Positions 1-64,000 of a stretch of DNA of 64,000 bases are shown here, in pieces. The position numbers were made by a program, and so were the translations under genes. Positions within the stretch are counted from its first letter, which is position 1. Every line of letters begins with the position of its first letter. A model generated the notes under the pieces. It searched no databases. It was not told the origin of the DNA and saw only the letters and a program-made list of their open reading frames with translations. The stretch lies in contig PMZR01000084.1 in NCBI GenBank assembly GCA_003170135.1, forward strand, positions 36,674 to 100,673, in the 5' to 3' direction. Source of the stretch: Acidobacteriota bacterium (GTDB lineage Bacteria; Acidobacteriota; Vicinamibacteria; Vicinamibacterales; Fen-181).

Positions 1-2
1 AG

Positions 3-248
3 AACAACCAGGAAGCCCTGGACGAGGCGACAGTGTGGCTGCACGGCACGCGCGTCGTCCGCGACGACCGGCTGGCGCCAAACGAGCGGCGCGTGGAACG
101 GTTCTCGTTCCAGACGCCCGCGAACGCACCTGCGCGCGCGGTCGCCAAGTTCTACTACCGTTACTCGCCCGAGGCGCCCGGCAAGACCGAATCGGGCATG
201 CCGTTCCTGTCCGTGAGCTCGTGGCTCGACGCCGGGGCGGTGAAGTGA
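3..248 (+). CDS. 3' end of an unidentified protein-coding gene (5' end upstream of window)
   Basis: Frame is open from nt 3 to TGA 246-248. The listed ORF 33..248 starts at an internal GTG. No recognisable motif in the visible codons. Confidence 0.4.
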   Translation, partial: NNQEALDEATVWLHGTRVVRDDRLAPNERRVERFSFQTPANAPARAVAKFYYRYSPEAPGKTESGMPFLSVSSWLDAGAVK

Positions 249-261
249 CGGCGATGGGAAA

Positions 262-303
262 AGTCCGGAGTCCGGAGTCCGGGGTCCGGAGTTCGGAGTC
301 CGG
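262..303. repeat. Tandem heptanucleotide array, AGTCCGG x6 (minor variants)
   Basis: Direct reading: agtccgg agtccgg agtccgg ggtccgg agttcgg agtccgg. Begins 14 nt after the stop codon. Confidence 0.95.
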
Positions 304-372
304 AGGCAGACCGTTCACGGTTAGCGGGTTGACCGGTGACACTTCATCGCTGACCGCCTCTCGATAGCTGGT

Positions 373-396
373 GGAACAGGACTTCAGTCCTGCTCT
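373..396. repeat. REP-like hairpin (10-bp GC-rich stem, TTCA loop)
   Basis: ggaacaggac-ttca-gtcctgctcc (1 mismatch). Same core CAGGAC-TTCA-GTCCTG recurs at 8414-8433 and 50078-50099. Confidence 0.85.
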
Positions 397-663
397 CCGT
401 CTGCCCTCCATCATCGCGATCCGTATCACGCGACGCGCAGGCCGCTGTCATTCAGCCATCGAGCGTCAGGAGCACGGCCCATATGAACGGCAGGACCGCC
501 GCGATCTGTCTCGTCGTCGTGTGCGCGATTCTCGCGGGGCTGCTCCTCGAGAGTGCGATCTCACCAGTGGTAGCGGGGGGCGGGTTCGCGCTGGCCCTGG
601 CGGTTCTGGGCATCGTATCGGGCGGATTCAGGAAAGCGTGACGATTCGGCGCGATCTCGTACG

Positions 664-712
664 GCACTTCGCACTCGGCACTTCGCACCCCGCACCTCGC
701 ACTCCGCACTTC
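664..712. repeat. Tandem heptanucleotide array, GCACYYC x7 (complement of the GTGCGGG family)
   Basis: gcacttc gcactcg gcacttc gcacccc gcacctc gcactcc gcacttc. Ends 12 nt before the stop of the minus-strand chrA-like gene. Confidence 0.95.
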
Positions 713-723
713 TCCCGCAAGTA

Positions 724-1275
724 TCAGTAGACCGCCAGCCCCAGGATCGCGGCTCCCAGGATGATGAACACGGGATTGACCGACGTGAAGGTCAGCAACG
801 CGAACGTCGCGGCGGCGATGACGATGCCGTCGACGCCGCGTGAGAGGGCCGCGGCCCACCCGAGTTTGCGCGCGGCGAAGACCGAGTTCGCCATGTCGTA
901 GGCCGTCCAGAGCAGCAGGCCGATGACCACCGGGCGTACCGCCTTCAGCATGGCCTGCATCGGCCGGCTGTCCTTCACCGCGAAGAACGCCACGACCAGC
1001 ACGAGCATCAGCACGGTCGTCGGCAGCACGGTGCCGGCCGCCGCCGCGATGGCGCCCGGCACTCCCGCCAGCTTGTACCCGACGTAGGCGGACACCTGCG
1101 GAGCGATGGGGCCGGGCAGGGCGTTGCCCAGCGCCACCGCGTCCGCGAATTCGGCCGACGTCACCCAGCCCGCGCCCGTCGTCTCGCGCTGCATGAGGGC
1201 GAGCGAGGCGGGACCGCCGCCCCAGGAAAAGATGGCCACGCGCGTGAACAGGACGAAGATGTGCCAGAGCAGCAT
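724..1275 (-). CDS. Chromate transporter (ChrA) family membrane protein, half-size form
   Basis: 183 aa, hydrophobic. N-terminal FSWGGGPASLALMQRE and LGNALPGPIA resemble the CHR family signature. Confidence 0.7.
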   Translation of the reverse strand: MLLWHIFVLFTRVAIFSWGGGPASLALMQRETTGAGWVTSAEFADAVALGNALPGPIAPQVSAYVGYKLAGVPGAIAAAAGTVLPTTVLMLVLVVAFFAVKDSRPMQAMLKAVRPVVIGLLLWTAYDMANSVFAARKLGWAAALSRGVDGIVIAAATFALLTFTSVNPVFIILGAAILGLAVY

Positions 1276-1358
1276 TGCCGGCCATGCTACTCACGGCAGT
1301 CACGACGCGCAATCGGAATTGATTCTGAGGTATCCTGCTTCGCCCTCGGGAGTCCGGA

Positions 1359-2423
1359 ATGCCGTTCGTAGCGTGGCTCGTGGCGGGTTGCTGCCTGGTC
1401 GGACCCGCGGCATTTTCTCCAACCGGCATGGTCAATCGCCCGGTGCTCGCCGCCGCACAGGCGTCGCCCGGCGCGACGGCGCAAGGCTCGGAATCCGAGG
1501 CCGCGCCGCTCAAGATCGGTCCTGTCACGCTGTCTGGCTACCTCCAGTTCGACGGCCTCTTCCCGATCGGAGACCACAACGATGCGGCCACCGGAACCTT
1601 CCGGGTGAGGCGTGCGCGCGCCATCGTCTCCGGCAATTTCACGCCGACCATCGGTTGGTACATGAGCGGCGATCTCGCCGGGTCGCCCAGCCTGCGTGAC
1701 GTCTACCTGACCTTCAAGCAGTTGCGGTTCGCGAACGTCCGCGCGGGCCAGTTCGTGACACCGTTCAGCCTGGAACGCATCACGTCGAGCGTGCAGATCG
1801 AGGCCATCGACCGCTCGATCGACCGCTTCACACCGTCTCGCGACATGGGCGTGATGGTGTTCAGCAGCATTCCATTCTGGCGCGGCGTGTCGTACTCGGC
1901 CGCGATTGTGAACGGCACCGGCCAGAATGCCTACGACAACAACGATACGAAGGACTACGTGGGGCGGCTGGTCTGGAGCGTCGCGCGGGTGAGCGGGTTG
2001 TCGGTCGGAGCCAACGCGGCGTCGGGGAGGCAGCCGTCGGGGATGCGCCGGCGATGGGGTGCCGACGTCAACTTCAATCGCGGCGCCTGGCACGTGGCGA
2101 GCGAGTACCTGCACCAGGCCCAGGACGACTGGGGCGCGATGGCGGCTCATGGTTATTACCTGATCGCCTCGCGCAAGTTCCGTCCGGCGGTCGCCGGGCC
2201 CGATTTCTACATGGCCGAGGCCGTCGTGCGGCTGGTGGACATTCGCGATCCGGCCGAGATCACCGGCGGTGTGCCTGGCATCGAACGCCGAGAGCTGCAG
2301 GCGGGCGGCAACTACTACTTCACCCGAAACGTGCGCGTCATGGCGTCGGCGTTCGTTCCCATCAATCGTGTTGTCGGCGCGCCGCGGACCACGATCGTGA
2401 CACGACTACAGTTCGCATTCTGA
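1359..2423 (+). CDS. Outer-membrane porin, phosphate-selective porin O/P-like
   Basis: 354 aa with signal-like N-terminus. FRVRRARAIVSGNF and RAGQFVTPFSLE motifs. Beta-barrel-type C-terminus ...RLQFAF. Confidence 0.6.
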   Translation: MPFVAWLVAGCCLVGPAAFSPTGMVNRPVLAAAQASPGATAQGSESEAAPLKIGPVTLSGYLQFDGLFPIGDHNDAATGTFRVRRARAIVSGNFTPTIGWYMSGDLAGSPSLRDVYLTFKQLRFANVRAGQFVTPFSLERITSSVQIEAIDRSIDRFTPSRDMGVMVFSSIPFWRGVSYSAAIVNGTGQNAYDNNDTKDYVGRLVWSVARVSGLSVGANAASGRQPSGMRRRWGADVNFNRGAWHVASEYLHQAQDDWGAMAAHGYYLIASRKFRPAVAGPDFYMAEAVVRLVDIRDPAEITGGVPGIERRELQAGGNYYFTRNVRVMASAFVPINRVVGAPRTTIVTRLQFAF

Positions 2424-2609
2424 CCCGCATCGCAGGCCTCACGCGCTGCACCGGCGTCCCGAGGCGGAACGCGCTTGGTCTGTCCGGGATTGCAGCTTCC
2501 GTTGACGATTAGCCGCAGATTTCCACAGATTCCCGCGGATTCGGACACCAGGACTTCGACACGGGGCTGGCCGCATCTCGCGTGAATCTGCGGATGATTG
2601 ACCGTCAGA

Positions 2610-3362
2610 TCAGACGCTGGCGCCCAGGGCCTGCAGTCGTTCACGCAGCGCGACGACCTCGCCGATGACCAGGGTGGCCGGCGGCTGGATGCCCGCCGCG
2701 CGGACCTCGTCCGCGATCGTGCGCAGCGTGCCCGTCACGACGCGGTGTTCCGGCCAGAAGGCCATCTGGATCATCGCGGCGGGGGTGTCGGGGCTGCGTC
2801 CCCACTCGATCAGGCGGCTCGCAATGTTGGCCACGTTGTGCACCGCCATCAGGAACACCAGCGTCTCGAGCCGGGCCAGCGCGCCCCAGTCGATCCGGCT
2901 CTTGCCGTCGCACTCGTGGCCCGTCACGATCGTCACCGATGACGCGTTCGCGCGGTGGGTCACGGCGATGCCGGCCGAAAGCGGCGCGGCGAGCGACGAC
3001 GACACGCCCGGCACCACCTCGAAGGGGACGTGACACTCGGCCAGGTACTCCGCCTCTTCCCCGCCGCGCCCGAACACGAACGGATCGCCGCCCTTCAACC
3101 GGACGACCATCTTGCCGGCGCGTGCCTCGCGCACGAGCAGTTCGTTGATCTCGGCCTGCCGCGACTCGTGCCGGCCGACCGGCTTGCCCATGTCGATGCG
3201 CTCGGCCGACGGGCGGGCCAGGGCCAGGGCCGCCTCCTGGATCAGGCGATCGTGGACAATCACGTCGGCGGCCTTGACGAGTTCGGCCGCCCTGATGGTG
3301 AGCAGATCCGGACTGCCCGGCCCCGCGCCGACCAGGTACACCTTTCCCACAGACATTGGCAT
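2610..3362 (-). CDS. cobA: Uroporphyrinogen-III C-methyltransferase (SUMT; sirohaem branch)
   Basis: 250 aa. VYLVGAGPGSPDLLT and RLKGGDPFVFGRGGEE motifs. Divergent from dsrA. Confidence 0.85.
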   Translation of the reverse strand: MPMSVGKVYLVGAGPGSPDLLTIRAAELVKAADVIVHDRLIQEAALALARPSAERIDMGKPVGRHESRQAEINELLVREARAGKMVVRLKGGDPFVFGRGGEEAEYLAECHVPFEVVPGVSSSLAAPLSAGIAVTHRANASSVTIVTGHECDGKSRIDWGALARLETLVFLMAVHNVANIASRLIEWGRSPDTPAAMIQMAFWPEHRVVTGTLRTIADEVRAAGIQPPATLVIGEVVALRERLQALGASV

Positions 3363-3558
3363 CTACCCTGAAATTTGAGGGACCGGAGGCTCCGACGCCG
3401 CGGCCGGTGCGTGCCGGGCTGTCGGGGATTATTGCTCGAAACCCGCTTCTCCAGTACCATGCTCGCGCTCGCCTGCCCGCAATTCCCCCGCGTTGCTCAA
3501 CGGCTGAGCTAGAACGAGCAGCAATGCTCCCGACCCGTTTGCCTGTGGAGAAACCCCG

Positions 3559-4734
3559 ATGGCGGATGACAGCACCAAGACAAAGCTGCTCGACGATCTC
3601 GAACATGGGCCTTGGCCGAGTTTCGTCACTGAGATGAAGAAGGCCAGCGCCGCCAGCCCGGCGGTCAACGACCTGCTCGGGCAGCTGGAGCTGTCCTACG
3701 AGGAACGCAAGGGCCATTGGAAACACGGCGGCATCGTCGGCGTGCGGGGATACGGCGGCGGCGTCATCGGGCGCTACAGCGACGTGCCCGAGCAGTTTCC
3801 CAAGGTCGCGCACTTTCACACGATGCGCGTGAACCAGCCCGCGGGGTGGTTCTACACGAGCGACGCGCTGCGCACGCTTGCCGACATCTGGGAGCGTCAC
3901 GGCTCATCGCTGACCAACATGCACGGATCGACGGGCGACATCATCCTGCTCGGCACGCACAGTGAGCAACTCGAACCCACGTTCAAGGAACTGACCGAGG
4001 CCGGCTTCGACCTGGGCGGATCCGGCTCCGCCATGCGCACGCCGTCGGCCTGCGTCGGCCCGGCCCGCTGCGAGTGGGCCTGCTACGACACGCTCGCGGT
4101 CTGCTACAACCTGACGCTCGCCTACCAGGACGAGCTGCACCGCCCGGCGTTTCCCTACAAATTCAAGATCAAGTGCTCCGGCTGCCCGAACGACTGCGTC
4201 GCGTCGATTGCCCGGGCCGACCTGTCGATCATCGGCACCTGGAAAGACGACATCCGGCAGGACGACCAGGCGGTGGCCGACTACGCGCAGGGCGGCCTGA
4301 ACATCCAGAAGGAAGTCTGCGACCACTGCCCGACCAAGGCGATGGAGTGGGCGGGCGGCCGCCTGACGATCGCGAACCGCGAATGCGTGCGCTGCATGCA
4401 CTGCATCAACGTGATGCCGAAGTCGCTGCGGCCCGGCACCGAGACGGGCGCGACGATCCTCATCGGCGCCAAGGCGCCGATCGTCCAGGGCGCGCTGTTG
4501 TCGTCGGTGCTCGTGCCCTTCGTGCCGGCCGCGGAGCTCGAGGAGACGCTCAAGGAGCTGATTACCCGGCTGTGGGAATTCTGGGACGAGTCGGGCCGTC
4601 CGCGGGAACGGATCGGCGAGCTGATCCAGCGCGTCGGCCTGGCGACCTTCCTCGACGCGATCGGCCTCGACCCCGTGCCCGAGATGGTGTCGGCGCCCCG
4701 AGACAACCCGTACGTGTTCTTCAAGAACGAGTAG
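3559..4734 (+). CDS. dsrA: Dissimilatory sulfite reductase alpha subunit
   Basis: 391 aa. [10 protein letters not shown] and [11 protein letters not shown]-terminal motifs. Cys clusters [11 protein letters not shown] and CSGCPNDC. Ferredoxin-like CVRCMHC. dsrB follows after 12 nt. Confidence 0.93.
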
Positions 4735-4746
4735 AGGCGGCTCCAC

Positions 4747-5829
4747 ATGGCAGATCAACCGGTCAAGCGGATCACCGACATCGGTCCTCCGCACTATCAG
4801 AAGTTCCTGCCGCCGTCCGTGAAACGCAACTACGGGCAGTGGAAGTCGCACGAGAAGGTGGCGCCGGGCGTGCTGGTGCACGAGTCCGAATCGGGCGAGC
4901 GGCTCTACACCGTGCGCGCCGGGTCGCCCCGGCTGCTGGCCGTGCAGACGCTGCGGGCGTTCGCGGATCTCGCCGACAAGTACTGCGGCGGCTACCTGCG
5001 GTTCACGAGCCGGAACAACGTCGAATTCCTGCTCGAAGATCCGGCGAACATCGCGCCGCTGAAGGCGGACCTGGCGCAGATGGGGTTCCCCGTCGGCGGC
5101 ACCAACAACGCGATCAGCAACATCGTCCACACGCAGGGATGGATCCACTGCCACTCGGCGGCGACCGACGCGTCGGGCATCGTGAAAGGGCTGATGGATG
5201 CCCTCTACGAGCGCTTCACGCACGAAGATCTGCCCGCCAAGCTGCGGGTGGCGGTCGCCTGCTGCGTGAACATGTGCGGCGCGGTCCACTGCTCGGACAT
5301 CGCGATTCTCGGCATCCACACGCGGCCGCCCACCGTGAAGCACGACACGCTGGCCCGGACGTGCGAGCTGCCCACCGTCATCGCCTCGTGCCCGACCGGC
5401 GCGATTCGATCGGCCAGCGTCGAGGGCAAGCCGTCGGTGTCGGTCGTCGACGAGCAGTGCATGTACTGCGGCAACTGCTACACCGTGTGCCCGTCGATGC
5501 CGATGAACGACCCCGACCACGATGGCTGCTCGATCTGGGTGGGCGGCAAGGTGAGCAACGCGCGCAGCGCGCCGGCGTTCTCGAAGCTGGCGATCCCGTT
5601 TCTGGCGAACACGCCGCCGCGGTGGCCGGAGGTGGTGGACGCCGTCGTGAACATTGTGAACGTGTACGCGGCCAACGCGCGCCGGCACGAGCGCGTCGGT
5701 GAATGGATCGCGCGCATCGGGTGGCCGCGCTTCTTCGAGGTGACGGGCATCCCGTTCACGCGCCATCACATCGACGATTTCAAGCACGCGGGCCTGACCT
5801 ACGCGCGGTCTACGCACATCAGGTTCTGA
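4747..5829 (+). CDS. dsrB: Dissimilatory sulfite reductase beta subunit
   Basis: 360 aa. [32 protein letters not shown] and [12 protein letters not shown] motifs. Position directly after dsrA. Confidence 0.93.
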
Positions 5830-5875
5830 CGAAGGCACTATCCCGGGCTTCCTACCGGGACGCGGGGAGACGGAG

Positions 5876-6127
5876 ATGGCCATATCGACCGACGAAATCG
5901 CCGAAGCGATGTACCAGATGGTCGCCGAGTACCAGGGCAAGAAGAACCTGAAGCCGGCGGACCTGATCAAGGCGATGATCGCGCGCCACGGCGAAGCGAA
6001 CTGCAGCAAGACCGAGTGCAAGCAGGCGCTGCGCCTGCTCATCGACTCCGAGCGCTGCGTCTACAGTTACTTCGGCGAAAGTTACATCACGCTGCCGCAC
6101 AAGGAAGGCGCGGCGCCCGAGGAATGA
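5876..6127 (+). CDS. dsrD: DsrD-like small winged-helix protein
   Basis: 83 aa. Location directly after dsrB. KKNLKPADLIKAM...LIDSERCVYSYFGESYITL resembles the DsrD layout. Confidence 0.7.
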   Translation: MAISTDEIAEAMYQMVAEYQGKKNLKPADLIKAMIARHGEANCSKTECKQALRLLIDSERCVYSYFGESYITLPHKEGAAPEE

Positions 6128-6138
6128 GGCGCCAACAA

Positions 6139-6276
6139 GTGCGGGTGCGGGGTGCGGCGTGCGACGTGCGTAGTGCGCGGTGCGAAGTGCCGGGGGCCGG
6201 GTGCCGACCGCGCGCAAAACGCAGGACGTAGCACCTCGCACGTCGCACGTCGCACATCGCACATCGCATATCGCAG
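6139..6276. repeat. Inverted pair of heptanucleotide arrays (GTGCGNN x10, 19-nt spacer, NNTCGCA x7)
   Basis: gtgcggg gtgcggg gtgcggc gtgcgac gtgcgta gtgcgcg gtgcgaa gtgccgg ... then cctcgca cgtcgca cgtcgca catcgca catcgca tatcgca. The arms are reverse-complementary. Confidence 0.9.
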
Positions 6277-6282
6277 ATTCCC

Positions 6283-7566
6283 ATGGGTCTCTTCAAGGAC
6301 GTCAAAAAGCCGGTCATCCGGCAGTCGCCACGCGCCAACGCGGACATCAGCCCGCTGCGGCCGGCGTTCGTCGCGAGGCAGCCGCCCTGCAGCACACAGT
6401 GCGCGGCGGGTGCCGACGTGCGGGGCTGGCTGACCGTCATCGCGCAGGCGGAGGCCGGCGGGCGCTCGCCCCAGGAGGCGTACGAGGCGGCCTGGCGCAT
6501 CCTGGCCGATGCGAATCCCTTCCCGGCGACGCTCGGCCGCATCTGCCCCCACGCGTGCGAGCAGGGATGCCACCGGAACGGCAAGGACGGCGCGGTCGCG
6601 ATCAACGCCCTCGAACGATGGCTCGGCGACGTCGCGCTCGCGCGCGGGTTCGCGCTGCCCGACCGCGCGCCAACCGCCCACGCAGGCCAGATCGCCGTGG
6701 TCGGCTCGGGGCCGGCCGGCCTGTCCTGCGCCTACCAGCTGGCGCGGCGGGGCCACTGCGTGGATGTGTTCGAGGCGCGCGACGTGCCGGGCGGCCGCCT
6801 TCGCGACGCCACGCGCACCGGCCGCCTTGCCGATGGCATCGTCGATGCGGAAATACGACGCCTGCTGCAGTTCGCCATCGTGCTGCGATGCAGCAGCCCG
6901 GTGGCCGGCGATGGCGGTGGCCTCGAGGCGGACCACGACTTCGTTTTCGTCGCGACAGGCCGCGCGTCGCGGCTCGAAACCTCCGGCGCCGAATGCGGCT
7001 TTGTCATGACACAGCCGCGCGCGTTCGCCGGCGGCGACGCCGTTCGCCCGGGCCTCGTCTCCGCGGCGCTGTCGAGCGGACGACGGGCGGCGGAAGCCAT
7101 CGACGCGGCGATCAACGGAAGAAAGCTCGAAGACCGGCAGCCGCTGCCGCCCATCGGCGCCGACCGCGTGAAGTTCGCCTGGTACGCGGACGCCCCGCGC
7201 CGCGACTGGCCAATGACCACGGGCGCGGATCTGCTGCCGCGCGAATCGGCCGACTCCGGGACGGCCGGCCTTCAGGCCGGTGACGACCCGGACCGGTGCG
7301 GGCCGGAGCCCGGAGCCTGGAGCCGGGAGCCTGAGATCGCCGCCGAGGCAAAGCGCTGCCTGTCGTGCGGCCTGTGCATGGACTGTGAACGGTGCTGGAT
7401 GTATTGCACCAACAACTGCTTCGAGAAGCTCCCGAAACGCGCAGGCGCCGAGCAACACGCGGGCCCCGAGCGGAAGCTCGCTTCCTACAGCGTGAAACTG
7501 GAACTGTGCAACGGCTGTCGGAAGTGCGCGGACGAATGTCCGTGCGGATATATAGAGATGGTGTAG
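6283..7566 (+). CDS. dsrL: DsrL-like / GltD-family flavoprotein with C-terminal 2x[4Fe-4S] ferredoxin domain; apparently lacks the NAD(P)H-binding domain
   Basis: 427 aa. GltD-like N-terminal Cys region (CSTQC, RICPHACEQGC). FAD fold IAVVGSGPAGLSCAYQLARRG. AFAGGD motif. C-terminal CLSCGLCMDCERC and CNGCRKCADECP. No second GxGxxG/A Rossmann segment seen. Confidence 0.6.
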   Translation: MGLFKDVKKPVIRQSPRANADISPLRPAFVARQPPCSTQCAAGADVRGWLTVIAQAEAGGRSPQEAYEAAWRILADANPFPATLGRICPHACEQGCHRNGKDGAVAINALERWLGDVALARGFALPDRAPTAHAGQIAVVGSGPAGLSCAYQLARRGHCVDVFEARDVPGGRLRDATRTGRLADGIVDAEIRRLLQFAIVLRCSSPVAGDGGGLEADHDFVFVATGRASRLETSGAECGFVMTQPRAFAGGDAVRPGLVSAALSSGRRAAEAIDAAINGRKLEDRQPLPPIGADRVKFAWYADAPRRDWPMTTGADLLPRESADSGTAGLQAGDDPDRCGPEPGAWSREPEIAAEAKRCLSCGLCMDCERCWMYCTNNCFEKLPKRAGAEQHAGPERKLASYSVKLELCNGCRKCADECPCGYIEMV

Positions 7567-7567
7567 T

Positions 7568-7595
7568 CAGTGGATAGTGGGCAGTGGATAGTGTG
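7568..7595. repeat. Tandem heptanucleotide array, YAGTGGR x4
   Basis: cagtgga tagtggg cagtgga tagtgtg, starting 2 nt after the dsrL-like stop. Confidence 0.9.
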
Positions 7596-7612
7596 AGTAA
7601 GGAGAACGCTAC

Positions 7613-7930
7613 GTGGCAACGATTGAACTGAACGGCAAGTCGTACAACGTGGATGAGGACGGGTTTCTCGAGGACCCGGCGATCTGGAGCGACATGGTAG
7701 CGCGTGATTTCGCGGCGTGCGAGGGCATCAGCGAGCTCACCGAGGATCACTGGAAGGTCATCAACTACGTCCGCCACTACTACGTGGAATTCGGCATCGC
7801 ACCGATGGTCCGCAAGCTGTGCAAGGAAACCGGCTTCAAGCTGAACCAGATTTACGAGATGTTCCCGTCGGGTCCGGCGAAAGGCGCGTGCAAGCTGGCG
7901 GGCCTGCCCAAACCGACCGGGTGCGTCTGA
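7613..7930 (+). CDS. dsrC: DsrC (sulfur-carrier substrate of DsrAB/DsrK)
   Basis: 105 aa, GTG start with AAGGAG 8 nt upstream. VDEDGFLEDP motif. C-terminal arm GACKLAGLPKPTGCV carries both conserved Cys. Confidence 0.92.
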   Translation: MATIELNGKSYNVDEDGFLEDPAIWSDMVARDFAACEGISELTEDHWKVINYVRHYYVEFGIAPMVRKLCKETGFKLNQIYEMFPSGPAKGACKLAGLPKPTGCV

Positions 7931-7953
7931 CGAAGATACAGTCCCGGAGCACC

Positions 7954-8595
7954 ATGTCCGCCCATTGCCTTCACGAGATGCTCGCATCGCAGCGCGCGGC
8001 GCTCGTCGAGGAGTGGTTCGGGGCGACGTTGGCGTCCTATCCCGCCCACATGGCGCAGTTCCTCCGCCGCGAGGCGGACCGGTTCCGCAATCCGGCCGGT
8101 CACGCGCTGCGCGACAATCTGGGCATCGTCTTCGATGCGGTGATCCTGTCCGACGACTGGGATCGCGCGGCACGAGCGCTGGGCGACCTGCTGCAGCTGC
8201 GGGCCGTGCAGGATTTCACGCCATCGGAGGCGGTTGGCTTCATCGCGCCGCTCAGGGACATTCTGGGCCGGGCGATAACAGGATTGAAGTCCGGTTCGAC
8301 GGACCCGGCGATAACAGGACTAAAGTCCTGTTCCACAGGGCGGGAGTCCTGTTCCACGGCGCGCACGGCCCAGGGGTCTGTGGCGGCCGGTCCCTGGGTC
8401 CCTGGACCTGTGGCACAGGACTTCAGTCCTGTGCTCGCCGACGATCTCCGGGCACAGATCGACGCCCACGTCGATCGGCTGATCACACTCGCTTCCGAGA
8501 TGCACGCGAACTGTCGCCTGCGGATGGACGAGATCCGCGCCCGCGAAGCGACGCGGCGCACCTGGGTGATCGACCGCGTTCACCGGCGGGTCTGA
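7954..8595 (+). CDS. dsrT: DsrT (RsbRD N-terminal domain protein) carrying an in-frame block of repeat elements
   Basis: ATG 7954 within ORF 7717..8595. FRNPAGHALRDNL and RAVQDFTPSEAVGF motifs of the RsbRD_N/DsrT family. Position before dsrM. Nt 8275-8434 are repeat elements. Confidence 0.7.
   Translation: MSAHCLHEMLASQRAALVEEWFGATLASYPAHMAQFLRREADRFRNPAGHALRDNLGIVFDAVILSDDWDRAARALGDLLQLRAVQDFTPSEAVGFIAPLRDILGRAITGLKSGSTDPAITGLKSCSTGRESCSTARTAQGSVAAGPWVPGPVAQDFSPVLADDLRAQIDAHVDRLITLASEMHANCRLRMDEIRAREATRRTWVIDRVHRRV
8275..8434. repeat. Cluster of REP-like hairpins plus GGTCCCT heptamers, lying inside the dsrT reading frame
   Basis: aacaggat-tgaa-gtccggtt, aacaggac-taaa-gtcctgtt, gggagtcctgttcc, ggtccct-g-ggtccct, cacaggac-ttca-gtcctgtg (8414-8433). 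Confidence 0.85.
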
Positions 8596-8644
8596 AGACC
8601 CGCCCTACAGCAGAAGCGCGGGCCGTCAGGCCGGCGTCCACGAC

Positions 8645-9688
8645 ATGCACGCACTGCTCGCACTGCTCGCCGTCGTTGCGCTCGGCCTGGCCGCCTTCGC
8701 CGGCGCCCTGCGGCCGGAGCTGCGCCTGGCCATCGGCGTCGCATTGCCGTCGGTGTCGTTCTTCGTCTTCCTCGCCGGGACCGCGTGGCGCGTCGTCGGG
8801 TGGGCGAATTCGCCGGTGCCGTTCCGCATCCCGGTCACCTCCGGGCAGCAGGCGTCGTTTCGATGGTTGAAACCGAGTCGCCTGGATAATCCGTCGACGC
8901 TGGCTGGCGTGATGGGCCGGATGGCGCTCGAGGTGCTGCTCTTCCGATCGCTGTTCCGTAACGTGAAGTCGGATCTTCGGCCCGGACGCCTGATCTTCCG
9001 CGACGCCACCGGCTTGTGGCTGGCGGCGCTTGCGTTTCACTACTCGCTCCTGCTCGTCGTCGTGCGCCACCTGCGCTTTTTCATGCAACCGGTCCCCGGT
9101 GTCGTGGCCGCGCTCGCCGGTGTTGACGCGTTCTTCCAGGCCGGCGTCCCGGCGGTGTACGCGACCGACGTCGCCATGCTCGCCGCCCTGGGGTATCTCC
9201 TGTTCCGGCGGCTGCGTGAGCCGCACCTGCGCTACCTGTCGCTGTTCAGCGATTACTTCGCGCTGTTCGTGCTCCTTGGGATTGCGACCACGGGCGTGCT
9301 GATGCGCCATGTCATCCGGGTGGACGTCATCGCCGTCAAGGAGCTGGCGATGAGTCTGGTGACGCTCTCGTCGCCGCGCCTCGGCGCCTCGCTCCATCCG
9401 ATCGTGTTCGCGCACCTCGCGCTCGTCAGCGTGCTCGTCGCGAGCCTGCCGTTCAGCAAGTTGATGCACATGGGGGGCGTGTTCCTGTCGCCCACGCGGA
9501 ATCTCGCGAACAACAACCGGGCGAAACGCCACGTGAACCCATGGAACGCTCCCGTCAAGGTGCACACCTACGACGCGTGGGAGGACGAGTTCCGCGACAA
9601 GCTGATCGCGGCGGGGTTGCCAGTGGAGAGAAGCGGGCGTAGTCCGGCTGAAGCTGGATGCCACCAAGAGAGCGCGGACCATGTCTGA
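8645..9688 (+). CDS. dsrM: DsrM, NarI-like dihaem b membrane subunit
   Basis: 347 aa, multiple TM helices. PFSKLMHMGGVF motif of the NarI/DsrM family. Overlaps the dsrK start by 8 nt. Confidence 0.85.
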   Translation: MHALLALLAVVALGLAAFAGALRPELRLAIGVALPSVSFFVFLAGTAWRVVGWANSPVPFRIPVTSGQQASFRWLKPSRLDNPSTLAGVMGRMALEVLLFRSLFRNVKSDLRPGRLIFRDATGLWLAALAFHYSLLLVVVRHLRFFMQPVPGVVAALAGVDAFFQAGVPAVYATDVAMLAALGYLLFRRLREPHLRYLSLFSDYFALFVLLGIATTGVLMRHVIRVDVIAVKELAMSLVTLSSPRLGASLHPIVFAHLALVSVLVASLPFSKLMHMGGVFLSPTRNLANNNRAKRHVNPWNAPVKVHTYDAWEDEFRDKLIAAGLPVERSGRSPAEAGCHQESADHV

Positions 9689-11390
9689 CATCCCGCGCCC
9701 GCTCGATGGCAAGGACGCAACCTGCGCGATACCTGCTGACTTCCAGCGCCCCGCGCGCCCGTGGACCGATGCGCGCGTCGAGTTCCGCAAGGGCACCTTC
9801 TCCTACAGCGCCACCGCGAAGAATCTCCAGTCGCTCGGCCTGCCGAACCCGCGGGACTGGCAGCCGGCCGACGCCGACTGGAAGCTGCCCGCCGACTGGA
9901 AGCGGATCATCCTGAACGGCATGGCCGAACGGTTGCAGCGGCACCGCTCGTTCCGCCTCTTCATGGACGTGTGCGTGCGGTGCGGCGCGTGCGCCGACAA
10001 GTGCCACTTCTATCTCGGCTCGGGCGACCCGAAGAACATGCCGGTGCTGCGCGCCGAGCTGCTGCGCTCGGTCTACCGCCGGTACTTCACCATCGCCGGC
10101 CGCCTCTTCCCCGGTCTCGCCGGCGCGCGCGATCTGACCGAGGACGTCGTCAAGGAGTGGTTCTACTACTTCTATCAGTGCACCGAGTGTCGGCGCTGCG
10201 CCGTCTTCTGCCCGTACGGCATCGACACGGCCGAAGTGACGATGATCGGCCGCGAGCTGCTGAACCTGGTGGGCTGCAACATCAACTGGGTGCTGGATCC
10301 CGCGGCGAAGTGCGACCGCGTCGGCAACCACCTCGGCATCCCGCCGCACGCGTTCAAGGACAGCCTGGAGTTCGCGGTGGACGAACTCGAGGAGATCACC
10401 GGCATCCGCGTGGACGCGCCGATCAACCGGAAGGGCGCCGAGGTCCTGCTCGTCGTGCCGTCGGCGGATTATTTCGGGTCGCCGCACTACTACACGCTGC
10501 TCGGCTACCTGATGGTGCTGCACGAGGCCGGCCTCGACTACACCTTCAGCGCGTACGCGTCCGAGGGGGGGAACTTCGGGCTGTTCAGTTCGCACGAGAT
10601 GACGAAGCGGCTGAACGCGAAGATCTATGCCGAGGCGAAGCGACTCGGGGTGAAGTGGATTCTCGGCGGCGAGTGCGGCCACATGTGGCGCGTGGTCCAT
10701 CAGTACATGGACACGATGAACGGGCCCGCGGACTTCCTCGAGGTGCCCGTCTCGCCCGCCACCGGCACGCGCTTCACGCACGCGGCCTCGACCAAGACGC
10801 TCCACATCGCCGAGTTCACCGCGGACCTGATTCGGCACGGCCGGCTCACGCTCGCCAGGTCGCGCAACGACCGCTGGAACGTGACGTATCACGATTCCTG
10901 CAACCCGTCGCGCGCGATGGGCCTGCTCGAGGAGCCGCGCTACATCCTGCGCCACGCCTGCCACGAGTTCCACGAGATGCCGGAGAACACCATCCGCGAG
11001 CAGACGTTCTGCTGCGGCAGCGGCGCGGGCCTCGGCACCGACGAGAACCTCGAGATGCGGTTGCGCGGCGGGTTCCCGCGCGCCAGCGCGGTCAAGTACG
11101 TGCGCGACAAGCACGGCGTGAACTGCCTGGCCTGCATCTGCGCCATCGACAAGGCCACGCTGCCCACGCTGCTCGACTACTGGGTGCCCGGCGTCGAGGT
11201 GGCGGGCGTCCACGAACTGCTGGGCAATGCGCTCGTGATGCGCGGCGAGAAGCCGCGAACGACCGATTTGCGCGGCGAGCCGTTGCTCGCCGCCGCTCCG
11301 ACTCCGGACCTCGGGCTTCGGACTCCGGACTCCGGACCTCCGACTCCGGACTCCGGACGACGCGTCGGCGAAGGAGCCGGCGGGCCATGA
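9681..11390 (+). CDS. dsrK: DsrK, HdrD-like Fe-S/CCG-domain catalytic subunit
   Basis: 569 aa. CVRCGACADKCH and CTECRRCAVFCP clusters. CCG-type motifs (FCCGSGAG, HDSCNPSR). The last ~30 codons are read through a CTCCGGA heptamer array. Confidence 0.9.
   Translation: MSDIPRPLDGKDATCAIPADFQRPARPWTDARVEFRKGTFSYSATAKNLQSLGLPNPRDWQPADADWKLPADWKRIILNGMAERLQRHRSFRLFMDVCVRCGACADKCHFYLGSGDPKNMPVLRAELLRSVYRRYFTIAGRLFPGLAGARDLTEDVVKEWFYYFYQCTECRRCAVFCPYGIDTAEVTMIGRELLNLVGCNINWVLDPAAKCDRVGNHLGIPPHAFKDSLEFAVDELEEITGIRVDAPINRKGAEVLLVVPSADYFGSPHYYTLLGYLMVLHEAGLDYTFSAYASEGGNFGLFSSHEMTKRLNAKIYAEAKRLGVKWILGGECGHMWRVVHQYMDTMNGPADFLEVPVSPATGTRFTHAASTKTLHIAEFTADLIRHGRLTLARSRNDRWNVTYHDSCNPSRAMGLLEEPRYILRHACHEFHEMPENTIREQTFCCGSGAGLGTDENLEMRLRGGFPRASAVKYVRDKHGVNCLACICAIDKATLPTLLDYWVPGVEVAGVHELLGNALVMRGEKPRTTDLRGEPLLAAAPTPDLGLRTPDSGPPTPDSGRRVGEGAGGP
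11295..11357. repeat. Tandem heptanucleotide array, CTCCGGA x9, inside the dsrK 3' end
   Basis: gctccga ctccgga cctcggg cttcgga ctccgga ctccgga cctccga ctccgga ctccgga. Translated as APTPDLGLRTPDSGPPTPDSG. Confidence 0.95.
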
Positions 11391-11761
11391 GTGACCGACC
11401 GCTCATCGTGGCCGGCCTGGGGCTGTTTCTCGGCCTCGTCACGTTTCCCGTGTGGTACAACGTGGCCGCCGGCACCCGTCCCGAAGCGCCTGCGCCCGCG
11501 CGCCCGGCCACGGCAACCTCGTGTGTGGCGCCGCGCGAGTACATGCGGGCCTCGCACATGACGCTGCTCGTCCAGTGGCGCGAGGACGTCGTGCGCCGCG
11601 GCGATCGACGCTACGTCGCTGGCGACGGCCGTCGCTACGAGAAGAGCCTGACGGGCACGTGCCTCAAGTGCCACGACGACAAGGCGAAGTTCTGTGACCG
11701 GTGCCACGATTACGCGGGCGTCACGCCGGCGTGCACGGACTGCCACCTCGGCAGCCGATAG
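11387..11761 (+). CDS. dsrJ: DsrJ, membrane-anchored trihaem cytochrome c
   Basis: 124 aa. ATGA overlap with the dsrK stop. N-terminal TM helix. Three CxxCH motifs (CLKCH, CDRCH, CTDCH). Confidence 0.88.
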   Translation: MSDRPLIVAGLGLFLGLVTFPVWYNVAAGTRPEAPAPARPATATSCVAPREYMRASHMTLLVQWREDVVRRGDRRYVAGDGRRYEKSLTGTCLKCHDDKAKFCDRCHDYAGVTPACTDCHLGSR

Positions 11762-11849
11762 TGGGTAGTGGATAGTGGGTAGTGGGTAGTGGGTAGTGGA
11801 TAGTGGATAGTCGGTCGTTGATAGTTGATAGTTGATAGTTGACCGTTGA
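11759..11849. repeat. Tandem heptanucleotide array, TAGTGGR x8 grading into TAGTTGA x4 (13 units)
   Basis: Starts on the dsrJ TAG stop codon: tagtggg tagtgga tagtggg tagtggg tagtggg tagtgga tagtgga tagtcgg tcgttga tagttga tagttga tagttga ccgttga. Confidence 0.95.
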
Positions 11850-11916
11850 GCGTCGGCCAGCGATTGACTATCGACCACCAACCATCAACTCGTTCCAGGA
11901 CCGGACCGAAAGCACC

Positions 11917-12699
11917 ATGAGCATCGACCGACGTCACTTCCTCGGCCTCGCCGGGCTGTCCGCGCTCGCCCTGGCGGCTCGGCCGTCGCTCGAGGCGGCC
12001 AACGGGCTGCCACGAGCGGCCGGCGACCCGGCAGCCTCGCCGGGAGCGGCGACCGGACGGCGCTTTGCGCTCATCGTCGATCCGAAGAAGTGTCTCGAGC
12101 TCGAGGGATGCACCCGGTGCATCGTGGCGTGCCACCGGGCGCACAACGTGCCGGCCATCGCCGAGCCGCGCCACGAGGTGAAGTGGATCTGGAAGGAACG
12201 CTTCGAGCAGGCGTTTCCCTCGGACCAGAACGCCTACACGGAAGACGCGCTCAAGGGGACGCAGATCCCGGTCCTGTGCAATCACTGCGACAACCCGCCC
12301 TGCGTGCGGGTCTGCCCGACCAAGGCGACGTGGAAGCGCGAAGACGGCATCGTGATGATGGATTCTCACCGGTGCATCGGGTGCCGGTACTGCATGGGCG
12401 CGTGCCCGTACGGATCGCGCAGCTTCAACTGGGATGACCCGCGACAGCACATGGGCCTGGCGTCCGCCCGCGATTACCCGACGCGCACGAAGGGCGTCGT
12501 CGAGAAGTGCACGTTCTGCGAGGAACGGCTGGCGAAGGGGCAACAGCCCCTGTGCGTCGAGGCGTGTCCCGTGGACGCGCTCGTCTTCGGCGATCTCGGC
12601 GACGCGAAGTCGGAGGTCCGTGATCTGCTCCGCGCGCGCCACTCGATTCGGCGCAAGCCGGAGCTCGGCACGCAGCCGTCGGTGTATTACGTGGTCTGA
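11917..12699 (+). CDS. dsrO: DsrO, periplasmic 4Fe-4S ferredoxin-type subunit with Tat signal
   Basis: ATG 11917 gives MSIDRRHFLGLAGLSALALAA (twin-arginine). Cys clusters CTRCIVAC, CNHCDNPPCVRVCP, CIGCRYCMGACP and CTFC...CVEACP. Confidence 0.88.
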   Translation: MSIDRRHFLGLAGLSALALAARPSLEAANGLPRAAGDPAASPGAATGRRFALIVDPKKCLELEGCTRCIVACHRAHNVPAIAEPRHEVKWIWKERFEQAFPSDQNAYTEDALKGTQIPVLCNHCDNPPCVRVCPTKATWKREDGIVMMDSHRCIGCRYCMGACPYGSRSFNWDDPRQHMGLASARDYPTRTKGVVEKCTFCEERLAKGQQPLCVEACPVDALVFGDLGDAKSEVRDLLRARHSIRRKPELGTQPSVYYVV

Positions 12700-12709
12700 T
12701 GATCGTCGA

Positions 12710-12779
12710 CAGTTCACGGTTCACAGTTAATAGTTAACCGTTAACCGTTAACCGTTGACCGTTGACCGTTGACTGTCGC
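12710..12779. repeat. Tandem heptanucleotide array, CNGTTMA x10 (CCGTTAA/CCGTTGA)
   Basis: cagttca cggttca cagttaa tagttaa ccgttaa ccgttaa ccgttga ccgttga ccgttga ctgtcgc. A partly complementary tail follows to about 12815. Confidence 0.95.
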
Positions 12780-12831
12780 GCAACGGCAGACGATCGACTG
12801 TTGACTGTGAACGCCCAGGCGTCAGAGGAAC

Positions 12832-13998
12832 ATGCTCGAGAAGGCACTGACCGGAGGCCGCGGCTACTGGACGTGGCTGGTGGCACTCGTCGCGCTCATC
12901 GCGATCGGCGGCGCCGCGTGGCTGCGCCAGCTCGAGATTGGCCTGGCCGTCACCGGTCTCGGGCGCGACGTGTCATGGGGCCTCTACATCGCGCAGTTCA
13001 CCTTCCTGGTCGGCGTGGCGGCTTCCGCGGTGACGGTCGTGCTGCCGTACTACCTGCACGATTGCAAGGCGTTCGCGCGCGTCACGATCCTCGGCGAGTG
13101 CCTGGCGGTCGCGTCGGTGACCGCCTGCGCCCTCTTCATCCTGGTGGACATGGGACAGCCCGGGCGCGTCCTCAACGTCCTGCTCTACCCCTCGCCCAGC
13201 TCGCTCATGTTCTGGGACATGCTGTCGCTTGGCGGCTATCTCATCATCAACGCCGTTATCGCGTGGGTGACGCTGTCGGCCGAGCACGAGGATGTGCCGG
13301 CGCCGGCGTGGCTCAGACCAGTGGTGCTGCTGTCGATTCCCTGGGCCATCAGCATCCACACGGTCACCGCCTTTCTCTACGCCGGGTTACCCGGGCGGTC
13401 GTTCTGGATGACCGCCGTGCTGGCGCCGCGCTTCCTGGCCTCGGCCTTTGCCGCGGGCCCGTCGCTGCTCATCGTGCTGGCGCTGCTGCTTCGCCGCGTC
13501 GCCCGCTTCGATGTCGGCCGTGACGCGATCCAGAAGCTCGCGGTCATCGTCGTCTATGCGATGATCGCGAACGTGTTCTTCCTGCTGATGGAGGTCTTCA
13601 CGGCCTTCTACAGCGGGATTCCCGAACACGTCGGGCATTTTCAATATCTGTTCGCCGGCCTCGACGGCCATGGCGCGCTCGTGCCGTGGATGTGGACGTC
13701 GGTCGCGCTCACGCTCGCCGGACTGGCGCTGCTCATCGTGCCCCGGTTTCGGCGCAACGAGTCCCTGCTTGCGGTCGCCGCGATCGCGGTGTTCCTGGCG
13801 CTCTGGATCGACAAGGGGCTGGGCCTGATTGTCGGCGGGTTCGTGCCGACCCCCTTCGAACACGTCGTCGACTATGCGCCGACCGCGATCGAGATCCTCA
13901 TTTCCGCCGGCATCTGGGCCATAGGCGCCTTGCTGGTCACGGTGTTCTACAAGATCGCCATCGCCGTGCGGCATACAGACCCCGCTGCCGCGATGTGA
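12832..13998 (+). CDS. dsrP: DsrP, NrfD/PsrC-family integral membrane subunit
   Basis: 388 aa with about 10 TM segments. RDVSWGLYIAQFTFLVG is an NrfD-type motif. Position after dsrO. Confidence 0.85.
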   Translation: MLEKALTGGRGYWTWLVALVALIAIGGAAWLRQLEIGLAVTGLGRDVSWGLYIAQFTFLVGVAASAVTVVLPYYLHDCKAFARVTILGECLAVASVTACALFILVDMGQPGRVLNVLLYPSPSSLMFWDMLSLGGYLIINAVIAWVTLSAEHEDVPAPAWLRPVVLLSIPWAISIHTVTAFLYAGLPGRSFWMTAVLAPRFLASAFAAGPSLLIVLALLLRRVARFDVGRDAIQKLAVIVVYAMIANVFFLLMEVFTAFYSGIPEHVGHFQYLFAGLDGHGALVPWMWTSVALTLAGLALLIVPRFRRNESLLAVAAIAVFLALWIDKGLGLIVGGFVPTPFEHVVDYAPTAIEILISAGIWAIGALLVTVFYKIAIAVRHTDPAAAM

Positions 13999-14015
13999 TC
14001 GCGTCGGGCGGGGCG

Positions 14016-14036
14016 CTTCGGACTTCGGACTTCGGA
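14016..14036. repeat. Tandem heptanucleotide array, CTTCGGA x3
   Basis: cttcgga cttcgga cttcgga between dsrP and dsrN. Confidence 0.9.
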
Positions 14037-14040
14037 CAGC

Positions 14041-15450
14041 ATGGATCGCCTCCACACCCGCGCCCTGCCCCGCCTCGTCATCGCCGGCCTGTCGGGCGAC
14101 GCGGGGAAGACGCTCGTCTCGGTCGCCCTCGCCGTCATCTTCCGCGACCGCGACGTGCCGGTGTGCGCCTTCAAGAAGGGCCCGGATTACATCGACGCGG
14201 CCTGGCTGACGTGGGCCACGGGACACCCGGCAAGAAACCTCGATACATACCTGATGGGCGGCGACCTCGCCCGCCGCTCGTTCGTCGAGCACGCGACTGG
14301 CGACGGCGTGAACATCATCGAAGGCAACCGCGGCGTGTACGACGGCGGCGACGCGCGCGGCACCCACAGCACGGCGCAACTCGCCAAGTTGCTGGGCGCG
14401 CCCGTCGTCCTCGTCGTCGACGGCGCGAAGGTGACGCGCACCGCGGCCGCCTGCGTGCTGGGATGCCAGGCGCTGGACCCGGATGTCCGGTTCGCGGGCG
14501 TCATCCTCAACCGCGTGTCCGGGAGCCGCCACGAGCGCGTGCTGCGCGAGGCCATCGAGGCCACGTGCGAGTTGCCCGTGCTGGGCGCGATCCCGCGGTC
14601 CGACGCCAGGTTGCTGCCCGGCCGTCACCTGGGGCTGGTGACACCGGAAGAACATCCCGAGACGGCCGAGCTCGGGCGCCAGTTGCGGATCGCCGCTCAA
14701 TCGCTCGATGTCGATCGCCTGCTGGCGATGGCGCGGCAGGCGCCCATGGTGGAGGGCCCGGCGCTCGACGGCCCCGTGCCGCACGGCGAGCCCGACTCCG
14801 CCGTGGTGCCCGTCAGGATCGGATTCCTGCTCGATTCGGCCTTCACGTTCTATTACCCGGAGAATCTCGAAGCGCTCGAGTGCGCGGGCGCCCGGCTCGT
14901 GCCGATCTCCGCGCTGACGTCCGCGGAGTTGCCGGCCGATCTCGACGCCCTGTACATCGGCGGCGGATTCCCCGAGACGCACGCCGCCGCGCTGTCCTCG
15001 AACGCGCCGTTTCTCTCGTCGCTCAGACGCGCCGCGGAACGCGGATTACCCATCTACGCGGAGTGCGGAGGATTGATGCTGCTGTCGCGGGCCCTCTGGT
15101 GGCAGCAGCGGAAGTATCCCATGGCGGGCGTGCTGCCGTTCGACGTCGAGATGCTGGCGACGCCCCACGGCCACGGCTACACGCAGCTCGTCGTCGATGG
15201 GCCGAACCCGTTCTTCGCCGAAGGCACCGCGCTCAAGGGCCACGAGTTCCATTACTCGCGCGCGCTCGCCGGCCCGGACAGCGTCCCGACCGCCTGCGCC
15301 GTCGTGCGAGGCACCGGTTGCTTCGCCGGCCGCGACGCGGTCGTCGTGCACCAGACGCTCGCGTCCTACACTCACCTGCACGCGCTGGCCACCCCGCAAT
15401 GGGCGACGGGCGTCATGGGCGCCGCGAGGCGGTTCAGCGGGTCGAGATAA
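14041..15450 (+). CDS. dsrN: DsrN, cobyrinate a,c-diamide synthase-family amidase (sirohaem amidation)
   Basis: 469 aa. LVIAGLSGDAGKT P-loop, KKGPDYID, and a C-terminal GATase region with YAECGG. Last gene of the dsr string. Confidence 0.85.
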   Translation: MDRLHTRALPRLVIAGLSGDAGKTLVSVALAVIFRDRDVPVCAFKKGPDYIDAAWLTWATGHPARNLDTYLMGGDLARRSFVEHATGDGVNIIEGNRGVYDGGDARGTHSTAQLAKLLGAPVVLVVDGAKVTRTAAACVLGCQALDPDVRFAGVILNRVSGSRHERVLREAIEATCELPVLGAIPRSDARLLPGRHLGLVTPEEHPETAELGRQLRIAAQSLDVDRLLAMARQAPMVEGPALDGPVPHGEPDSAVVPVRIGFLLDSAFTFYYPENLEALECAGARLVPISALTSAELPADLDALYIGGGFPETHAAALSSNAPFLSSLRRAAERGLPIYAECGGLMLLSRALWWQQRKYPMAGVLPFDVEMLATPHGHGYTQLVVDGPNPFFAEGTALKGHEFHYSRALAGPDSVPTACAVVRGTGCFAGRDAVVVHQTLASYTHLHALATPQWATGVMGAARRFSGSR

Positions 15451-16324
15451 CGGAGCCGAGTCCCGGCCACGCCCAGTTGATCAGCAACCCCGTCGCGATG
15501 GCCGCCCCCAGCGTGAGGACGAGCATGCGGAGTGCCGTCCCCCTGTCGCCGTCCTTCAGCAGCAGGATGGGTCCGAACCCCGCGCCCGCACACAGTCCGG
15601 CGACGGCGGCGCCCGGCGACAACCCGGCCTTGAGGAACGCCTCGACAATCGCCACCGACACCGCGCAGTTGGGAATCAGGCCGAACATGGCGACCGGCAC
15701 CACCTGCAGGAAGGGATGCATCGCCCACAGGCGCAACGATCGCTCCGCCGACGACGCCTCGAGCGCCGCAGCGATGATCACGGTCGCCGCAAAGACGATC
15801 CAGAAGATGTGAAGCGAGCGCCTGAGGCTGTGGACGATGATCTCCTTCCACGGGACCGTGGCCATGTGAATGGCCCGCTCCGGCGCCAGCGCGCCCGCGT
15901 CGCCGGCTGGCACGTCGATGGCCGACGGCATCAGCGCATCGACCGCGTAGCCCCAGCCGACGCCGGCCACCGCCTTGATCAGCACGAGGCCGCCCACGAG
16001 CCACAACCGGCTGCGACTGGCGAGCAGCACCGGGATCGCTTCGTCGGACGTCGCGACGTAGGTCGCGAGCAGGGTGCCGGTGGTGACGCGGCGCAGCAGG
16101 TAGAAGGAGGTCACGAGCACCGACATCCCGCACTGGGGAATGATGCCGAGCAGCGTGCCGGCGAGCGGCCCGTTGCGCCGGTTGATGTGCAGGCGCGCTA
16201 CCAGGTCCTTGCCGCCGTGGTGGGAGAAGTACTCCAGGGCGACGTAGACGGGCACCAGGATCGGAATGACCGGCAGGGTATCGAGGAAACTGGCGACGAG
16301 AATGTGCCACGTGGCGGTGAGCAT
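15434..16324 (-). CDS. Polytopic membrane protein, ArsP_2-like '10TM putative metal exporter' family
   Basis: 296 aa. Repeated GIIPQCGMS and GLIPNCAVS half-motifs typical of that family. Family assignment is from memory. Confidence 0.5.
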   Translation of the reverse strand: MLTATWHILVASFLDTLPVIPILVPVYVALEYFSHHGGKDLVARLHINRRNGPLAGTLLGIIPQCGMSVLVTSFYLLRRVTTGTLLATYVATSDEAIPVLLASRSRLWLVGGLVLIKAVAGVGWGYAVDALMPSAIDVPAGDAGALAPERAIHMATVPWKEIIVHSLRRSLHIFWIVFAATVIIAAALEASSAERSLRLWAMHPFLQVVPVAMFGLIPNCAVSVAIVEAFLKAGLSPGAAVAGLCAGAGFGPILLLKDGDRGTALRMLVLTLGAAIATGLLINWAWPGLGSVISTR

Positions 16325-16424
16325 CGGAACATCGGATTGTATGAGGTCGATGCGGAAAGCGCAAAGGATACCGTCACGGGATATACTGCGCCCTCCCGCT
16401 CTTCTTCAACCGAGGTGTGTGTCG

Positions 16425-16979
16425 ATGGATATCCCCGATCGCCTCCTGGCGCTCGACAAGCAGACGCTGGTGGGCATGCTGCAGGATCAGGCAAGAAACT
16501 GGCTGGCGCACGACGGGCTGTGGTTCCAGGCGGTCGAGCGCCACCACGGCATGGCGTCGGCCATCGCGCTCGACACGGAGGCGTGGATCGACTTCACGCG
16601 CATCGAGGCGCGCCGCATCATGGATCGCCACCTCATCCCGCCGGGCGGCGGACTGGACGCGCTGGCCACGGCCCTGGAGTTCCGTCTGTACGCCCTGCTC
16701 AATCGCCAGTCGCTCCATCGCGTGGACGACCGGACGCTGCGCTTCGAAATGAACCGGTGCCGGGTCCAGGCGGCGCGGCAGCGCAAGGGACTGCCGGACT
16801 TCCCGTGCAAGCCGGTCGGCATCGCCGAGTACGCCTGGTTTGCCCACACGATCGACCCGCGCATCCGCACGCGCGTCGTGTCCTGTCCGCCCGACCCGCA
16901 CCCGGACACGTTCCACTGCGCGTGGGTCTTTTCGCTCGAAGACCAGCCGATTCGCGAGGACGAGGTCGTCGCGCCGTAG
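16425..16979 (+). CDS. Conserved hypothetical cytoplasmic protein (possibly DUF6125-like)
   Basis: ATG 16425 in ORF 16266..16979. HDGLWFQAVE and RCRVQAARQRKGLPDFPCK motifs. Family name uncertain. Confidence 0.4.
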   Translation: MDIPDRLLALDKQTLVGMLQDQARNWLAHDGLWFQAVERHHGMASAIALDTEAWIDFTRIEARRIMDRHLIPPGGGLDALATALEFRLYALLNRQSLHRVDDRTLRFEMNRCRVQAARQRKGLPDFPCKPVGIAEYAWFAHTIDPRIRTRVVSCPPDPHPDTFHCAWVFSLEDQPIREDEVVAP

Positions 16980-16991
16980 GAGCGCGCAAAG

Positions 16992-17678
16992 ATGCCCATG
17001 GAACCTTTGAAACCCGAGTGCGCGAAGTGCGGAATGCCTGTGAAGGTCTGCCGGTCGCCCGAGGGGCAGGCGCCGCCGTTCTGTCCGGGGACTCTCGACG
17101 CGATAACCATCGCGCGCGCGACGAGCGAGTACGACAAGCCCGACACGCACGAGTTCGCCCGGCAGGCGTCGATCCAGGAAGCCTCGTGCTACGCGGGGCG
17201 AGGCGCCGGACCGTACGTTCTGCATCCGGTGAAGCCCCGCGTGCAGGAGACGTGCGAGTTCGCGCGCCGCATGGGGTACCGGCGACTCGGCCTGGCCTTC
17301 TGCGCCGGATTGCAGCAGGAGGCGCAGACGCTGGTCGGCATCCTCGAGGCGCAGGGCTTCGACGTCGTTTCGGTCGTGTGCAAGGCGGGCGGCACGCCGA
17401 AGGAGACGATCGGCCTGCGCGACGACGAGAAGGTCCACATCGGCGAGTTCGAGCCGATGTGCAGCCCGATCGCCCAGGCGATGATCCTCAACGAGCGCGC
17501 GACCGAGTTCAACATCATGGTCGGCCTCTGCGTCGGCCACGACTCCCTGTTCCTGAAGCACGCGGAGGCGCCCTGCACGGTGCTCGTCGCAAAAGATCGG
17601 GTGCTCGGTCACTGCCCGGCTGCCGCCCTCTACACGGCGCACTCGTACTATCCGTGGTTGCGGCGCGAGGGGTTCTGA
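16992..17678 (+). CDS. DUF1847-family Cys-rich (metal-binding) protein
   Basis: 228 aa. CAKCG...CRS...FCPG N-terminus and MVGLCVGHDSLF core. Confidence 0.6.
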   Translation: MPMEPLKPECAKCGMPVKVCRSPEGQAPPFCPGTLDAITIARATSEYDKPDTHEFARQASIQEASCYAGRGAGPYVLHPVKPRVQETCEFARRMGYRRLGLAFCAGLQQEAQTLVGILEAQGFDVVSVVCKAGGTPKETIGLRDDEKVHIGEFEPMCSPIAQAMILNERATEFNIMVGLCVGHDSLFLKHAEAPCTVLVAKDRVLGHCPAAALYTAHSYYPWLRREGF

Positions 17679-17728
17679 CAGCGGCGGCTGAACGAGGCGA
17701 GAGTCAATCAGGGGAAGAGGAGCACAAC

Positions 17729-18175
17729 ATGGGCGAACCGGTTCGAGTCGGCATCATCATCTGCGATCGGTACCGCACCTGCGCCGGAGGCAAGTGCCTG
17801 AGGGCGCTTCGCCAGCGCGAGGGGGCGTTCGCCGCCTACCAGGGCCGCGAGGTCGAACTCGTCGGCTACACGACGTGCAGCGGGTGCCCGGGTGGAAATA
17901 TCGAGTACGCGCCCGAGGAGATGAAGAAGAACGGGGCGCAGGTCGTCCACCTGGCCACGGGGATGCTCGTGGGCTACCCGCCCTGCCCGCACATCGACGC
18001 GTTCCGTCGCTTCATCCCGGAGAAGTACGGCCTCGAGGTCGTGATCGGCACGCATCCGATTCCGCAGAAGTACTACCTGACGCACGAGCACTGCGGCACA
18101 TGGGAGGATCCAGAGTGGCCATCGCGCCTTCGGCTGACGCTGACCGACGAGCGGACGCGGAAGGCCTACGACTGA
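17729..18175 (+). CDS. CGGC-domain protein
   Basis: 148 aa. ATG 17729 with GGGGAAGAGGAG upstream. IIICDRYRTCAGGKC and YTTCSGCPGG motifs. Confidence 0.65.
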   Translation: MGEPVRVGIIICDRYRTCAGGKCLRALRQREGAFAAYQGREVELVGYTTCSGCPGGNIEYAPEEMKKNGAQVVHLATGMLVGYPPCPHIDAFRRFIPEKYGLEVVIGTHPIPQKYYLTHEHCGTWEDPEWPSRLRLTLTDERTRKAYD

Positions 18176-18274
18176 ACGCGCCGCGTCCCGGCCTAAGAAC
18201 TGCTGCGCGGCGTCTCAAACCAGATCGCGAGCGCCACGGTCCTACAATAGAGGTTCGACTGCGCCGGTGCGTCG

Positions 18275-18520
18275 ATGGCGTCCGTCCTGAGGTCTGGCAC
18301 CATGTCTTTCGACCCTGGGTGGATCATGCTCGAGCTCCTCGTCGGAGGAGTCGGCTTCATGCTGTTCACTTACGGCAGGAAACAGCTTCGAATCCCCCAG
18401 ATGGTGGCCGGCGTGTTGTTCATGGTGTACCCCTTCTTCGTCACGAGTTCGGTCGGGCTCGTTGTCGCAGGCATCGTCCTCGGCGGCGGACTCTGGTTGG
18501 TTATCCGGATGGGGTGGTAG
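18275..18520 (+). CDS. Small two-TM membrane protein, unknown function
   Basis: 81 aa with two clear hydrophobic helices. No family recognised. Confidence 0.4.
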   Translation: MASVLRSGTMSFDPGWIMLELLVGGVGFMLFTYGRKQLRIPQMVAGVLFMVYPFFVTSSVGLVVAGIVLGGGLWLVIRMGW

Positions 18521-18542
18521 GAATCACTGACGGGAGACGACA

Positions 18543-19241
18543 ATGAAAACGAGCTTCCTTCTGCTGGCCTGGCTGTCCTGCGGTCTGCTGCTCCCGTCCG
18601 CGGTCGGCGCACAAACCAAGCCGTTGACGATGGAGGAGATGCACAAGCTGCATCAGGACTCCAAGGCCTACATCGCGATGCTCGAGGACCCGGCGCGCGA
18701 TGCCTACCAGAAGCCCCACGACGTGATCATGGCGCTCGGGTTGAAGGACGGCGAGCGCATCGCGGACATCGGGGCAGGCGCCGGCTACTTCACGCTCCGC
18801 TTCGCGCAACACGTCGGCCACGGAATCGTCTACGGCGTCGACATCAGCCCCGACATGATCCTGCACCTGAACCAGCGCGTCCGCGACGCCGGGCTCGACA
18901 ACGTGCGGACGATTCTCGCGCCGCCCGATGACCCCCTGCTCGGCGACCGCGCCGTCGATCGCTTCTTCATCTGCGAAACGTGGCACCACATCGAAAACCA
19001 CGCCCGATACCTGGCCCTGATGAAGAAGATGCTGCGACCGGGCGGCCAGGTGGTCATCATCGATTTCCCCGACAAGGCCACGCCGGTTGGGCCGCCGATG
19101 GAGATGAGGTTGTCGCGGGAGAGCGTGATCCACGAATTCGAGCAGAGTGGCTTCACCCTCGCGAAGGAGCACACCTTCCTGCCCTACCAGTATTTCCTGG
19201 TGTTCACGGTGGCGGGCAGCCCGCGACAGACCAGCCGCTGA
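18543..19241 (+). CDS. Secreted class I SAM-dependent methyltransferase
   Basis: 232 aa with signal peptide MKTSFLLLAWLSCGLLLPSAVGA. SAM motif IADIGAGAGYFT. Post-I/II motifs. Confidence 0.75.
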   Translation: MKTSFLLLAWLSCGLLLPSAVGAQTKPLTMEEMHKLHQDSKAYIAMLEDPARDAYQKPHDVIMALGLKDGERIADIGAGAGYFTLRFAQHVGHGIVYGVDISPDMILHLNQRVRDAGLDNVRTILAPPDDPLLGDRAVDRFFICETWHHIENHARYLALMKKMLRPGGQVVIIDFPDKATPVGPPMEMRLSRESVIHEFEQSGFTLAKEHTFLPYQYFLVFTVAGSPRQTSR

Positions 19242-19455
19242 GCATATCCACCGCGAGGATGGTTCGACAGCAACCGGGTTGACCGGACCGTCGCGGATGG
19301 GAGATTCCACCGCCGCGACTGATGGAGCGCGCCCGGATCGAATCGACGTCGCCCGCGGATTCCGGCCACGTCGTGCATCGACGAAGGGACCTGACACGTT
19401 ACCGCCTGCGCTAGGGTGGGATTAACCGCAGCGGTATCTGCAATTCAGGCAGTGT

Positions 19456-20943
19456 ATGGATCAAGGCAGCACAACCTTGCAGCAGGATGCTGACCCGCAT
19501 CTGCGACGCGCGTGGATGGGGATGTTCGTCGCGGCGGCGTTGATCGTCGCAATCCGTGCTCTACCCTTCCCGGTGCTGCACGGCCCCGGAGGCGCCCCGC
19601 TTGCCTTGAGTCCATTGGGCCGCACGTCGCTGGCTATCGTGGTCGGAGTTGTCGTTCTGTGGGTCACCGAGGCGCTGCCGTTCCCGGTCACCGCACTGTT
19701 GGTCTTTCTCCTCCTCCCCGCCTTTGGAGTCACGACGTCGATGGACCCGAAGCTGAGTCCCATCGAAGATGCCGTTCGCAACGGCCTTGGGAAACCTGTC
19801 ATCGTTTTCTTCATCGGCGTGCTGCTGCTTTCGACGGCGTTTTCGAAAGCGGGACTGGGAGAACGCGCGGTGGATTGGGTGCTGAAACAGACGGGCGGTC
19901 GGCCGCGCCGCGTGCTGCTGGCCATCCTGATGATCGGGATGTTCCTTGCGGTCTGGATTACCGCACTCGCCGCCGTTGCGACCATCCTTCCGGTCGCCCT
20001 GTCGATCTTGCGCCGAACCGGTGCGAAGCCGGGAGAAAGCAATTTCGGGCGCGCGTTGATGCTGGGAACATGTATGGGACCGCTCATCGGCGGGATGGCC
20101 GCGCCGACAGGCGCGGCTCCAAACGCGATTGCGCTCGACTACCTTGGCCAGGCCGGGGTCAACATCCGGTTCTGGGACTGGCTCGCCGTCGGGTTCCCAT
20201 CTGCGTTACTGCTCATCCCGGTGGCATGGCTCGTCCTGCTGGCCTGTTTTCCGTTTGGCAGCGAACAGGAAGACGCCATCCCCATTCCGGTGAAGACGAA
20301 CGCGCCCCTGTCGTACCGGCAGTGGGCTGTGCTCGTAATCCTGTCGTTGGCCATTCTTGGATGGATCGTGGGGCCTCTGCTGGCGACCAATTCGCGTTCG
20401 AGCGTCTGGCGTTACCCCCAGTGGGTTGGTCTGCTCGCCGGGGTTCTTTGCTTCCTTCCTGGCCTCGGTCTCCTGAAATGGCAGGATGCGGAACGAGGCG
20501 TTCCGTGGCGGATCCTGCTGGTTGTCGCTGCCGGCTTGTCGCTTGGCAATGCGTTCTACAGTTCTCACGCGGCGGATTACGTGACATGGGTGCTGTTTGG
20601 AGGGGTTGTCCAGCTGAGTCCAGCCCTGCGGCCGTCTGCGATCGTGCTGATGGTGGCCGTCCTCCATCTCGTTCTCTCGAGCAACACCGTGACCGGATCG
20701 ATCGTGATTCCGCTGTTGATCTCGATCGCCGGCATGCTGCACATCCCACCGTGGCAGCTCTGCGCGCCGGCAGCGCTGACGGTACCGCTGGCGCTCATCC
20801 TGCCCATTGAAAGCCCCGATGCCCTCATCGCGTACTCCTCCGGCTACTTCTCGGTCAAGGACATGGCCAAGGCGGGCATTCCGATTACCTTGTGCGCGGC
20901 CGCCATCATCGGGCTCGTCCTGAACGTGGTTCACCTTCGATGA
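19456..20943 (+). CDS. SLC13/DASS-family anion:Na+ symporter (candidate sulfate or dicarboxylate permease)
   Basis: 495 aa, polytopic. WVTEALPFPVTAL and SSNTVTGSIVIPLL hairpin-type motifs. Confidence 0.7.
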   Translation: MDQGSTTLQQDADPHLRRAWMGMFVAAALIVAIRALPFPVLHGPGGAPLALSPLGRTSLAIVVGVVVLWVTEALPFPVTALLVFLLLPAFGVTTSMDPKLSPIEDAVRNGLGKPVIVFFIGVLLLSTAFSKAGLGERAVDWVLKQTGGRPRRVLLAILMIGMFLAVWITALAAVATILPVALSILRRTGAKPGESNFGRALMLGTCMGPLIGGMAAPTGAAPNAIALDYLGQAGVNIRFWDWLAVGFPSALLLIPVAWLVLLACFPFGSEQEDAIPIPVKTNAPLSYRQWAVLVILSLAILGWIVGPLLATNSRSSVWRYPQWVGLLAGVLCFLPGLGLLKWQDAERGVPWRILLVVAAGLSLGNAFYSSHAADYVTWVLFGGVVQLSPALRPSAIVLMVAVLHLVLSSNTVTGSIVIPLLISIAGMLHIPPWQLCAPAALTVPLALILPIESPDALIAYSSGYFSVKDMAKAGIPITLCAAAIIGLVLNVVHLR

Positions 20944-20945
20944 TC

Positions 20946-21112
20946 CAGCCTTGCCGGTTGTAGGTCTCCTCGGCCCCCTTGCCGCCGCCCGTGTCCTCAG
21001 CCTGCGCCGCGCCCTTGCGGTCGCGATGAAGTCGATCAGCAGGATCGAGTTCTTCACGACGTGCCCGCAAGCAGGATCAGGCCCATGAACGCGGGCATGC
21101 AACTTTTGCACA
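20946..21112 (-). pseudogene. Short frameshifted remnant of an RND (AcrB/CzcA-type) efflux permease
   Basis: On the minus strand, two adjacent frames read MPAFMGLILLAG and (H)VVKNSILLIDFI. Restoring one base gives GLILLAGIVVKNSILLIDF, the conserved RND C-terminal-half helix. No surrounding ORF. Confidence 0.35.
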
Positions 21113-21133
21113 GCGCGCCGTGAGTCACGGGGA

Positions 21134-21162
21134 TTGACCTCCCGGCGTATTGGGCATATGCT
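21134..21162 (+). promoter_or_regulatory. Candidate sigma70-type promoter (TTGACC-17 nt-TATGCT)
   Basis: -35 at 21134-21139 and -10 at 21157-21162. This would give a near-leaderless transcript for the DUF134 gene (ATG 21173). Confidence 0.3.
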
Positions 21163-21172
21163 CATTACGCGT

Positions 21173-21604
21173 ATGGCTCGTCCTCCACTTCCCCGGCGCG
21201 TCTGTTGCCAGATCGGCGTCCGCGGGTTCCGCCCGATCGGCAAACCCGCCTGCGCGACCGAGCTCGTCACGATCGGACGCGATGAACTCGAGGCGATCCG
21301 GCTCGCCGATCTCGAAGGCCTCTACCAGGAGGCCGCGGCCGAGCGGATGGGCGTGTCGCGCCAGACGTTCGCACGCATCCTGACGCACGCGAGGGAAGTC
21401 GTGGCGCAGGGGCTGATCGAAGGCAAGGCGCTCCTCATCGAAACCGGCGCCGCCGTGGACGGTCCCGCCCCGCCGCTCACCTGCCCAGTTCACGGGGGCG
21501 CGCGGCGTCGTGGCCGGGGATGCCGATGCGCGGGCAGGCAGGCGTGCGACCGCCACGGGCCGGGCGGCGGGCTCTGCCGCACGGCGCCCGATGCGGAGAA
21601 ATGA
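21173..21604 (+). CDS. DUF134 (UPF0251) putative DNA-binding protein
   Basis: Starts MARPPLPRRVCCQIGVRGFRPIG, the characteristic DUF134 N-terminus. HTH-like EAAERMGVSRQTFARIL. Confidence 0.7.
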   Translation: MARPPLPRRVCCQIGVRGFRPIGKPACATELVTIGRDELEAIRLADLEGLYQEAAAERMGVSRQTFARILTHAREVVAQGLIEGKALLIETGAAVDGPAPPLTCPVHGGARRRGRGCRCAGRQACDRHGPGGGLCRTAPDAEK

Positions 21605-22275
21605 TGGAGGAGGCGCGAGATATGGCCGACACGAACACGCCATCGACCGACGACGGCCTGGAAGTCGTCGCCAGGCAGCTGCGCGAGGCGCGGGAGCACT
21701 ATGTGAAGCGGCTGGCGGCGTACAAGCTGGCTGGCTACGACCGGCCCGCAGCGGTGCGCTTCGTCGTCGATCAGGCCGAAGGGCTCTCGGGCCCGATCCT
21801 TGACGTCGGCTCAGGCCAGGGCATGCTGGCGATGGAGTTCGCGCGGCGCGGCCTGGAGGTGGTCAGCGTCGACGTGAACCCGAATGAGCAGATGACCGCC
21901 ATCTTGAACGCGCAACTCGAAGCGCTGCCCGGTCGGATCACGTTCATGGCCACCGACGCGCGGCGCGTTCCGTTTCAGGATTGTGCATTTGGGGCAGCCG
22001 CGGCCATGGATGCGCTGCATCACCTGGCCGAGGGCGAGCCGGTCTTCGCCGAGATGGTCCGGGTCGTGAGACCGTCTGGCAAGATTCTCCTGGCCGAGTT
22101 CGATCGGCACGGCCTGGAGATCGTCGCGCGTGTGCATCGGTCCGAAGGGCGGGACCATCCGGTCGGCCCGGTCACGTTCGCCAGCGCGGTTGACTGGTTC
22201 GTCGCCCGCGGCCTGAGGCTGGACGTACGCCGCAAAGGACACCTTCATTCCGTCGCCGTATTCAGCAAACCCTAG
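21601..22275 (+). CDS. Class I SAM-dependent methyltransferase
   Basis: ATGA overlap with the DUF134 stop. ILDVGSGQGMLAMEFARRG SAM motif. Confidence 0.7.
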   Translation: MMEEARDMADTNTPSTDDGLEVVARQLREAREHYVKRLAAYKLAGYDRPAAVRFVVDQAEGLSGPILDVGSGQGMLAMEFARRGLEVVSVDVNPNEQMTAILNAQLEALPGRITFMATDARRVPFQDCAFGAAAAMDALHHLAEGEPVFAEMVRVVRPSGKILLAEFDRHGLEIVARVHRSEGRDHPVGPVTFASAVDWFVARGLRLDVRRKGHLHSVAVFSKP

Positions 22276-22347
22276 GAGCGCGTGCGGCTCGCACCCGGAC
22301 TCCTGACAGCCGCGCGTTGGGCGCGATTTTCCAGGAAGAGGACTCAT

Positions 22348-22743
22348 ATGCGTATCTGTATTCCCGTACTCGAAGACAACGGTCTCGAAAGCCGCGTGAG
22401 CGCACACTTTGGTTCCGCTCCCGCGTTCATGATTGTCGATACCGAATCCGGGGCGTGCCGGGCCATCGTCAACACCGACAGCCATCATCAGCACGGCATG
22501 TGCCAGCCGCTCGCCGCCGTTGCCGGCGAAGCGGTGGACAGCATCGTTGTGGGCGGGATCGGCATGGGCGCGCTGATGAAGCTCGAGGCGGCGAACATCG
22601 CCGTGTTCCATGCGGACCGCGAGACCGTGGGCGCGACACTCGATGCCTTCAAGGCCGGAACGTTGCGCCGGGTCGATGCGCAGAGCGCGTGCGGACACCA
22701 TGGACACCAGCACGGGCATCCCGGCGGCCCGGCGGCGTATTGA
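22348..22743 (+). CDS. NifX/NifB-like (dinitrogenase FeMo-cofactor biosynthesis domain) protein with His-rich tail
   Basis: 131 aa with AGGAAGAGGA upstream. HFGSAPAFMIVD and IVVGGIGMGA motifs. Tail CGHHGHQHGH. Confidence 0.7.
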   Translation: MRICIPVLEDNGLESRVSAHFGSAPAFMIVDTESGACRAIVNTDSHHQHGMCQPLAAVAGEAVDSIVVGGIGMGALMKLEAANIAVFHADRETVGATLDAFKAGTLRRVDAQSACGHHGHQHGHPGGPAAY

Positions 22744-22751
22744 GCGCTGTG

Positions 22752-23264
22752 ATGCTCGAAGAGGCACGCGCCGACGGCCGGCGTTCTCTCGCGCTCACCG
22801 TGGTCGGGATGATCCACACGCCGTATCGCACACCGGAGGGCACGCCGATCCAGTCCAGGTTTGGCGAAGGGATCGAGGCGACGGTGACGGTGCGAGAGGA
22901 GTACGCCGATGCGCTGACGGACATCGAGGGGTTCGAGCGGCTCTGGCTCGTGTACTGGCTCGATCGGGCGGGGCCGTACGCCCCGCTCGTCGTGCCCTAT
23001 CGCGACGACCGGTCCCACGGGCTCTTCGCCACGCGAGCGCCCGCGAGGCCAAATCCGATTGGCCTCTCCGTGGTGCGACTGCTCGCGCGAGAGGGTGCGC
23101 TGCTGCGCGTGGCGGACATCGACGTGCTCGACGGCACGCCACTGGTCGACATCAAGCCCTACGTGCCAGAGTTCGACGCATACCCGGACTCGAAGGCCGG
23201 GTGGTTCGACTGCAATCGGGTCGATCGGACGAGGGCCGACGGGAGATTTCACGGCCGCGGATGA
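22752..23264 (+). CDS. TsaA/TrmO (YaeB, UPF0066) family methyltransferase-like protein
   Basis: 170 aa. RPNPIGLSVVRLL and LDGTPLVDIKPYVPEFD motifs. Confidence 0.75.
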   Translation: MLEEARADGRRSLALTVVGMIHTPYRTPEGTPIQSRFGEGIEATVTVREEYADALTDIEGFERLWLVYWLDRAGPYAPLVVPYRDDRSHGLFATRAPARPNPIGLSVVRLLAREGALLRVADIDVLDGTPLVDIKPYVPEFDAYPDSKAGWFDCNRVDRTRADGRFHGRG

Positions 23265-23287
23265 CGCGCCGCGATTGAGGAGGAAAC

Positions 23288-23740
23288 ATGACACGCTCGG
23301 CACTGATATTGTTCGGCGCGACGATGCTGCTCGGCATGTCGACGCTGGCGTTCGCGCAGACCCGCGGGCCCCAGGGCGCCGGACGGGGCGCGCCCCAGGG
23401 CGGACGAAACTACGATCCCGCGAGCGAGGTCACGATGGCCGGGACAATCGACGACGTCAGGAACGTGACCGCACCGGCAAACGGCCTGGGCGGCCTGCAC
23501 CTGACGGTGCGCGGTGATGCGGGCGTGCTGGACGTGCATCTCGGCCCCGCAAGCTTCGTGAAGGCGAAGCACTTCGAGTTCGCGAAGGGTGACGCGATCA
23601 CCGTGACTGGCTCGAAGGTGAAGATCGGCGGACAGGATGTGGTGATCGCACGCGAAGTGACGAAGGGCGGTCAGGTACTCACGCTCCGCGATGCCAAGGG
23701 ATTCCCGCTCTGGTCGGGACGAGCGCGAGGGGCGCGGTAG
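23288..23740 (+). CDS. Secreted hypothetical protein
   Basis: 150 aa. Signal peptide ending LAFAQT. G/R-rich linker. No family recognised. Confidence 0.45.
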   Translation: MTRSALILFGATMLLGMSTLAFAQTRGPQGAGRGAPQGGRNYDPASEVTMAGTIDDVRNVTAPANGLGGLHLTVRGDAGVLDVHLGPASFVKAKHFEFAKGDAITVTGSKVKIGGQDVVIAREVTKGGQVLTLRDAKGFPLWSGRARGAR

Positions 23741-24186
23741 AGGAATCGACGAGGCGGCTCTTCCTGCCCTTTGTCGGTTCAGCTCACGCGCGACCGGTAG
23801 CCGGTATCGCGCGGTGCGCCCCAGCGGGCCCCATCGCCGCAATCGACGGCAGGCGACTACGCCGAGGATCTCGCGGCGGAGATGCTCGCCACGACGCTCG
23901 GCCTGGAATTCGACGCCGACAAGAGCTGGGACGAGAAGCAAGAGGTCTACAGGCTTTCACGTCAGATCGTCCGGACTCAGAACGTGACCCAGACAGCAGT
24001 CGGTGACAAGACGGGCCTGTGGACCACGGTCATCGCAGCCACCGTCATGGTGGAGTGACGGGGACGGTCGCATTCATGATCGAACGAGCACGGTCGGGCG
24101 GCGAGCGGCCGCACCGCAGCCATCGGCACAGAACATCGTTGACGGCGGCACGCCGATGGGGATAATCCGCGCCGAGGAGTCAATCG

Positions 24187-24981
24187 ATGAACAAGGGCAT
24201 CCTGCGACGTGAGTTCCTCGGATTGGGGTGGGCGGTGGGCGGATTCTGCGTGGGACAGAGCGTGGAGCCGGCGATTGTCCAACCGAGCCAGGCTGGGGCG
24301 CCGCCGTTTCCCTGGCAGTACCGGCAACTCGACGTCGCACGGGTGAAGGCGCGGGCCTACACCGGCTATTTCAAGGGCGGGTGCATGTACGGGGTCTTCG
24401 AGGCGGTTGCCGGCAGCGTCGCCGACGCCCTCGGCAAGCCCTACACTGAATTTCCCTTCGAGCTGAGCACGTACGGCGGTGGAGGCGTCGCAGCGTGGGG
24501 AACGCTTTGCGGGACCTGCAACGGCACCGCGATGGCAATTGCGCTCTTCCATCAGGGCGAGCTGCGGAACACGCTCGTTCACGACGTCTTCTAGTGGTAC
24601 GAAGCGACGAGCCTTCCGTCCTACGCGCCCGAGACGCCGGTCAAGGTCGCGAAGGCGTTCCCGATGCCGTGCTCGCGCGCGGGCTCCGTGCTCTGCCACG
24701 TGTCGATCGCGCGATGGACGGCGGGGGCGGGATTCGCCGCATCCTCACCGGAACGCCTCGAACGCTGCGCGCGCCTGGTGGCGGATGTCGCCGGCCATGT
24801 CGCCGACGCCCTGAACATGGCGCAGGGACAGTACACTCCACGAACGTCGATCAGCGACGTGGCGGCCGGCTGCCTTGCGTGCCACGGTGAGGGGAAGCGG
24901 GCTCCACGCGAGGCGGAGGTGGTGGGCCGAATGGCCTGCACCGGATGCCACGAGGATCCGCACAACCGGAAGAAGCGATGA
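24187..24981 (+). pseudogene. Tat-exported C_GCAxxG_C_C / split-Soret cytochrome c-like dihaem protein interrupted by an in-frame TAG (24592-24594)
   Basis: ORFs 24187..24594 and 24664..24981 are in the same frame. Only one stop separates ...LVHDVF*WYEATSLP.... Tat motif RREFLGLG. GGCMYGVF and LCGTCNG motifs. Two CxxCH (CLACH, CTGCH). Confidence 0.55.
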
Positions 24982-25320
24982 TTCGTCACGCGGTGTCGCG
25001 CTGAAGTGCTGGAATTACTTCATACGATTCCACTCGGGGTCCCGAAGACGACCGTCGGTTTCGAACTGCCGCTGCCCGATCTGACCGATCCCAACTTCAC
25101 CCCCGAGCCCGACGCCGACTGGTTATCGGCCTGGAGTTCTAGCGGGCCTGAACGACCAACGCCGGTGACGGGCGAAGCAGGAACTCCGGTCCTCGCGGTC
25201 GACCATGACACGGTTCCCCGACCCGCGACGGCAGGACCTCACCGTCGTTCCGCGATCGTTTGCGAGTGCCCAGCCGCACCTCCTGCCCGCCGGAACTGAA
25301 ACAGGAACCTGAAACATCGA

Positions 25321-25349
25321 TTGACAGCCACGGCCGGGATTGTCACAAT
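25321..25349 (+). promoter_or_regulatory. Candidate sigma70-type promoter (TTGACA-17 nt-CACAAT)
   Basis: ttgaca 25321-25326 and cacaat 25344-25349, upstream of the merR-octahaem operon. Confidence 0.3.
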
Positions 25350-25499
25350 GTGCCAAGACCTACATCCGTGAATGTAGCTTTTCACGGCTGGTCACGCCCC
25401 CTGAAGGTTTCCTGTCCCCCGGTCGACTGCCCCCGATTGTTCCGCGCCTGCGCCCCCGCCGCGGTTCCCGCTGCGCGCGAGCGAGAAAGGACTCGAGCC

Positions 25500-26024
25500 G
25501 TGGGCCGTCTGAAGGTTCGCACCGCGACCCCCGCCAGGGCACCGCGCGCCGGGTGCGCGGGTGACAACGACACGCCGGTCTTTTCGATCGGTGAGGTCGC
25601 AACCCGGCTCGACGTCTCCGTGCAGGTCCTTCGTCTGTACGAACAGCGAGGCCTCATCCTGGTCCGCAAGGGCGCGGGAGGACAGCGCTGCTACTCGGAG
25701 TCCGACATCGAGCGCCTCGAGTGCATCAGGGCCGCGATCACCGAGCACAAGATTTCGATCGAGGGGATCCGGCGGCTGCAGTCGCTCGTGCCCTGCTGGG
25801 AGCACATCCAGTGTTCCGCCAGACAGCGCCGGAACTGCCCTGCGTACCTGACGCCGACGGGCGGCTGCTGGGCGCACCCCGAGCGGAGCGCCGTCTGCCG
25901 CCAGGCGGACTGTCGCCAGTGCGACGTCTACAGACTGTCGTCGAATTGCGACACCATCAAGGCCTTCATTCGTCGCACCGTTTCTCATTCACACCAATCG
26001 CCTCATAAGGACAACCAGTCATGA
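25500..26024 (+). CDS. MerR-family transcriptional regulator with Cys-rich C-terminal domain
   Basis: HTH FSIGEVATRLDVSVQVLRLYEQRGL. C-terminus has 8 Cys (CWEHIQC...CPAY...CW...CRQADCRQC). GTG 25500 was chosen (GAAAGGA upstream), so the start is uncertain. ATGA overlap with the next gene. Confidence 0.7.
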   Translation: MGRLKVRTATPARAPRAGCAGDNDTPVFSIGEVATRLDVSVQVLRLYEQRGLILVRKGAGGQRCYSESDIERLECIRAAITEHKISIEGIRRLQSLVPCWEHIQCSARQRRNCPAYLTPTGGCWAHPERSAVCRQADCRQCDVYRLSSNCDTIKAFIRRTVSHSHQSPHKDNQS

Positions 26025-27589
26025 AACGGATTCTCATCGCGTTTCTCGTGCTGGGCCTGACCGCCGCGATGGTCTCGACCGCGCTCCACAGGAAGAGCGA
26101 GGAGCGGTCGCCGCTGGCGACCCTTGCCGAGCAGTACTCGCACAAGGTCAAGCCGTCAGTCGACCATTCGCTGTTCACGCAGCTGAAGAAACCATTTGCC
26201 AGCCCGCAGGACGTGACGGCTGCGTGCGTCGGCTGCCACAACGGCCGCGCGGCCGAAGTGATGCAGTCGTCGCACTGGAACTGGGAACGCACGGAGTACG
26301 TTCCCGGCCAGGGCATCCGCGCCATCGGCAAGCGGAACATCCTGAACAACTTCTGCATCGGCATCTCGGGCAACCAGCAGAGCTGCGATCGCTGCCACAT
26401 CGGCTACGGCTACGCGAACTCCGCGTTCGACTTCAAGAACGCGCTGAACGTCGATTGCCTCGCCTGTCACGACAACAGCGCCACCTACAACAAGCAGGCG
26501 GAGGGCGCGGGGATGCCGGACCCGTCCGTCGACCTCAGTTACGTGGCGCAGCATGTGGGCAAGCCCCAACGGACCAACTGCGGCACCTGCCACTTCTTCG
26601 GCGGCGGCGGCAACAACGTGAAGCACGGCGATCTCGAGCAAGCGCTCTTCGATCCCTCGCGGGACGTGGACGTGCACATGGCGTCGGACGGTCCCGACAT
26701 GCAGTGCGTCGACTGTCACACGGCGTCGAAGCACCAGATGCTCGGGAAGATGTACTCCGTTTCGTCGATGAACCGGAACCGCGTCGAGTGCGAGACGTGC
26801 CACAGCCGGCTGCCGCACGCCGACGCCATCCTGAACGACCACACGCTGAAGGTGGCGTGCCAGACGTGTCACGTCCCGACCTACGCGAAGGTGAACCCGA
26901 CCAAGCTCTCGTGGGACTGGTCCACCGCCGGCCGGTTGAAGGACGGGAAACCGTACGAAGAAAAGGACGCGAACGGGACCGATCGGTACATGTCGATCAA
27001 GGGCTCGTTCGTCTGGGGCAAGCAGGTGAAGCCGGACTACGTGTGGTTCGACGGCACGGCGTCCCACTACCTGGTCGGCGATCGGTTCGATTCGTCGAAG
27101 CCGCTGCCGATGAACCAGTTGCACGGCAGCTACGACGATCCGGACTCGAAGATCTATCCGGTGAAGATCCATCGGGCGAACCAGATCTACGACACGGTGA
27201 ACAAATACCTCATCCAGCCGAAGCTCTACTCGGCGCACGCCGGCGACGGCGGGTTCTGGGGCGACTTCGACTGGGAGCGGGCCGCCGAGGAAGGGATGAA
27301 AGAGATCAACCTGCCCTACAGCGGCCGCTACGGGTTCGCGCAGACGGTCATGTACTGGCCGATCAACCACATGGTGTCACCGAAGGAAGCGTCGGTCGGG
27401 TGCAATGAGTGCCACACGCGCGATCACGGCAGGCTCGAGCACCTCGCCGGCTTTTACATGCCGGGGCGCGACCACAGGCCATGGCTCGACGTGCTCGGAG
27501 GCACTCTTCTCGCCCTGACCTTTGCGGGCGTCGTCATCCACGGCGGCGCACGCGCGCTCGTCGCCCGGAGACGGAAGGAGGAGGACTGA
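26021..27589 (+). CDS. Octahaem c-type cytochrome, tetrathionate reductase (Otr) family-like, with C-terminal TM anchor
   Basis: 522 aa with N-terminal signal/anchor. Eight CxxCH (CVGCH, CDRCH, CLACH, CGTCH, CVDCH, CETCH, CQTCH, CNECH). C-terminal hydrophobic helix followed by RRRKEED. Confidence 0.65.
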   Translation: MKRILIAFLVLGLTAAMVSTALHRKSEERSPLATLAEQYSHKVKPSVDHSLFTQLKKPFASPQDVTAACVGCHNGRAAEVMQSSHWNWERTEYVPGQGIRAIGKRNILNNFCIGISGNQQSCDRCHIGYGYANSAFDFKNALNVDCLACHDNSATYNKQAEGAGMPDPSVDLSYVAQHVGKPQRTNCGTCHFFGGGGNNVKHGDLEQALFDPSRDVDVHMASDGPDMQCVDCHTASKHQMLGKMYSVSSMNRNRVECETCHSRLPHADAILNDHTLKVACQTCHVPTYAKVNPTKLSWDWSTAGRLKDGKPYEEKDANGTDRYMSIKGSFVWGKQVKPDYVWFDGTASHYLVGDRFDSSKPLPMNQLHGSYDDPDSKIYPVKIHRANQIYDTVNKYLIQPKLYSAHAGDGGFWGDFDWERAAEEGMKEINLPYSGRYGFAQTVMYWPINHMVSPKEASVGCNECHTRDHGRLEHLAGFYMPGRDHRPWLDVLGGTLLALTFAGVVIHGGARALVARRRKEED

Positions 27590-27590
27590 C

Positions 27591-28232
27591 ATGACCCACT
27601 ACGTCTACCGGGGATTCGAGCGGTTCTGGCACTGGATGCAGGCCGCCCTCGTGCTGTTCCTCGCGGTCACCGGCTTCGAGATCCACGGCTCGATCGCCTT
27701 CTTCGGGTTCGAGCACGCCGTCAGATATCACAACACCGCCGCCACCGCGTTCCTCGTGCTGATCGCGTTCGCCATCTTCTGGCACTTCACGACCGGCGAG
27801 TGGCGGCAGTACCTGCCGACATGGACCAACCTGCGGCCGCAGGCGGAGTACTACCTCTTCGGCATCTTCCACGACGCCCCGCACCCGACGAGGAAGACCG
27901 TGCTGAGCAAGCTGAACCCGCTCCAGCGTCTCGTCTACGCGGGTCTGAAGGTGCTGGTGATCCCACTGATGGTCGTCTCCGGGCTCGTCTACATGTTTTA
28001 CCGCTACCCGCAGCGCCACGACGTGGTCGCGCTCAACGTCAACGGGCTCCAGACGGTCGCCCTGCTTCACACCGCGGGCGCGTTCCTGCTCGTCTCCTTC
28101 TTCATCGCGCATCTCTACCTGGTCACGACAGGACAGACGATCACGTCGAACCTGAAGGCGATGATCACCGGCTACGAAGACCTGACATACGATGCGGAGA
28201 AGAAGGCGGCCGAGGCCGAAACCGCAGCCTGA
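27591..28232 (+). CDS. Membrane b-type cytochrome (PhsC / Ni-Fe-hydrogenase cytochrome b family)
   Basis: 213 aa with GGAAGGAGGAGGA upstream. Four TM helices with conserved His (FWHWMQ, RYHNT, LLHTAG, IAHLY). Confidence 0.7.
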   Translation: MTHYVYRGFERFWHWMQAALVLFLAVTGFEIHGSIAFFGFEHAVRYHNTAATAFLVLIAFAIFWHFTTGEWRQYLPTWTNLRPQAEYYLFGIFHDAPHPTRKTVLSKLNPLQRLVYAGLKVLVIPLMVVSGLVYMFYRYPQRHDVVALNVNGLQTVALLHTAGAFLLVSFFIAHLYLVTTGQTITSNLKAMITGYEDLTYDAEKKAAEAETAA

Positions 28233-28243
28233 CGAGGCATCGC

Positions 28244-28756
28244 ATGAACACGAAATACATGAATCCCTATCTTGCCGGGTTCCTGCTCGGCATGGTCCTG
28301 TTGGCGACGATCTTCATCACCGGGCGCGGCCTGGGAGCCAGCGGCGCGGTCAAGGACGTGGTCATCGCCGCGGTGCACGGCGTGGCCCCCGCGCACGCCG
28401 AGCACTCGCCTTTCTACAAGACGTACGTCGGACCGGGAAAAGAGAACCCGCTGAAGTCCTGGCTGGTCTTCGAAGTGCTCGGCGTCATCATCGGCGCCTT
28501 CGTGTCGGGGCTCGTCTCCGATCGGCTCCGGTTCGTGACCGAAGGGGGGCCGCGCCTCCGGCCGTCGCGCCGGTGGCTCTTCGCGGCGATCGGCGGCGCG
28601 CTGTTCGCCGTCGGCGCCCAGTTCGCCCGCGGCTGCACCAGCGGCGCGGCGCTCAGCGGCATGGCGGTCCTGTCGACCGCCGGGTTCGTCACGATGCTCG
28701 CCATTTTCGGCACCGGATACGCGGTGGCGTACTTCGGCCGCAGGCTGTGGCTGTAG
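28244..28756 (+). CDS. YeeE/YedE-family sulfur-compound transporter, half-size subunit
   Basis: 170 aa, 4 TM. FARGCTSGAALSG active-Cys motif. Confidence 0.75.
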   Translation: MNTKYMNPYLAGFLLGMVLLATIFITGRGLGASGAVKDVVIAAVHGVAPAHAEHSPFYKTYVGPGKENPLKSWLVFEVLGVIIGAFVSGLVSDRLRFVTEGGPRLRPSRRWLFAAIGGALFAVGAQFARGCTSGAALSGMAVLSTAGFVTMLAIFGTGYAVAYFGRRLWL

Positions 28757-28772
28757 GAAAAGGAGTGCTGAA

Positions 28773-29969
28773 ATGATGGGACCCTTCGCGCCGGACCTCA
28801 TTCCCGATCAGCTGAACCTGGTCGTGGCCCTGTTCATCGGCATCGGTTTCGGCTACGTGCTCGAACAGGCGGGCTTCTCTTCGTCGCGCCGACTGGCCGG
28901 CCTCTTCTACGGCTACGACTTCACCGTCCTTCGGGTGTTCTTCACCGCCGCGGTCACGGCGATGAGCGGCGTGCTGCTGCTGGGCTATTTCGGCCTGCTC
29001 GACACCGAGGTGATCTACGTCAATCCCACATGGCTCTGGCCGGCCGTCGTGGGCGGCGCGATCATGGGCGTGGGATTCATCGTGGGCGGCTTCTGTCCGG
29101 GCACGAGCGTGTGTGCCGCCGCCATCGGCAAGATCGATGCGATGTTCTTCGTCGGCGGTGGGCTGCTCGGCGTCTTCGCATTCGGCGAGTCTTTCGCGAC
29201 CTACCAGCATTTCTACGAATCGTCTTCGCTCGGCGCGATCAAGGTGTTCGATTCGCTGGGCATCTCGCAGGGGCTCTTCGCCTTCCTGCTCATCGCCGGC
29301 GCCGTCGGTGCCTTCGCGGTGACAACGCTCGTCGAAAAACGAGTGGCCGGCCCGTCGGCGCCGTCGCAATCGTTCCGGTTCGGCAAGCACGCCGCCGCCG
29401 GCGCCGCGGTCATGGCGCTCGGCCTGGTCTTCATCGCGATGCCCGATCGCAAGGCGCACCTGATCGGTGAGGTGTCCGACTCTTCCTACGTCGCTGCGCA
29501 CCCGGTCGATGTGATGGACGCGGACGAGCTGGCGTTCCGGATCGTGGATCGCGAGCCGCGCGTGCAGATCATCGACATCCGCCCGCCGCAAGCCTATGCC
29601 CGGCTGGCGCTGCCCGGTTCCCGGAACATGCAGATCAAGGAGTTCTTCGGCAAGGATCCGATCGAGGTGCTGTCGCAGCGGCACGTGAAGAAGGTGCTGG
29701 TGGGCGAAACCGAGCACGACGAACGCGCCGCCTGCCTGCTGCTTGGCCTGTTGGGCTACGAGAACTTCGCCGCGCTCAAAGGCGGCCTCCAGTCGTTCCA
29801 GAACACGATCCTGACGGCGTCATTCGTTCCGACCGGCAGCAGGTGGGACGGCGACGTCCGCCAGTTCCGCGAGACAGCGCGCAGCCAGATTACTCAGATG
29901 ATCGCCAGCGCAAAGAACACCGGGTCGAAAGAACCGAAGAAGGTGAAGAAGGTCCAGGGCGGTTGCTGA
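28773..29969 (+). CDS. YeeE/YedE half-transporter fused to a rhodanese-homology domain (catalytic Cys absent); C-terminus ...KKVQGGC
   Basis: 398 aa with AAAGGAG upstream. GGFCPGTSVCAAA motif. Rhodanese-like QIIDIRPPQAYARLALPGSRN...KKVLVGETEHDERAA...LKGGLQSF. Confidence 0.7.
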   Translation: MMGPFAPDLIPDQLNLVVALFIGIGFGYVLEQAGFSSSRRLAGLFYGYDFTVLRVFFTAAVTAMSGVLLLGYFGLLDTEVIYVNPTWLWPAVVGGAIMGVGFIVGGFCPGTSVCAAAIGKIDAMFFVGGGLLGVFAFGESFATYQHFYESSSLGAIKVFDSLGISQGLFAFLLIAGAVGAFAVTTLVEKRVAGPSAPSQSFRFGKHAAAGAAVMALGLVFIAMPDRKAHLIGEVSDSSYVAAHPVDVMDADELAFRIVDREPRVQIIDIRPPQAYARLALPGSRNMQIKEFFGKDPIEVLSQRHVKKVLVGETEHDERAACLLLGLLGYENFAALKGGLQSFQNTILTASFVPTGSRWDGDVRQFRETARSQITQMIASAKNTGSKEPKKVKKVQGGC

Positions 29970-29973
29970 TGAC

Positions 29974-30029
29974 GCACACCTTCCTGCCCTATCAGTACTT
30001 CCTGGTGTTCACGGTGGCGGGCAGCCCGC
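29974..30029 (+). repeat. Orphan copy of the 3' end of the methyltransferase gene (direct repeat of 19169-19224)
   Basis: 54/56 nt identical to 19169-19224. Encodes HTFLPYQYFLVFTVAGSP. Both differences are synonymous Tyr codon changes. Confidence 0.9.
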
Positions 30030-30061
30030 AGAGTCGCTGACCGGGGTTGAGCCGGCGGCAG

Positions 30062-31426
30062 TTACTTCATGTATGTGGCGTGGCCGTTCGTGCCCGCTGG
30101 CGCAGCCTCCTGCATCATCGGCATGCCGTCCGCCATCTGGTGGCGCTCCACCAGGTGCGTCATCGTCATGTCCCACATCCGGCCCATCATTGATGCCGGA
30201 GGCCGCACTCGCAGGAAAAGGTGCAAGGAGAATGGATGACTCCCGTGGGTCGCCTGCAGCACCTCCGGCACGCCGTACGCGGTGACATCCGCGCCCACGC
30301 CCACCTGCGCGCCCGCCGGTTTCCAGAAATCGCGGACGTCACCCAGCGTCCAGGCGACGACGAATGCGACGGCGATGCCGCCGGGGCCGGCAGGCACGCG
30401 GTCGAACACGAGGAGATTCGTTTCGACCTGAACGGTCTCGAACCGCGTGTAGATCGCGTTCGCCCCGAACCGGCGCGTCGCCTCGACAAAAAAGGCATTC
30501 GAGGAGTCGTGTGCCTTGTCATTGCGCCCGTAGGCGGCCGTTACCGCGGTGAACCCGTCATCGCGCTCCCGAAACCACTCGACAGACGTCGTCGTGCGCC
30601 GGACGTTGCCCGGCTCGAGCGCCTCGGGGTCCTTCAGCACGCCGCTCGAGACCTGAAGCAGCCAATTCGACGAAGGCCGAATCCAGACGCGAGCCGACCA
30701 GGAATCGAGCGGACCGCGATCCAGCAGGTTCCAGCGGTTGTCATCCGGTTCGCGGCCGTTGAAGAGCGACGCCTCAACGATCACGGGGCCACGATCGACA
30801 GCAGCCGTGATGACGCCCATCGCGATGTGCGTGGAGTCGAAGGTGTGATGGCTGAGCGGCGCCACCGGATTCTCCGCCGCTGATGGCCGGTGCATGAAGG
30901 CCACGGGACCCAGAGCCGGCTCACCGACCGGGCCGCCGGCAATCGTCAGCCGCGCGTGTTTCGTGACGGGCACGTGCCATGCACCCGCGAGCTGCATCGT
31001 CAGGTCGTGCGGGTGCTGGCGATCGACCAGCGGCTGTCCATTGCAGGTTTCGCCGGCCTGGAAGATCTCCCGGTAACCGCACTTGCCGACCGTGGCCGGC
31101 TCGAGGCTCGCCATGCCGGTGAAGGTCAGGGTGCCGTGGCCGAGCCGGTGTGTGAGCATGCCCATCCACCAGTTCGGTGCCTTGAAGTCCGTGCCGCCGC
31201 GCGGGCCTCCCTGGCGGTTCAGCATGACCGAGAGCAGCCCGTCGTACATCAGCTGCCAACCATCGCCCGAGGGAGACATCGTCATCTGAGATGGAGGCCG
31301 TCCAGCGGTGGATGACGGCTGGATGTCGGCGTTCTGCGCCGTCGCAGCGGACAGAGGAACGAGCAGCAACGCGATTGCCGCGAGCAGACGTCCTACACGG
31401 CGGGCTGGCGAGGCTGAAATCCGCAT
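30062..31426 (-). CDS. Secreted / probable outer-membrane protein with Met/His-rich C-terminal tail
   Basis: Signal peptide MRISASPARRVGRLLAAIALLLVPLSAATAQ (alternative start 31450). Beta-rich body. Tail MMGRMWDMTMTHLVERHQMADGMPMMQE...HATYMK. Confidence 0.5.
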   Translation of the reverse strand: MRISASPARRVGRLLAAIALLLVPLSAATAQNADIQPSSTAGRPPSQMTMSPSGDGWQLMYDGLLSVMLNRQGGPRGGTDFKAPNWWMGMLTHRLGHGTLTFTGMASLEPATVGKCGYREIFQAGETCNGQPLVDRQHPHDLTMQLAGAWHVPVTKHARLTIAGGPVGEPALGPVAFMHRPSAAENPVAPLSHHTFDSTHIAMGVITAAVDRGPVIVEASLFNGREPDDNRWNLLDRGPLDSWSARVWIRPSSNWLLQVSSGVLKDPEALEPGNVRRTTTSVEWFRERDDGFTAVTAAYGRNDKAHDSSNAFFVEATRRFGANAIYTRFETVQVETNLLVFDRVPAGPGGIAVAFVVAWTLGDVRDFWKPAGAQVGVGADVTAYGVPEVLQATHGSHPFSLHLFLRVRPPASMMGRMWDMTMTHLVERHQMADGMPMMQEAAPAGTNGHATYMK

Positions 31427-31547
31427 ACGAGGTCCGACCCAACTCAGCATGCGCGGGGTGCTCCGCCGAAGTCAACACGGCGGCGACGTGCTCCGCGCGG
31501 TGATCGGGCGGTGCCGGACGACGTCTAAACAAGTGAGGTTCCCAAAC

Positions 31548-32135
31548 GTGTCGCTGCAGGCCCGCCTGCTGGACGACATCGTCGACAACGTGCGGACGGC
31601 ACGGGGAACCATGCGGTTGCAGCGGCAGGCCATCGATCTCACGTCGGTCGTGGCCGCCGCCCTCGACATGGCGCGGCCAGCAGCCACCGCGCATGAGGTT
31701 CGGCTGGAACAGAGACTCGACGGCCGCGAGATGCCTGTCTTTGGAGACGCGGTCCGCCTGCAGCAGGTCATGACGAACCTGCTCTCGAACGCACTCAAGT
31801 TCACGCCCGCCGGCGAGTCGATCACGGTTCGGCTCGAACGCGCCGGGGAGCACGCTCAGATCAGCGTGAGCGACAGCGGCATCGGCATCGAGGAGGCGTT
31901 CCTCCCGTTCGTCTTCGAGCGCTTCAGGCGGGGCAATCACGCGCGCGAGGGTCTCGGTCTGGGCCTGGCAATCGCTCGACACCTGGTCGAGATGCACGGG
32001 GGCGCCATCGCCGTCGCAAGCCCGGGCCTCGAACGTGGCAGCACGTTCACCGTGACGCTGCCGCTGCAATCCCGCGATCTACCGCGAGGGGCCCGTGAGC
32101 GATCGGGTCAGATGGAAGGTCCCGCCAGGCTGTAG
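31548..32135 (+). pseudogene. Truncated sensor histidine kinase (HATPase_c domain only; phospho-acceptor H-box missing)
   Basis: N, G1 and G2 boxes present (LLSNALKFTP, DSGIGI, GLGLGLAI). The sequence begins mid-DHp (LQARLLDDIVD...) with no HExxxP box upstream. The upstream part of ORF 31308.. overlaps the start of the divergent gene. Confidence 0.5.
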
Positions 32136-32494
32136 AGCAGGATGGCAAGCACGATGAGCGTGAAGACCACGTATCGGACATCACGCGCCAGTAGGAACAT
32201 CACCACCGAGAAGACGACGCGGGCGACCGGGGTCGCGATGAGCAGGAGCAGGCCGAACTGAATGAGGCCGCGGCCTCGCACGTCGAAGGCGTCCTTCAGG
32301 ATGCCCGACACGGCGCGCAGGTCGGTCGGCTCGCCGTGGAACACGTGGTAGGCGGGCGGTTCCGTGCCGTGACGTGCCAGGAACAGGATCCCGCCGGCCA
32401 GCACGACCGTCGCCGAGACGAGCACACCACCGCGCAGGATGTTCCCCAGCAGATTCTCCAACCGCTCGTCGGTCCAGTACCGCTCTACCGTCAT
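32108..32494 (-). CDS. DUF1634 membrane protein (usual partner of TauE/SafE permeases)
   Basis: 128 aa from MTVERYW. Three TM segments. The rest of listed ORF 32108..33418 is out-of-frame overlap with the next gene. Confidence 0.65.
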   Translation of the reverse strand: MTVERYWTDERLENLLGNILRGGVLVSATVVLAGGILFLARHGTEPPAYHVFHGEPTDLRAVSGILKDAFDVRGRGLIQFGLLLLIATPVARVVFSVVMFLLARDVRYVVFTLIVLAILLYSLAGPSI

Positions 32495-32508
32495 GGCTGC
32501 TGCCTTGT

Positions 32509-33345
32509 TCAAACCCGCCCGGTCAACCCCTGGTAGATCATCTCGATGGCCAGTACGACGATGACCACCGCGAAGACCAACCGCAGCACCTTTGTCGGCG
32601 CGTGGGCCAGGATGCGCGCGCCGGTCATTGAACCCGCGAGCACGCCGAGCATGACCGGCATGGCGAGTCCAGGATCGATGTAGCCGCGGTTCAAGTACAC
32701 GCCGGCGCTCGCCGCCGCGGTCACCCCGATCATGAAGTTGCTGGTCGTCGTGGACACCTTGAACGGGATCCGCATCACCTGGTCCATCGCCAGCACCTTG
32801 ACCGCGCCGGACCCGATGCCGAGCAGGCCTGACAGACCGCCCGCCACGAACATCAGACCGAAACCGCCGGGAATGCCACGCACGCGGTAGGTCTGCACCC
32901 CGCGCGCCGTCGGGTATGTCGAGTCGAAGCGCAGCATCGTCGCCAGCCGATCGGGAGCGGCCGTGTCGGCCTCTTCGCTCTTCGGGCGGGATGAGAACCA
33001 CGCCGACGACAGAAGCACGAGGCCGAACACGACCGCGATGGCACCGGTTGGCAGGTGCGCGGCGAGCGCGGCGCCGCCCAGGGCCCCGGTGGTCGTCGCG
33101 ATCTCGAGCACCATCCCGATGCGGATGTTCGAATAGCCCTCCTTCACGTAGGCGGCCGCCGCCCCGGACGACGTGGCGATGACCGACACCAGCGACGCGC
33201 CGATCGCGTACCGGATATCGACGCCGAAGACGAGCGTCAGGAGAGGCACGAGGACGACGCCGCCGCCCAGGCCGGTGAGCGCGCCGAGAAACCCGGCGAG
33301 GAGCGACGAGGCGGCGACAAGCGTGGTGAAGAGCAGCGTGGTCAT
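32509..33345 (-). CDS. TauE/SafE (TSUP) family sulfite/organosulfur anion exporter
   Basis: FLGALTGLGGGVVLVPLL and GLLGIGSGAVKV repeats. ATG 33345 preferred over TTG 33378. Confidence 0.75.
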   Translation of the reverse strand: MTTLLFTTLVAASSLLAGFLGALTGLGGGVVLVPLLTLVFGVDIRYAIGASLVSVIATSSGAAAAYVKEGYSNIRIGMVLEIATTTGALGGAALAAHLPTGAIAVVFGLVLLSSAWFSSRPKSEEADTAAPDRLATMLRFDSTYPTARGVQTYRVRGIPGGFGLMFVAGGLSGLLGIGSGAVKVLAMDQVMRIPFKVSTTTSNFMIGVTAAASAGVYLNRGYIDPGLAMPVMLGVLAGSMTGARILAHAPTKVLRLVFAVVIVVLAIEMIYQGLTGRV

Positions 33346-33557
33346 CGTGAACGGACGAAGCGGGATGGAAAAACGCAAAGAGCGAGCCAGGCCTCGCGAC
33401 GCGCCAGAACGCCATCATTGGTGCGCCCTAGCCCCGATGCTTCATGTTGGCCGCGCCGACCGGAAGATCGAACACAACGCCGTTTTCTGTCCGGCTTTCA
33501 TGCACCAACGTCGGCAGGTTGACGCGGCGTCTTGCGATCGGCTCAGCGATCCTTAAG

Positions 33558-33577
33558 CTTGTGCGGTTTTTCACAAG
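33558..33577. promoter_or_regulatory. CRP/FNR-type palindrome CTTGTGC-GGTTTT-TCACAAG
   Basis: Inverted repeat with TGTGC-N6-TCACA core. Nearly identical to 45802-45821. About 200 nt upstream of the tauE-like gene. Confidence 0.45.
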
Positions 33578-33603
33578 CAAGCTCATCTGGTAGCGGAAGC
33601 GTC

Positions 33604-35004
33604 TCAGGCGAGGAATTCCCGCGCGAAGGTGACGAACGACCAGACGTCGGCAAAGTTGCTGGCGAGTCCGAGGGAGACGCGAACGGCGCCGCTGCTCCTG
33701 CCGTCCACGCATCGGCGGAAGTCGTCGTAGCTCATTCGCTCGGGCGACCCGGCGAAGCAGGATTTCATCTGGTCGGGTGAGATGCCCAGCGCGAGTTCGC
33801 CGGCGCCCGGGTTGCAGAAGCATCCCGAGCGAATCGAGATTTGCCGCGCGCTCGCCCTGGCCTCGATCACCTGGTGGTCGATGAACGCGCCGGACTCATC
33901 GCGAAAATTCAACGTGATCGTCCCGCCGCGCTGCTCCATATCTGCCGGCCCGTAGATGGTGACGAGAGGACGCCCGGATCGGTGGCGAAGTTCGAGCAGG
34001 CGCGCGACGAGCCAGCCGGTCAGCGCGCGCACGCGGTCATGGATCACATCGATGCCAATCCGCTCGATGAAGCTCAGGCCGATGTCAACTGCCGCCAGCC
34101 CGCTGAAATTCGGCGTGCCATCCTCGAAGCCGCTCGCCCCCGACGCCAAATAGTGCCGGTCCGCGCCGACCGACGCCACCGTGATGGTGCCTCCGGCGAA
34201 CCACGGCCGCTGCAGTCGCGCGAGGGCCGGCAGGCGCGCGATGAGCGCGCCCACGCCGGTCGGGTACCCGAAGATCTTGTAGAAGGACACGACGACGAAG
34301 TCGGGGCGCCAGCGGCGCAGGTCCAGGCGGTTCGTCGGCACGAATGCCGCCGCGTCGAGCAGCACGTCCCATCCTCTGGACTGGGCGGCCGCCACCCAGT
34401 CGAGCGCGTGGTGAACACCCGAGAAGTTCGACTGGGCGGGGAAGGCGAACAGGCCTGGAGAGGCCCCTCGGGCCGGCGTGAGCGCCTCCTCGACCGTCGA
34501 TCGGTCAACGCGCATGTCCGGCGGGACGACGGGCACATAACTTGTCGCGGCGCCCCGAGCCCGCGCGAACTCGCGGATGCCGTTCACGGAGTTGTGATTG
34601 TCGAACGTCAGCAGGAACGGGCGGGCCGGCCCGAAGGGATACGATTCTCCAACCAGCTTGAGCGCGTGGCTCGCGTTCGCCGTGAAGACGACGCAGTAGT
34701 CCTCTTCCGGCGCATTGAAGAACGACAGGACGTGCCGCCGCGCCGATTCGACCAGTTGCGTGGACAGCTGCGACGTGGGATTCGCCGAGTGCGGGTTGCC
34801 GAGGACGCTCCCGAGCAGCAGGTCCATGTGTTGGCGGACCTGCGACTCGCCGTACAGGCCCGCGCCCGTGTAATCGAGATAGACGTGCCGCGCGCGATCC
34901 AGCCTGGCGAATTCGCGCGCGCGCAGATCGTCGAGCGCAGTCGGCTCGTACCCCGGCCACGCCGCGAGGAACCTCTTGAACTCGTCCGCTGCCGGCACCA
35001 TCAC
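33604..35004 (-). CDS. Class V aminotransferase-fold PLP enzyme, molybdenum-cofactor-sulfurase (MOCOS/ABA3 N-domain)-like
   Basis: 466 aa. YLDYTGAGLY, SFYKIFGYPTGVGAL (PLP-Lys) and SIRSGCFCNPGAGE motifs. Confidence 0.7.
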   Translation of the reverse strand: MMVPAADEFKRFLAAWPGYEPTALDDLRAREFARLDRARHVYLDYTGAGLYGESQVRQHMDLLLGSVLGNPHSANPTSQLSTQLVESARRHVLSFFNAPEEDYCVVFTANASHALKLVGESYPFGPARPFLLTFDNHNSVNGIREFARARGAATSYVPVVPPDMRVDRSTVEEALTPARGASPGLFAFPAQSNFSGVHHALDWVAAAQSRGWDVLLDAAAFVPTNRLDLRRWRPDFVVVSFYKIFGYPTGVGALIARLPALARLQRPWFAGGTITVASVGADRHYLASGASGFEDGTPNFSGLAAVDIGLSFIERIGIDVIHDRVRALTGWLVARLLELRHRSGRPLVTIYGPADMEQRGGTITLNFRDESGAFIDHQVIEARASARQISIRSGCFCNPGAGELALGISPDQMKSCFAGSPERMSYDDFRRCVDGRSSGAVRVSLGLASNFADVWSFVTFAREFLA

Positions 35005-35022
35005 ACCCCTCCGCCCGCCGCC

Positions 35023-35742
35023 TCAGCCGCGGCCGGGGACGAAGAGCATCGGGAGCCTGCAATTTCGCAGCAGTCGCTCGGCTGACTCCCGAAACCCGTA
35101 GCCCGCACGTGATTGTCTGGGGATAACCATCAGGGTGGCGTGCCGTTCGCGCGCGATGTCGGCCTCGCAAGTCGCCGCGCCAGGGGCGATCTCGCCGCCG
35201 AACGCCTGCGCCAACCCGATCGCATAGCGAACCGCCTCGTCGTCGAACTGCGAGCCGGCGACCACGAGCGGGCGCTCGAAAATCGCTTCGACGGTCTCAT
35301 CCTCGCCAGCCGCACGCACGACGAGGAGCGGGGTCGGCGTTTCCGAGACGACCCGTTCGGCAACCGACCCAAGCCACCAACGGCTGGGACCTCGCCGACC
35401 GTGTGTCCCCATCACAGCGAGGTCCGCCGATCGCACCGCCTCGAGGATCGCCGTTGCGGGCGCTCCATCGACCACGCGCGCCGAGAAGGGCACATCGACC
35501 AGGGGCCCGACGAACGCCGACACGTGGCGGTCAGCCGCGGCGCGGGCGACCCGCAACTCGCGCTCGAGCACCGCAATCTGCTCGTGCGTGAAGTAGGCGG
35601 GCGCCTCGACTGCCTCGACGTGCAGCGCCTGCAGCCCGGCGTGGAAGCGGCGTGCCAGGGTTCCTGCGACCTGAACCGCCCGCCGCGACGCTTCGCCGAA
35701 ATCCACGGGCACGAGGATCTGTGCAGGCGGATAGTTCCACAT
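35023..35742 (-). CDS. Universal stress protein, tandem Usp domains
   Basis: ILVPVDFGEASRRAV and MGTHGRRG...GSVAERV motifs. A second, degenerate Usp repeat follows. Confidence 0.7.
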   Translation of the reverse strand: MWNYPPAQILVPVDFGEASRRAVQVAGTLARRFHAGLQALHVEAVEAPAYFTHEQIAVLERELRVARAAADRHVSAFVGPLVDVPFSARVVDGAPATAILEAVRSADLAVMGTHGRRGPSRWWLGSVAERVVSETPTPLLVVRAAGEDETVEAIFERPLVVAGSQFDDEAVRYAIGLAQAFGGEIAPGAATCEADIARERHATLMVIPRQSRAGYGFRESAERLLRNCRLPMLFVPGRG

Positions 35743-35785
35743 GGACGCCCCCACGCAAACGAGGTGACAGCCCGTCTGGCAGCCG

Positions 35786-36193
35786 TCAGCGCGCCACAGC
35801 GGTCACAACGGTCCTGACGTCGAACTGCGGCGGCGCCTCGAGATGTTTCTTCACGGCGCACTGCCCCGCTGCGCGCACCAGGGCGTCGTGGTACCTTTCC
35901 GGGAACGAGGGCGGCACTTGGATGTCCAACGCAATCTTCGCAACCATGCCGGTGCGCGGATCCGTCGCCATCCGCTGCGCGATCTGGATGCCCTCGGTCG
36001 AGAGGCCGCGTTGCCTGCAGAAGCCGAGGACGTAGATTCCGGCGCAGGTGCCAATAGACGCGAGGAACAGTGCAAACGGCGGCGGTGCCGATCCCTCGCC
36101 GCCCGCCTGCGGCGGCTGGTCTGTCGATATCGTGAACGCACCAAATTGTGCGTCGACGCGCGCTCCGCCCGGGAAGGTGATCGTCATGTCCAT
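35786..36193 (-). CDS. OsmC/Ohr-family protein
   Basis: 135 aa from MDMTITF. PPPFALFLASIGTCAGI and AAGQCAVKKHL carry the two conserved Cys. Confidence 0.7.
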   Translation of the reverse strand: MDMTITFPGGARVDAQFGAFTISTDQPPQAGGEGSAPPPFALFLASIGTCAGIYVLGFCRQRGLSTEGIQIAQRMATDPRTGMVAKIALDIQVPPSFPERYHDALVRAAGQCAVKKHLEAPPQFDVRTVVTAVAR

Positions 36194-36509
36194 GATGACC
36201 TCTGCGGTTATGTCGAGTCTCGCCAGGCAGCGATGCCGGGCCTCTTCCAGAGATGCAGGGGCGAGCGAAAGGTGACGGCATGACACCGGGATATCGGCAC
36301 AGATCGAGCCGGGCCCGGCCGGTTTACCGCGGCAAACTCAGCAGCAGCGATCGATGGGCCGCCTCGTGACGGGGCACCGCGGGCGTTCGCCCGCTCCTCC
36401 TGGATCATCGCTTCCGCGCGCAGGTACGCCACGATACAATATAGTCGTTTCCCGCGTTCCATCTGCCCCCCTTGGTTCTCCCAACATCTGTGCGCGGAGG
36501 GTTGCTGAC

Positions 36510-37445
36510 GTGAGTGTGGTGGTGTACTGCGCGATCTACACCGGGACGATCGCGTTCCTGGTCGCGTGCGTCGTCCGCGCGGCCAGGTACGCTCGCGCGC
36601 CCGTGCACCTGCGCTGGGAGCTGTACCCGGTCCCGCACGAGCAGCCCGCGCGCGTCCGGCACGGTGGCTCGTACTTCGAGGAGGTCGACTGGTGGAAGCG
36701 CCCGCGCCGCTTCAACCTGGCGGGCGAGTTGCGGTTCATGATTCCCGAGATGGTGTTTCTCAAGGGGCTGTGGGAATGGAACAGGACGCTGTGGTACCGG
36801 TCCTTCCCCTTCCACTTCGGACTCTACTTGCTGGCAGCTGCGGGCGTTCTGCTCGTGGCCACCGCCCTGGGCACGATGGCGGTGTCCCCGGTTTCGGGCA
36901 ACACGCTCATGATGGTGCTCCGCGGCTTGTATTGGACCGCCGGGATCGGCGGCGGCGTCCTTGCGTTCTGCGGCTCGCTCGCCCTGATGCACCGCCGCCT
37001 GACCGATAAGGTCCTTCGCATCTACCGCGCGCCCGCTGACATCTTCAACCTGGCGATCTTCGCGACGACGCTTGCCGTGGTCGGTGCCGGCTACCTCGCG
37101 GCCGGCCCGGCATTCCCGGGGGCGCTCGCGTTCACGCGGGCTCTTCTGCGCTTCGACACGAACGTCCACGTGCCCGGTCTCCTTGGCGCGGGCCTCGTTC
37201 TCGCGTCCGCGCTCGTCGCCTACATTCCCCTGACGCACATGTCCCACTTCATCGCCAAGTACTTCACCTACCACGCCGTCCGATGGGACGATCGCCCGAA
37301 CGTGGCGGGCGGGCGCCTGGAGCACCGGATCGCCGCGTGCCTGGCGATGCGGCCGACGTGGGCGGCGCGGCACGTCGGTGCGGACGGCACCAGGACGTGG
37401 GTGGATCTCGCCCTGGCCAATCCCTCCGAAGGGGCGAAGAAGTGA
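36510..37445 (+). CDS. NarI/DsrM-like membrane haem b subunit (second copy)
   Basis: GTG 36510 with GGAGGG upstream. Five to six TM segments. IPLTHMSHFIAKYFTYH corresponds to the DsrM PFSKLMH region. GTGA overlap with the next gene. Confidence 0.7.
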   Translation: MSVVVYCAIYTGTIAFLVACVVRAARYARAPVHLRWELYPVPHEQPARVRHGGSYFEEVDWWKRPRRFNLAGELRFMIPEMVFLKGLWEWNRTLWYRSFPFHFGLYLLAAAGVLLVATALGTMAVSPVSGNTLMMVLRGLYWTAGIGGGVLAFCGSLALMHRRLTDKVLRIYRAPADIFNLAIFATTLAVVGAGYLAAGPAFPGALAFTRALLRFDTNVHVPGLLGAGLVLASALVAYIPLTHMSHFIAKYFTYHAVRWDDRPNVAGGRLEHRIAACLAMRPTWAARHVGADGTRTWVDLALANPSEGAKK

Positions 37446-39049
37446 GCGACGAACCCAGGCTGTCCGACATGAGCCGGCGGGATCGGGAGCCGCTCGTCCA
37501 CGTCGAGAACAGCCGCCTGATGCCGCTCCCGCCGCCGCTCGACGACGCCGCGGCGGAACGGCCCTGGAAGCCGCTGTCCGAGCAGGCGCGCGAGCAGTAC
37601 GAGTGCGACCTCGACGACACCTGCGCCGTGAACATTCCACGCCCGGCCACCGAGGCTGACGAGCAGGATCTGGTGCGCCGGTTCCTGTCCGGCCTCGACA
37701 AGCTGTTCACGCCGGAGAACAACTGGACGTTCCTGCAGCCGCTGGTGCTCACGATGGAGCACTGCGCGAAGTGCCAGACGTGTGCGGACGCATGTCACGT
37801 GTTCGAGGCGAGCGGCCGCAACGAGATCTATCGCCCCACGTTTCGGTCCGAGGTGCTGCGCCGGCTCTATTTCAAGCACGTCAAGCACGGCGGGCTCGTG
37901 TCGGCGTGGCAGCACGGCGACGTCGATTTGAACTGGCCGCTGGTCGCCCGCCTGATCGAGCTGTCCTACCGCTGCAACCTGTGCCGCCGCTGCGCGCAGA
38001 CGTGCCCGATCGGCGCCGACAACGGCCTCGTGGCGCACGAGCTGCGCAAGCTGTTCAGCCAGGAAATGGGCATCGCGCCGAAGGAGCTCCACGACAGCGG
38101 CTCGATGCTGCAGCTCAAGATCGGGTCGTCGACCGGCATGAACGCGCAGGTGGTGAAGGACAACATCGACTTCATCGACGAGGAGACCTCCGAACGGACC
38201 GGCGTGACGGTCAAGACGCGCTGGGACGTGGAAGGCGCGGATGTCCTCCTGCTCCACAACGCCGGCGAGATCCTGGCGTGGCCCGAGAACCCGGGCGCCT
38301 TCGCCGTCATCCTGGACGCCGCGGGCATCTCCTGGACGCTCTCCTCGGATGTTGCCGGGTATGACGCCATCAACTACGGCTTGTGGTACGACGACACGCA
38401 GTTCGCGCGGGTCGCCATCAAGCACGCCGAGGCCGCGAAGAAGCTCAAGGTGAAGAAGATCGTGATCGGCGAGTGCGGCCACGCGCACAAGGCGCTGGCG
38501 GTGATTGCCGATCGCGTGCTGATTGGCGAGCTCAACATCCCGCGCGAGAGTGCGTTGACGCTGCTGCGCGACATCGTCGTCGGCGGCCGTCTGACGCTCG
38601 ACCCGTCGCGCAACGACTTCCCCGTGACGCTGCACGACCCGTGCAACCTTGTGCGCCTGATGGGCGTCGTCGAACCGCAGCGGGAGATCCTGCGCGCGAT
38701 CTGCCCGCAGTTCCGCGAGATGCATCCGCACGGCGTGGACAACTACTGCTGCGGCGGCGGAAGCGGGTTCGCGATCATGAGCGGGAACAACTTCCCCGAC
38801 TGGCGATTCCACGTGTCCGGACGCAAGAAGCTCCAGCAGGTGCTGAACGCGTTTGCCGACTGTCTCGACCCGTCGGTGCCGAAGTACCTCTGCGCCCCGT
38901 GCAGCAACTGCAAGGGCCAGCTGCGCGACCTCCTCAGTTACTACGGGCTGTGGGAGAAGAACCGTATCCTCTATGGCGGCCTGGTCGAGCTCATCGTGAA
39001 CGCGATGACCGACGTGAACCCCGGCTTCATCGAGTGGGAGTGGAGATGA
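37442..39049 (+). CDS. HdrD/DsrK-like Fe-S CCG-domain oxidoreductase (second copy)
   Basis: CAKCQTCADACH and CNLCRRCAQTCP clusters. ECGHAHK, HDPCNLVR, YCCGGGSG and CAPCSNCKG motifs. Start is GTG 37442 or ATG 37469. Confidence 0.8.
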   Translation: MSDEPRLSDMSRRDREPLVHVENSRLMPLPPPLDDAAAERPWKPLSEQAREQYECDLDDTCAVNIPRPATEADEQDLVRRFLSGLDKLFTPENNWTFLQPLVLTMEHCAKCQTCADACHVFEASGRNEIYRPTFRSEVLRRLYFKHVKHGGLVSAWQHGDVDLNWPLVARLIELSYRCNLCRRCAQTCPIGADNGLVAHELRKLFSQEMGIAPKELHDSGSMLQLKIGSSTGMNAQVVKDNIDFIDEETSERTGVTVKTRWDVEGADVLLLHNAGEILAWPENPGAFAVILDAAGISWTLSSDVAGYDAINYGLWYDDTQFARVAIKHAEAAKKLKVKKIVIGECGHAHKALAVIADRVLIGELNIPRESALTLLRDIVVGGRLTLDPSRNDFPVTLHDPCNLVRLMGVVEPQREILRAICPQFREMHPHGVDNYCCGGGSGFAIMSGNNFPDWRFHVSGRKKLQQVLNAFADCLDPSVPKYLCAPCSNCKGQLRDLLSYYGLWEKNRILYGGLVELIVNAMTDVNPGFIEWEWR

Positions 39050-39050
39050 A

Positions 39051-39099
39051 GTGCGAGGTGCGCGGTGCGCAGTGCGGGGTGCCGGGTGCCGGGTGCGGG
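39051..39099. repeat. Tandem heptanucleotide array, GTGCSNG x7
   Basis: gtgcgag gtgcgcg gtgcgca gtgcggg gtgccgg gtgccgg gtgcggg, directly abutting the left end of the IS. Confidence 0.95.
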
Positions 39100-39102
39100 G
39101 TT

Positions 39103-40443
39103 TAGTCTAAAGACATAGGTAACACTTCTGTCCAGAGACATCGGTAACACTGGGGTATCCGAGGAGGAGCCCCAGATGCCGTGGCAACCGGTGTCGACCA
39201 TGGACCAGAAGACCCAGTTCGTTCAGGACTACTACCGCGAGATGTTTCCCACGATGACTGAGTTGTGCGAGTACTACGGAATCGCGCGCAAAACCGGGTA
39301 CAAGTTCATCCATCAGTTCGAGGCCCACGGCCGCGCCGGTCTGGCGGAGAAGTCGCGGCGCCCGCACGGCTGCCCCTGGGCGACGCCAGACGACCAGGTC
39401 GCGCGCATCGTCGGGCTGCGTGACCGTCATCCGAGTTGGGGCGCCCGCAAGCTGCTGGCGGTTCTCCAGAACCGGCATCCCACGACGGAATGGGCCGCGC
39501 CGAGCACCGTGTCGCTTCTTCTGAAACGGCAGGGTCTCGTCGGCAGTCGGCGTCGCCGGGCCCCTGTCCCCGCGCGCCTCCGAGTGCCGCATGTCGTGGC
39601 CGCGGCGCCCAACCACGTCTGGACCGCCGATTTCAAGGGCCACTTCCGCACCGGCGACCGTCGATACTGCTATCCGCTGACCGTCATGGACCGCTTCAGC
39701 CGCTACCTGCTCGACTGCCACGGCATGCTCTCGCCCAACGAGCTCGAGACCCGCCGGCGCGTCGAGCACCTGTTCCGGGTCTTTGGGTTGCCGACCGTCG
39801 TGCGCACCGATAACGGCGCGCCCTTCGCCAGCACCGGGCTGGCGGGCTTGTCGCACCTCTCAGTCTGGTGGTTGCGACTGGGCATCGTGCTCGACCCGAT
39901 CCGGCCCGGACATCCCGAAGAAAACGCGAGCCATGAGCGGTTTCATCGCACGCTCAAGCGTGAGACGGCCCAGCCGCCCGCCGGGTCCTGCTCGGCCCAG
40001 CAGCGGCGCTTTAACACGTTCGGCCCGGAGTACAACCACGTGCGGCCGCACGAAGCGCTCGGGCAGATCCCGCCTGGTGACGTCTACGAGCCGTCCTGTC
40101 GGTCCATGCCGGCCGCGCTGCCGCCACTCGAGTATCCGGGGCACTTCGAAGTCCGACGCGTGGGACCGAGCGGCTGCTTTTCCTGGAGCCACGTGCATGT
40201 CTTCGTGAGCCACGTCCTGCGCGGAGAACACCTCGGTTTCGAAGAGATCGATGATGGCCTGTGGGCGGTCTACTTCTGCGCGCAGCGACTCGCGCGTTTC
40301 GACGAACGCACCAAGCGGATTCTGCCCACGCATGAACGTCGTACAACCCCGAGCAACGCCGCGTCCGCGGGTCCCCAGGGCTGATGAGGGCCCCGCTCCC
40401 GCGGCTCGTGCTTCGCTCGATCTGTTACCGATGTCCTTGACTG
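39103..40443 (+). mobile_element. IS481-family insertion sequence (~1.34 kb)
   Basis: Imperfect terminal inverted repeats: tagtctaaagacataggtaacac (left) versus the reverse complement of tctgttaccgatgtccttgactg (right), about 18/23 matching. Single DDE transposase ORF. Flanked on both sides by GTGCSGG heptamers. Confidence 0.8.
39176..40384 (+). CDS. IS481-family DDE transposase (rve integrase core)
   Basis: 402 aa with GAGGAGGAG upstream. N-terminal HTH. WTADFKG, VRTDNGAPF and HPEENASHERFHRTLK (D, D, E region). Confidence 0.88.
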   Translation: MPWQPVSTMDQKTQFVQDYYREMFPTMTELCEYYGIARKTGYKFIHQFEAHGRAGLAEKSRRPHGCPWATPDDQVARIVGLRDRHPSWGARKLLAVLQNRHPTTEWAAPSTVSLLLKRQGLVGSRRRRAPVPARLRVPHVVAAAPNHVWTADFKGHFRTGDRRYCYPLTVMDRFSRYLLDCHGMLSPNELETRRRVEHLFRVFGLPTVVRTDNGAPFASTGLAGLSHLSVWWLRLGIVLDPIRPGHPEENASHERFHRTLKRETAQPPAGSCSAQQRRFNTFGPEYNHVRPHEALGQIPPGDVYEPSCRSMPAALPPLEYPGHFEVRRVGPSGCFSWSHVHVFVSHVLRGEHLGFEEIDDGLWAVYFCAQRLARFDERTKRILPTHERRTTPSNAASAGPQG

Positions 40444-40478
40444 TTCCCGGGGTGCCGTGCCGGGCGCCGCGGGCTGAC

Positions 40479-40500
40479 GTGCCGGGTGCGGGGTGCGGTG
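40479..40500. repeat. Heptanucleotide array remnant, GTGCSGG x3, right of the IS
   Basis: gtgccgg gtgcggg gtgcggt. Confidence 0.8.
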
Positions 40501-40516
40501 AAACGGGGGATCTGCG

Positions 40517-40891
40517 ATGGCGAAGAAGATTCTGATCGTCGACGACGAGCCCGACGTGGTCACGTACCTGTCGGCAGTCCTCAACGACAACGGCTTCGAG
40601 GCGATCGGCGCCTCGAATGGCGCGGAAGCGCTGGAGAGGGTGCGCCGGGACCATCCCAGCCTGATCACGCTCGATATCACGATGCCCGAGATGAGCGGCG
40701 TGAAAGCCTACCGGACGCTGAAGGATGATGCCGCGCTGAAGGCGATCCCGGTCGTCATCGTCACCGGCATGGCGCACGACTTCAAGCGGTTCATCTCGAC
40801 GCGCGAGCACGTCCCGCCGCCGGACGGCTACCTGGAGAAGCCGGTCAACCCGGAGGATCTCCTGGCGGAAGTGAAGAGGCTGCTGGCTTGA
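40517..40891 (+). CDS. Stand-alone response-regulator receiver (CheY-like)
   Basis: 124 aa. ILIVDDEPD, phospho-acceptor LITLDITMP, and GYLEKPV Lys. Confidence 0.85.
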   Translation: MAKKILIVDDEPDVVTYLSAVLNDNGFEAIGASNGAEALERVRRDHPSLITLDITMPEMSGVKAYRTLKDDAALKAIPVVIVTGMAHDFKRFISTREHVPPPDGYLEKPVNPEDLLAEVKRLLA

Positions 40892-42284
40892 CAGGCGGAA
40901 TCCGGACCCTGAACCGGGTGCCTACGTGCAAGGTCGAGTCGATCGTGATGGTCCCGCCATGCGCCGCCGCGATTTTCTGCGCGACGAACAGCCCGAGGCC
41001 GGTGCCCTCGGTGCCCTTCGACGAGAAGAACGCACTGAAGGCCCGCTCGCGGGTCTCCTGGTCCATGCCAATCCCGTTGTCCACCACCTCGAACAGCACG
41101 TCGTCGCCGTCCCGGTGAACGTCGAGCGAGACGTGGTGATCCGGCCGGGCGGCATCCGTCCGGCACGCATCGAGGGAGTTCTCGACGAGGTTTACCAGCA
41201 GCGAATGCAGCGCGCGCGGGTCCGCGTCGAGCGGCGCAAGCGCTTCCTCCACCCGCGCCTCGAGCGTGACGCCGAGGTCCACGGCCCGCCGCGATAGCAC
41301 CTCGATGACGTCGCGCGCGAGCGCGCCCGGATCGATCGCCTCGCGCTGCAACTCCCGGTCCTTGGCGTAATAGAGCACGTTGAGCACCATGCTCCGGATG
41401 CGTTCGATGTTGCGCCGGACCATCTCCCAGCCGCGCCGCACCCGCTCCGAGTCGTCCTTTCCGAAGCCGGTCTCGACCAGGTAAATCCCGCCGTTGAGGC
41501 CGTTGAGCAGGCCCTTGATACCGTGCGAGATCGATCCGACGACCAGGCCCAGCGAGGCGAGCTGCGACTCGAGCCGGCGGAGCTCGGTGATGTTGGTGGA
41601 CATCTCCATCACCGACGTGATCTCGCCGTTCGGGTCGCGGATGGCTGCCGTGTATACGAGCACGTTGATGTGACGGCCGTCCCGCGCGGTCACGATTTCC
41701 TCGCTGACGTGGCTCTCGCCGTCCTCGAAGGTCATCGAGACGGGGCACATCAGGCATGGCTCGGTGCGGTGCTTGTAGACTTCGTAGCAGTGCCCTTCGA
41801 GCGCGTCTCCGAAGTCGTCGCGGAAGCGGCGGTTGGCTTCGAGGATCCGGCGATTCCGGTCCTGCACCGAGATGTAGCAGGGCACTTCCTCGAACAGCGT
41901 CCGGCACCGCAGCTGCAGCCGCTTGATCTCGGTGATGTCGGTGGCGGTCTTGACGACCGACACAATCGCGCCGGAGGCGTCCCGGACGGGCGACGTCCGG
42001 ATCAGCACGCGCATCTCCGTCCCGTCCCGTCGTCTCAGGATCTCCTCGCGAGTACGCGGCTCCCCGTCTCGAAACGTGTCCCCGACCGGGCATTTCGCGC
42101 AGGGAACCGTGCCGTGCTTGTACACGCGGTAGCAGAGGCCGCCGGCCTCGGCTCCGAAGTCTTCGGCGAATCGCTGGTTGACAGACAACAGGCGATGCGC
42201 GCGGTCCTGGACCGACACGTACCCGGGGAGCGCGTCGAAGTACCTGCGGTAGACGTCCTCCACGACGATCTCCTCCGGCAACAC
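40845..42284 (-). CDS. Cytoplasmic sensor histidine kinase with two Cys-motif PAS domains
   Basis: 479 aa. Two PAS repeats each with C-x11-C-x2-C (CYRVYKHGTVPCAKC; CYEVYKHRTEPCLMC). H-box GSISHGIKGLLNG. N, G1 and G2 boxes (LVENSLDA, DNGIGM, GTGLGL). Confidence 0.8.
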   Translation of the reverse strand: MLPEEIVVEDVYRRYFDALPGYVSVQDRAHRLLSVNQRFAEDFGAEAGGLCYRVYKHGTVPCAKCPVGDTFRDGEPRTREEILRRRDGTEMRVLIRTSPVRDASGAIVSVVKTATDITEIKRLQLRCRTLFEEVPCYISVQDRNRRILEANRRFRDDFGDALEGHCYEVYKHRTEPCLMCPVSMTFEDGESHVSEEIVTARDGRHINVLVYTAAIRDPNGEITSVMEMSTNITELRRLESQLASLGLVVGSISHGIKGLLNGLNGGIYLVETGFGKDDSERVRRGWEMVRRNIERIRSMVLNVLYYAKDRELQREAIDPGALARDVIEVLSRRAVDLGVTLEARVEEALAPLDADPRALHSLLVNLVENSLDACRTDAARPDHHVSLDVHRDGDDVLFEVVDNGIGMDQETRERAFSAFFSSKGTEGTGLGLFVAQKIAAAHGGTITIDSTLHVGTRFRVRIPPVKPAASSLPPGDPPG

Positions 42285-42285
42285 G

Positions 42286-44022
42286 TCACCTCTCGCGGCG
42301 TACGGTCTCCAGGATCTTCCTGGCGGTCAGGACGAGATCCTGCGCCGAAACGGGTTTGCCCAGGTAGCCCTCGGGCGGCGCCACCTCGCGCTCGTAGATC
42401 AGGCGACGAAGCTCGGGCCGGCCGGTGATGATGCACACGGCGGTGCCGGCAGACGCCGGGTCCTTGCGGATCGCCTCGAACACGTCACCGCCGTCGCGGC
42501 CCGGCATGGAGATGTCGAGCGTCACCAGATCGAACCGCTCCTGCCGCAGTCGCGCGATGGCCTCGTCGCCGCTTCCGGCCGTGACGGTATCCGCGCCCTG
42601 ATCGGCCAGCGCCGTGGTGAGATAAACGCGCGTATCCTCCTCGTCGTCCACGACCAGGATGCGGTATCCCGCAAGCGGCGCAGCCGGTTCGGCCGGCCCG
42701 ACGGCCGGCGCCTTCGGCTCGACGACCAGCGCCTGCGCGACGAGGTTCACGAGCTGCGTCACCTTCATGTCCAGCTTGTAGTGCTTGATGAGGTCGGTCA
42801 GGCCATCCACGCAATTGTGGCAGGAGGTCACGACGTATTTCGCCCCGGTCGCCGCCAGTTGGTCGGCCTTGACCTTCGCCGATTTCAGCCGGCGCGGCGC
42901 GTACTCGGACATCGACATCGCGCCGCCGCCGCCAGTGCAGCAGTAGTTCTCGGCGCGGTTCGGGTGCATCTCGCAAAAGTCGCCGGCGACGACCGCCCGC
43001 AGCAGCTGCCGCGGTTCCTCGTAGAGGCCGCAGCTTCTCGCGTTGTTGCAGGAATCGTGGAACGTGTAGGACGAGGCGTTCTTCGAAGGATCGACCTTGA
43101 TCCGCCCTTCGCGCAGGTAGCGCAGCATCGTCACGACCGAGCTCTCCATCTCGAACTCGATGTCCTCGCCGGCCCAGTTCGGTCCCTCGCAGCGCGTCGA
43201 ACGGTACCCGTGCCCGCACTCCGACATCACGAGCTTCCGCCCGCCCAATGTCCGTACCGCCTCGTACACGCGACCCGCGACGACGCCGCCCAGCGCATCG
43301 TCGCCCGAGAAGAGGCCGAAATTCGTCATGTCCCAGCCTTCGCTCGGCATCGTCCAACTCTCGCCGGCGGCATAGAAGATGCGCGCCGCGTCGCTGATCG
43401 TCCGCGGGTCGTACTTCACCTCGCGCGGGTTGATCGTATAGACGCTGTTGCAGTCGGGCCGATCGATCGGGATGCGTGCGGCGGGCGTGCCGAACTCCTC
43501 CTCGAGTTCGTCGGATAGCCACTCGAGCGTCTCGATGTAGTCCTCTTTCAGGACGCCCATCTGGTTGCCGATTTCCCACTGGTCCTTGCTGACCGCCGCC
43601 ACGCCCTCGGGCATGACGCCGACCGACACGAGCAGACCGCGCACCATCCGGTTGACGACCGCGAAGTCGACGCCCATCGGGCAGTTGATCGTGCAGCGGC
43701 GGCAGTTCGTGCACTTGCCGAACGCGATGTCCTTCAACTCCTCGAGATCGTCATCGGTCCAGACGCTGCCGGCCCCGACCCACCAGGGCAGGACGCGCCC
43801 CGTCCAGTCGACGTGGCGCTTGAAGATCTTCCGGATCCGATCGGCCTTGTAAGCCGGCGCATAGGTGGGGTCGTCCGGATTGGTCAGCGCGTAGTGACAG
43901 GCATCGGTGCAGAGGCCGCAGTGCACGCAGGCGACCAGCGAGCCGACGATCTGTCGCGTGAGTTTCTGCGGGAGCCGCTCGACGACCTTCGCCGCCTTGT
44001 GCGAACGTGTGTCCGGGGTCAT
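42286..44022 (-). CDS. HdrD/DsrK-like Fe-S CCG-domain oxidoreductase fused to a C-terminal response-regulator receiver domain
   Basis: 578 aa. CVHCGLCTDACH and CTNCRRCTINCP clusters. ECGHGYR, HDSCNNARSC, YCCTGGGG and SCHNCVDG motifs. Then a linker and REC: ILVVDDEED, LVTLDISMP, GYLGKPV. Confidence 0.8.
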   Translation of the reverse strand: MTPDTRSHKAAKVVERLPQKLTRQIVGSLVACVHCGLCTDACHYALTNPDDPTYAPAYKADRIRKIFKRHVDWTGRVLPWWVGAGSVWTDDDLEELKDIAFGKCTNCRRCTINCPMGVDFAVVNRMVRGLLVSVGVMPEGVAAVSKDQWEIGNQMGVLKEDYIETLEWLSDELEEEFGTPAARIPIDRPDCNSVYTINPREVKYDPRTISDAARIFYAAGESWTMPSEGWDMTNFGLFSGDDALGGVVAGRVYEAVRTLGGRKLVMSECGHGYRSTRCEGPNWAGEDIEFEMESSVVTMLRYLREGRIKVDPSKNASSYTFHDSCNNARSCGLYEEPRQLLRAVVAGDFCEMHPNRAENYCCTGGGGAMSMSEYAPRRLKSAKVKADQLAATGAKYVVTSCHNCVDGLTDLIKHYKLDMKVTQLVNLVAQALVVEPKAPAVGPAEPAAPLAGYRILVVDDEEDTRVYLTTALADQGADTVTAGSGDEAIARLRQERFDLVTLDISMPGRDGGDVFEAIRKDPASAGTAVCIITGRPELRRLIYEREVAPPEGYLGKPVSAQDLVLTARKILETVRRER

Positions 44023-44717
44023 ACTCGCCCTCCTCTGCCCTGCGCGCCAGCTCCCGTTTCAAGCGGGAACACGCCCCGGTAGCCCAGGGTGCGTCCCAGC
44101 CAGTAACGCGTGAACGGGTAGTAGAGGTAGTGCGAGATCTTGCTGAACGGCACGTAGATGAGAAAGAACGCGGTCAGGAAGAAGTAGGCAACCAGATGCA
44201 GCTCGCCGCCGGCGATGTTGCCCGGCGCCGCCAGCACGCCCGCCGCGAACCAGATCGTCAGCAGCGCCAGGGAGAAGAAATCGTCGGGCGAACTGATCCG
44301 CCGGACGACGGGATCGGTGATGCGGCGGACCATCCGCAGGACGCCGACCGCGACGCCGGCGCCGATCGTGATCTGCAAGAGCCTCACCAGCACGACCGAT
44401 CGCAGCAGCCCCGGACCGTACGGGATGATGAACGAGAGCGCGATGTTGGCGGTCACGGCCAGGTGGAACACCACGAACTGCGCGTAGAACCCGGGGCGCC
44501 TGCGCGTGCTCTCCAGCGTCCAGGGCATGGCAATCGCCGCCAGGGAATACGCGGCTCCCTTGGCGGCGTTGGTTCGGACGCCCGCCGTCGTCGGCTGCCG
44601 ATCCCGCCCGCGCTTGAAACTGAACAACCAGACGAGCCGCGCCACGTAGACACAGGCCATGATCGCCAGCGCCAGTTCCTGCAGGCGGTGCTCGGCGAGG
44701 TGGAGAAGGTCAGTCAT
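44019..44717 (-). CDS. NarI/DsrM-like membrane subunit (third copy)
   Basis: 232 aa from MTDLLHL, 5 TM. VPFSKISHYLYYP matches the DsrM PFSKLMH motif. ATGA overlap with the HdrD-REC gene. Confidence 0.65.
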   Translation of the reverse strand: MTDLLHLAEHRLQELALAIMACVYVARLVWLFSFKRGRDRQPTTAGVRTNAAKGAAYSLAAIAMPWTLESTRRRPGFYAQFVVFHLAVTANIALSFIIPYGPGLLRSVVLVRLLQITIGAGVAVGVLRMVRRITDPVVRRISSPDDFFSLALLTIWFAAGVLAAPGNIAGGELHLVAYFFLTAFFLIYVPFSKISHYLYYPFTRYWLGRTLGYRGVFPLETGAGAQGRGGRV

Positions 44718-44875
44718 AGGTCCAAGGTCCGATCGTGACGGTCCACGGTTCATAGTCAACAGTTGACCGTTCAATTCAGACAGCCGTTGCGCCGGCGTAG
44801 CGGTCAACTGTCGAGTGTCAACTATCGAACGGTCGGAACATCCGACGTCCGACCGTTCACCGTTGACCGGTCAGT
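44718..44875. repeat. Degenerate inverted heptanucleotide arrays (GTTGACC-type followed by GGTCAAC-type)
   Basis: aggtcca aggtccg ... cggtcca cggttca tagtcaa cagttga ccgttca, then ggtcaac tgtcgag tgtcaac tatcgaa cggtcgg ... gaccgtt caccgtt gaccggt. Confidence 0.75.
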
Positions 44876-45462
44876 TCGCGGGTGAACGGCGCGACCTCGT
44901 GCGTGTCGCGCACGCAGATCGTGAGCTCCCGCAGCGGGCTGCCCGCTGACAGGTGGCGCCGCAGTTGCGCCATGGTCACGCGCGCGCAGACTTCGAGGCC
45001 GACCCCGTAGAAGCCGACGCCCAGCGCCGGCAGCGCCACCCGCGTCAGGCCGTGTTCGTCTGCGGCGCGCAGCACGGTTTGCACCGCGTCGGCCAGCCTG
45101 CGTTCCAGATCCGCTTCCTGGAAGCGCGGGCCGACCACATGGATGATGTGTTTCGCCTTCAGCTTGCCACCCGTCGTCACGACCGCCTGGCCGGCGGCGA
45201 GCGGCGCCAGCGTCTTCAGTTCCGCCTGGATCGTCGGACCGCCCCGCACGGCGATCGCAGTGCCGACGCCGGCACCGAGGACCAGGTCGGGACGAGCGTC
45301 GAAGACGAACGCATCGACGTCGAGCATCGTGATGTCGTCTTTCACGATTCGGACCGCGCAGGTCTCGATGGTCGTTTCGATCACGTCTGTGTCCGTGTGG
45401 GAGACGAAGGTCCGGGAGGACCGCGGATGGCCGCACCGCGTGGCGCGACCCTGGGGCGACAT
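44857..45462 (-). CDS. Macro-domain (ADP-ribose-binding/deacetylase-like) protein
   Basis: IVKDDITMLDVDAFVFDA, GGPTIQAE and TTGGKLKAKHIIHVVGP motifs. Start is ATG 45462 or GTG 45384. Confidence 0.7.
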   Translation of the reverse strand: MSPQGRATRCGHPRSSRTFVSHTDTDVIETTIETCAVRIVKDDITMLDVDAFVFDARPDLVLGAGVGTAIAVRGGPTIQAELKTLAPLAAGQAVVTTGGKLKAKHIIHVVGPRFQEADLERRLADAVQTVLRAADEHGLTRVALPALGVGFYGVGLEVCARVTMAQLRRHLSAGSPLRELTICVRDTHEVAPFTRELTGQR

Positions 45463-45801
45463 GATTTTACTATGGCTGGGGGAATTTGCGGCGGCGGGGG
45501 CGACGAAACGGCCGAGGTCGCCCGGGTCGCTGTTGCACCTTTCGGCGTCAGGCGATTTCGATCGCCCGCTGTGCCGCACAATTCGACAACACCCGAGCGC
45601 ACGCGTCCGTGCACGCCCTCCGCGCACCCTCTGCACGCTTGACAGGAATCCGCCGGCCTCGTACCCTGCAGTGAGCGTCGCGCCCCTCCGGGTGCCGACC
45701 CGCACAAGAATCGCCTGTCGCCGAGGGCAGGCGAGCGCGGATCGGGGTCCTCACCGGCAGTTCCCCCCACGATTGGCGTCTTTGCGCGGAAGGCGGCCGG
45801 A

Positions 45802-45821
45802 CTTGTGAATTTTTTCACAAG
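45802..45821. promoter_or_regulatory. CRP/FNR-type palindrome CTTGTGA-ATTTTT-TCACAAG
   Basis: Perfect 7-bp arms with TGTGA-N6-TCACA core. 24 nt upstream of the hypA GTG. Confidence 0.5.
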
Positions 45822-45844
45822 TAGGCGTCTCCCGGCGGAAGGCC

Positions 45845-46183
45845 GTGCACGAACTGAGCATCGCCCAGTCGCTCGTCGAATCGGTTCGCACCGAGGCGAC
45901 CGCCCATCCCGGCGCCCGCGTCGTGCGGATCGGCCTGCGCGTCGGTGATCTGTCGGGCGTCGAACCCGACGCGCTGAAATTCTCCTTCGACGTCATCGTG
46001 CGGGGTACCGATCTCGGGCAGGCCACGCTCGACGTCGAGCGCGTGCCCCTGCGCCAGCGCTGCGAGCGCTGCGCGCGTGACTTCCCGGTGGTCGAGTACG
46101 CCTTGTTGTGCCCGGACTGCGGCGCGCCCACCCGGACGGTCGGCGGCGACGAGCTGCAGATGACATATCTGGAACTGGAGTAA
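45845..46183 (+). CDS. hypA: Hydrogenase nickel-insertion protein HypA
   Basis: 112 aa with (M)HELSIAQSLV start. Zn site CERC...CPDCG. Confidence 0.9.
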   Translation: MHELSIAQSLVESVRTEATAHPGARVVRIGLRVGDLSGVEPDALKFSFDVIVRGTDLGQATLDVERVPLRQRCERCARDFPVVEYALLCPDCGAPTRTVGGDELQMTYLELE

Positions 46184-46185
46184 CG

Positions 46186-46863
46186 ATGGAACGGGTGGAG
46201 CTGCAGCAGAGCGTGTTGAAGGAGAACGACCGCATCGCGGCCGAGCTGCGCGCGGAATTCGGCCGGCGCGGCATCGTCTGCCTGAACGTGATCGCCTCGC
46301 CGGGCGCCGGCAAGACGAGCGTGCTCGAACACACGCTGCAGGCCTTCGTCGGCGGCCGCCACAAGGTCGCCGTGCTCACCGGCGACATTCAGACCGAGCG
46401 CGACGCCGCCCGCCTGGCGCGGTTCGGCTTCCCCGCTCGGCAGATCACCACGGGCGGGATCTGCCACCTGGATGCCGCGATGGTGAAGCGCGCGCTGGCC
46501 GACGTGTCGCTCGACGGCGTGGACCTGCTGTTCATCGAGAACGTCGGCAACCTGGTGTGCCCGGCCGCCTACGATCTGGGCGAGGTCGCCAAGGTCGTGA
46601 TCCTGAGCGTCGCCGAGGGTGACGACAAGCCGCTGAAGTACCCGTCGATCTTCAGCCGCGCGAAGTTGATGTTGCTGCACAAGGTCGACCTGCTGCCCTA
46701 TACGCGGTTCGACCTCGCCGCGGCGAAAGCGGATGCCAGACGCGTGAACCCGGCGATCGAGATCATCGAGACGAGCTGTGTCGGCGCCCCGGGACTCCAC
46801 GGATGGCTCGAGTGGGTTGAACGGGCCACGGGCCGCGGCAGCGTCGCTCGCACGACCGTCTGA
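46186..46863 (+). CDS. hypB: Hydrogenase nickel-insertion GTPase HypB
   Basis: 225 aa. SPGAGKTS P-loop, CHLDA and ENVGNLVCP motifs. Confidence 0.9.
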   Translation: MERVELQQSVLKENDRIAAELRAEFGRRGIVCLNVIASPGAGKTSVLEHTLQAFVGGRHKVAVLTGDIQTERDAARLARFGFPARQITTGGICHLDAAMVKRALADVSLDGVDLLFIENVGNLVCPAAYDLGEVAKVVILSVAEGDDKPLKYPSIFSRAKLMLLHKVDLLPYTRFDLAAAKADARRVNPAIEIIETSCVGAPGLHGWLEWVERATGRGSVARTTV

Positions 46864-46900
46864 CCGCGTTGCATCGAACACGACTATGAGATGGCCGATT

Positions 46901-46921
46901 CCCCGGGGCCGCGCCTCGGGG
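46901..46921 (+). terminator. Candidate GC-rich hairpin after hypB
   Basis: ccccggggc-cgc-gcctcgggg (9-bp stem with one G-U pair). No U-tract follows, so it is weak. Confidence 0.2.
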
Positions 46922-47033
46922 CTTCATCGTCCGCGTTTCCTTCCCGCCGACGCACACCCGACGCGCGCCGGCACCCTCCCGTTATCCACCGACAGCAGCA
47001 GCCGCCGAGTCCGAGCGATCACGGAGTGCCCGT

Positions 47034-47501
47034 ATGCCTGAAGCGCCAGCGGCCCCGACGCCATTCGAACCGCGAATCGTCGCCTTCTTCTGTAACTGGT
47101 GCACCTACACCGCCGCCGACCTGGCCGGCATCTCGCGGATGAAGTATGCGCCGAACGTGCGCGTCATCCGGGTGATGTGCTCCGGGCGCGTCGACCCGCA
47201 GTTCGTCCTCGATGCGTTTGCCAGGGGCGCCGACGGTGTTCTCATCGGCGGCTGTCACCCCGGCGACTGCCATTACCAGAACGGCAACTACAAGGCGCTG
47301 CGCCGCATGCGCCTGCTGCGCCGCATGCTCCAGCAGATGGGCGTCGAGGAGGCGCGGTTCCGCCTGGAGTGGATCTCGGCGTCGGAGGGCGACAAGGTGC
47401 GGACGGTCATCAACGAGATGGTCGACCAGGTGCGCGCGCTCGGGCCGCTGCGGCTCGCCGCGCCGCCCGAGACGTTCGGAGAGGAGGTGGCAGCCATATG
47501 A
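47034..47501 (+). CDS. mvhD: MvhD (methyl-viologen-reducing hydrogenase delta subunit, [2Fe-2S])
   Basis: 155 aa. IVAFFCNWCTY, RVMCSGRVD and IGGCHPGDCHY motifs. Confidence 0.88.
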   Translation: MPEAPAAPTPFEPRIVAFFCNWCTYTAADLAGISRMKYAPNVRVIRVMCSGRVDPQFVLDAFARGADGVLIGGCHPGDCHYQNGNYKALRRMRLLRRMLQQMGVEEARFRLEWISASEGDKVRTVINEMVDQVRALGPLRLAAPPETFGEEVAAI

Positions 47502-48499
47502 CGGCAACCCCGGGCGCAGCGGCCGAGCGGCCGAAAGTCGCGTTCTACTGGTGCGCCTCCTGTGGCGGCTGCGAGGAAACGGTCGTCGATCTGCACGAGG
47601 CGATCCTCGACGTGGTCGCGGCGGTGGACATTGTCTTCTGGCCGGTGGCCCTCGACTTCAAGCGCCGGGACGTCGAGGCGCTGCCCGACGGAGCCGTCGC
47701 GGTCACCTTTCTCAACGGCGCCATTCGCACGACCGAGCACGAGGAGATGGCGCACCTGCTGCGGCGCAAGTCGCAGCTGCTCGTGGCGTTCGGTGCGTGC
47801 GCGCAGATGGGCGGCATCCCCGGGCTGGCGAACCTGTGGACGCGCGAGGCGATCTTCGACACGGTGTACGCACACACGCCGAGCACGGAGAACCCGCAGC
47901 ACGTCGCGCCGCAGCGCAGCTGCCATGAGGACGGCCGCACCGTGTCGCTCCCGGGCTTCTTCGACACCGTTCGATCGCTCGAGCAGATCGTCAGCGTCGA
48001 TTACACGATCCCCGGGTGTCCGCCCACGCCGCAGCTGCTGGCGGACGCCGTGCACGCCGTGCTGTCGGGCACGCTGCCGCCCAGGGGCAGCGTCCTGGCG
48101 CCCGATCGGGCGATGTGCGACACCTGCCCGCGCAGGGACACCCGCCCGGCCGAGATGCTCGTCGGCGAGTTTCATCGGCCCCACGAGATCCTCATCGACG
48201 AGGACAAGTGCCTGCTCGCGCAGGGCCTGTTGTGCATGGGGCCGGCCACCCGCGGTGGCTGCGACTCGCGCTGCATCAAGGGCAACATGCCCTGCACCGG
48301 CTGCTTCGGGCCGACCAGCCGCGTGCGTGACTTCGGGGCGAAGGCGTCGTCGGCGATCGCCTCGGTGCTCGACGCGACGGCGGAGCCCGAGATCGATCGC
48401 CAGCTGGACGCGCTCGCCGACCCGATGGGGACGTTCTATCGCTACAGCCTGCCGGCATCGCTCATCGCGCGGAAGCGAATGGCCGGCCAGGGCAAGTAA
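47498..48499 (+). CDS. mvhG: [NiFe] hydrogenase small subunit, group 3c (MvhG-type)
   Basis: 333 aa with ATGA overlap with mvhD. WCASCGGCEE, GCPP and distal-cluster Cys (CMGPATRGGC, CTGCFGP). Confidence 0.85.
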   Translation: MTATPGAAAERPKVAFYWCASCGGCEETVVDLHEAILDVVAAVDIVFWPVALDFKRRDVEALPDGAVAVTFLNGAIRTTEHEEMAHLLRRKSQLLVAFGACAQMGGIPGLANLWTREAIFDTVYAHTPSTENPQHVAPQRSCHEDGRTVSLPGFFDTVRSLEQIVSVDYTIPGCPPTPQLLADAVHAVLSGTLPPRGSVLAPDRAMCDTCPRRDTRPAEMLVGEFHRPHEILIDEDKCLLAQGLLCMGPATRGGCDSRCIKGNMPCTGCFGPTSRVRDFGAKASSAIASVLDATAEPEIDRQLDALADPMGTFYRYSLPASLIARKRMAGQGK

Positions 48500-48523
48500 G
48501 GCGCGTCGCGAACAGGGAAACGT

Positions 48524-50047
48524 ATGACACAGGAACAGCAGACGCCCGGCGTGCAGGCCCCGCGACGGCGGATCACCATCGATCCGATCACACGCCTCGA
48601 GGGGCACGGCCGGATCGAAATCTTCCTCGACGAGGGCGGCCACGTCGAGCGCGCCTACTTCCAGGTCCCGGAACTGCGCGGGTTCGAGCAGTTCGCGGTC
48701 GGCCGGCAGGCCGAGGACATGCCGCAGATCACCTCCCGCATCTGCGGCGTCTGCCCGATGGCGCACCACATGGCGGCGACCAAGGCGCTCGACGCGCTCT
48801 ATCACGTCCAGCCGCCGCCGGCGGCCCGCAAGATCCGCGAGCTCGTCTACAGCACGTTCATGGCCGAGGACCACGCCCTGCACTTCTATTTCCTGGGCGG
48901 GCCGGACTTCGTCGTCGGCCCGCAGGCGCCGGCGGCCGAGCGCAACATCCTCGGCGTCATCGGCAAGGTCGGCGTCGAGGTCGGCCGCCAGGTGATCGGC
49001 ATGCGGCGAAAGCTGCGCGACCTGATGGCCGCCGTCGCCGGCAAGGCGATCCACCCGGTGTTCGGCCTGCCCGGCGGCGTGGCGAAGCGGGTCACGGCGG
49101 ACGATCAGCGGCAATTCCAGGCCGTGGCCGCGGACGCCGTCGAGTTCGCCCGTTTCACGCTCGACGTGTTCAAGCGCGTCGTGCTCGCCAACAGCGGCTA
49201 CGTGGATCTGATTCGCTCCGAGGCGTTCACCCACCGCACGCACTACATGGGGATGGTGGACGCGGGCAACCATGTGAACTTCTACGACGGCGCGGTCCGC
49301 GTCGTCGCGCCCGACGGCCGCGAGTCGGCGAAGTTCCTCCCGGCGCACTACCTCGACTACATCGCCGAGCACGTCGAGCCGTGGAGCTACGTGAAGTTCT
49401 GCTACCTGAAGCCGGTGGGCTGGAAGGGATTCGTCGACGGCGCGGCGAGCGGCGTGTACTGCGTCGCGCCCCTCGCCCGCCTGAACGCCTCTGCGGGCTT
49501 CGCGACGAGGCTCGCGCAGGAGGCCTGCGACGAGTACTTCGCGACGCTGGGCGGCCGGCCGGTGCACCACACGCTGGCGAACCACTGGGCGCGGGTCATC
49601 GAGCTGCTCTATGCGGCCGAGCGCATGCAGGAGCTCGCGGCAGACCCGGACATCGTTGCGCCCACCGTGCGCACGCTGCCGACCGAGACGCCCACCGAAG
49701 GCGTCGGCATCGTCGAAGCGCCGCGGGGCACGCTCATCCATCACTACCGCACCGACGCGCGCGGCCTCATCACGAGCGCGAACCTGATCGTCGCGACGCA
49801 GAACAATTCCGCGCGCATGGCGATGGGCGTCGAGAAGGCGGCGAAGAGCCTGATCTCGGGCCCCGACGTGCCGGAAGGCGTGCTGAACATGGTGGAGATG
49901 GCGTTCCGCGCCTACGACCCCTGCCACGGCTGCGCGACGCACTCGCTGCCCGGCAGCATGCCCCTGATGCTTTGCGTGCACGACGCGCGCGGCGACGTCG
50001 TGTCGTCGTTGCGCCGGGGCGTGGACGGAAAGATCGAACGGTCGTGA
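48524..50047 (+). CDS. mvhA: [NiFe] hydrogenase large subunit, group 3c (MvhA-type)
   Basis: 507 aa. RLEGHG, RICGVCPMAHH and C-terminal DPCHGCATH, followed by a 34-aa extension that would be removed by the protease. Confidence 0.9.
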   Translation: MTQEQQTPGVQAPRRRITIDPITRLEGHGRIEIFLDEGGHVERAYFQVPELRGFEQFAVGRQAEDMPQITSRICGVCPMAHHMAATKALDALYHVQPPPAARKIRELVYSTFMAEDHALHFYFLGGPDFVVGPQAPAAERNILGVIGKVGVEVGRQVIGMRRKLRDLMAAVAGKAIHPVFGLPGGVAKRVTADDQRQFQAVAADAVEFARFTLDVFKRVVLANSGYVDLIRSEAFTHRTHYMGMVDAGNHVNFYDGAVRVVAPDGRESAKFLPAHYLDYIAEHVEPWSYVKFCYLKPVGWKGFVDGAASGVYCVAPLARLNASAGFATRLAQEACDEYFATLGGRPVHHTLANHWARVIELLYAAERMQELAADPDIVAPTVRTLPTETPTEGVGIVEAPRGTLIHHYRTDARGLITSANLIVATQNNSARMAMGVEKAAKSLISGPDVPEGVLNMVEMAFRAYDPCHGCATHSLPGSMPLMLCVHDARGDVVSSLRRGVDGKIERS

Positions 50048-50077
50048 TCGACCGAGAGTGGGAGCCATCGAGGACGC

Positions 50078-50150
50078 GAGCAGGACTGAAGTCCTGCTCC
50101 ACGATCTGGTGGCACAGGGTGATCTCGTGGCACAGGGCTTCAGCCCTGTG
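50078..50150. repeat. Two REP-like hairpins (TGAA and TTCA loops)
   Basis: gagcaggac-tgaa-gtcctgctc (50078-50099, perfect 9 bp) and cacagggc-ttca-gccctgtg (50131-50150, perfect 8 bp). Confidence 0.9.
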
Positions 50151-50156
50151 AAGACA

Positions 50157-50639
50157 ATGGGCAGAGACTTGGAACCAACGATTCGCGTGCTCGGCCTGGG
50201 CAACGACCTGCTCGCCGACGACGCCTTCGGGATGGAGATCGTGCGCGAGCTCGGCGCGCATCTGCCGCCCGGAGTCCAGACGGCATCGAGCATCGCGAGT
50301 GGCTTCGGGCTGCTCGACGACCTGCTCGACGCCGATCGGCTGATCGTCGTCGACACGATCTCGAGCGGGCAAGCGGCGCCAGGAACCGTGCACCGGTTCG
50401 AGGAAGGCGAGGTGACCGCCGCGGGCGGGACCTCACCGCACTATGTCGGCCTGTTCGAAACCCTGCGCCTGGGCCGGGCGCTCGGCCTCCACGTGCCCGG
50501 GTGCGTGGTGATCCTGGCCGTCGAAGCCGGCGATTGCCTGACGATCGGGGGCGCGATGGGCCGCGAAATGCGGGCGGCGATGCCGGTCGTGGTGCGGATG
50601 GTCGACGCGACGGTGGCGGGATGGATAGCTGGTCCCTAG
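50157..50639 (+). CDS. Hydrogenase maturation endopeptidase (HycI/FrhD/HoxW family)
   Basis: 160 aa. VLGLGNDLLADDAFG and DTISSG...PGTV motifs. Follows the large subunit. Confidence 0.8.
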   Translation: MGRDLEPTIRVLGLGNDLLADDAFGMEIVRELGAHLPPGVQTASSIASGFGLLDDLLDADRLIVVDTISSGQAAPGTVHRFEEGEVTAAGGTSPHYVGLFETLRLGRALGLHVPGCVVILAVEAGDCLTIGGAMGREMRAAMPVVVRMVDATVAGWIAGP

Positions 50640-50716
50640 TCCCTGGTCCCTGGTCCCTGGTCCCTGGTCCTTGGTCCCTGGTGCGTGGTGCGTGAGTGCG
50701 TCAGTGCGTGAGTGCG
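50631..50716. repeat. Tandem heptanucleotide array, GGTCCCT x7 grading into GGTGCGT/GAGTGCG x4-5
   Basis: Begins in the last two codons of the protease gene: ggtccct agtccct ggtccct ggtccct ggtccct ggtcctt ggtccct ggtgcgt ggtgcgt gagtgcg .... Confidence 0.95.
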
Positions 50717-50718
50717 AT

Positions 50719-51273
50719 ATGGAACATCAAATCCGCTATCAGCGCGAGTGTGACCCCGCCTGGACACGGCAGATTCTGTCCCGCCCGGGCTGTGAACGTC
50801 TCATGTCCTGCATCCAGTGCGGCACCTGCTCCGGCACGTGCCCGCTGTCGCTGTACATGGATTTCACGCCGCGTCGTGTCGTCCAGCTGGTGCGCGAGGG
50901 GTTCCGCGACGATGCCTTGAAGTCGCAGACCATCTGGTTGTGCGCGTCCTGCTACGCGTGCGGGGCGCATTGCCCGCAGGACATTCACATCACCGACATC
51001 ATGTACACGCTCAAGCGCCAGGCGATCCGCGAGGGCTCGTTCCCGAAGCGATTCCCGATCCCGGTGCTTGCGCAGGAGTTCTACAAGATGGTGCGGCGGC
51101 GGGGACGCAGCTCGGAGTTCTGGGTCGTGCTGCGGCTCATGCTGCGGACCAACCCGCTCGGCCTGTTCTCGATGACGCGCGCCGGCCTGGCGCTGATGCG
51201 CACCGGTCGCTTGTCGCTGCGTCGGGAACGCATCGAACACATCGACGAGCTGCAGCGGGCGCTGCCGGACTGA
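50719..51273 (+). CDS. hdrC: Heterodisulfide reductase subunit C
   Basis: 184 aa. CIQCGTCSGTCP and CASCYACGAHCP clusters. Confidence 0.85.
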   Translation: MEHQIRYQRECDPAWTRQILSRPGCERLMSCIQCGTCSGTCPLSLYMDFTPRRVVQLVREGFRDDALKSQTIWLCASCYACGAHCPQDIHITDIMYTLKRQAIREGSFPKRFPIPVLAQEFYKMVRRRGRSSEFWVVLRLMLRTNPLGLFSMTRAGLALMRTGRLSLRRERIEHIDELQRALPD

Positions 51274-51324
51274 CCCCACCGGGCCGCGGCCGGCCGTGGC
51301 CCGCGTCGCAGGAGATTGACATCC

Positions 51325-52248
51325 ATGGCCTCTGCCGAAGACGTCACACCGAAGCGTTACCTCTACTTCCCCGGCTGTTCGCTGCGGGCGACGGGGATCG
51401 CCTACGCCGAGAGCGTCGTGGCCCTCTTCAAGCTGCTCGGCGTGCCACTCGAGGAACTGGCGGACTGGAACTGCTGCGGCGCCACTTCCTACATGGCCAT
51501 CGATGAGGCCTCGGCCTTCGTGCTCGCCGCGCGGAACCTGGCCATTGCCAAGAAATCGGGTGCGGCGGAACTGCTCGCCCCGTGCAGCGCGTGCTACCTG
51601 GTCCTGCGCAAGACGGTCGACTACACGACGAAATACCCCGAGGTGCGCGAGCAGGTCCAGCAGGCCATGGCGCGCGCGGGATTGCCGTTTCCCGACGGCG
51701 TGCGGGTCCGGCACCCGCTCGAGGTGTTGTTCAACGACATCGGCGAAGATCGGATCCGCGCCGCCGTGAAGCGACGCTGGAACGGCGGCCGCATCGCGTG
51801 CTACTACGGCTGCCAGGTGGTGCGGCCGTACGACGAGGTGGACACGCCGCACGATCCCGAGCGCATGGACGAACTGCTCGCCGCGGCCGGGATTCCGACG
51901 GTCGAGTACTCGTTGAAGACCAAGTGCTGCGGCGGGTCGCTGACCGGCACCATCACCGACGTCGGCAAGCGCCTCAATTACATCCTGCTGAAGGAAGCGA
52001 TGCGCAAGGGCGCGCAGGCCATCGTGACCATCTGCCCGTTGTGCCAGTTCAACCTCGACGCGTACCAGGTGGAGATCAGCAAGGAATCCGGCATCGACTT
52101 CGACATGCCGATCCTGCTGCTGCCGCAGCTGATTGGCTGGGCGCTCGGCGGGACGCGGAAGGAACTCGGCTTCCGCCGCATGATCTCGGGGCAGAAACTG
52201 CTGGATCAGTGGTTGACCGAACCCACGCGGGAAGAGGCCTATGTATAA
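51325..52248 (+). CDS. hdrB: Heterodisulfide reductase subunit B (two CCG domains)
   Basis: YFPGCSL, NCCGATS, YYGCQVVRP, KCCGGS and ICPLCQFN motifs. ATG 51325 with GGAGA 9 nt upstream. Confidence 0.88.
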   Translation: MASAEDVTPKRYLYFPGCSLRATGIAYAESVVALFKLLGVPLEELADWNCCGATSYMAIDEASAFVLAARNLAIAKKSGAAELLAPCSACYLVLRKTVDYTTKYPEVREQVQQAMARAGLPFPDGVRVRHPLEVLFNDIGEDRIRAAVKRRWNGGRIACYYGCQVVRPYDEVDTPHDPERMDELLAAAGIPTVEYSLKTKCCGGSLTGTITDVGKRLNYILLKEAMRKGAQAIVTICPLCQFNLDAYQVEISKESGIDFDMPILLLPQLIGWALGGTRKELGFRRMISGQKLLDQWLTEPTREEAYV

Positions 52249-52254
52249 CGAACA

Positions 52255-52289
52255 GGCGGATGGCGGGAGGCGGGAGGCGGATGGCGGGA
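52255..52289. repeat. Tandem heptanucleotide array, GGCGGRW x5
   Basis: ggcggat ggcggga ggcggga ggcggat ggcggga, between the hdrB stop and the conserved hdrA N-terminus. Confidence 0.9.
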
Positions 52290-52318
52290 GCCCTGAAGCG
52301 GCGACGCGCGAGGCCGAC

Positions 52319-54292
52319 GTGCGCATCGGCGTCTACGTCTGCCACTGCGGATCGAACATCGCCGGCGTCGTGGACGTGAAGGCCGTTGCCGAATACGCCG
52401 CGGCCCTGCCGCACGTGGTGGTCGCGCGCGATTACAAGTACATGTGTTCGGATCCCGGCCAGGAGCTGATCCAGCAGGACATCCGCGAGCTGCGGTTGAA
52501 CCGCGTCGTGGTCGCGTCCTGCTCGCCGCTGCTGCACGAGCACACCTTCCGCGTCGCGACCGAGAAGGGCGGCCTGAACCCGTTCTTCTTCCACCTGGTC
52601 AACATCCGCGAGCACGACTCGTGGGTGCACGAGAAGGGCGCGGCGGCCACGACGAAGGCGAAGGACCTGGTGCGCGCGGCCGTGCGCCGCGTCGTTTACC
52701 ATCGGGCGCTCGAGACCCGGCAGGTGCCGGTCCACCCGGACGTGCTCATCGTCGGCGGCGGCATCGCGGGCATTCACGCGGCGCTGACGATGGCGAATGC
52801 CGGGAAGAAGGTGTACCTGGTCGAGCGGCAGGCGACGATCGGCGGGTACATGGCCCGGTTCGACAAGACGTTTCCGACGCTCGACTGCGCGGCCTGCATC
52901 CTGACGCCGAAGATGTCGAGCGTGCGATCGCACCCGAACATCACGCTGTGGACCTACTCCGACGTGACGCAGGTCGAAGGCTACGTGGGCAACTACCGCG
53001 TCAAGGTGACGCGACATCCGCGTTACGTGCACGAGGACCTGTGCGTCGGCTGCCTCGAGTGCATCGACGCGTGCGTCTACAAGGACGCGCGGTATCCGGA
53101 CGAGTTCAACCTGGGCCTCGGCAAGCGCAAGCCCATCTACATCCCGTTCCCGCAGGCGACGCCGACGGTGGTCTTGATCGACCCGGACACCTGCATCGAC
53201 TTCAAGGCGGGCAAGTGCAAGAAGACGTGCGTCGAGGCGTGCGGCGACCGGCACGCCATCGACCTGAAGCAGCAGGAAGAGGTCCGGGAGATCCAGGTCG
53301 GGACCATCATCCTCTCCACCGGCTTCCAGCCGTTCGACGTGTCGAAGACGCCCTACTACGGCTACGGCACCTACCCGAACGTGTACACGTCGCTCGAGGT
53401 CGAGCGCCTCGTCAACGCCTCGGGGCCGACCGGAGGCGAAGTGAAACTGCGCGACGGCCACAAGCCGAAATCGATCGGCATCGTGCACTGCGTGGGCTCG
53501 CGCGACGTCACGACGAACCGGTGGTGCTCGCGCGTCTGCTGCATGTATTCGCTGAAACTCGCCCACCTGCTGCACGAGCGGACCGAGGCCGAGGTGTTCA
53601 ACTTCTACATCGACATGCGGACGCCCGGGAAAGGCTTCGAGGAGTTCTACCAGAAGCTGCTGAACGAAGGCGTGCACTTCATCCGGGGCCGCGTCGCGGA
53701 GGTGACCGACTGGGCGCTCGATCCGTCGGAGGAGCACAAGCTCGTCATCCGCGTCGAGGACACGCTGCTCGGCACCGTGCGCCGCATCCCGGTCGACATG
53801 GTGGTGTTGTCGGTGGGCCTCGAGCCGCACGCGGACGCCCAGGACGTGCGGCGGCTCTTCAACATCAGCTGTTCGACCGAGGGCTTCTTCCTCGAACGCC
53901 ACCCGAAGCTCGCGCCGGTCAGCACGTTCACCGACGGCATCTTCCTGGCGGGCTGCTGCCAGGGACCGAAGGACATCCCGGACACGGTGGCACAGGCGGG
54001 CGCCGCGGCGGCCGAGGCGATGGTGCTCATCGACCGCGGTCACGTGGACCTCGAGCCCAACACCGCCTGCGTGGACGAGAACGCGTGCTCGGGGTGCAAG
54101 ACGTGCGTGCCGATGTGCGCCTACAGCGCCATCACGTTCAAGGACGACGTCAAGCGCGCCTGGATCAACGAAGCGCTCTGCAAGGGCTGCGGCACCTGCG
54201 TCGCCGCGTGCCCGTCGGCGAGCATCCACCAGAACCTCTTCGAGGACGACGAGATCTTCAGCGAGATTGCAGGAATCCTGGAGAACGTCTGA
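52319..54292 (+). CDS. hdrA: Heterodisulfide reductase subunit A (FAD, multiple Fe-S)
   Basis: Conserved start region (V)RIGVYVCHCGSNIAG. VLIVGGGIAGIHAA FAD fold. CVGCLECIDAC, WCSRVCCMYS, CSGCKTCVPMC and CKGCGTCVAACP. Alternative ATG 52241 would translate the heptamer array. Confidence 0.88.
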   Translation: MRIGVYVCHCGSNIAGVVDVKAVAEYAAALPHVVVARDYKYMCSDPGQELIQQDIRELRLNRVVVASCSPLLHEHTFRVATEKGGLNPFFFHLVNIREHDSWVHEKGAAATTKAKDLVRAAVRRVVYHRALETRQVPVHPDVLIVGGGIAGIHAALTMANAGKKVYLVERQATIGGYMARFDKTFPTLDCAACILTPKMSSVRSHPNITLWTYSDVTQVEGYVGNYRVKVTRHPRYVHEDLCVGCLECIDACVYKDARYPDEFNLGLGKRKPIYIPFPQATPTVVLIDPDTCIDFKAGKCKKTCVEACGDRHAIDLKQQEEVREIQVGTIILSTGFQPFDVSKTPYYGYGTYPNVYTSLEVERLVNASGPTGGEVKLRDGHKPKSIGIVHCVGSRDVTTNRWCSRVCCMYSLKLAHLLHERTEAEVFNFYIDMRTPGKGFEEFYQKLLNEGVHFIRGRVAEVTDWALDPSEEHKLVIRVEDTLLGTVRRIPVDMVVLSVGLEPHADAQDVRRLFNISCSTEGFFLERHPKLAPVSTFTDGIFLAGCCQGPKDIPDTVAQAGAAAAEAMVLIDRGHVDLEPNTACVDENACSGCKTCVPMCAYSAITFKDDVKRAWINEALCKGCGTCVAACPSASIHQNLFEDDEIFSEIAGILENV

Positions 54293-54521
54293 GGCGTGCG
54301 GGTCGGCTGCGAGGCCGAGCTTGCGGCCGGCTTCGCAGCCGACCATCGCTCTCGGCCCACGCCCGCATCGCTCCGGCCTGTGCCCCGCCTGCCTCGGGCG
54401 GCCCGCATGTCCGGCCCGTTCCCGCCCGCCGCTGACCCTTCATGCCCGCCCGGGCTCCGTTTCACGATACAATGCGGTTCGGCTGCAAACTCGACAGTCC
54501 GACGGCAAGGGAGCGTGCGTT

Positions 54522-54938
54522 ATGGCGAAGATTCTCATGATCGACGACGATCCGGATTTCGTCACCGGAATCCGCATCCTGCTCGAATCGCGCGGTCACC
54601 AGTTCTTCACGGCATCCAACGGCGAAGCGGGATTGACGCGCGTCAAGGAGGTCCACCCCGACCTCATCCTGCTGGACGTGATGATGGACACGCGCACCGA
54701 AGGCTTCCACGTTTCGCTGCAGCTCCGCGATCGGTCGCCGGAGTCGCCATACGCCGCCTACCGCGACGTGCCGATCCTGATGCTCACCTCGATCCATCAG
54801 ACGACCCCGCTGCGGTTCGGGCCGGACGAGGAGTACCTGCCGGTGAACGCGCTGTTCGAGAAGTCGGTGCGGCTCGACGTGATCCTCGCAAAGATCGACG
54901 AGCTGCTTCAGGCGGCATCGCGACGGGCGCAGGTGTAA
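54522..54938 (+). CDS. Stand-alone response-regulator receiver
   Basis: 138 aa with AAGGGAG upstream. ILMIDDDPD and LILLDVMMD motifs. Confidence 0.8.
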   Translation: MAKILMIDDDPDFVTGIRILLESRGHQFFTASNGEAGLTRVKEVHPDLILLDVMMDTRTEGFHVSLQLRDRSPESPYAAYRDVPILMLTSIHQTTPLRFGPDEEYLPVNALFEKSVRLDVILAKIDELLQAASRRAQV

Positions 54939-55044
54939 CGGCGCAGCGGAACGTCCCGGAGCGGTCAGCGGGCCGCCCCACCGCCCAGGTTATGGGGTAT
55001 CCGGCGCGGCGCGCGCGCCGGATGCGCCCGGTACTCCCGGTTCC

Positions 55045-56877
55045 ATGGCAACTGCAGGCGCCGCCCGCACAACCCAGGCTCCGGCCAGGTCCCTGACCGA
55101 ACAGGAGCTGATCAACAGCCTCGGCTGGTTGATCCGGATGCGATGGTTCGCCGGGGCGGCGGTTCTTGCCGCCACAGCGATCAGCGCGCATGTCGTTCGC
55201 CTGCCCGTCCCCGAACAGAACGCCTTCATCGTCGGCCTGACCATCTTCGCCTACAACTTCGCGTTCCATCTGGCGCTCGGCAGGCTCGATGCCTTCGGCC
55301 CGGACTTTCCCCGCGCCTGCCAGTGGTTTGCGCGCGTGCAGATCGGATTCGACTGGCTCGCGATGGCGGCACTCATCGCCCTCTCCGGGGGCATCGAGAG
55401 CCCCGCGATCGTGTTCTTCCTGTTCCACATCACGATCGCCTCGTTGCTGCTGCCGCACGACAAGGGATTCCTGTACGTGGCGCTCGCCCCGATCCTGGTG
55501 GCCGGCATCGCGCTGCTCGAACTGCGCGGCGTCATCCACCACGTGGCGCTGGTCAGCCCGCCCCGGTACCTGGACCACGTCTTCATCGCCGAGGTGCTCG
55601 TCTTCTTCACGTGCGCGTCGTACGTGATGGCCTACCTCGCCATGTCGATCTCGCGCCGGCTTCGACGGCGCGAGACCGAGATCGCGGGACTGTACGAAAG
55701 CGTGCGCGCGACGACGTCCACGCTCGATCTGGCCGGGGTCCTCGATCGCCTGTCCGAGGCGACCGCGCACGTGCTCGGCTGCCAGGGCGCCGCCATCCGG
55801 CTGCTCGATCGCAGCGGCAGCCAGCTCGTCGCCGCGGCGAGCTACGGCTTGAGCGAAGCGTTCATGAGCGGCGCGCTGGAGTTGAGCCGGTCGTCGATCG
55901 ATCGCGAGGTGCTCACCACCGGCAACGTGCTGTTCATCGACGCGCTGACGGACCCCCGCATCGTCTACCCGGAGGCGAACCGGCGGGAGGGCATCCGGGC
56001 CGTGCTCGTCGCGCCGCTCGTGGGCAAGGCGGGCGCCATCGGCGTACTGCGCGCCTACGGCGGCGAGGGGCATGCGTTCAACCGCGACGACGCGACGTTT
56101 TTGGCCGCGATCGCGGCGCAGGGCGCCATCGCGATCGAGAACGCGCAGGCCTACGCCATGCTGGCGAGCCTCGATCGGGACAAGTCGCAGTTCGTTCGCA
56201 CGGTGACGCACGAACTCCGATCGCCGATCCAGGTGTCCCACAACCTGCTCACGCTGCTCGAGCAGGGATACGTCGGCGCGCTGGCTTCCGAGCAGGCGGA
56301 CCTCGTGACCCGGGCGCGGCGGCGGATCGAGTTCCTGCAGACGCTGGTGGACGACCTGCTGGACCTTGCGGCGGGCAAGGCCGACGTGCATCCCCGCGCC
56401 GAGCGGTGCGCCGTCCCACTGGCGCCGCTCATTCGCGATGTCTGCGCGAGATTCGCCGCAGCCGCCCTTTCGAGAGGCCTGCAGTTGTGCGTCGATGCGG
56501 ACGACGAACAGATCGTCGTCTGGGGAGACCCGCGCGAGCTCGATCGGATCGTCAACAACGTCGTTGGCAATGCCATGCGGTATACGCCGCAGGGCGAGGT
56601 CCAGGTGCACCTGGCGCGCGAAGCCGATGTCGCGCGGATCACGGTTGCCGACACCGGCATCGGGATCCCGGAAGACGCGCTGCCTCGACTGTTCGAGGAG
56701 TTCTTCCGCGCTCCCAATGCCAAGGCCATCGAGGAACGCGGCACCGGCCTGGGCCTCGCCATCGCCAGGGCGCTCGTCGAACGCTACCACGGCACCATCG
56801 AGGTGCAGAGCCGCGAAGGCCACGGGACGACGTTCACCATCAGGCTGCCGCTGGTGTATCCTTCCGACGGCGCGTGA
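55045..56877 (+). CDS. Membrane-bound GAF-domain sensor histidine kinase
   Basis: 610 aa. About 5 N-terminal TM helices, a GAF region, H-box VTHELRSPI, and N, G1 and G2 boxes (VGNAMRYTP, DTGIGI, GTGLGLAI). Confidence 0.85.
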   Translation: MATAGAARTTQAPARSLTEQELINSLGWLIRMRWFAGAAVLAATAISAHVVRLPVPEQNAFIVGLTIFAYNFAFHLALGRLDAFGPDFPRACQWFARVQIGFDWLAMAALIALSGGIESPAIVFFLFHITIASLLLPHDKGFLYVALAPILVAGIALLELRGVIHHVALVSPPRYLDHVFIAEVLVFFTCASYVMAYLAMSISRRLRRRETEIAGLYESVRATTSTLDLAGVLDRLSEATAHVLGCQGAAIRLLDRSGSQLVAAASYGLSEAFMSGALELSRSSIDREVLTTGNVLFIDALTDPRIVYPEANRREGIRAVLVAPLVGKAGAIGVLRAYGGEGHAFNRDDATFLAAIAAQGAIAIENAQAYAMLASLDRDKSQFVRTVTHELRSPIQVSHNLLTLLEQGYVGALASEQADLVTRARRRIEFLQTLVDDLLDLAAGKADVHPRAERCAVPLAPLIRDVCARFAAAALSRGLQLCVDADDEQIVVWGDPRELDRIVNNVVGNAMRYTPQGEVQVHLAREADVARITVADTGIGIPEDALPRLFEEFFRAPNAKAIEERGTGLGLAIARALVERYHGTIEVQSREGHGTTFTIRLPLVYPSDGA

Positions 56878-56939
56878 ATCTATCTATCGACTCGTCTGGC
56901 CGCCCGTTCGCGGCACCTTTCGCTCCATAGAGGTCGGCA

Positions 56940-57140
56940 ATGCCCTTGTTCGAATATCACTGCCGTGATTGCGGAAAACGCTTCGAGGCCTTCGTGACTG
57001 GCTCGCACCGCCCGGTGTGCCCGTCGTGCAAGAGCGAAGACCTGGAGAAACTCGTGTCGGTGTTCGGAGTCGGAGGGCCGGCCGGCAGCTCAGCCGGGAG
57101 CTCAGCGGACAAGGGTGGCTGCAGCTCGGGCGGTGGTTGA
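56940..57140 (+). CDS. FmdB-family zinc-ribbon protein with Gly/Ser-rich tail
   Basis: 66 aa. MPLFEYHCRDCG...CPSCKS. Confidence 0.75.
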   Translation: MPLFEYHCRDCGKRFEAFVTGSHRPVCPSCKSEDLEKLVSVFGVGGPAGSSAGSSADKGGCSSGGG

Positions 57141-57249
57141 GGGTTCTAGTCAAATCAGGCCGTGTGCCTGAATCTTGGTGCTGGATGCTGGGTGCCATGT
57201 GCTGGGTGCATGGGCGCAACAGACTGCGCCCCTGCCAACCACAGGCCCG

Positions 57250-57513
57250 CTAAGGGCGGGTGGCCCGTTCCATCTCGGCTAACCTCGCCAACACGTCGCC
57301 AACGCCTCCCGCGCACATCTCCTCGTTCGGCTGCAGGCCCACGCAGACCGTGGGCCGATCGGGGCGCCCGTAGATCGCGCAGTGATTGCTGGCGGTCAGC
57401 TGCGCGCATCGGACGCCTGCGGGTTTGCCGTCCGGCATGCCGGGTATCGGCGACGAGATCGAGACGACGATGCAGCAGGCGGCGCAGCCGGGCTGACAGT
57501 TCATACGACTCAC
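57250..57513 (-). CDS. YkgJ-family Cys-cluster (Zn/Fe-chelating) protein
   Basis: 87 aa. CQPGCAACC...C...C...C pattern. Confidence 0.6.
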   Translation of the reverse strand: MSRMNCQPGCAACCIVVSISSPIPGMPDGKPAGVRCAQLTASNHCAIYGRPDRPTVCVGLQPNEEMCAGGVGDVLARLAEMERATRP

Positions 57514-57524
57514 CTGAAGCCTGG

Positions 57525-57540
57525 CGGGGCTGAAGCCCCG
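57525..57540. repeat. REP-like hairpin / possible terminator of the peptidase gene
   Basis: cggggc-tgaa-gccccg, 11 nt downstream of the minus-strand stop at 57551. Confidence 0.5.
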
Positions 57541-57550
57541 TCCTATCGGC

Positions 57551-59257
57551 TCATTTGACCAGCTTCTCGGCTGTCACGAATCGGGGCTCGATGTCCACGG
57601 GCACCGAGCCGAGACGGTCCAGCAGTTTCTGCACGTCCGGCCGGACGACGGCCAGCCGCCCGAGCATCTCTTTCGCTTTCGCGTAGTCGCCCTGCGCCTC
57701 GAGTGTGAGCAGTTCGCCGGTCAACGCCTGGACGCCCTGCTTGATCTTCGCCGGATCGATCGCGAACGTCCCGTCCTTCTGCGCGACGAACGATCCGTTG
57801 TCGGTCAGGTAGTTGAGCTGCATCGCGATGCCCTTGCCGTGCGCCTCGGTGACGCCGAACCGGATTGCGCGGAAGGCCGACGCGAGGAACGTGTCGTACA
57901 TCTGCGCTTCCATCGCCTTGTCGATGACGCCCTTGTCCACCAGGTACTGCAACGCGAAGAGGCCCGAAATGTCCGCTTTCGCCTCCTCGATCGCGCTGTA
58001 GGTTTCCTTCAGCTCCTGGCGCACGGTCGTCGCCCGCCCGGCCACGGTGATCTGGTGCGGCCCCAGCCCGTGCATGAGCTCATGCATCACCGTGTGGGTG
58101 AAGAATGCGTCGAAGGAGACCTTCGACTGGTCCGCCGGCGCGAGGACGACCTTCGAGATCGGTACGAGCGCAACCCTGAACTTTGCCTCCTGGACGTTCC
58201 TGAGCATGACGCGCTTGGCGCCCTTCTCCTTGACGATGCGCTCGTCGTTGGGAAGGTTGAAAGCGGCTGTCTGCACGCCGCGATTGCCGTCGCCCGCCGC
58301 CAGCAACTCGTTGACGACCGCAATGGGCGCCATGCCGCCCAGCTTCGGGTTCCGGAACTTCGGGTCGATCGGCAGGTGGTCCTCGATGTCCTGCAGGTGG
58401 CCGCCCAGTTTCGCCAGCTTGGCGCTCTCGGCTTCGTCGCGGATCGTGATGAACGCTTCGAACGCCGCCTTCGCATTGAACCACTCGTCTTCGTACACCT
58501 CGTAGGGCCCGATGGTCGGCTCGATCGACGCGTCCAGCTCCATCCACGCGACGTCGCTGTCGTAGTAGTCGTTGGAGAGGAACGCGTCGGCGCGCTTCGT
58601 CAGGAAGGTCTTCAGCGTCGGCTGCGACGTCAGGTTCGCCGCCTCGCGCAGCAACTCGGCGGCCCGCGCCAGTTCGCCCTGGTACTCGACGTTGTAGGGC
58701 ACGATCGTGAAACCGTTGCCCGCTCGTCGGATTGTCGTGAAGAAGCCGGTGGCGCGTGCGTGGTCCGCGGGGGAGAGCGTCTTCAGCCACGCTTCGACGT
58801 CGGCCTTGGTCGCGCCCGCCGGGTAGAAGTTCGCGGCCGCCGGCTTTTCCGGGACGCCGGGGATGAACGCGGTGTTGGCGTCGAGCCTGGACCACGGCCC
58901 CTTGTTGATCAGGAAGTGATGCACGCGCGCCTGGCCTTCCGCCGTGCGATCGGTCAACAGGCGCATGAGCACGGCTTGGTTGCCGCCCCACACCTGGCGC
59001 AGGAACAGCCCGTCCATCACCCAGCCGGCCTGGACGAGTTTCGCCAGCGCCTGCTGCTCGTTTGCGGGCAGGCCGGACAGATCGGCCGTGACGTCCACCG
59101 GCGCAAACCGGCCGATCATCGTCTGCAACTTCGTGAGTTCAGGGGACGGGGCCACGGCTGCCTCCTGCGGGCGTTGTTCCTCCGGGCGCGAACACGCCGC
59201 GAACATGCCAGCGACGATGACCACGACAACGGCGAGCAGGATGATTCGCTTCATCAT
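57551..59257 (-). CDS. Lipoprotein zinc metallopeptidase, DPP III (M49)-like family
   Basis: Lipobox ...VAGMFAAC. HELMHGLGPH and EEAKADISG metal-binding motifs. Family call is from memory. Confidence 0.55.
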   Translation of the reverse strand: MMKRIILLAVVVVIVAGMFAACSRPEEQRPQEAAVAPSPELTKLQTMIGRFAPVDVTADLSGLPANEQQALAKLVQAGWVMDGLFLRQVWGGNQAVLMRLLTDRTAEGQARVHHFLINKGPWSRLDANTAFIPGVPEKPAAANFYPAGATKADVEAWLKTLSPADHARATGFFTTIRRAGNGFTIVPYNVEYQGELARAAELLREAANLTSQPTLKTFLTKRADAFLSNDYYDSDVAWMELDASIEPTIGPYEVYEDEWFNAKAAFEAFITIRDEAESAKLAKLGGHLQDIEDHLPIDPKFRNPKLGGMAPIAVVNELLAAGDGNRGVQTAAFNLPNDERIVKEKGAKRVMLRNVQEAKFRVALVPISKVVLAPADQSKVSFDAFFTHTVMHELMHGLGPHQITVAGRATTVRQELKETYSAIEEAKADISGLFALQYLVDKGVIDKAMEAQMYDTFLASAFRAIRFGVTEAHGKGIAMQLNYLTDNGSFVAQKDGTFAIDPAKIKQGVQALTGELLTLEAQGDYAKAKEMLGRLAVVRPDVQKLLDRLGSVPVDIEPRFVTAEKLVK

Positions 59258-59420
59258 GGCAGACATTCCTTGAATGGCGGGGGCCCTATGCCCCGCGCCG
59301 CTGCGTCGCATGCTCACCCGCCACATTCCACATTCCACGCCCGATTCTACCGCGTGTCTGCGCGCGGCGCACCGCGTTGCAGGTCGACAAACGCGAGCGG
59401 ACCAGCCTAAGATTCCGGAC

Positions 59421-60488
59421 GTGATTCCGACACCGACCGCGTTACTGCGGGGCTCTCGCCGGTCCGCGTTGCGCGCGGCGATTGCCCTGGTTGTCGCCGC
59501 ATTGCTGGCCGTGCCCGGGTGCAGCCGGCCGCCACAGTCCGGCGTTGTAATTCGGGTCGGCTACTTTCCGAACATCACGCACTCGCAGGCCGTCATCGGC
59601 GTGGCCGACGGCACGTTCCAGCGCGCACTGGGCGACAACGTCGCCGTGCGGGCGCGCGTGTTCAACGCCGGACCCTTTGTCATCGAAGCGCTGTTCGCCG
59701 GGCAGATTGATCTGGCCTACGTCGGCCCGAACCCGGCAATCAACGGCTACGTGCGGTCGAACGGCCAGGCGCTGCGCATCGTCGCTGGTGCCACCAGCGG
59801 CGGCGCCGTGCTCGTCGTGCGCGCGGACGCCGCGATCCGGCAACCGGCAGATTTCCGTGGCCGGCGCATCGCGAGCCCGCAACTCGGGAACACGCAGGAT
59901 GTCGCGCTGCGGCGCTGGCTGAGCCATGAGGGCCTGGAGCTGCGCGAGCGCGGCGGCACGACAGAGGTGATCCCAGTCGCGAACCCCGACATTTTCACGC
60001 TGTTTCAGAAGAAGGAAATCGATGCGGCCTGGGTGCCCGAACCGTGGGGCGCGCGCCTGGTGCACGAGGCCGGCGGACGAGTGTTTCTCGACGAGCGCGC
60101 GCTGTGGCCGGAGGGACGGTTCGTCACGGCGCACGTCATCGTGCGCACGGCGTTCCTCGACCAACACCCGGATCTCATCAGCCGATGGCTCGACGCGCAC
60201 GTCGATCTCACCCGGCGACTCACGAGCGATGCCGAGGGCGCCAAGCGAGCCGTCAACGCGGAGATCGAGCATCTGACGGGCAGGGCGTTTGCTGCCGCCG
60301 TGCTGGATGACGCGTGGGCGCGCATGACGCCGACGTGGGATCCGATTCGCAAATCGCTGGCGCAATCGGCGGACGCCGCCTTCCGCCTGGGCTTTCTCGG
60401 AGACAACCCGCCGAAGCTGGACGGCATCTACGACCTGCGGCTCCTGAACCGCGTCTTGCGAGGTAAGGGACTGCCAGGGATAGACTGA
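59421..60488 (+). CDS. ABC transporter periplasmic substrate-binding protein, aliphatic sulfonate/nitrate/taurine (SsuA/NMT1) family
   Basis: GTG 59421 gives signal plus lipobox ...LLAVPGCS. IRVGYFPNITHSQ motif. The longer ORF from 59274 would overlap the divergent peptidase gene. Confidence 0.7.
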   Translation: MIPTPTALLRGSRRSALRAAIALVVAALLAVPGCSRPPQSGVVIRVGYFPNITHSQAVIGVADGTFQRALGDNVAVRARVFNAGPFVIEALFAGQIDLAYVGPNPAINGYVRSNGQALRIVAGATSGGAVLVVRADAAIRQPADFRGRRIASPQLGNTQDVALRRWLSHEGLELRERGGTTEVIPVANPDIFTLFQKKEIDAAWVPEPWGARLVHEAGGRVFLDERALWPEGRFVTAHVIVRTAFLDQHPDLISRWLDAHVDLTRRLTSDAEGAKRAVNAEIEHLTGRAFAAAVLDDAWARMTPTWDPIRKSLAQSADAAFRLGFLGDNPPKLDGIYDLRLLNRVLRGKGLPGID

Positions 60489-60500
60489 CGGGGGCGGGGA

Positions 60501-60611
60501 CAGTGGATAGTGGGCAGTGGGTCGTGGGTCGTGGGTAGTGGATAGTCGGGGGTAAGCGCACCAAGGACCAAGGACGAGGGACCAAGGACCAAGGACGAGG
60601 GACCAAGGACC
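60501..60611. repeat. Two abutting heptanucleotide arrays: YMGTGGR x7, then CCAAGGA/CGAGGGA x7
   Basis: cagtgga tagtggg cagtggg tcgtggg tcgtggg tagtgga tagtcgg ... ccaagga ccaagga cgaggga ccaagga ccaagga cgaggga ccaagga. Confidence 0.95.
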
Positions 60612-60616
60612 ATTTC

Positions 60617-61405
60617 ATGAAGGTCGAGTTGCGAGGCGTGACGAAGACGTTCGAGGGCAAGAGCCCCGTCGTCGCCCTCGACTCAATCGATCTCGGCGTG
60701 CGCGCGGGCGAGTTCGTGTGCCTGCTGGGACCATCCGGGTGCGGCAAATCCACGCTGCTCAACCTCGTGGCCGGGCTCGATCAGCCGACAAGCGGAGACG
60801 TGCTGGTGGACGACCGGCCCGTCCGGGGGCCCGGGACCGACCGCGTCATGATCTTCCAGACGGCGGCGCTGTTTCCCTGGCTCGACGTTCTCGGCAACGT
60901 CGAATTCGGCCTGCGGATGAGCGGCGCCGTGAGGCGCGAGCGCGAGGACATCGCGCGCCGTCACCTGCGGATGGTCCACCTGCTGGACTTCGAGCAGACC
61001 TTCGTGCACCAGTTATCGGGGGGCATGAAGCAGCGCGTGGCGCTGGCGCGGGCACTGGCCCTCGATCCGAAGGTGCTCTTGATGGACGAGCCGTTCGGCG
61101 CCCTCGACGCCCAGACGCGTGACCTTCTGCACGACGAGCTGCAGAACATCTGGTCGGCGACGGCCAAGACCATCATCTTCGTCACGCACAACGTGCGCGA
61201 AGCCATCGTCCTGGGCGATCGCGTGGTGGTACTCTCTCCCCGGCCCGGCCGGATCAAGCAGGAGTTCGTGATCGATCTGCCGCGGCCGCGGCAGATCGAG
61301 AATTACGCGGTGGTCGATCTCTCCCGCGAGATTCTCAACGTGCTGAAAGACGGTGGGCAGGGGGCGGTGCTGCCGGGCGACGGCCGGCCGGGAACCCTCT
61401 CATGA
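60617..61405 (+). CDS. ABC transporter ATP-binding protein (SsuB/TauB/NrtD-like)
   Basis: Walker A GPSGCGKST, signature LSGGMKQR, Walker B LLMDEPF. Confidence 0.88.
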   Translation: MKVELRGVTKTFEGKSPVVALDSIDLGVRAGEFVCLLGPSGCGKSTLLNLVAGLDQPTSGDVLVDDRPVRGPGTDRVMIFQTAALFPWLDVLGNVEFGLRMSGAVRREREDIARRHLRMVHLLDFEQTFVHQLSGGMKQRVALARALALDPKVLLMDEPFGALDAQTRDLLHDELQNIWSATAKTIIFVTHNVREAIVLGDRVVVLSPRPGRIKQEFVIDLPRPRQIENYAVVDLSREILNVLKDGGQGAVLPGDGRPGTLS

Positions 61406-62208
61406 TCGACATCGACACGACGATCGCGCGCACGCGCCGCCCGGGCCTGTTTGCCCGGCCCGCGATCCGCAAGCTGGCGTTCTTTCTGCTGCTCGCCGCC
61501 GGCTGGGAAGGGCTGTTTCGCCTCGGGCTGTGGCCGCCGTACCTGTTTCCGTCGCCGTCGGGCGTGGCGCGGACGCTGGCCCGCGGCTTCGGAAACGGGA
61601 CCTTCCTCATCGGCATCGCCGTCAGCATGCGGCGCCTGCTCATCGGCTTCGCGGCCTCGGCGGTCGCGGGCACGCTGCTCGGCCTGGCGCTCGGCCGCGT
61701 GCGCCTGCTCGACCAGACCTTGGGTTCCCTGGTGCTCGGGTTGCAGGCGCTGCCCAGCATCTGCTGGCTCCCGCTCGCGCTGCTCTGGTTCGGCCTCGGC
61801 GAGCCGGCGATCCTGTTCGTCGTCATCACCGGCGCGCTGCTGGCGATCACGCTGTCGACGCAGGCCGGCGTGAAGAACACCGATCCCGTCTACCTGCGCG
61901 CCGCGCTCAACCTCGGCGCCCGCGGCTGGCGGCTCTACCTGCTCGTCGTCCTGCCCGCCGCGCTGCCGGCAATCATCTCCGGCATGAAGCTCGGGTGGTC
62001 CTTCGCGTGGCGGTCACTGATGGCCGCCGAGTTGCTCTACGTCAGCCTGGGCCTCGGCCAGTTGCTCATGATGGGCCGAGAACTCAACGACATGAACCAG
62101 GTCGTCGCGGTCATGCTCGTCATCATCGCGATCGGCCTGGCGGTCGATCGGCTCTTCTTCACGCCGCTCGAGACCCGCGTGCGCGCACGGTGGGGACTCG
62201 GCGAGTAA
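61402..62208 (+). CDS. ABC transporter permease (SsuC/TauC-like)
   Basis: 268 aa, 6 TM. ATGA overlap with the ATPase gene. EAA-like loop LRAALNLGARGWRL. Confidence 0.85.
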   Translation: MIDIDTTIARTRRPGLFARPAIRKLAFFLLLAAGWEGLFRLGLWPPYLFPSPSGVARTLARGFGNGTFLIGIAVSMRRLLIGFAASAVAGTLLGLALGRVRLLDQTLGSLVLGLQALPSICWLPLALLWFGLGEPAILFVVITGALLAITLSTQAGVKNTDPVYLRAALNLGARGWRLYLLVVLPAALPAIISGMKLGWSFAWRSLMAAELLYVSLGLGQLLMMGRELNDMNQVVAVMLVIIAIGLAVDRLFFTPLETRVRARWGLGE

Positions 62209-62238
62209 CGTCAGGTCTCACGGGTTGGGGTAATCATC

Positions 62239-63378
62239 ATGACAGCAGGGGCCTATCCCGCCGCTCGAACGGTCGTCCCGCGGATAGAGTCGCATTTCGC
62301 GCGACATCTCGAGGCGGCCCGCCAGCACGGCGTGGCGCCGCTCGCGTCCTCCCCCGACCCCGAGGCGATCGAGGCGATCATCGACGCGGCGTTCTGGGCA
62401 AGCCTCAGGCGTGAGGAAGGGTACGTCCCGAAGATCTCGTTCGCCTTCCTCCCACCCGAGCAAAGCGAGCGTCCGCTGCGGTTCGAGCAGCCGCTCGCGC
62501 TCACCCCGGACGCCCTCGCGCGGGTGGCGCCGGCCGTCGAGCGCCCCGGCATCCACCTGGGTGTCTGGCGCGGGCCGGACGGGTTGTGCGTGTGGGGAAC
62601 CACCCGATCGATTCCCGCCTATTGCTTCGTGCTCGAGGTCGCGGCCCCGGGACTGCTCGTCGTCAAGCACCATCGCAGCGGCGAAGCGGGCAAGTTCGCC
62701 AACATCGCGGTGCTGGAGGGCGACGACATCAAGGTGGTGGACGAGCAGGCCTCCAGCCTGCCGGATTGCCCGGCGCTGCTGAGATCGATGCTTGGCTTCG
62801 ATTCGCCGGCCTCGTGGATCGATTCCGTCAACGTGCTGGTGCAGCTCGCCGTCTCGATGCGTGGGCACGGCCGCGGCGGGTTGCTGCTCGTCGTGCCGTC
62901 CCACACGGAGGCCTGGCGCGAATCGATCGTGAGACCCATCCCGTACGCCCTGCTGCAGCCGTTCTCTGAACTGCGGGAACTGGGACGGCAGCCGCCCGAC
63001 GAACGGCGTTACCGCTCGTGGCAGGAAGCCCTCGGACGGGCGGTGGAGAGCATCGCGGGCCTGACAGCAGTCGATGGCGCGACGGTGCTGACCGATCAAC
63101 ACGATCTCCTGGCGTTCGGCGCCAAGATCGCAAGACGCGAGGGATGGCCGCAGGTTGAAAAGGTGATCGTGACGGAACCGATCGAGGGTCGCCCCGCCGC
63201 CGTCTTCGATCCTGGCCAACTCGGTGGAACCAGGCACCTCTCGGCGGCGCAGTTCGTCCACGATCAGCGCGACGCCGTGGCGCTGGTCGCGTCGCAGGAC
63301 GGCCGCTTCACGGTGTTCGCCTGGTCGCCATGTGACCAAATGGTGCATGCGCACCGCGTCGAGGCGTTGCTCCTCTGA
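62239..63378 (+). CDS. DisA_N (diadenylate cyclase)-like domain protein with N-terminal uncharacterised sensor-like domain
   Basis: 379 aa. GHGRGGLLLVV, LTAVDGATVL (DGA) and GGTRHLSAAQF (RHR replaced by RHL) followed by ALVASQDGRFTVF. Confidence 0.5.
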   Translation: MTAGAYPAARTVVPRIESHFARHLEAARQHGVAPLASSPDPEAIEAIIDAAFWASLRREEGYVPKISFAFLPPEQSERPLRFEQPLALTPDALARVAPAVERPGIHLGVWRGPDGLCVWGTTRSIPAYCFVLEVAAPGLLVVKHHRSGEAGKFANIAVLEGDDIKVVDEQASSLPDCPALLRSMLGFDSPASWIDSVNVLVQLAVSMRGHGRGGLLLVVPSHTEAWRESIVRPIPYALLQPFSELRELGRQPPDERRYRSWQEALGRAVESIAGLTAVDGATVLTDQHDLLAFGAKIARREGWPQVEKVIVTEPIEGRPAAVFDPGQLGGTRHLSAAQFVHDQRDAVALVASQDGRFTVFAWSPCDQMVHAHRVEALLL

Positions 63379-63380
63379 CG

Positions 63381-64000
63381 CTACCGATCGGACGAGGCCT
63401 GTCGCAGGCTGATCGTGCCGCGGAAGCTCTCCAGATCCAGGCGAGCCATGCCGGTTCCGAGGACGAAGCCGAAACGCTTGTGTCGCGCGCTCTCCTCGGG
63501 CAGCTTCACCGGAAACGTCGAACGGAACTGGCCTTCGAACGCGCGAACGGACACCGCGGCATTGTCCGTGGGCGGAAGCGTGACGTCGATGTCGCCATCG
63601 TGCGTCGCAAACTGGTAGTGTCCCTGGCTGATCATCGGGCCGTCCCAACTGACGTCGCCGCCGATGGTCCCGACCTCAACCGACGTGGACTGGACTCCCT
63701 GCAGCTTCACGTTGCCGTTCACGGTCTCCGCGAACAGATCGCCGTGCAGGCCGGTGACGCGGACTCCGTTGTTCACGCCGCTCAGATCGGCGCGACCCTC
63801 GCCGCCCTCGAGGACGACCTCGCCTTCGATCGTCTTCAAGCTGATCGTGCCGACGCCACCCGTGACCGTCACGTCGCCCCGCACCGTTGCGGCCGCGACG
63901 CTGGCGCGGGTGCCGGTCACCGAGATGTCGACATACGTTCCGACGATGGCGACCGCCATCCACGTCGGCACGTCGATGTCCACGTCGATGGCATGCGGCG
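63381..64000 (-). CDS. DUF4097-like beta-strand repeat protein (5' end beyond window)
   Basis: Repetitive V-x-G-D-V/I beta-strand units (GDVTVTGG, GEVVLEGG, GNVKLQG, GDVSWDG, GDIDVTL). The frame is still open at the window edge. Confidence 0.5.
   Translation of the reverse strand, partial: PHAIDVDIDVPTWMAVAIVGTYVDISVTGTRASVAAATVRGDVTVTGGVGTISLKTIEGEVVLEGGEGRADLSGVNNGVRVTGLHGDLFAETVNGNVKLQGVQSTSVEVGTIGGDVSWDGPMISQGHYQFATHDGDIDVTLPPTDNAAVSVRAFEGQFRSTFPVKLPEESARHKRFGFVLGTGMARLDLESFRGTISLRQASSDR

Follow-up and report, generated by a model that had tools for sequence, protein, structure and literature searches.

Heptanucleotide tandem repeats past stop codons in a dsr-carrying gene region of a probable acidobacterium

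The window, by which we mean the whole 64-kb stretch of DNA that was analysed (67% GC), carries sulfur-metabolism genes and about 20 arrays of tandem repeats with a period of seven nucleotides. The relatives of its DsrB suggest that the host is probably Acidobacteriota-like and not a classical sulfur bacterium. TRF returned 19 period-7 arrays of 2.6–11.9 copies each, some with higher-order units of 14, 21 or 28 nt, and direct reading of the sequence added one more (44718–44770). A strict lag-identity scan of periods 4–15 found 11 period-7 and 7 period-14 arrays and none at other periods; 20 dinucleotide-preserving shuffles yielded no period-7 arrays. Every site named in an earlier note on this DNA was recovered by TRF or direct reading, although the one at 8389 consists of only 2.1 copies of an 8-mer, within an ORF. 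The region and its arrays are 100% identical in six further assemblies with other sample accessions; one more, the seventh, departs from it by a single base across the region.

On the dsr side (262–14037; plus strand unless stated), AGTCCGG ×6.3 (262–305) begins 13 nt past the stop of a multihaem cytochrome gene (ending at 248) and contains the palindrome TCCGGA, which makes it self-folding (fold z −4.2); RRAGTGC ×7 (664–712, minus strand and read on it, with a 14-nt higher-order unit) lies 11 nt past the stop of a chromate-transporter gene (724–1275, minus strand). Two arrays share the gap between dsrD and dsrL: GTGCGGG-type units ×9.6 (6139–6204) start 11 nt past the dsrD stop, and complement-type GCACRTC units ×6.4 (6231–6275) end 7 nt short of the dsrL ATG, the former pairing as 5′ arm with the latter as 3′ arm in a long predicted hairpin (−89.2 kcal/mol, z −5.5). 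CCGGAGC ×4.1 (7303–7333) sits within the dsrL-like ORF, between Pfam-matched domains, and YAGTGGR ×3.7 (7568–7593) extends from 1 nt past the dsrL stop to 19 nt short of dsrC. At the 3′ end of dsrK, CTCCGGA ×9.1 (11296–11358, 28-nt higher-order unit) codes for most of a 33-aa DsrK tail that is missing from more distant homologues. The dsrJ stop is itself the first TAG of an array of TAGTGGR ×8 followed by TAGTTGA/CCGTTGA ×5 (11757–11849). Starting 9 nt past the dsrO stop, nine units run from CAGTTCA through CCGTTAA to CCGTTGA (12709–12773) and form a hairpin through GTTAAC palindromes (z −4.7), and CTTCGGA ×3.1 (14016–14037) follows the dsrP stop by 17 nt and leaves 3 nt to the dsrN ATG.

On the hdr/hyd and transporter side (39051–60612; again plus strand unless stated), GTGCSGG ×7.3 (39051–39101) begins 1 nt past the stop of an HdrD/DsrK-like gene and adjoins an IS481-family element (approximate boundaries 39102–40455; transposase 39176–40384) with a 13-nt perfect inverted repeat (39137–39149 and 40423–40435). 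GTGCSGG units flank the element on both sides: degenerate units from ~40452 precede GTGCSGG ×2.9 (40479–40498), which ends 18 nt short of a response-regulator gene, and the 39051 and 40479 arrays appear to be the left and right remnants of one array split by the insertion sequence. On the minus strand, a mixture of direct and inverted GGTCCRA and CCGTTSA units (44718–44873) spans the gap from a macro-domain gene stop to the next minus-strand gene (z −4.3). GGTCCCT ×7.7 followed by GTGCGTGA ×4.6 (50629–50716) has the hycI stop in its second unit and ends 2 nt short of an hdrC-like ATG (50719). GGCGGGA/GGCGGAT ×5.3 (52254–52301), 5 nt past the hdrB stop, reads as ‘ADGGRRE’ repeats in the annotated HdrA N terminus, and HdrA homologues at 86–91% identity lack it. 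GGTGCTG ×5.3 (57177–57214) lies in a 673-nt convergent gap ~300 nt from both stops, and a marginal CCACATT ×2.6 (59321–59338, no strand assigned) falls in a divergent gap or the N terminus of an M49 peptidase ORF. YAGTGGR ×6.4 (60502–60546), 13 nt past a substrate-binding-protein gene stop, is followed by ACCAAGG ×7.6 (60560–60612, perfect 21-nt higher-order unit), which contains AAGGA, Shine–Dalgarno-like motifs and ends 4 nt short of an ABC-ATPase ATG.

Arrays cover 765 of 8,279 non-coding nucleotides and 208 of 55,721 coding nucleotides, a roughly 25-fold difference in density, and they start −10 to +17 nt relative to a stop codon, in agreement with the earlier claim that they begin on or near stops. 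The accompanying statement that most intergenic gaps are occupied was too strong: of the 41 gaps that measure 25 nt or more, 13 hold arrays (10 of the 30 co-directional gaps, 2 of the 4 convergent ones and 1 of the 7 divergent ones, the last a weak array), and there are none between 14,040 and 39,050. Pfam matches and the source’s gene calls verified the reported junctions, namely dsrD|dsrL, dsrL|dsrC, dsrJ|dsrO, dsrO|dsrP, dsrP|dsrN, hycI (protease)|hdrC, hdrB|hdrA and substrate-binding protein|ABC-ATPase. Three arrays (7303, 11296 and 52254) sit within annotated ORFs, and some run into dispensable reading-frame ends (the DsrK tail and HdrA N terminus). Apart from ORF linkers and termini that are dispensable, arrays persist almost solely in non-coding spacers directly 3′ of stops.

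A few unit families recur at distant sites, as had been proposed: among 19 unit consensuses, 17 pairs are at most one base apart, compared with ~4.6 expected (P ~0.0005). Families also grade into one another within single arrays, again as first described, and direct reading gives TAGTGGG>TAGTGGA>TAGTTGA>CCGTTGA at 11757–11849 and GGTCCCT>GGTGCGT at 50629–50716. Mismatches between units of an array rise from 1.20 at lag 1 to 1.8–1.9 at lags 5 and 7. The mRNA sense directly past a stop is usually the G-rich, C-poor strand. Across 120 loci from many phyla, with arrays up to 40 nt past a long-ORF stop, the G-rich strand is sense in a ratio of 42:7 for TAGTGGR arrays and 49:9 for other heptamers, and the sense strand of independent units contains only 11% C.

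Comparison with relatives reveals turnover. In L133 (~97% nucleotide identity), the array at 50629 is 37 nt shorter than here and the one at 52254 has eight regular units compared with 5.3, whereas copy number is constant across the seven further assemblies of the same strain; the arrays are therefore not hypermutable on short timescales, and the whole-unit differences from L133 favour the slippage-driven variation that the earlier note had listed among its possibilities. Two non-heptamer hairpin insertions past stops also distinguish the window from L133. At 89% DsrB identity, L008 and L134 carry arrays of different units (for example, AGGGATC and CCGGACA) at matching junctions, namely past the cytochrome and chromate-transporter stops and in the DsrK tail. 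Relatives at 77–83% have 0–2 weak arrays per 16–21 kb, with dsr genes that touch or overlap one another. Arrays gain and lose whole 7-nt units, and drift, without leaving their sites.

The arrays belong to the same repeat class as the cyanobacterial STRRs, Xanthomonas GGGAATC, Nostoc GGGGAYT, Beggiatoaceae TAACTGA and Geobacter heptamers. The earlier comparison with STRRs was right in kind, but STRRs have further counterparts, because heptamer repeats were already described in Xanthomonas (~65% GC; detailed with those of Nostoc by Rehm et al. 2015, PMC4692102), in the sulfur-oxidising marine Beggiatoaceae and Thiocystis as well as in Cyanobacteria and Bacteroidetes (TAACTGA; MacGregor 2015, PMC4679880), and in Geobacter metallireducens (PMC2700814). 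Heptanucleotide long simple-sequence repeats are reported to outnumber other classes in many genomes, especially large, high-GC ones (Mrazek et al. 2007, as cited in PMC4679880 and PMC4692102); in that survey, which is older than metagenome-assembled genomes, period 7 likewise dominates, with enrichment in non-pathogens, and an origin by slippage was proposed.

The likeness to Xanthomonas and Nostoc is close: tandem 7-mers of 2–26 units, ~90% intergenic, near the upstream ORF stop (mean 28 nt) and between co-oriented ORFs, with the G-rich strand coding past stops and non-coding ahead of starts, few arrays between divergent ORFs, frequent inverted pairs capable of stem–loops, occurrence within operons (pecE|pecF), and variation in length and sequence at the same junctions between close species (PMC4692102). 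Xanthomonas is also a high-GC host. By contrast, several unrelated families occur here, with a G4 motif in only 3 of 20 arrays, compared with a single G4-type family there, and none of the published Xanthomonas and Nostoc units is present in the window. TAACTGA repeats are likewise intergenic and sporadic across phyla, sulfur-metabolising bacteria included, and CAGTTAA/TAGTTAA units at 12709 are one mismatch from the TAACTGA complement; the majority of arrays here, however, lie past stops and are longer. Array density is ~0.3 per kb (all families, window), whereas the GGGAATC family alone reaches ~0.04 per kb (186 reported arrays in a genome of ~5 Mb). Mazel et al. reportedly described cyanobacterial STRR1–3 in 1990 as CCCCAGT, TTGGTCA and CAACAGT (cited in PMC4692102). 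These units are absent from the window, and the hosts differ (heterocystous cyanobacteria compared with an Acidobacteriota-like host of 67% GC), although both have several families scattered through non-coding DNA. No mention of Acidobacteria was found in the heptamer-repeat literature searched, and we found no earlier report of this known class from an uncultured, dsr-carrying, probably acidobacterial lineage.

We favour, at a probability of roughly 70%, the reading that the arrays are heptanucleotide long simple-sequence repeats, born by slippage and surviving in transcribed spacers 3′ of genes. The period-7 enrichment, location, lag divergence, higher-order units, copy change in L133, turnover, strand orientation across phyla, predicted hairpins and published precedent for placement all support it. 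Arrays would arise when replication slips or recombination is unequal, and the replication machinery would perhaps favour period 7 (a proposal of Mrazek); purifying selection would clear them from promoter regions and the cores of coding sequences. Untranslated mRNA may lose C-rich orientations, possibly because Rho-loading sites would result; this account is weakened because the operon-end arrays (262, 664 and 57177) share the G-rich sense bias. Likely effects, short of a dedicated regulatory system, are these: arrays may lengthen intercistronic spacers, some may contribute Shine–Dalgarno-like motifs or disordered peptide tails, and palindromic units or opposed neighbouring arrays could form very stable stem–loops with REP-like protection or processing of mRNA. 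Pure slippage leaves unaccounted for the recurrence of families at distant loci of one genome and the stop-adjacent position, even in a long gap (249–723); a copying process or a factor that binds specific sequences could underlie both. The constant copy number across assemblies of this strain also tells against it.

A much less probable alternative is that the arrays are functional post-transcriptional cis-elements: an RNA-binding protein of the S1, cold-shock or CsrA-like kind (as already proposed for TAACTGA repeats) would recognise each family in a 7-nt register, and relative cistron translation or stability would thereby be set in the operons for dsr, hdr/hyd and transporters. The small number of families at many loci, the anchoring to stops and starts and the sense-strand bias would fit, as would the occupied junctions in the 89% relatives, the absence of ATG, GTG, TTG and stop triplets from the four arrays closely preceding a start (6231, 11296, 14016 and 60560), the Shine–Dalgarno-like motifs at 60560 and 52254, and Nostoc reporter data hinting at regulatory effects (bioRxiv 10.1101/2022.06.06.494920). 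Yet units at equal junctions differ wholly between the 89% relatives, the 77–83% relatives have the same operon without arrays, copy number has changed already at ~97% identity, the families have no common structure or motif, and none of the described systems is known to have a binding protein.

A reading of the arrays as regulatory repeats that form G-quadruplexes, as suggested for GGGAATC and GGGGAYT, is improbable. Post-stop arrays are G-rich on the sense strand, and those at 39051, 50629 (minus strand) and 60502 hold three of the only four canonical motifs (G3+N1–7 ×4) in the window, but the other 17 of 20 have none and the AGTCCGG, CCGTTGA, GCACATC, ACCAAGG and CTTCGGA families cannot form one. 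Neither a shared structure nor a quadruplex motif nor an Rfam family covers every array, and RNA structure, one of the possibilities listed in the earlier note, applies to only some of them.

Slightly less probable still are transposase-spread palindromic elements of the REP, BIME or MITE kind. Enterobacterial REPs are 20–40-nt imperfect palindromes mobilised by RAYT transposases; REPs and BIMEs lie past stops, within operons or at operon ends, and the stable stem–loops they form can protect upstream mRNA. They and the arrays would act alike where the latter form hairpins. Very stable hairpins are predicted in four gaps (z −4.2 to −5.5), and the post-stop location, the IS481 element within one array and the non-heptamer insertions relative to L133 would also suit mobility, but about half of the arrays are unstructured (z −0.8 or higher), the arrays consist of varying numbers of 7-mers in direct head-to-tail order rather than of imperfect palindromes, same-family arrays lack common flanks, terminal inverted repeats or target duplications, and no RAYT-type gene was seen within the window. 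Assembly artefacts, which the earlier note had considered, or phase-variation (contingency) loci are very improbable: short tandem repeats are prone to mis-assembly and close relatives differ in unit number, but the arrays are no artefact because seven assemblies from different sample accessions carry them unchanged, and they lie past stops rather than in promoters or 5′ coding regions, beside genes of core energy metabolism rather than of surface structures.

Tandem Repeats Finder called period-7 arrays in the window at 262, 664, 6139, 6231, 7303, 7568, 11296, 11757, 12709, 14016, 39051, 40479, 44852, 50629, 52254, 57177, 59321, 60502 and 60560 (copy numbers between 2.6 and 11.9), and direct reading of the sequence added another at 44718–44770. 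In a strict self-identity scan of the window over lags 4 to 15, 11 arrays were found at lag 7, 7 at lag 14 and none at the remaining lags, and 20 dinucleotide-preserving shuffles gave no array at lag 7. Both approaches agree with the earlier note, which had read tandem heptamers from the sequence, and they place exact 7-nt repetition above other periods and above chance, as in the heptanucleotide LSSR or STRR-like class. The earlier note's claims that families recur at distant sites and grade into one another within an array also stand: consensus pairs no more than one mismatch apart number 17 among the window arrays against 4.6 expected (P about 0.0005), a few unit families occupy dispersed loci within the window, again as in this class, and the step-by-step grading inside single arrays is visible on direct reading. 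An assembly artefact, a concern raised at that stage, is excluded because six further assemblies from different sample accessions carry the same DNA at 100% identity, arrays included, and a seventh differs at one base. These seven (L001–L007, from JGI and ENA) match the window at 99.99–100% identity, with JGI contig Ga0334813_000112 as its counterpart, which suggests one clonal population repeatedly sampled, or re-assemblies of related samples.

On the basis of Pfam matches and the source's gene calls, the window (67% GC) carries a multihaem cytochrome gene that ends at 248, a minus-strand chromate transporter gene (724–1275) followed by a porin and a sirohaem-type methylase, and an operon at 3559–15450 with the order dsrABD-L-C-(RsbRD_N gene)-MKJOPN. 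Its members are dsrA (3559–4734), dsrB (4747–5829), dsrD (5876–6127), a short dsrL-like gene (6283–7566) with a product of 427 amino acids, dsrC (7613–7930), an RsbRD_N-domain gene (7954–8595), dsrM (8645–9688), dsrK (9681–11390), dsrJ (11387–11761), dsrO (11917–12699), dsrP (12832–13998) and dsrN (14041–15450). Beyond dsrN lie sulfur-related transporters, cytochromes, an HdrD-like gene, an IS481-family transposase and two-component regulators, and then hypAB, a NiFe hydrogenase with hycI, hdrCBA-like genes and an ABC transporter. Among named DsrB relatives, the nearest, at 76–78% identity, come from MAGs that bear the labels Acidobacteriia, Vicinamibacterales, Acidobacteriaceae and Terracidiphilus, and the host is, judged from these relatives, probably an acidobacterium. 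The presence of dsrD and dsrL together, with DsrB at this identity to named Acidobacteriota MAGs, fits the dsr gene set of Acidobacteria, reportedly described by Hausmann et al. in 2018.

Arrays cover 765 of 8,279 non-coding nucleotides (9.2%) and 208 of 55,721 coding nucleotides (0.37%). They occupy 13 of the 41 gaps of at least 25 nt, so the earlier note's ‘most intergenic gaps’ was too strong; by orientation, they are found in 10 of 30 co-directional gaps, 2 of 4 convergent gaps and 1 of 7 divergent gaps, the last a weak array of 2.6 copies. The statement that arrays begin at or near stop codons held up: they start 0–17 nt 3′ of the stop, and in two cases the stop itself lies inside the array (dsrJ TAG, 11759–11761; hycI TAG, 50637–50639). 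Non-coding bias, proximity to an upstream stop and rarity in divergent gaps are all features of the LSSR or STRR-like class. For arrays right after stops, the sense strand is G-rich in 8 of 11 (skew of +0.3 to +0.8), and the four arrays just 5′ of starts (6231, 11296, 14016 and 60560) lack stop triplets as well as ATG, GTG and TTG. The stretch from 14,040 to 39,050 (about 25 kb with about 17 gaps) holds no heptamer array and is flanked on both sides by array-dense DNA; recent acquisition and lower expression are candidate explanations. Its GC content is slightly lower, at 0.63–0.67. Two more arrays, of GTCCGGA and GGCTCCA, lie 5 kb upstream of the window (2070–2096 and 2216–2253 in L001) and straddle an overlapping-gene junction at 2199, in the 3′ terminal part of one ORF and the 5′ part of the following one.

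Three arrays (11296, 52254 and 7303) lie within ORFs, all in dispensable parts. The first encodes most of a Pro/Asp/Ser/Gly-rich C-terminal tail of 33 residues past the conserved …DLRGEPL end of DsrK (10881–11390); in one relative with 89% DsrB identity (L134) the DsrK tail has 20 residues and derives from a CCGGACA array, and more distant homologues have no tail. The second encodes ‘ADGGRRE’ repeats at the annotated N terminus of HdrA (52241–52325), which HdrA homologues at 86–91% identity lack, and the real start may be a GTG at about 52322, preceded by GAGG. The third falls in the part of the DsrL-like protein that separates its Pfam-matched domains.

A comparison of copy number between close relatives, which the earlier note had proposed, revealed differences at two junctions. 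In L133, about 97% identical to the window at the DNA level over 44.4–56.6 kb, the hycI|hdrC array is 37 nt shorter, lacking about three units of GGTCCCT and two of GTGCGTGA, and the hdrB|hdrA array consists of eight regular units, where the window has 5.3 that are partly decayed. Across L133, L134 and L008, the other relative with 89% DsrB identity, unit number and sequence vary at corresponding junctions, as in the LSSR or STRR-like class. Both L008 and L134 are array-rich and have some array sites in common with the window (3′ of the cytochrome and chromate-transporter stops, 3′ of dsrC, and within the DsrK tail). GTCCGGA is the only family that they have in common with the window; the other L008 and L134 units (AGGGATC, GGCTCAA, GCCATAA and CCGGACA), which are the majority, differ from those of the window. 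Relatives with 77–83% DsrB identity (L009, L130, L131 of a Vicinamibacterales MAG, and L132) carry 0–2 weak arrays per 16–21 kb, and their dsr genes abut or overlap where the window has spacers of 130–155 nt. These sparse arrays, together with the differing units of L008 and L134, identify the window arrays as lineage-specific expansions that turn over fast. Within arrays, mismatches per unit grow with distance (1.20 at lag 1, 1.8–1.9 at lags 5 and 7) and some arrays have higher-order units (14, 21 or 28 nt), both the expected product of local duplication followed by mutation. In L009 (83% DsrB identity), arrays of AGGGCTC and its complement (11090–11115 and 11468–11493) bracket dsrD in inverted orientation and are potential arms of a long-range stem.

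In 2007, heptanucleotide repeats were reported to outnumber every other class of long simple-sequence repeat in many bacterial genomes, with a proposed link between the 7-nt period and the stretch of DNA that the polymerase holds (Mrazek 2007, as summarized in PMC4679880 and PMC4692102). Rehm et al. described Xanthomonas and Nostoc heptamers that are stop-proximal, follow a strand rule, are depleted between divergent ORFs, form inverted pairs, occur inside operons and vary between close species, and concluded that their function is unknown (PMC4692102); in all of these features, depletion between divergent ORFs included, the window arrays resemble them. TAACTGA repeats occur in Beggiatoaceae, Thiocystis, Cyanobacteria and Bacteroidetes (MacGregor, PMC4679880), and the Geobacter metallireducens genome has 49 elements, each of four tandem heptanucleotide repeats with the consensus GGACCGG (PMC2700814). 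The likening of the arrays to STRR was thus right in kind, but STRR is not the sole comparable system, given the known heptamers of Xanthomonas, Nostoc, Beggiatoaceae and Geobacter. None of the published units (cyanobacterial, Xanthomonas/Nostoc, TAACTGA or Geobacter) occurs in the window, and a literature search for heptanucleotide repeats in Acidobacteria found no linking paper.

The best-supported explanation is that slippage gives rise to the arrays and that selection leaves them only in the transcribed spacers 3′ of genes. On this account hairpins, Shine–Dalgarno-like motifs (present in the ACCAAGG and GGCGGGA arrays) and peptide tails would be incidental consequences.

The few families common to dispersed loci and the anchoring to stop codons leave some room for a trans-acting factor. 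We consider it improbable that the arrays form a widespread unrecognised 3′-UTR or intercistronic layer in which a factor reads, or a process copies, 7-nt registers; cistron stoichiometry would then be tuned within operons, dsrABD|L|C..J|O|P|N being one example. In its favour are the many phyla, the common stop anchoring and C-poor sense strand, and the few homogeneous families per genome. When one genome per species was searched for TAGTGGR arrays of 3.5 units, at least 120 loci matched; the matches listed include Planctomycetota, Caldilineaceae and other Chloroflexota, Acidobacteriota (including Vicinamibacterales), Cyanobacteria, Bacteroidota, Verrucomicrobiota, Thiotrichaceae, Chromatiaceae, Myxococcota and candidate-phyla-radiation bacteria. 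Small-genome hosts of the last group, Uhrbacteria and Nealsonbacteria, are among them. Period 7 dominates all tandem repeats in the listed loci. Within 40 nt after the stop of a long ORF, the G-rich strand is the sense strand by 42:7 for TAGTGGR and 49:9 for other heptamers among the matches listed; in independent sense-oriented units from these matches, C makes up only 11% and the dinucleotide TA is strongly depleted (z = −3.6). Four units of RGTCCGG gave at least 120 metagenome matches, mostly on high-GC contigs, and for this near-palindromic unit the orientation bias is weak (24 to 13 among the matches listed). Both scans, each with one heptamer pattern, show that the units occur widely and do not bear on enrichment.

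An RNA structure common to all arrays is rejected, because four gaps fold strongly and others do not. The four are 249–330, with TCCGGA palindromes (z = −4.2 against shuffles, sense RNA); 6133–6282, where a G-rich array pairs with a complement-type array (−89 kcal/mol, z = −5.5); 12700–12831, with GTTAAC palindromes (z = −4.7); and 44718–44860 on the minus strand, where direct and inverted units alternate in one gap (z = −4.3). About half of the arrays overall are unstructured as RNA, those of TAGTGGR, GTGCGGG alone, GGTCCCT and ACCAAGG included. Rfam 15 gave no match at gathering score across the whole window, and a tRNA and tmRNA scan found none. No convincing intrinsic terminator was found at arrays, the sole overlap being a weak minus-strand candidate that spans one edge of the 6231 array; a single promoter-like match (12706–12734, inside the 12709 array) is within chance expectation.

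A phase-variation contingency repeat is rejected, as the arrays follow stops of energy-metabolism genes rather than occupying promoters or 5′ coding regions; those inside ORFs either have lengths divisible by 21 nt or belong to terminal tails. REP/BIME or MITE elements, imperfectly palindromic units with a conserved head or terminal inverted repeats that spread as discrete elements, do not match these arrays, which repeat head to tail in varying copy number, share no flanks and are unstructured in about half of the cases. A universal ‘xGTxxxx’ unit grammar fails: most window units have GT in one register, as do STRR1–3, but relatives use the GT-less AGGGATC and GGCTCAA, and 24 independent cross-phylum units have no GT enrichment (z = −0.7). 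G-quadruplexes are not a common property, with canonical G3+N1–7 x4 in only 3 of 20 arrays, and the arrays fall outside the G-quadruplex heptamer class (GGGNATC type; at least four G3 tracts, short loops). TAACTGA repeats, which run forward a few nucleotides 5′ of starts, are dismissed because the window has no tandem TAACTGA and most arrays follow stops, and STRR sensu stricto because CCCCAGT, TTGGTCA and CAACAGT are not found twice in tandem in any rotation or strand and the DsrB relatives are Acidobacteriota, not cyanobacterial.

The arrays by themselves reveal no new mechanism. They extend a long-known, unexplained repeat class to dsr-carrying Acidobacteriota-like bacteria and, through the public-genome scans, to many phyla known mostly from metagenome-assembled genomes. 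Arrays inflate operon spacers, the array-encoded DsrK and HdrA tails can mislead gene calling and protein alignment, and, with their fast turnover, arrays could serve as strain markers. Across phyla, the sense strand after stops is G-rich and C-poor, a concrete and testable clue to the constraints on these repeats.

An IS481-family insertion sequence at 39102–40455 (ends approximate; transposase at 39176–40384; 13-nt perfect inverted repeat at 39137–39149 and 40423–40435) has GTGCSGG heptamers on both sides (39051–39101 and about 40452–40498) and, from this arrangement, appears to have inserted into a GTGCSGG array. Relative to L133, the window has two additional segments that are not heptameric and that both directly follow a stop codon: a 126-nt insert (50048–50173), bearing an 18-nt direct repeat and two perfect stem-loops, that separates the hydrogenase large subunit gene from hycI (the two genes overlap in L133), and a 121-nt GC-rich insert (54303–54423) after hdrA. 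Both may be small mobile or REP-like elements.

What the first reader, a model, noticed from the sequence alone, without database searches (positions are those of the whole stretch)
25500..29969. MerR(Cys-rich) - octahaem cytochrome - cytochrome b - YeeE/YedE - YeeE/rhodanese: a candidate self-contained sulfur-oxyanion respiratory/uptake module
Five co-oriented, tightly packed genes (ATGA overlap, then 1-16-nt gaps) make up the module:
- a MerR regulator with an 8-Cys C-terminal domain, a possible Fe-S or redox sensor
- an Otr-family-like octahaem cytochrome c that, unusually, carries a C-terminal membrane anchor
- a PhsC-type quinol-oxidising cytochrome b
- a split YeeE/YedE transporter, whose family includes thiosulfate importers

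Otr enzymes are known to reduce tetrathionate, nitrite and hydroxylamine in vitro. Their physiological role is unsettled.

Linking one to a sulfur-compound transporter and a quinol dehydrogenase suggests a dedicated thiosulfate, tetrathionate or sulfite branch feeding the Dsr pathway. I do not know this gene combination as a described system.
Basis: inference. Interest (0 to 1): 0.65.

Follow-up and report, generated by a model that had tools for sequence, protein, structure and literature searches.

The report
Membrane-anchored Otr sulfur reductase with carrier-channel module
A five-gene operon, conserved across several bacterial phyla, joins a membrane-anchored octahaem "tetrathionate reductase" and its quinol-oxidising cytochrome b to a two-part sulfur channel that carries a predicted periplasmic, enzymatically dead rhodanese domain ending in a flexible cysteine arm, which suggests how these common wetland bacteria respire and take up intermediate sulfur compounds.

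Summary
The five genes sit at the stated coordinates and are tightly packed.

The four structural genes are co-conserved. All 72 related genome loci with enough flank keep the order Otr, cytochrome b, YeeE half 1, YeeE half 2 + rhodanese. These loci come from Ignavibacteriota/Bacteroidota, Acidobacteriota, KSB1, Armatimonadota and others. The MerR gene lies upstream in about 59 of 80 loci.

- **Cytochrome:** a true Otr-family member, with eight CxxCH motifs and the active-site Lys conserved.
- **C-terminal helix:** carries a conserved His and occurs only where a cytochrome b follows, so it is probably the docking element.
- **"Rhodanese":** lacks the catalytic Cys. It is predicted periplasmic and ends in an invariant Lys-rich ...GGC-COOH tail like the SoxY carrier arm.
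- **Unfused relatives:** two YeeE halves plus an anchored rhodanese-GGC protein follow Psr/Phs-type molybdenum reductases in other bacteria.

The transporter-carrier unit is therefore a portable accessory of periplasmic sulfur reductases.

Best reading: quinol-driven reduction of tetrathionate or a carrier-bound S-S species, coupled to sulfur hand-over and import, under a Cys-rich MerR. No paper I could search describes this. The link to Dsr is not general. There is no transcript or biochemical evidence.

The parts
25321..25349 (+). Promoter-like site (TTGACA-17-CACAAT with TG) enclosing a palindrome TGACA-N14-TGTCA (25322-25345). Candidate MerR operator; a weak lead only.
   Evidence: the only sigma-70-like match in 24900-30300 (0.6 expected by chance). 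The palindrome pattern was found upstream of merR in none of 57 related loci.
25500..26024 (+). MerR-family regulator with a C-terminal domain of about 52 aa carrying 8 invariant Cys (PCW-x4-C-x7-CPA-x8-CW-x9-C-x4-CRxC-xVY-x6-C), plus one invariant Cys in the preceding helix. Start codon uncertain.
   Evidence: Pfam MerR_1. NCBIfam hits (HspR, SoxR and others) are all far below cut-off. Cys invariance in 59 and 53 homologues. AF2 model pLDDT 79; Foldseek matches only the HTH part.
26021..27589 (+). Octahaem cytochrome c of the Otr (tetrathionate reductase) family. It has an N-terminal signal peptide, eight CxxCH, Lys104 (aligned to the Shewanella Otr Lys56 ligand) and invariant Cys112. Its C-terminal transmembrane helix (about residues 486-507) has a conserved His506 and a basic cytoplasmic tail.
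   Evidence: TIGR04315 598 bits against cut-off 375. 1SP3 E 2.7e-134. Conservation in 72 homologues. Anchor and cytochrome b co-occur across Otr clades.
27591..28232 (+). Membrane cytochrome b of the Ni_hydr_CYTB family (PhsC/FdnI/HyaC-like); presumed di-haem quinol dehydrogenase.
   Evidence: Pfam PF01292 E 1.5e-26. Best NCBIfam match is PhsC at 97 bits, below the 204 cut-off. Seven conserved His, including a pair 14 residues apart in the last helix.
28244..28756 (+). YeeE/YedE half-transporter corresponding to the C-terminal half of TsuA (PmpA-like). Four TM helices, predicted N-in/C-in, invariant RGCTSG Cys (equivalent to TsuA Cys293, periplasmic side).
   Evidence: Pfam Sulf_transp positions 170-308. 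Conservation. Hydropathy and K/R bias. Topology frame from PMC7449682 and PMC11582611.
28773..29444 (+). [quoted passage not shown] Predicted N-out, six TM helices, C-out.
   Evidence: Pfam Sulf_transp positions 11-187. Six conserved hydrophobic segments, with K+R of 0, 2.0, 0, 1.0, 1.3, 4.2 in successive loops. Unfused homologue in L081 ends after TM5.
29445..29921 (+). Rhodanese-fold domain without a catalytic Cys (Gly311 at the active-site position), followed by a long helix. Predicted periplasmic.
   Evidence: Pfam Rhodanese E 1e-8. Active-site column is G40/A23/S3 of 68. AF2 pLDDT 88-94 and Foldseek rhodanese matches with TMt up to 0.8. Standalone homologues carry N-terminal signal anchors or lipoprotein signals.
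29922..29966 (+). Flexible Lys-rich C-terminal arm ending in GGC-COOH (…KEPKKVKKVQGGC); proposed sulfur-carrying thiol.
   Evidence: Terminal Cys in 65 of 68 genome homologues, and invariant G396, G397, C398 in A2. GGC(x0-3)-COOH in 106 of 150 family representatives. pLDDT below 50 for residues 384-398.

Best explanation
This is an operon for a quinol-dependent, periplasm-facing reductase of S-S-bonded sulfur compounds. Tetrathionate, or a protein-bound thiosulfonate or persulfide derived from it, is the most likely substrate. The reductase is built together with its own sulfur hand-over and import device.

Proposed mechanism, with the status of each step:
1. The di-haem cytochrome b oxidises menaquinol. 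This is inferred from its family.
2. Electrons pass to the octahaem Otr. Otr is exported and stays tethered by a C-terminal helix carrying a conserved His, and this helix docks it on the cytochrome b. The inference rests on the strict co-occurrence of anchor and cytochrome b. The arrangement resembles the anchored FdnH and HyaA subunits that sit on related b cytochromes.
3. Otr cleaves an S-S bond at its Lys-ligated haem. The family assignment is shown; the substrate is inferred.
4. YeeE1 and YeeE2 form an antiparallel heterodimeric channel of the PmpAB/TsuA type. This is inferred by homology.
5. YeeE2 holds a dead rhodanese domain in the periplasm. Its disordered Lys-rich tail ends in a free Cys. 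That Cys is proposed to bind the sulfur species covalently, as the SoxY arm does. It would then pass the species between the reductase and the mouth of the channel, or present it to Otr as the actual substrate. The anatomy is shown; the chemistry is inferred.
6. The imported sulfur is used in the cytoplasm, and may also be what the Cys-rich MerR senses to control the operon. This last step is inferred.
For: Family assignments.

Synteny: 72 of 72 loci across phyla keep the four structural genes in order.

The same link recurs in three other architectures:
- Soluble Otr, a separate TM-anchored multihaem protein with the same ...VIHGGLR... anchor motif, cytochrome b, YeeE1 and YeeE2-Rhd-GGCG (L108, L110, L111, L114).
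- Anchored Otr, cytochrome b, cytochrome c, a full-length YeeE and a secreted triple rhodanese (L133).
- Otr, cytochrome b, YeeE1 and YeeE2-Rhd at only about 30% identity in the rhodanese part (L092).

Anchor and cytochrome b track each other. Every anchor with the H-[GA]-x-x-R motif is followed at once by a cytochrome b, and Shewanella-type soluble Otr has neither.

The transporter-carrier unit is portable. In L081-L084 and L087 a PhsA-like molybdopterin subunit, an FeS subunit and an NrfD subunit are followed by two Sulf_transp halves, a TM-anchored rhodanese-GGC protein and further secreted rhodaneses with the same tail.

Periplasmic side of the domain: with the topology frame from PMC7449682 and PMC11582611.

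Dead active site, invariant terminal Cys and disordered tail.

Literature:
- otr was induced 36-fold by tetrathionate in a marine acidobacterium (PMC8528874).
- otr lies next to a divergent soxY/soxZ pair in lucinid symbionts (PMC11237559).
- YeeE-like SoxT proteins are proposed to import carrier-bound sulfur for metabolism and for signalling (PMC11582611).
Against: - There is no transcript evidence. Three peat metatranscriptomes gave only stray cross-matches.
- There is no biochemical evidence for any member of this clade.
- Shewanella Otr also reduces nitrite and hydroxylamine in vitro, so the family assignment does not fix the substrate.
- The covalent carrier role of the terminal Cys rests on resemblance to SoxY, whose motif I recalled from memory. 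The fold is rhodanese, not SoxY.
- The direction of transport through the channel is unknown.
- Some anchored Otr + cytochrome b loci show no YeeE within the available flank (L131, L141), so the reductase can work without the module.
- MerR is absent from about a quarter of loci. A sigma-54-type regulator sits beside L110 instead.
- The topology is predicted, not measured.
Confidence: 0.5

Rival explanations
1. Simple product import. Otr reduces free tetrathionate to thiosulfate and the YeeE1/YeeE2 channel imports the thiosulfate. The periplasmic rhodanese-like domain is only an anion-binding or gating lid, and the terminal Cys does not carry sulfur covalently.
For: TsuA/YeeE imports thiosulfate using hydrogen-bonding cysteines (PMC7449682). 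The conserved Cys91 and Cys293 equivalents are present. The tail is rich in Lys, which suits anion capture. Tetrathionate induces otr in another acidobacterium (PMC8528874).
Against: A mere lid would not need an invariant last-residue Cys preceded by Gly-Gly across 30-80% sequence divergence and in unfused proteins. In L081 three different secreted rhodanese proteins share the same tail. The same unit accompanies Psr/Phs-type enzymes, whose products differ.
Confidence: 0.2
2. The transporter-carrier unit serves signalling rather than metabolism. It imports traces of a sulfur species so that the cytoplasmic Cys-rich MerR can sense an external acceptor and switch on Otr and cytochrome b, as proposed for SoxT1B with SoxR/sHdrR.
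For: PMC11582611 shows a YeeE-like protein acting in signal transduction. The MerR has nine invariant Cys and sits in the same operon in most loci.
Against: YeeE1 and YeeE2-Rhd are kept in all 72 loci, while MerR is missing from about a quarter. The unit also occurs with Psr/Phs clusters that have no MerR.
Confidence: 0.1
3. The enzyme works on nitrogen compounds in vivo (nitrite or hydroxylamine reduction, or detoxification). The neighbouring transporter would then be functionally unrelated, or would carry another anion.
For: From my own knowledge of Atkinson et al. 2007, Shewanella Otr reduces nitrite and hydroxylamine in vitro; PMC13510729, which cites that paper, lists nitrite among the substrates Otr uses. 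Several genome papers list Otr as a possible nitrite reductase (PMC7509429).
Against: The conserved partners are all sulfur-trafficking families: Sulf_transp and rhodanese. The same partners accompany Psr/Phs-type sulfur reductases. No nitrogen-cycle genes recurred in the flanks.
Confidence: 0.08
4. The module handles selenium. It would reduce selenite or selenotrisulfides in the periplasm and take up selenium through a YedE-like channel.
For: Weak NCBIfam hits to YedE selenium transporters and to the rhodanese/DsbD-like selenoprotein TsoB. The Srr selenite reductase operon of Bacillus selenitireducens, which encodes a TAT-exported molybdenum catalytic subunit with FeS and membrane-anchor subunits, also encodes rhodanese-domain proteins (PMC12481199).
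Against: All selenium-family scores are far below cut-off (17-35 bits against 200-805). No selD, selA or SECIS-type context was seen. Direct evidence links otr to tetrathionate (PMC8528874).
Confidence: 0.07
5. The system runs oxidatively. Otr would oxidise thiosulfate, to tetrathionate or onto the Cys arm as SoxXA does with SoxY, and would deliver electrons to the quinone pool through the cytochrome b.
For: The SoxY-like arm. otr lies next to soxYZ in sulfur-oxidising symbionts (PMC11237559).
Against: The tetrathionate/thiosulfate couple is +198 mV (cited in PMC8528874). Quinone reduction, especially of menaquinone in these anaerobes, would therefore be uphill. The unit's other partner enzymes are reductases of the Psr/Phs type.
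Confidence: 0.05

Closest known systems
Octahaem tetrathionate reductase Otr of Shewanella oneidensis (PDB 1SP3)
   Same: Same family: TIGR04315, about 57% identity over residues 55-473. Eight CxxCH motifs. The Lys aligned with the unusual haem-2 ligand and the neighbouring NNFC Cys are conserved.
   Different: The Shewanella enzyme is soluble. Its neighbour SO4142 is annotated as a monohaem cytochrome c (PMC5955497). Shewanella-type loci have no cytochrome b, YeeE or rhodanese nearby. The window protein adds a C-terminal TM helix with a conserved His and is always followed by a cytochrome b.
Membrane-bound formate dehydrogenase-N and [NiFe] hydrogenase-1 architecture (anchored FdnH or HyaA on FdnI or HyaC cytochrome b); PhsC of thiosulfate reductase
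   Same: The cytochrome b is of the same Pfam family (PF01292), and PhsC is the best NCBIfam hit. A periplasmic redox subunit is tethered by a single C-terminal helix next to that cytochrome b. This comparison is from established knowledge of those complexes.
   Different: The partner here is a multihaem c cytochrome, not an FeS subunit. The PhsC score is below cut-off (97 versus 204 bits). Contact between anchor and cytochrome b is inferred from co-occurrence only.
TsuA/YeeE thiosulfate importer with YeeD (TsuB), and the split PmpA/PmpB members of the family
   Same: Sulf_transp fold. The halves correspond to PmpA (C-half, Cys293 equivalent) and PmpB (N-half, Cys91 equivalent). The predicted topologies match the crystal structure (PMC7449682, PMC11582611).
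   Different: No TusA-like YeeD partner is present. The N-half subunit carries two extra helices and an extracytoplasmic rhodanese-like domain. Scores are far below the TsuA equivalog cut-offs.
SoxY of the Sox system (periplasmic carrier with a C-terminal GGCGG swinging arm)
   Same: Predicted periplasmic location. A flexible C-terminal arm in which basic residues precede Gly-Gly-Cys at or next to the C-terminus. Association with a c-type cytochrome enzyme acting on thiosulfate-level sulfur. otr also neighbours a divergent soxY in symbionts (PMC11237559).
   Different: Rhodanese fold rather than the SoxY beta-sandwich. No SoxZ partner. Tethered to, or encoded next to, a transporter. Covalent sulfur binding has not been shown.
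Sud, the periplasmic polysulfide-sulfur transferase that feeds PsrABC in Wolinella succinogenes
   Same: A periplasmic rhodanese-fold protein that serves a quinol-linked sulfur reductase. Unfused relatives of the window's domain sit directly behind Psr/Phs-type operons. The Sud facts are from my own knowledge.
   Different: Sud uses the canonical active-site Cys. Here that Cys is lost and the conserved thiol is at the C-terminus.
SoxR and other MerR-family redox or metal sensors
   Same: MerR-type winged HTH. The sensor cysteines lie C-terminal to the dimerisation helix.
   Different: Eight-Cys motif with no Pfam, NCBIfam or PDB counterpart. The SoxR CIGCGCLSxxxC motif (recalled from my own knowledge) is absent.

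Membership tests
Otr family (NCBIfam TIGR04315, tetrathionate reductase family octahaem cytochrome c) | Profile score above the curated cut-off | tested here: met
   598.4 bits against a cut-off of 375, full-length match 1-440 of 440.
Otr family (NCBIfam TIGR04315, tetrathionate reductase family octahaem cytochrome c) | Eight CxxCH haem-binding motifs | tested here: met
   Motifs at residues 69, 122, 146, 187, 229, 257, 280 and 461, all invariant in 72 homologues.
Otr family (NCBIfam TIGR04315, tetrathionate reductase family octahaem cytochrome c) | Lys ligand of the catalytic haem (Lys56 of 1SP3; the identity of the ligand is from my own knowledge of Mowat et al. 2004) | tested here: met
   Window GKRN aligns with GKKN of 1SP3. 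Lys104 is invariant.
Otr family (NCBIfam TIGR04315, tetrathionate reductase family octahaem cytochrome c) | Tetrathionate reductase activity | not testable with these tools
   Indirect support only: otr of another acidobacterium is induced by tetrathionate (PMC8528874).
PhsC, thiosulfate reductase cytochrome b subunit (NF011582) | Equivalog score above cut-off | tested here: not met
   97.1 bits against a cut-off of 204. It is a member of Pfam PF01292 only.
Ni_hydr_CYTB di-haem cytochrome b (PF01292) | Pfam score above the gathering threshold, and conserved His able to ligate two b haems | tested here: met
   93.7 bits against 30.1. Seven conserved His, including a pair 14 residues apart in the last helix.
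TsuA/YeeE thiosulfate transporter | Equivalog score above cut-off, as a single nine-helix polypeptide | tested here: not met
   41 bits against 400 and 22.9 against 645. The fold is split over two genes.
TsuA/YeeE thiosulfate transporter | Essential Cys91 and Cys293 equivalents in the re-entrant loops | tested here: met
   GGFCPGTS in YeeE2 and RGCTSG in YeeE1, both invariant. Mapping follows PMC11582611.
TsuA/YeeE thiosulfate transporter | Adjacent TusA-like YeeD/TsuB partner | tested here: not met
   No such gene in the window cluster. No TusA-like gene appeared among the 25 commonest conserved flank families of the 80 related loci, of which only a few were checked against Pfam.
PmpA/PmpB-type split YeeE/YedE | Two adjacent half-size genes, each with four helices and one conserved Cys | tested here: met
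   YeeE2 departs by having two extra helices and a fused domain.
Rhodanese sulfurtransferase | Rhodanese fold | tested here: met
   Pfam PF00581 35.9 bits against 22.2. AF2 pLDDT 88-94, with Foldseek TM-scores up to 0.8 to single-domain rhodaneses.
Rhodanese sulfurtransferase | Catalytic Cys at the start of the active-site loop | tested here: not met
   Gly311 in the window. The column is G40, A23, S3, D1, P1 in 68 homologues. One distant representative (P0228) keeps CRTQRR.
SoxY sulfur carrier | C-terminal Gly-Gly-Cys carrier arm on a periplasmic protein | tested here: inconclusive
   GGC-COOH in 65 of 68 homologues and GGC(x0-3) in 106 of 150 representatives. The tail is disordered and the periplasmic side is predicted. 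The SoxY motif itself was recalled from memory and not aligned here.
SoxY sulfur carrier | SoxY fold and SoxZ partner | tested here: not met
   The domain is a rhodanese fold. No SoxY, SoxZ or other further domain was detected in the five cluster proteins by Pfam, and the cluster has no sixth gene.
MerR family regulator | MerR-type HTH | tested here: met
   PF13411 55.9 bits against 21.6. Foldseek matches GlnR, TnrA, CarH, NmlR and SoxR HTH domains.
SoxR ([2Fe-2S] MerR-type redox sensor) | Equivalog score and the CIGCGCLSxxxC cluster motif (the motif recalled from my own knowledge) | tested here: not met
   37.2 bits against 116.9. The Cys spacing is different.

The most novel reading that the evidence does not exclude
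The physiological substrate of this large Otr clade is not a free oxyanion. It is a sulfur adduct (thiosulfonate, persulfide or polysulfide) carried on the C-terminal Cys of a previously unrecognised family of periplasmic carriers. These carriers are dead rhodanese domains with a SoxY-like …GGC arm.

The carrier is fused to, or encoded beside, a split YeeE channel. It would shuttle sulfur between the reductase and the membrane pore. This would be a reductive counterpart of the Sox carrier logic, shared by haem (Otr) and molybdenum (Psr/Phs) sulfur reductases.
Probability: 0.3. Interest if true: 0.78.

Novelty: new variant of a known kind. Interest (0 to 1): 0.62.

Why it matters
The role of Otr in living cells has stayed open since its structure was solved in 2004. 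This work gives a concrete, testable context for it: a quinol-linked, membrane-anchored complex with its own sulfur carrier and channel.

The module is not a curiosity. The Otr scan found relatives in 412 stretches of one-genome-per-species GTDB. The YeeE2-rhodanese protein has thousands of metagenomic homologues, many from peat, fen and sediment Ignavibacteriota, Bacteroidota and Acidobacteriota.

If the module reduces tetrathionate or carrier-bound sulfur and imports the product, it would be a major route for the cryptic cycling of sulfur intermediates. That cycling competes with methanogenesis in wetlands.

The …GGC-tailed dead rhodanese would add a new type of periplasmic sulfur carrier. 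It would also be the first case of a carrier physically tethered to a YeeE-type pore. The eight-Cys MerR domain is a candidate new sensor module.

Tried and rejected
- **Transcript support.** RNA runs from the same peat study hold none of the sampled words. Laying them on 24000-31500 gave three short, imperfect cross-matches only. This says nothing either way.
- **My recollection about Shewanella.** I recalled that otr sits beside a cytochrome b. This was wrong: SO4142 is annotated as a monohaem cytochrome c. Shewanella-type loci show no cytochrome b.
- **A sixth conserved gene.** Clustering of all flank ORFs of 80 loci found nothing universal. Recurrent neighbours were CoADR-rhodanese, single rhodaneses, methyltransferases, NifX-like, TauE, DUF134 and CGGC proteins.
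- **A conserved MerR operator.** The TGACA-N14-TGTCA palindrome within the only promoter-like site was not found upstream of merR in 57 other loci.
- **Identity of the MerR Cys-rich domain.** No Pfam or NCBIfam match, and Foldseek against the PDB matches only the HTH.
- **Cultured carriers.** The genome papers on Ignavibacterium album and Melioribacter roseus mention only molybdenum-type tetrathionate reductases.
- **Tail as a sorting tag.** I considered that the tail is a sorting or lipidation tag, because three proteins of one operon share it. I rated this lower because no dedicated processing gene is conserved with it.
- **Literature.** Ten searches found no description of the Otr-YeeE-rhodanese combination.

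Full report
**1. What is in the sequence**

Between 25500 and 29969 the + strand carries five ORFs with the high third-position GC of real genes in this 67% GC window (GC3 0.87-0.91).

- MerR, 25500-26024. Its stop overlaps the start of the next gene as ATGA.
- An octahaem cytochrome, 26021-27589.
- After 1 nt, a cytochrome b, 27591-28232.
- After 11 nt, a YeeE/YedE half, 28244-28756.
- After 16 nt, a second YeeE/YedE half fused to a rhodanese domain, 28773-29969.

Pfam assigns MerR_1, Cytochrome_cB, Ni_hydr_CYTB, Sulf_transp, and Sulf_transp + Rhodanese.

The window comes from a peat metagenome. It also holds dsrAB (3559-5829), dsrK, dsrP and a dsrN-like gene (9681-15450), and Mvh/Hdr-type genes.

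**2. Co-conservation**

A scan of one genome per GTDB species found 412 stretches encoding relatives of the cytochrome. I kept the best 80, at 57-76% identity. They are MAGs of Ignavibacteriota/Bacteroidota, Acidobacteriota, Kryptoniota, KSB1, Armatimonadota, Leptospiraceae and Chromatiales.

In every one of the 72 loci with at least 2.4 kb downstream, cytochrome b, YeeE1 and YeeE2-rhodanese follow in the same order. A MerR homologue lies upstream in 59 of 80.

No sixth gene is universally conserved. Recurrent neighbours are CoA-disulfide-reductase-rhodanese fusions, single rhodaneses, methyltransferases, and NifX-like, TauE, DUF134 and CGGC proteins. Several of these also flank the module in the window.

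**3. The cytochrome**

It scores 598 bits against the Otr-family model TIGR04315 (cut-off 375). It aligns to Shewanella Otr (1SP3) at E 2.7e-134 over residues 55-473.

All eight CxxCH motifs, Lys104 and the NNFC Cys112 are invariant in 72 homologues. Lys104 aligns with Lys56 of 1SP3, which from my own knowledge of Mowat et al. 2004 is the ligand of the catalytic haem.

Compared with 1SP3 it has a signal peptide and a C-terminal hydrophobic helix followed by RRRKEED. The helix contains a conserved His-[GA]-x-x-Arg motif.

**4. The anchor goes with the cytochrome b**

I scanned metagenomes with the Shewanella sequence to sample other Otr branches. I then searched those 63 loci with the window's proteins.

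- Shewanella-type Otr (L093-L107) ends in a polar tail and has no cytochrome b or YeeE nearby.
- Every Otr with a hydrophobic C-terminus carrying the His motif is immediately followed by a cytochrome b (L115, L124, L131, L133, L137, L140, L141, L154).
- In L108, L110 and L111 the Otr is soluble. A second multihaem protein of about 609 aa lies between it and the cytochrome b. That protein ends in the same anchor (…FVVIHGGLRALSNKK).

The anchor therefore behaves as a transferable docking element for this cytochrome b. The cytochrome b itself belongs to PF01292. PhsC is its nearest named relative but scores below cut-off (97 versus 204 bits). It keeps seven His, including a pair 14 residues apart in its last helix.

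From established knowledge, the same cytochrome b family holds the C-terminally anchored FdnH and HyaA subunits. By analogy I infer quinol, then haems b, then Otr. The Otr + cytochrome b561 pair had been noted once, in an Ignavibacteriae MAG (PMC7509429).

**5. The transporter**

TsuA/YeeE has its N-terminus outside and its C-terminus inside. Its two four-helix halves have opposite orientation and are joined by helix H7 (PMC7449682). The short PmpB and PmpA proteins correspond to the N-half (Cys91) and the C-half (Cys293), and probably form heterodimers (PMC11582611).

- The window's YeeE1 matches the C-half and keeps RGCTSG.
- YeeE2 matches the N-half and keeps GGFCPGTS.
- For YeeE1, alignment-averaged hydropathy and Lys+Arg counts give four helices, N-in and C-in.
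- For YeeE2 they give six conserved hydrophobic segments. The N-terminus and loop 2-3 have no Lys or Arg, and loop 5-6 has a mean of 4.2. This indicates N-out and C-out.

**6. The rhodanese domain is dead, outside, and ends in a cysteine arm**

At the active-site position the window has Gly311. The column is G, A or S in 66 of 68 homologues.

The only conserved Cys outside the membrane part is the last residue. Tails read …KK-x-KK-[IV]-x-GGC-COOH in 65 of 68. G396, G397 and C398 are invariant in an alignment reaching 38% identity.

An AlphaFold2 model gives a confident rhodanese fold (pLDDT 88-94), a long helix at 359-382 and a disordered tail at 384-398. Foldseek confirms the fold, with TM-scores up to 0.8 to single-domain rhodaneses.

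A profile-free search of 1.8 billion representatives with the domain plus tail found a small family: 258 proteins at E ≤ 0.001. Of the best 150, 106 end in GGC followed by 0-3 residues.

Besides the ~398-aa fusions, this family contains ~200-aa proteins. These consist of an N-terminal signal anchor, the same Cys-less domain, a Lys-rich linker and GGC(S/G/D/Q). Those signals place the domain outside the cytoplasm.

In L081 the unfused YeeE2 ends after helix 5, and the next gene starts with its own anchor helix. This is exactly what a fusion giving six helices and an external domain would need. I rate the periplasmic location at about 0.85.

**7. The transporter-carrier unit is portable**

The standalone form P0282 lies in the order PhsA-like molybdopterin subunit (741 aa; best NCBIfam hit PhsA, 476 bits, below cut-off), FeS subunit, NrfD-type subunit, Sulf_transp (175 aa), Sulf_transp (206 aa), rhodanese-GGC. 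Two further secreted rhodaneses follow. P0254 shows the same order in another lineage.

In L081 all three rhodanese proteins end in K-rich-VQGGCS. One is a lipoprotein with two active rhodanese domains.

Distant fused forms are still preceded by cytochrome b (L090, where the short contig begins at the cytochrome b) or by Otr + cytochrome b (L092). L133 shows a third variant: anchored Otr, cytochrome b, cytochrome c, a full-length YeeE (423 aa) and a secreted triple rhodanese.

A YeeE-type channel plus a periplasmic rhodanese-fold protein therefore accompanies two unrelated classes of quinol-linked periplasmic reductases. The best-known substrates of both classes are S-S-bonded sulfur species. 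This is the main argument for a sulfur substrate and against nitrite.

**8. How it most likely works**

- Shown: the families, the anatomy and the co-conservation.
- Inferred: menaquinol is oxidised by the cytochrome b, and electrons reach the anchored Otr. Otr cleaves an S-S bond. The Lys-rich arm with its terminal thiol captures the sulfur species. It then hands that species to the periplasmic mouth of the YeeE1/YeeE2 pore, where the Cys293 equivalent sits, or presents it to Otr.

From my own knowledge, tetrathionate reacts readily with thiols to give a protein thiosulfonate plus thiosulfate. A carrier-bound substrate is therefore chemically plausible.

Three published observations fit:
- otr rose 36-fold with tetrathionate in Ca. 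Sulfomarinibacter (PMC8528874).
- otr neighbours a divergent soxY/soxZ pair in lucinid symbionts (PMC11237559).
- The Dahl group proposes that SoxYZ-bound sulfur enters the cell through YeeE-like SoxT proteins, for oxidation and for signalling (PMC11582611).

From my own knowledge, Sud of Wolinella is the precedent for a periplasmic rhodanese-fold protein feeding a sulfur reductase.

The Cys-rich MerR has nine invariant Cys and no family or structural match for the sensor part. It may sense the imported species or bind an Fe-S cluster. This is open.

**9. Limits**

- There is no RNA evidence and no biochemical evidence.
- The direction of transport is unknown.
- Some anchored Otr + cytochrome b loci have no YeeE in the flank available (L131, L141).
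- MerR is dispensable. L110 has a sigma-54-type regulator next door instead.
- The resemblance to the SoxY arm rests on the motif as I remember it.

**10. Novelty**

All parts belong to known families, and the Otr + cytochrome b pair has been mentioned before. Three things appear in none of the papers my ten full-text searches returned:
- the conserved four- or five-gene module;
- the anchor-to-cytochrome-b rule;
- the dead rhodanese with a terminal GGC arm, with its portability between Otr and Psr/Phs systems.

I class it as a new variant of a known kind, namely periplasmic sulfur respiration with a sulfur carrier. It has a fair chance of defining a new carrier family.

Noticed in passing
window 24187-24981 (+): A gene with a twin-arginine-like signal (RREFLGLG), a C_GCAxxG_C_C domain and two CxxCH motifs near its end. 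It resembles a split-Soret-type cytochrome. It is interrupted by an in-frame TAG at 24592-24594, and the reading frame continues sensibly after it (…HDVF*WYEATSLP…). It could be a pseudogene, an assembly error or read-through.
   Followed up: partly
window 27476-27541 (Otr residues about 486-507); L110 7296-9125: The C-terminal anchor helix carries a conserved His-[GA]-x-x-Arg motif near its cytoplasmic end in every anchored Otr examined. The same motif ends a separate 609-aa multihaem cytochrome that sits between a soluble Otr and the cytochrome b in L110. The His could be a shared haem b ligand.
   Followed up: partly
L081 8001-8621, 9144-9833, 9863-10990: Three different secreted or anchored rhodanese proteins of one Psr/Phs-type operon all end in the same K-rich-VQGGCS tail. 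One of them is a lipoprotein with two apparently active rhodanese domains.
   Followed up: partly
L141 9289-9834; L124 599-1177; L121 7370-7675: Other small proteins beside Otr genes also end in Gly-rich …GGC-COOH. Two are DUF302 proteins with N-terminal hydrophobic segments. The third is a 101-aa protein directly after a soluble Otr. About 2-4 such endings would be expected by chance among all ORFs scanned, so this is only suggestive.
   Followed up: partly
window 3559-15450: A complete-looking dissimilatory sulfite reductase region 10-22 kb upstream of the module: dsrA (3559-4734), dsrB (4747-5829), a small ORF after dsrB (5876-6127), dsrK (9681-11390), dsrP (12832-13998) and a cobyrinic acid a,c-diamide synthase-like gene (14041-15450).
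   Followed up: partly
window 36354-40384: A second NarI-like + DsrK-like pair (36354-37445 and 37283-39049; DsrK 320 bits, below the 400 cut-off), followed by an IS481-type transposase (39176-40384).
   Followed up: no
window 19456-20943 and 32108-33378 (-): Further sulfur-anion transport genes flank the module: a Na+/sulfate symporter-family gene upstream, and a TauE/SafE + DUF1634 pair downstream. TauE-like genes also recur near the module in about 10 of the 80 related loci.
   Followed up: partly
window 15197-23264; flanks of L001-L080: A set of small genes recurs near the module in other phyla too: SAM methyltransferases (18543-19241, 21520-22275), a NifX/NifB-like protein (22282-22743), a TrmO-like protein (22740-23264) and a CGGC-domain ORF (within 15197-18175). 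Methyltransferase appears in 15 loci, NifX-like in 11, DUF134 in 8 and CGGC in 5. Their connection to the module is unknown.
   Followed up: partly
P0228 (L089 822-2036): One distant YeeE2-rhodanese representative keeps a canonical rhodanese active-site loop (YCRTQRR) as well as the …SGGCG tail. This suggests that the ancestor had an active domain.
   Followed up: no
window 30062-31450 (-) and 23288-23740 (+): Two ORFs with signal-peptide-like N-termini and no Pfam match border the module. The upstream one has weak relatives near the module in L023 and L030 (31-37% identity).
   Followed up: no
window 42286-44022 (-): An unusual fusion of an HdrD/DsrK-like FeS + CCG domain with a C-terminal response-regulator receiver domain. 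It lies next to a PAS histidine kinase (40845-42284).
   Followed up: no

Follow-up and report, generated by a model that had tools for sequence, protein, structure and literature searches.

The locus described here raises the question of what a receiver domain does at the end of a respiratory-type Fe-S protein: is the redox module the output of a two-component system, or is it the sensor? The window, that is the whole stretch of DNA that was analysed, comprises 64,000 nucleotides from an Acidobacteriota bacterium. A preliminary description had proposed an operon of three translationally coupled genes on the minus strand, facing a free receiver gene, and the four ORFs that it named were all confirmed (44019..44717, 42286..44022, 40845..42284 and 40517..40891). 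The order is membrane gene, fusion gene, kinase gene, tightly coupled through the ATGA overlap at 44019-44022 and the 1-nt gap at 42285 that had been described; the kinase, soluble and with two PAS domains, and the fusion with its complete C-terminal receiver were likewise recovered in place. What had been overlooked is a macro-domain gene (44857..45384), which belongs to the conserved unit. Based on synteny across loci, this unit consists of five genes, encoding the macro-domain protein, the membrane protein, the fusion, the kinase and a free receiver, which are arranged in the window as follows:

44857..45384, minus strand: macro-domain protein, 175 aa, first gene of the conserved operon (Pfam Macro, 86 bits against a cut-off of 22)
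44019..44717, minus strand: HmcE/TmcC-like cytochrome-b-type membrane subunit, 232 aa (NCBIfam HmcE 1.8e-14 and TmcC 7e-13, full length, below cut-off)
42286..44022, minus strand: HmcF/TmcB/DsrK-type Fe-S/CCG protein with a C-terminal receiver, 578 aa (Pfam and NCBIfam matches)
43669..43935, minus strand: two CX2CX2CX3C ferredoxin-type motifs of the fusion, C32/35/38/42 and C104/107/110/114 (Fer4_8 7.5e-11; invariant in 81 homologues)
42811..43068, minus strand: CCG domain of the fusion, with C325, C331, C361-C362-T, C401 and C404 (Pfam CCG 5e-13; Cys invariant in 81 homologues)
42673..42726, minus strand: Pro/Ala-rich linker from the redox part to the receiver (alignment columns variable in length and sequence)
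42307..42672, minus strand: receiver (REC) domain of the fusion (Response_reg 3.9e-18, 66 bits against a cut-off of 30)
40845..42284, minus strand: soluble PAS-PAS-DHp-CA histidine kinase, 479 aa, GTG start (Pfam two PAS and HATPase_c)
41928..42251, minus strand: PAS1 with the triad C51-x10-C62-x2-C65 (invariant in 67 of 67 homologues)
41574..41903, minus strand: PAS2 with C136, C166, C177, C180 and H172 (invariant in homologues)
40517..40891, plus strand: free single-domain receiver, 124 aa, paralogue of the fused receiver (Response_reg 2.2e-22)

The operon is widespread in uncultured anaerobic bacteria. Relatives of the fusion are encoded in 375 species genomes from at least 10 phyla, all genome matches examined being MAGs, and thousands of metagenomic proteins have the same architecture of CCG plus Response_reg. 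Locus counts are given per 80 or 81 loci, and the homologue sets differ per protein (fusion 81, membrane subunit 76, macro protein 72, kinase 67). The membrane gene is present in 80 of 81 loci, the macro gene precedes it on the same strand in 72 of 81 (median gap 13.5 nt), and the kinase gene follows the fusion in 71 (median gap 12 nt). These genes and the receiver are the only conserved neighbours; none of the partners HmcABCD, TmcA/D or DsrJOP is found in the operon, and the neighbourhood survey found no DNA-binding or other output domain encoded in the five-gene core.

A mis-joined ORF around 42650-42700, which the preliminary description had named as a possible flaw, is ruled out. The identical 578-aa fusion ORF occurs on 23 contigs from three independent data sources (JGI, ENA, Logan). 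In a protein search the 120 best matches (72-89% identity) all carried CCG and Response_reg, and in two such searches with 120 best matches each, all were full-length fusions except the shorter P0442 in one of them. Moreover, the best 80 of the 375 genomic matches run from residue 1 to residue 578 without a change of frame, at 69-75% identity. We found no evidence for an artefact, and a frameshift or mis-assembly thus has practically no probability left. Nor is the architecture or its synteny peculiar to one contig, as the domain-architecture and synteny search showed the fusion linked with the kinase in all lineages examined, and the cluster cysteines and phospho-acceptor residues are invariant rather than degenerate. 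Judged by this conservation, the fusion is genuine and under strong selection.

The single fusion ORF combines Fer4_8 (residues 30-118), CCG (319-404) and Response_reg (455-565) according to Pfam. Upstream of the CCG domain lie C269, likewise invariant in 81 homologues, and H271, and throughout the family 'CCT' stands in place of 'CCG' (Gly to Thr). The NCBIfam scores of HmcF (329 against a cut-off of 750; 4e-98), TmcB (300 against 735; 2.5e-89) and DsrK (230 against 400) indicate that the fusion is related to all three but an equivalog of none. The earlier label 'DsrMK-like' is apt in so far as a cytochrome b anchor is paired with an HdrD-type CCG subunit, but the models HmcF/HmcE and TmcB/TmcC score above DsrK/DsrM, and by these profile scores the module is nearer to HmcEF/TmcBC than to DsrMK.

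The same applies to the membrane subunit, for which the proposed NarI/DsrM type is borne out by full-length anchor homology and five hydrophobic segments, with HmcE and TmcC as the nearest models. Residues 45-241 match positions 12-211 of 226 of the HmcE profile, with a score of 54 against a cut-off of 275; the ATG start is the one used by gene callers and homologues. The PFSKISH motif aligns with a DsrM-like paralogue encoded in the window (hhalign, 95% probability), in which seven histidines are invariant or nearly so in 18 homologues. In contrast to these seven, only H85 and H196 of the membrane subunit are invariant in 76 homologues, while H6 and H10 are conserved in 76-79% of sequences and H174 is not conserved. 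In the NarI paradigm, four histidines ligate two b hemes. Here, the subunit is probably a 5-TM cytochrome-b anchor with a single heme.

The closest precedent is hmcEF-rrf1-rrf2 of Desulfovibrio. As in Hmc, the partners are a cytochrome b of the NarI type and a cytoplasmic Fe-S protein of the HdrD/GlpC type, and HmcF and HmcE are the top NCBIfam models for the fusion and the membrane subunit. Unlike Hmc, the scores are far below the cut-offs, HmcABCD with its periplasmic cytochrome and NrfD-type subunit is missing, the receiver is part of the Fe-S protein and not encoded by a gene of its own, the unit includes a macro gene and a dedicated PAS kinase, and the hosts are mostly not known sulfate reducers. 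The Tmc models fit almost as well as those of Hmc (TmcB 2.5e-89, TmcC 7e-13); however, the cytochrome c3 TmcA and TmcD are missing here, and the fusion and the kinase are absent from described Tmc. With DsrMK and HdrDE the module shares the combination of a membrane cytochrome b and a cytoplasmic protein with two ferredoxin-type motifs and a CCG noncubane-cluster site, including the CGH and CC...CxxC residues common to this family, but no DsrC or DsrAB context was seen at the loci. In agreement with the preliminary description, which knew of no characterised system of this kind, our literature searches found no DsrK or HdrD with a receiver domain.

The closest solved structure is mycobacterial EtfD (PDB 9ojn), which was the only one found by sequence (E 7e-10) and also the best by fold (Foldseek E 2.5e-11, TM 0.48). 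EtfD has five TM helices, a single heme b on two histidines, two cubane clusters, two CCG domains forming a wire to menaquinone and a long flexible C-terminal extension; its CCG clusters are shielded and non-catalytic, and Thr replaces one Cys of the first CC pair (PMC13083937). The CCG region of the fusion aligns with the second CCG domain of EtfD. In contrast to EtfD, the fusion keeps CC in its complete CCG domain and misses most ligands of the first one; besides, EtfD is a single polypeptide without receiver or kinase.

The receiver at the C-terminus of the fusion is complete, as had been proposed: beyond the Pfam score of 66 bits, D459/D460, the phospho-acceptor D503 and K556 do not vary among 43 homologues, in which T533 is at least 90% conserved (in a set of 12 it is invariant), and the GY(L) of its motif aligns with the aromatic switch Y106 of CheY. 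The domain is kept at ~61% identity within the family. Since receiver chemistry and cluster cysteines are conserved together across at least 10 phyla, at ~70% identity of the fusion, both halves should be functional. The AlphaFold model of the fusion is of moderate quality (pLDDT 72, pTM 0.58), with a disordered linker (pLDDT < 50 at residues 437-446) and a low-confidence alpha4, and for this reason it supports no receiver/enzyme interface. Alignment and model agree in a receiver that is canonical in its residues and tethered by a flexible linker.

In the kinase, H254 is invariant in 67 homologues and HATPase_c scores 88 bits; Pfam HisKA gave no match. The AlphaFold model (pLDDT 89) displays a canonical PAS-PAS-DHp-CA arrangement with DHp helices at 232-305 and matches HK853-type kinases with a target-normalised TM of ~0.8 (Foldseek). 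Of the motif proposed for its PAS domains, C-x11-C-x2-C, the conserved triad in each PAS and the departure from NreB spacing hold, but the spacing is C-x10-C-x2-C and PAS2 adds a fourth invariant cysteine, C136. Together, the two domains carry seven invariant cysteines (C51/C62/C65 and C136/C166/C177/C180), and where a divergent kinase has a single PAS, as in L085 and L086, PAS2 is the one that is kept. A sequence comparison with solved PAS domains gave no match. In OrpR of D. vulgaris, C52/C61/C65 bind a redox-sensing [4Fe-4S] cluster in a PAS domain (PMC8359166), and NreB of B. licheniformis holds a 3-Cys [2Fe-2S] cluster in its PAS through a CX2CX11C motif (PMC13478379). The kinase cysteines occupy the same part of the cytoplasmic PAS fold, and their positions 51/62/65 are very similar to 52/61/65 of OrpR when compared by positions rather than by alignment; the spacing, however, is C-x8-C-x3-C in OrpR and C-x2-C-x11-C(-x2-C) in NreB, so that the NreB motif CX2CX11C(X2C) is not matched by the kinase PAS domains. 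By analogy, we infer that these PAS domains may hold an Fe-S cluster or another metal/thiol switch.

The free receiver had been described as convergent to the operon. It does lie on the opposite strand, but as the tail gene of a plus-strand dsrM-like/dsrK-like/REC operon that is split by an IS481 element:

36516..37445, plus strand: DsrM/NarI-like membrane partner of the second module (Pfam Nitrate_red_gam 5.9e-5; gene calls)
37469..39049, plus strand: second HdrD-type Fe-S/CCG protein, DsrK-like, 526 aa, without a fused receiver (NCBIfam DsrK 2e-95)
39109..40438, plus strand: IS481-type insertion with its transposase at 39176..40384 (Pfam rve, rve_3, LZ_Tnp_IS481)

The element, with terminal inverted repeats at 39109-39124 and 40423-40438, separates the dsrK-like gene from the free receiver; in relatives without it, the gap is 20-77 nt. 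The DsrK-like protein reaches 320 bits against the NCBIfam cut-off of 400, and 20 of 80 loci encode a homologue (59-80% identical) no more than 6 kb from the fusion. With its membrane partner it forms a pair that deserves the name DsrMK-like more than the module of the fusion does. In L012, L024, L029 and L032, the gene next after the dsrK-like one encodes a receiver to which the free receiver is 68-73% identical, and in these loci as in the window every receiver is either fused to an HdrD-type subunit or encoded by the gene after one. In the window, its gene overlaps the kinase 3' end by 47 nt; in most genomes, an equivalent free receiver follows the kinase on the same strand.

Among the three receiver domains of the window, the free one is nearest to the fused one (39-43% identical), each being ~25% identical to CheY. 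They share the alpha1 motif DDEPDxxT(F/Y)LxxxLEDNG and the alpha4-beta5 segment ITG..E(L/F)(R/K)xFIxxRxxVPPPEGYLxKP. The latter had been taken for a shared insert; it is indeed unusual and common to both, but with only one extra residue in the fused and three in the free receiver relative to CheY it is rather a divergent Pro-rich segment. The common kinase partner deduced from it is plausible on other grounds, because both receivers have the same alpha1 recognition helix. The DVU0259 family ('DVU0259_DivK') is the closest NCBIfam model for both, although the cut-off of 160 bits is reached by neither (free 104.6, fused 56.8). DVU0259 itself presumably lies only a few genes from tmcA-D (DVU0263-0266).

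As for the macro protein, its PDB matches include the PARP14 macro domains, TTHA0132 and MacroD1. The catalytic residues of MacroD are the Asn of NAAN and the Asp of GGGVD; the corresponding positions here read F-D-A-R and GAGVG (aligned residues F28/R31 and G41), and G41 is invariant in 72 homologues. By these substitutions the protein is probably a binding module and not a hydrolase.

Taken together, the reading we favour, tentatively and as somewhat short of probable, is that a kinase with Fe-S-type PAS domains phosphorylates the tethered and the free receivers, which in turn gate quinone-linked redox modules. The PAS domains would report cytoplasmic redox potential, O2 or sulfide through an Fe-S, metal or thiol switch, as in OrpR and NreB, and the kinase would phosphorylate the tethered receiver and the paralogous free receiver(s). 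The alpha4-beta5 face of the receiver would then open or close electron flow between the quinone pool/heme b and, at the CCG site, a thiol/disulfide or redox-protein partner in the cytoplasm, the free receiver would do likewise in trans for the neighbouring DsrMK-like module, and the macro protein, being without the MacroD catalytic residues, may serve as a partner or contribute an input from a nucleotide of the ADP-ribose type. With no output domain in the core and, in the window and the four loci named above, every receiver attached to an HdrD-type subunit, the redox modules are the only visible outputs, which suggests a two-component system that acts on a membrane redox module in place of a transcription factor. 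We count the tight gene coupling in favour of this reading, as well as the retention of the four-Cys PAS in single-PAS lineages; against it, we count that the DsrMK-like module lies near the fusion in only a quarter of the loci and that about five long loci (e.g. L020, L035, L052, L069, L072) lack a free receiver within 6 kb although the kinase is there. A receiver that is fused to an enzyme generally regulates it, and in CheB, PleD and RpfG phosphorylation of the receiver controls the fused catalytic domain. Between the two options of the preliminary description, phosphorylation gating the enzyme or the module as sensory input, the evidence leans mildly to the receiver as a regulator.

The quinone-sensing kinases ArcB and RegB/PrrB link respiratory state to phosphotransfer by themselves. 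In the second option, the main rival, which we consider possible though rather unlikely, an HmcEF-like complex would equilibrate with the quinone or thiol pool and pass its state to the kinase, for example by reduction or oxidation of the PAS cysteines at the CCG cluster. The fused receiver would here dock the kinase and give feedback and the free receiver would be the output, an enzymatic version of ArcB/RegB quinone sensing. CCG-type clusters of Hdr and DsrK do act on thiol/disulfide substrates (PMC13083937, Hdr comparison), and the seven invariant PAS cysteines may equally be substrates of a CCG site, which we count against our favoured reading, but their pattern resembles the self-contained Fe-S sensors OrpR and NreB, which work without a partner enzyme. 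The kinase, a soluble protein, is inherited strictly together with the fusion, and the flexible tether suits docking. Single-domain receivers like DivK can control kinases allosterically, in keeping with the name of the best model, and the free receiver follows the kinase in most loci like a classic output; however, no independent output is visible in the window and in loci like it, where the sole free receiver is part of a different redox operon, and several genomes have no free receiver nearby.

Mainly transcriptional control, with the receivers acting via a DNA-binding partner, for instance an Rrf2-family, sigma-54 or MerR-type regulator encoded close by or at another site, while the fusion localises or titrates signalling, has been proposed for rrf1/rrf2 and appears improbable here. 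In the hmc operon of D. vulgaris Hildenborough (Nitratidesulfovibrio), the single receiver gene rrf1 and the regulator gene rrf2 follow hmcF, and deletion of rrf1/rrf2 altered hmc expression, a transcriptional effect that we count against our favoured reading. In 20 of 80 loci the macro gene is immediately preceded by an Rrf2-family gene, which echoes hmc rrf2 (in L085, such a gene adjoins the kinase); the free receiver is likened to rrf1 by gene order and not by sequence. Of the 80 loci, 15 contain a sigma-54 activator and 12 a MerR-like gene. Such regulators are nevertheless found in a minority of loci and vary between lineages, none is adjacent in the window, none of those in the loci contains a receiver domain, and a promoter search upstream of the operon found no sigma-54 site. 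Moreover, transcriptional control leaves the covalent fusion to an Fe-S subunit, at ~61% receiver identity, unexplained.

Slightly less probable still is a passive receiver, either a phosphate sink or structural appendage, or a partner dock without regulatory role on an EtfD-like wire that connects menaquinone with a cytoplasmic redox protein. EtfD also ends in a flexible extension, and the membrane subunit here likewise has five segments and two invariant histidines. Besides, P0127, one of the nearest unfused relatives, carries a weak DsrC/TusE-like domain at the C-terminal position of the receiver, which hints that this end of the protein can accept a partner or substrate domain. The full conservation of the phosphorylation residues, together with a strictly linked and coupled kinase, nonetheless argues for real phosphotransfer with a consequence, and a sink needs a competing output, which is not evident in many loci.

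We know of no described response regulator with a respiratory-type Fe-S/CCG subunit as output. With more reserve than for gating as such, we propose that the fusion may represent such a class, with the catalytic Fe-S/CCG subunit of a quinone-linked oxidoreductase as output: phosphorylation by the Fe-S-PAS kinase would switch respiratory-type electron transfer on or off post-translationally, with the free receiver controlling the DsrMK-like complex in trans in the same way. If true, this would be the first mechanistic role for the Rrf1/DVU0259-type receivers that are found beside Hmc and Tmc complexes, and it suggests that signalling in these bacteria would act on electron flow itself and not on gene expression.

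The open reading frames between 40517 and 44717 are all present exactly as the preliminary description had them. Together with the neighbouring genes that enter the argument, they are:

36516..37445, plus strand: DsrM-like gene
37469..39049, plus strand: DsrK-like gene (NCBIfam DsrK, 2e-95)
39109-40438: IS481-type element (transposase 39176..40384; inverted repeats 39109-39124 and 40423-40438)
40517..40891, plus strand: free receiver, 124 aa
40845..42284, minus strand: histidine kinase, 479 aa, GTG start (Pfam: two PAS domains and HATPase_c)
42286..44022, minus strand: fusion protein, 578 aa, a single ORF (Pfam: Fer4_8 30-118, CCG 319-404, Response_reg 455-565)
44019..44717, minus strand: membrane protein, 232 aa (the ATG at 44717 is the start in gene callers and homologues)
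44857..45384, minus strand: macro-domain protein, first gene of the conserved operon in 72 of 81 loci

The membrane and fusion genes share an ATGA overlap, and the fusion and kinase genes lie 1 base apart. The free receiver gene is convergent with the kinase gene and overlaps its 3' end by 47 nt (40845-40891); the kinase tail encoded there (residues 468-478) is unconserved and predicted to be disordered.

The attachment of a receiver domain to the Fe-S/CCG protein is genuine. Assemblies from JGI, ENA and Logan hold the identical 578-aa protein, with the same neighbours, on 23 contigs, and a search of 5.8 billion proteins (E<=1e-10) gave 2924 matches, the best 120 of which (72-89% identity, 564-595 aa) all combine CCG, Fer4 and Response_reg domains. 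One scan of species-representative genomes found a relative in 375 of them. The best 80 of these 375, all MAGs and none a cultured isolate, match approximately residues 1-578 at 69-75% identity and belong to Syntrophales/Thermodesulfobacteriota, Myxococcota, Zixibacteria, Acidobacteriota, Planctomycetota, Calditrichota, Ignavibacteria, Gemmatimonadota, Elusimicrobia and Aminicenantes. In 43 homologues, D459, D460, D503 and K556 of the fused receiver, both CX2CX2CX3C motifs and every cysteine of the CCG domain are without exception conserved, and T533 is at least 90% conserved. An assembly or frameshift artefact is ruled out by the identity across 23 contigs, the architecture of the best matches and the full-length genome matches. 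Therefore, given independent assemblies, wide spread and invariant residues, the fusion is neither a mis-joined ORF nor a peculiarity of this contig with degenerate residues, the two outcomes that the preliminary description had named as speaking against it. Another continuum of fused proteins starts with a more divergent fused lineage (protein match P0121, 51% identical).

The databases name the best 120 matches just “response regulator” or “Fe-S oxidoreductase/CheY-like”, and nothing in the literature searched ties HdrD, HmcF, TmcB or DsrMK to a fused receiver or describes this architecture. It is thus present in databases yet unnamed, and unites two known kinds of system, two-component signalling and a redox module of the HdrD/NarI type, in an uncharacterised combination. 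Family-wide, identity is 69-75% for the fusion versus approximately 50% for the kinase, 57% for the membrane subunit, 46% for the macro protein and 52% for the free receiver. That the fusion has diverged far less than its partner genes, even across phyla, indicates either that the Fe-S subunit is unusually strongly constrained or that horizontal spread was recent.

The genomic surroundings are conserved as well. Using tblastn and all-against-all clustering on the 80 loci, we found a fixed co-directional array of genes for the macro protein (72 of 81 loci), membrane protein (80), fusion (81), PAS kinase (71) and free receiver of about 126 aa (63), with median gaps between the first four of 13.5, 31 and 12 nt in order. 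The three coupled genes recognised initially therefore stand, but the conserved unit is larger and its macro gene had been overlooked. In divergent lineages, the membrane protein, fusion and kinase genes still stand together as a core, with an Rrf2 gene or a receiver alongside. Variable upstream additions include a sigma-54 activator with an N-terminal LMWPc domain (low-molecular-weight phosphatase/ArsC-like) and PAS domains in 15 of the 80 loci, and a MerR-like protein in 12 of the 80. In one divergent lineage (L086 4332-7069), the operon has a sulfur-trafficking context: after it come a receiver-like gene and genes for a DsrE-family protein and for a pyridine-nucleotide-disulfide oxidoreductase that includes a rhodanese domain.

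In the macro protein of the window, the MacroD1 motif positions NAAN and GGGVD read F-D-A-R and GAGVG, and G41 is invariant; these residues suggest that the protein is no hydrolase but a module that binds an ADP-ribose-type ligand. Between the macro and membrane genes, the intergenic stretch is unusually long here (139 nt versus <25 nt in most other genomes). Repeats of GGTCAAC/GTTGACC crowd 44739-44869, including a palindrome GTCAAC-A-GTTGAC (44755-44767) and 31-nt inverted arms (44739-44769 and 44801-44831), and form a candidate, unconserved operator. A conserved operator at this position was rejected, since the GTCAAC/GTTGAC repeats occur in the window only and the gap is below 25 nt in most genomes. 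A sigma-54 promoter scan (TGGCAC-N5-TTGCW, <=2 mismatches) gave 36 matches versus 23.5 expected, none of them upstream of the operon; scans for sigma-70 promoters and terminators gave no sites in 40300-45900, and an Rfam scan of the whole window gave zero matches.

For the redox module, the initial likeness to DsrMK holds at the level of an HdrD/NarI-type relative, but the profiles lie nearer to HmcEF/TmcBC. The fusion matches the NCBIfam models in the order HmcF (4e-98), TmcB and DsrK, and the membrane protein matches HmcE and TmcC, all far below the equivalog cut-offs; a strict DsrMK assignment was dropped on these scores. The nearest unfused relatives of the fusion are 42-44% identical. In one of them, the HmcF-like P0127 (44%), the C-terminal place of the receiver is taken by a weak DsrC/TusE-like domain (E 2e-11, below cut-off), a hint that this is a site where domains of partners or substrates become fused. 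Among solved structures, the sole relative found is EtfD of mycobacteria (9ojn; E 7e-10 by sequence, E 2.5e-11 by Foldseek). EtfD has five TM helices and a single heme b held by two histidines, and its two cubane and two CCG-domain clusters wire a cytoplasmic donor to menaquinone (PMC13083937). The membrane protein resembles EtfD in having five hydrophobic segments and only two invariant histidines (H85 and H196), so that a single-heme, EtfD-like wire is likely. The fusion has a complete cysteine set only in its C-terminal CCG domain, where the CC pair is retained. This site could serve either thiol/disulfide chemistry, as the CCG sites of Hdr and DsrK do, or electron transfer alone, as in EtfD. 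The AlphaFold model of the fusion is of moderate quality only.

The fused and free receivers are 39-43% identical to each other and approximately 25% identical to CheY. Both contain the segment DDEPDxxT(F/Y)LxxxLEDNG in alpha1, which in other systems is the kinase-recognition helix, and an unusual alpha4-beta5 segment, E(L/F)(R/K)xFIxxRxxVPPPEGYLxKP. The latter had been described as an insert; it is shared, but amounts to merely one (fused) or three (free) additional residues relative to CheY and is better called a divergent segment. Of the NCBIfam models, that of the DVU0259 family fits both receivers best, with scores below its cut-off, and no mention of DVU0259 was found in the literature searched. 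The window has a third receiver (~54520..54938), of another subfamily than this pair; it adds a third instance of a single-domain receiver beside an Hdr-type complex. Its plus-strand cluster (45845-56877) begins with HypA, HypB and an MvhD/VhuD-like gene, followed by VhuG-like and VhuA-like hydrogenase subunits and a maturation protease, and continues with HdrC-like, HdrB-like (two CCG domains) and HdrA-like genes, the receiver-only gene and a membrane GAF histidine kinase (55045..56877).

The free receiver does converge on the kinase gene, as first described, but synteny places it as the tail gene of a second operon. On the plus strand of the window, the order is DsrM-like gene, DsrK-like gene, IS481-type element and free receiver. 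At four related loci (L012, L024, L029, L032), receivers 68-73% identical to that of the window lie 20-77 nt 3' of a dsrK-like gene on the same strand. By this adjacency, the free receiver is the tail of the DsrMK-like operon, severed by the insertion, which probably uncouples it from its own operon promoter. GC-rich short repeats of the GTGCSGG type flank the element (39051-39093 and 40448-40507) in the former dsrK-like/receiver intergenic region. Minus-strand genes just upstream of the DsrMK-like operon (32509-36286), which encode a sulfite exporter of the TauE/SafE type, a cysteine desulfurase resembling SufS and an OsmC-like protein, may have to do with the metabolism of sulfur or thiols. 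A DsrMK-like pair occurs within 6 kb in 20 of the 80 loci, and a free receiver adjoins it every time. Two loci (L028, L061) have two receivers each, one 3' of the kinase and one 3' of the dsrK-like gene, and in L024 the dsrK-like, receiver, macro, membrane, fusion and kinase genes all run in one direction. A receiver fused to one HdrD-type subunit and encoded next to its paralogue provides a Rosetta-stone-type argument that these receivers act on or with HdrD-type subunits.

The AlphaFold model of the kinase is confident (PAS-PAS-DHp-CA, pLDDT 89), and its Foldseek matches are generic kinases (HK853-type) and PAS proteins only. Invariant in 67 homologues are C51, C62 and C65 of PAS1, C136, C166, C177 and C180 of PAS2, the phospho-acceptor H254, and C374; H172 of PAS2 is conserved in 66 of the 67. 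The single-PAS kinases of the divergent lineages keep the four-cysteine PAS domain. The conserved motif noticed earlier is real, but its spacing is C-x10-C-x2-C and not C-x11-C-x2-C. A PDB sequence search with the PAS region gave no match. Cysteine-ligated Fe-S clusters sit at the same PAS position in OrpR of D. vulgaris, where C52/C61/C65 ligate a redox-sensing [4Fe-4S] cluster (PMC8359166), and in NreB, where CX2CX11C binds a [2Fe-2S] and CX2CX11CX2C a [4Fe-4S] cluster (PMC13478379), although neither spacing is exactly that of the kinase. An NreB-type motif, already doubted in the preliminary description, is excluded by this difference.

The conserved core encodes no output domain except the redox subunits, and in the window both the fused and the free receiver are attached to an HdrD-type subunit, by fusion or as operon neighbour. 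In the most economical reading, which we put forward tentatively and at somewhat less than even confidence, the kinase would sense cytoplasmic redox state, O2 or sulfide via its own strongly conserved sensor sites and phosphorylate the tethered and free receivers, which would then gate the transfer of electrons in both the HmcEF-like and the DsrMK-like module; whatever in these steps goes beyond domain content, conservation and synteny is what we infer. In the main rival, the redox module would inform the kinase of the state of the quinone or thiol pool, possibly via the PAS cysteines, with the fused receiver serving in docking and feedback and the free receiver as output; we consider this somewhat less likely. 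Less weight goes to transcriptional control via Rrf2-type partners, the role proposed for rrf1/rrf2 in the hmc operon of Desulfovibrio. The hmcEF-rrf1-rrf2 arrangement is the closest precedent, and it is echoed by an Rrf2-family gene upstream of the macro gene in 20 of the 80 loci and in a divergent lineage (L085 8396-8830). A fused receiver acting as passive docking site or sink is likewise a lesser alternative.

Control of bacterial electron-transport complexes is generally thought to be transcriptional. That the catalytic subunit of a membrane module with heme and Fe-S clusters has a receiver built into it points either to control of electron flow directly by phosphorylation or to a kinase with an enzymatic redox input. 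This receiver, together with its own kinase, is spread over hundreds of uncultured species of at least 10 phyla, at approximately 70% identity in the best 80 of 375 genomes. It offers a handle on three old unknowns: the reaction partner of the cytoplasmic CCG subunits in Hmc-/Tmc-type complexes, the job of the Rrf1-type single receivers beside them, and what the Cys-rich PAS domains of anaerobes sense. With its five genes, the operon is compact and a good candidate for heterologous reconstitution.
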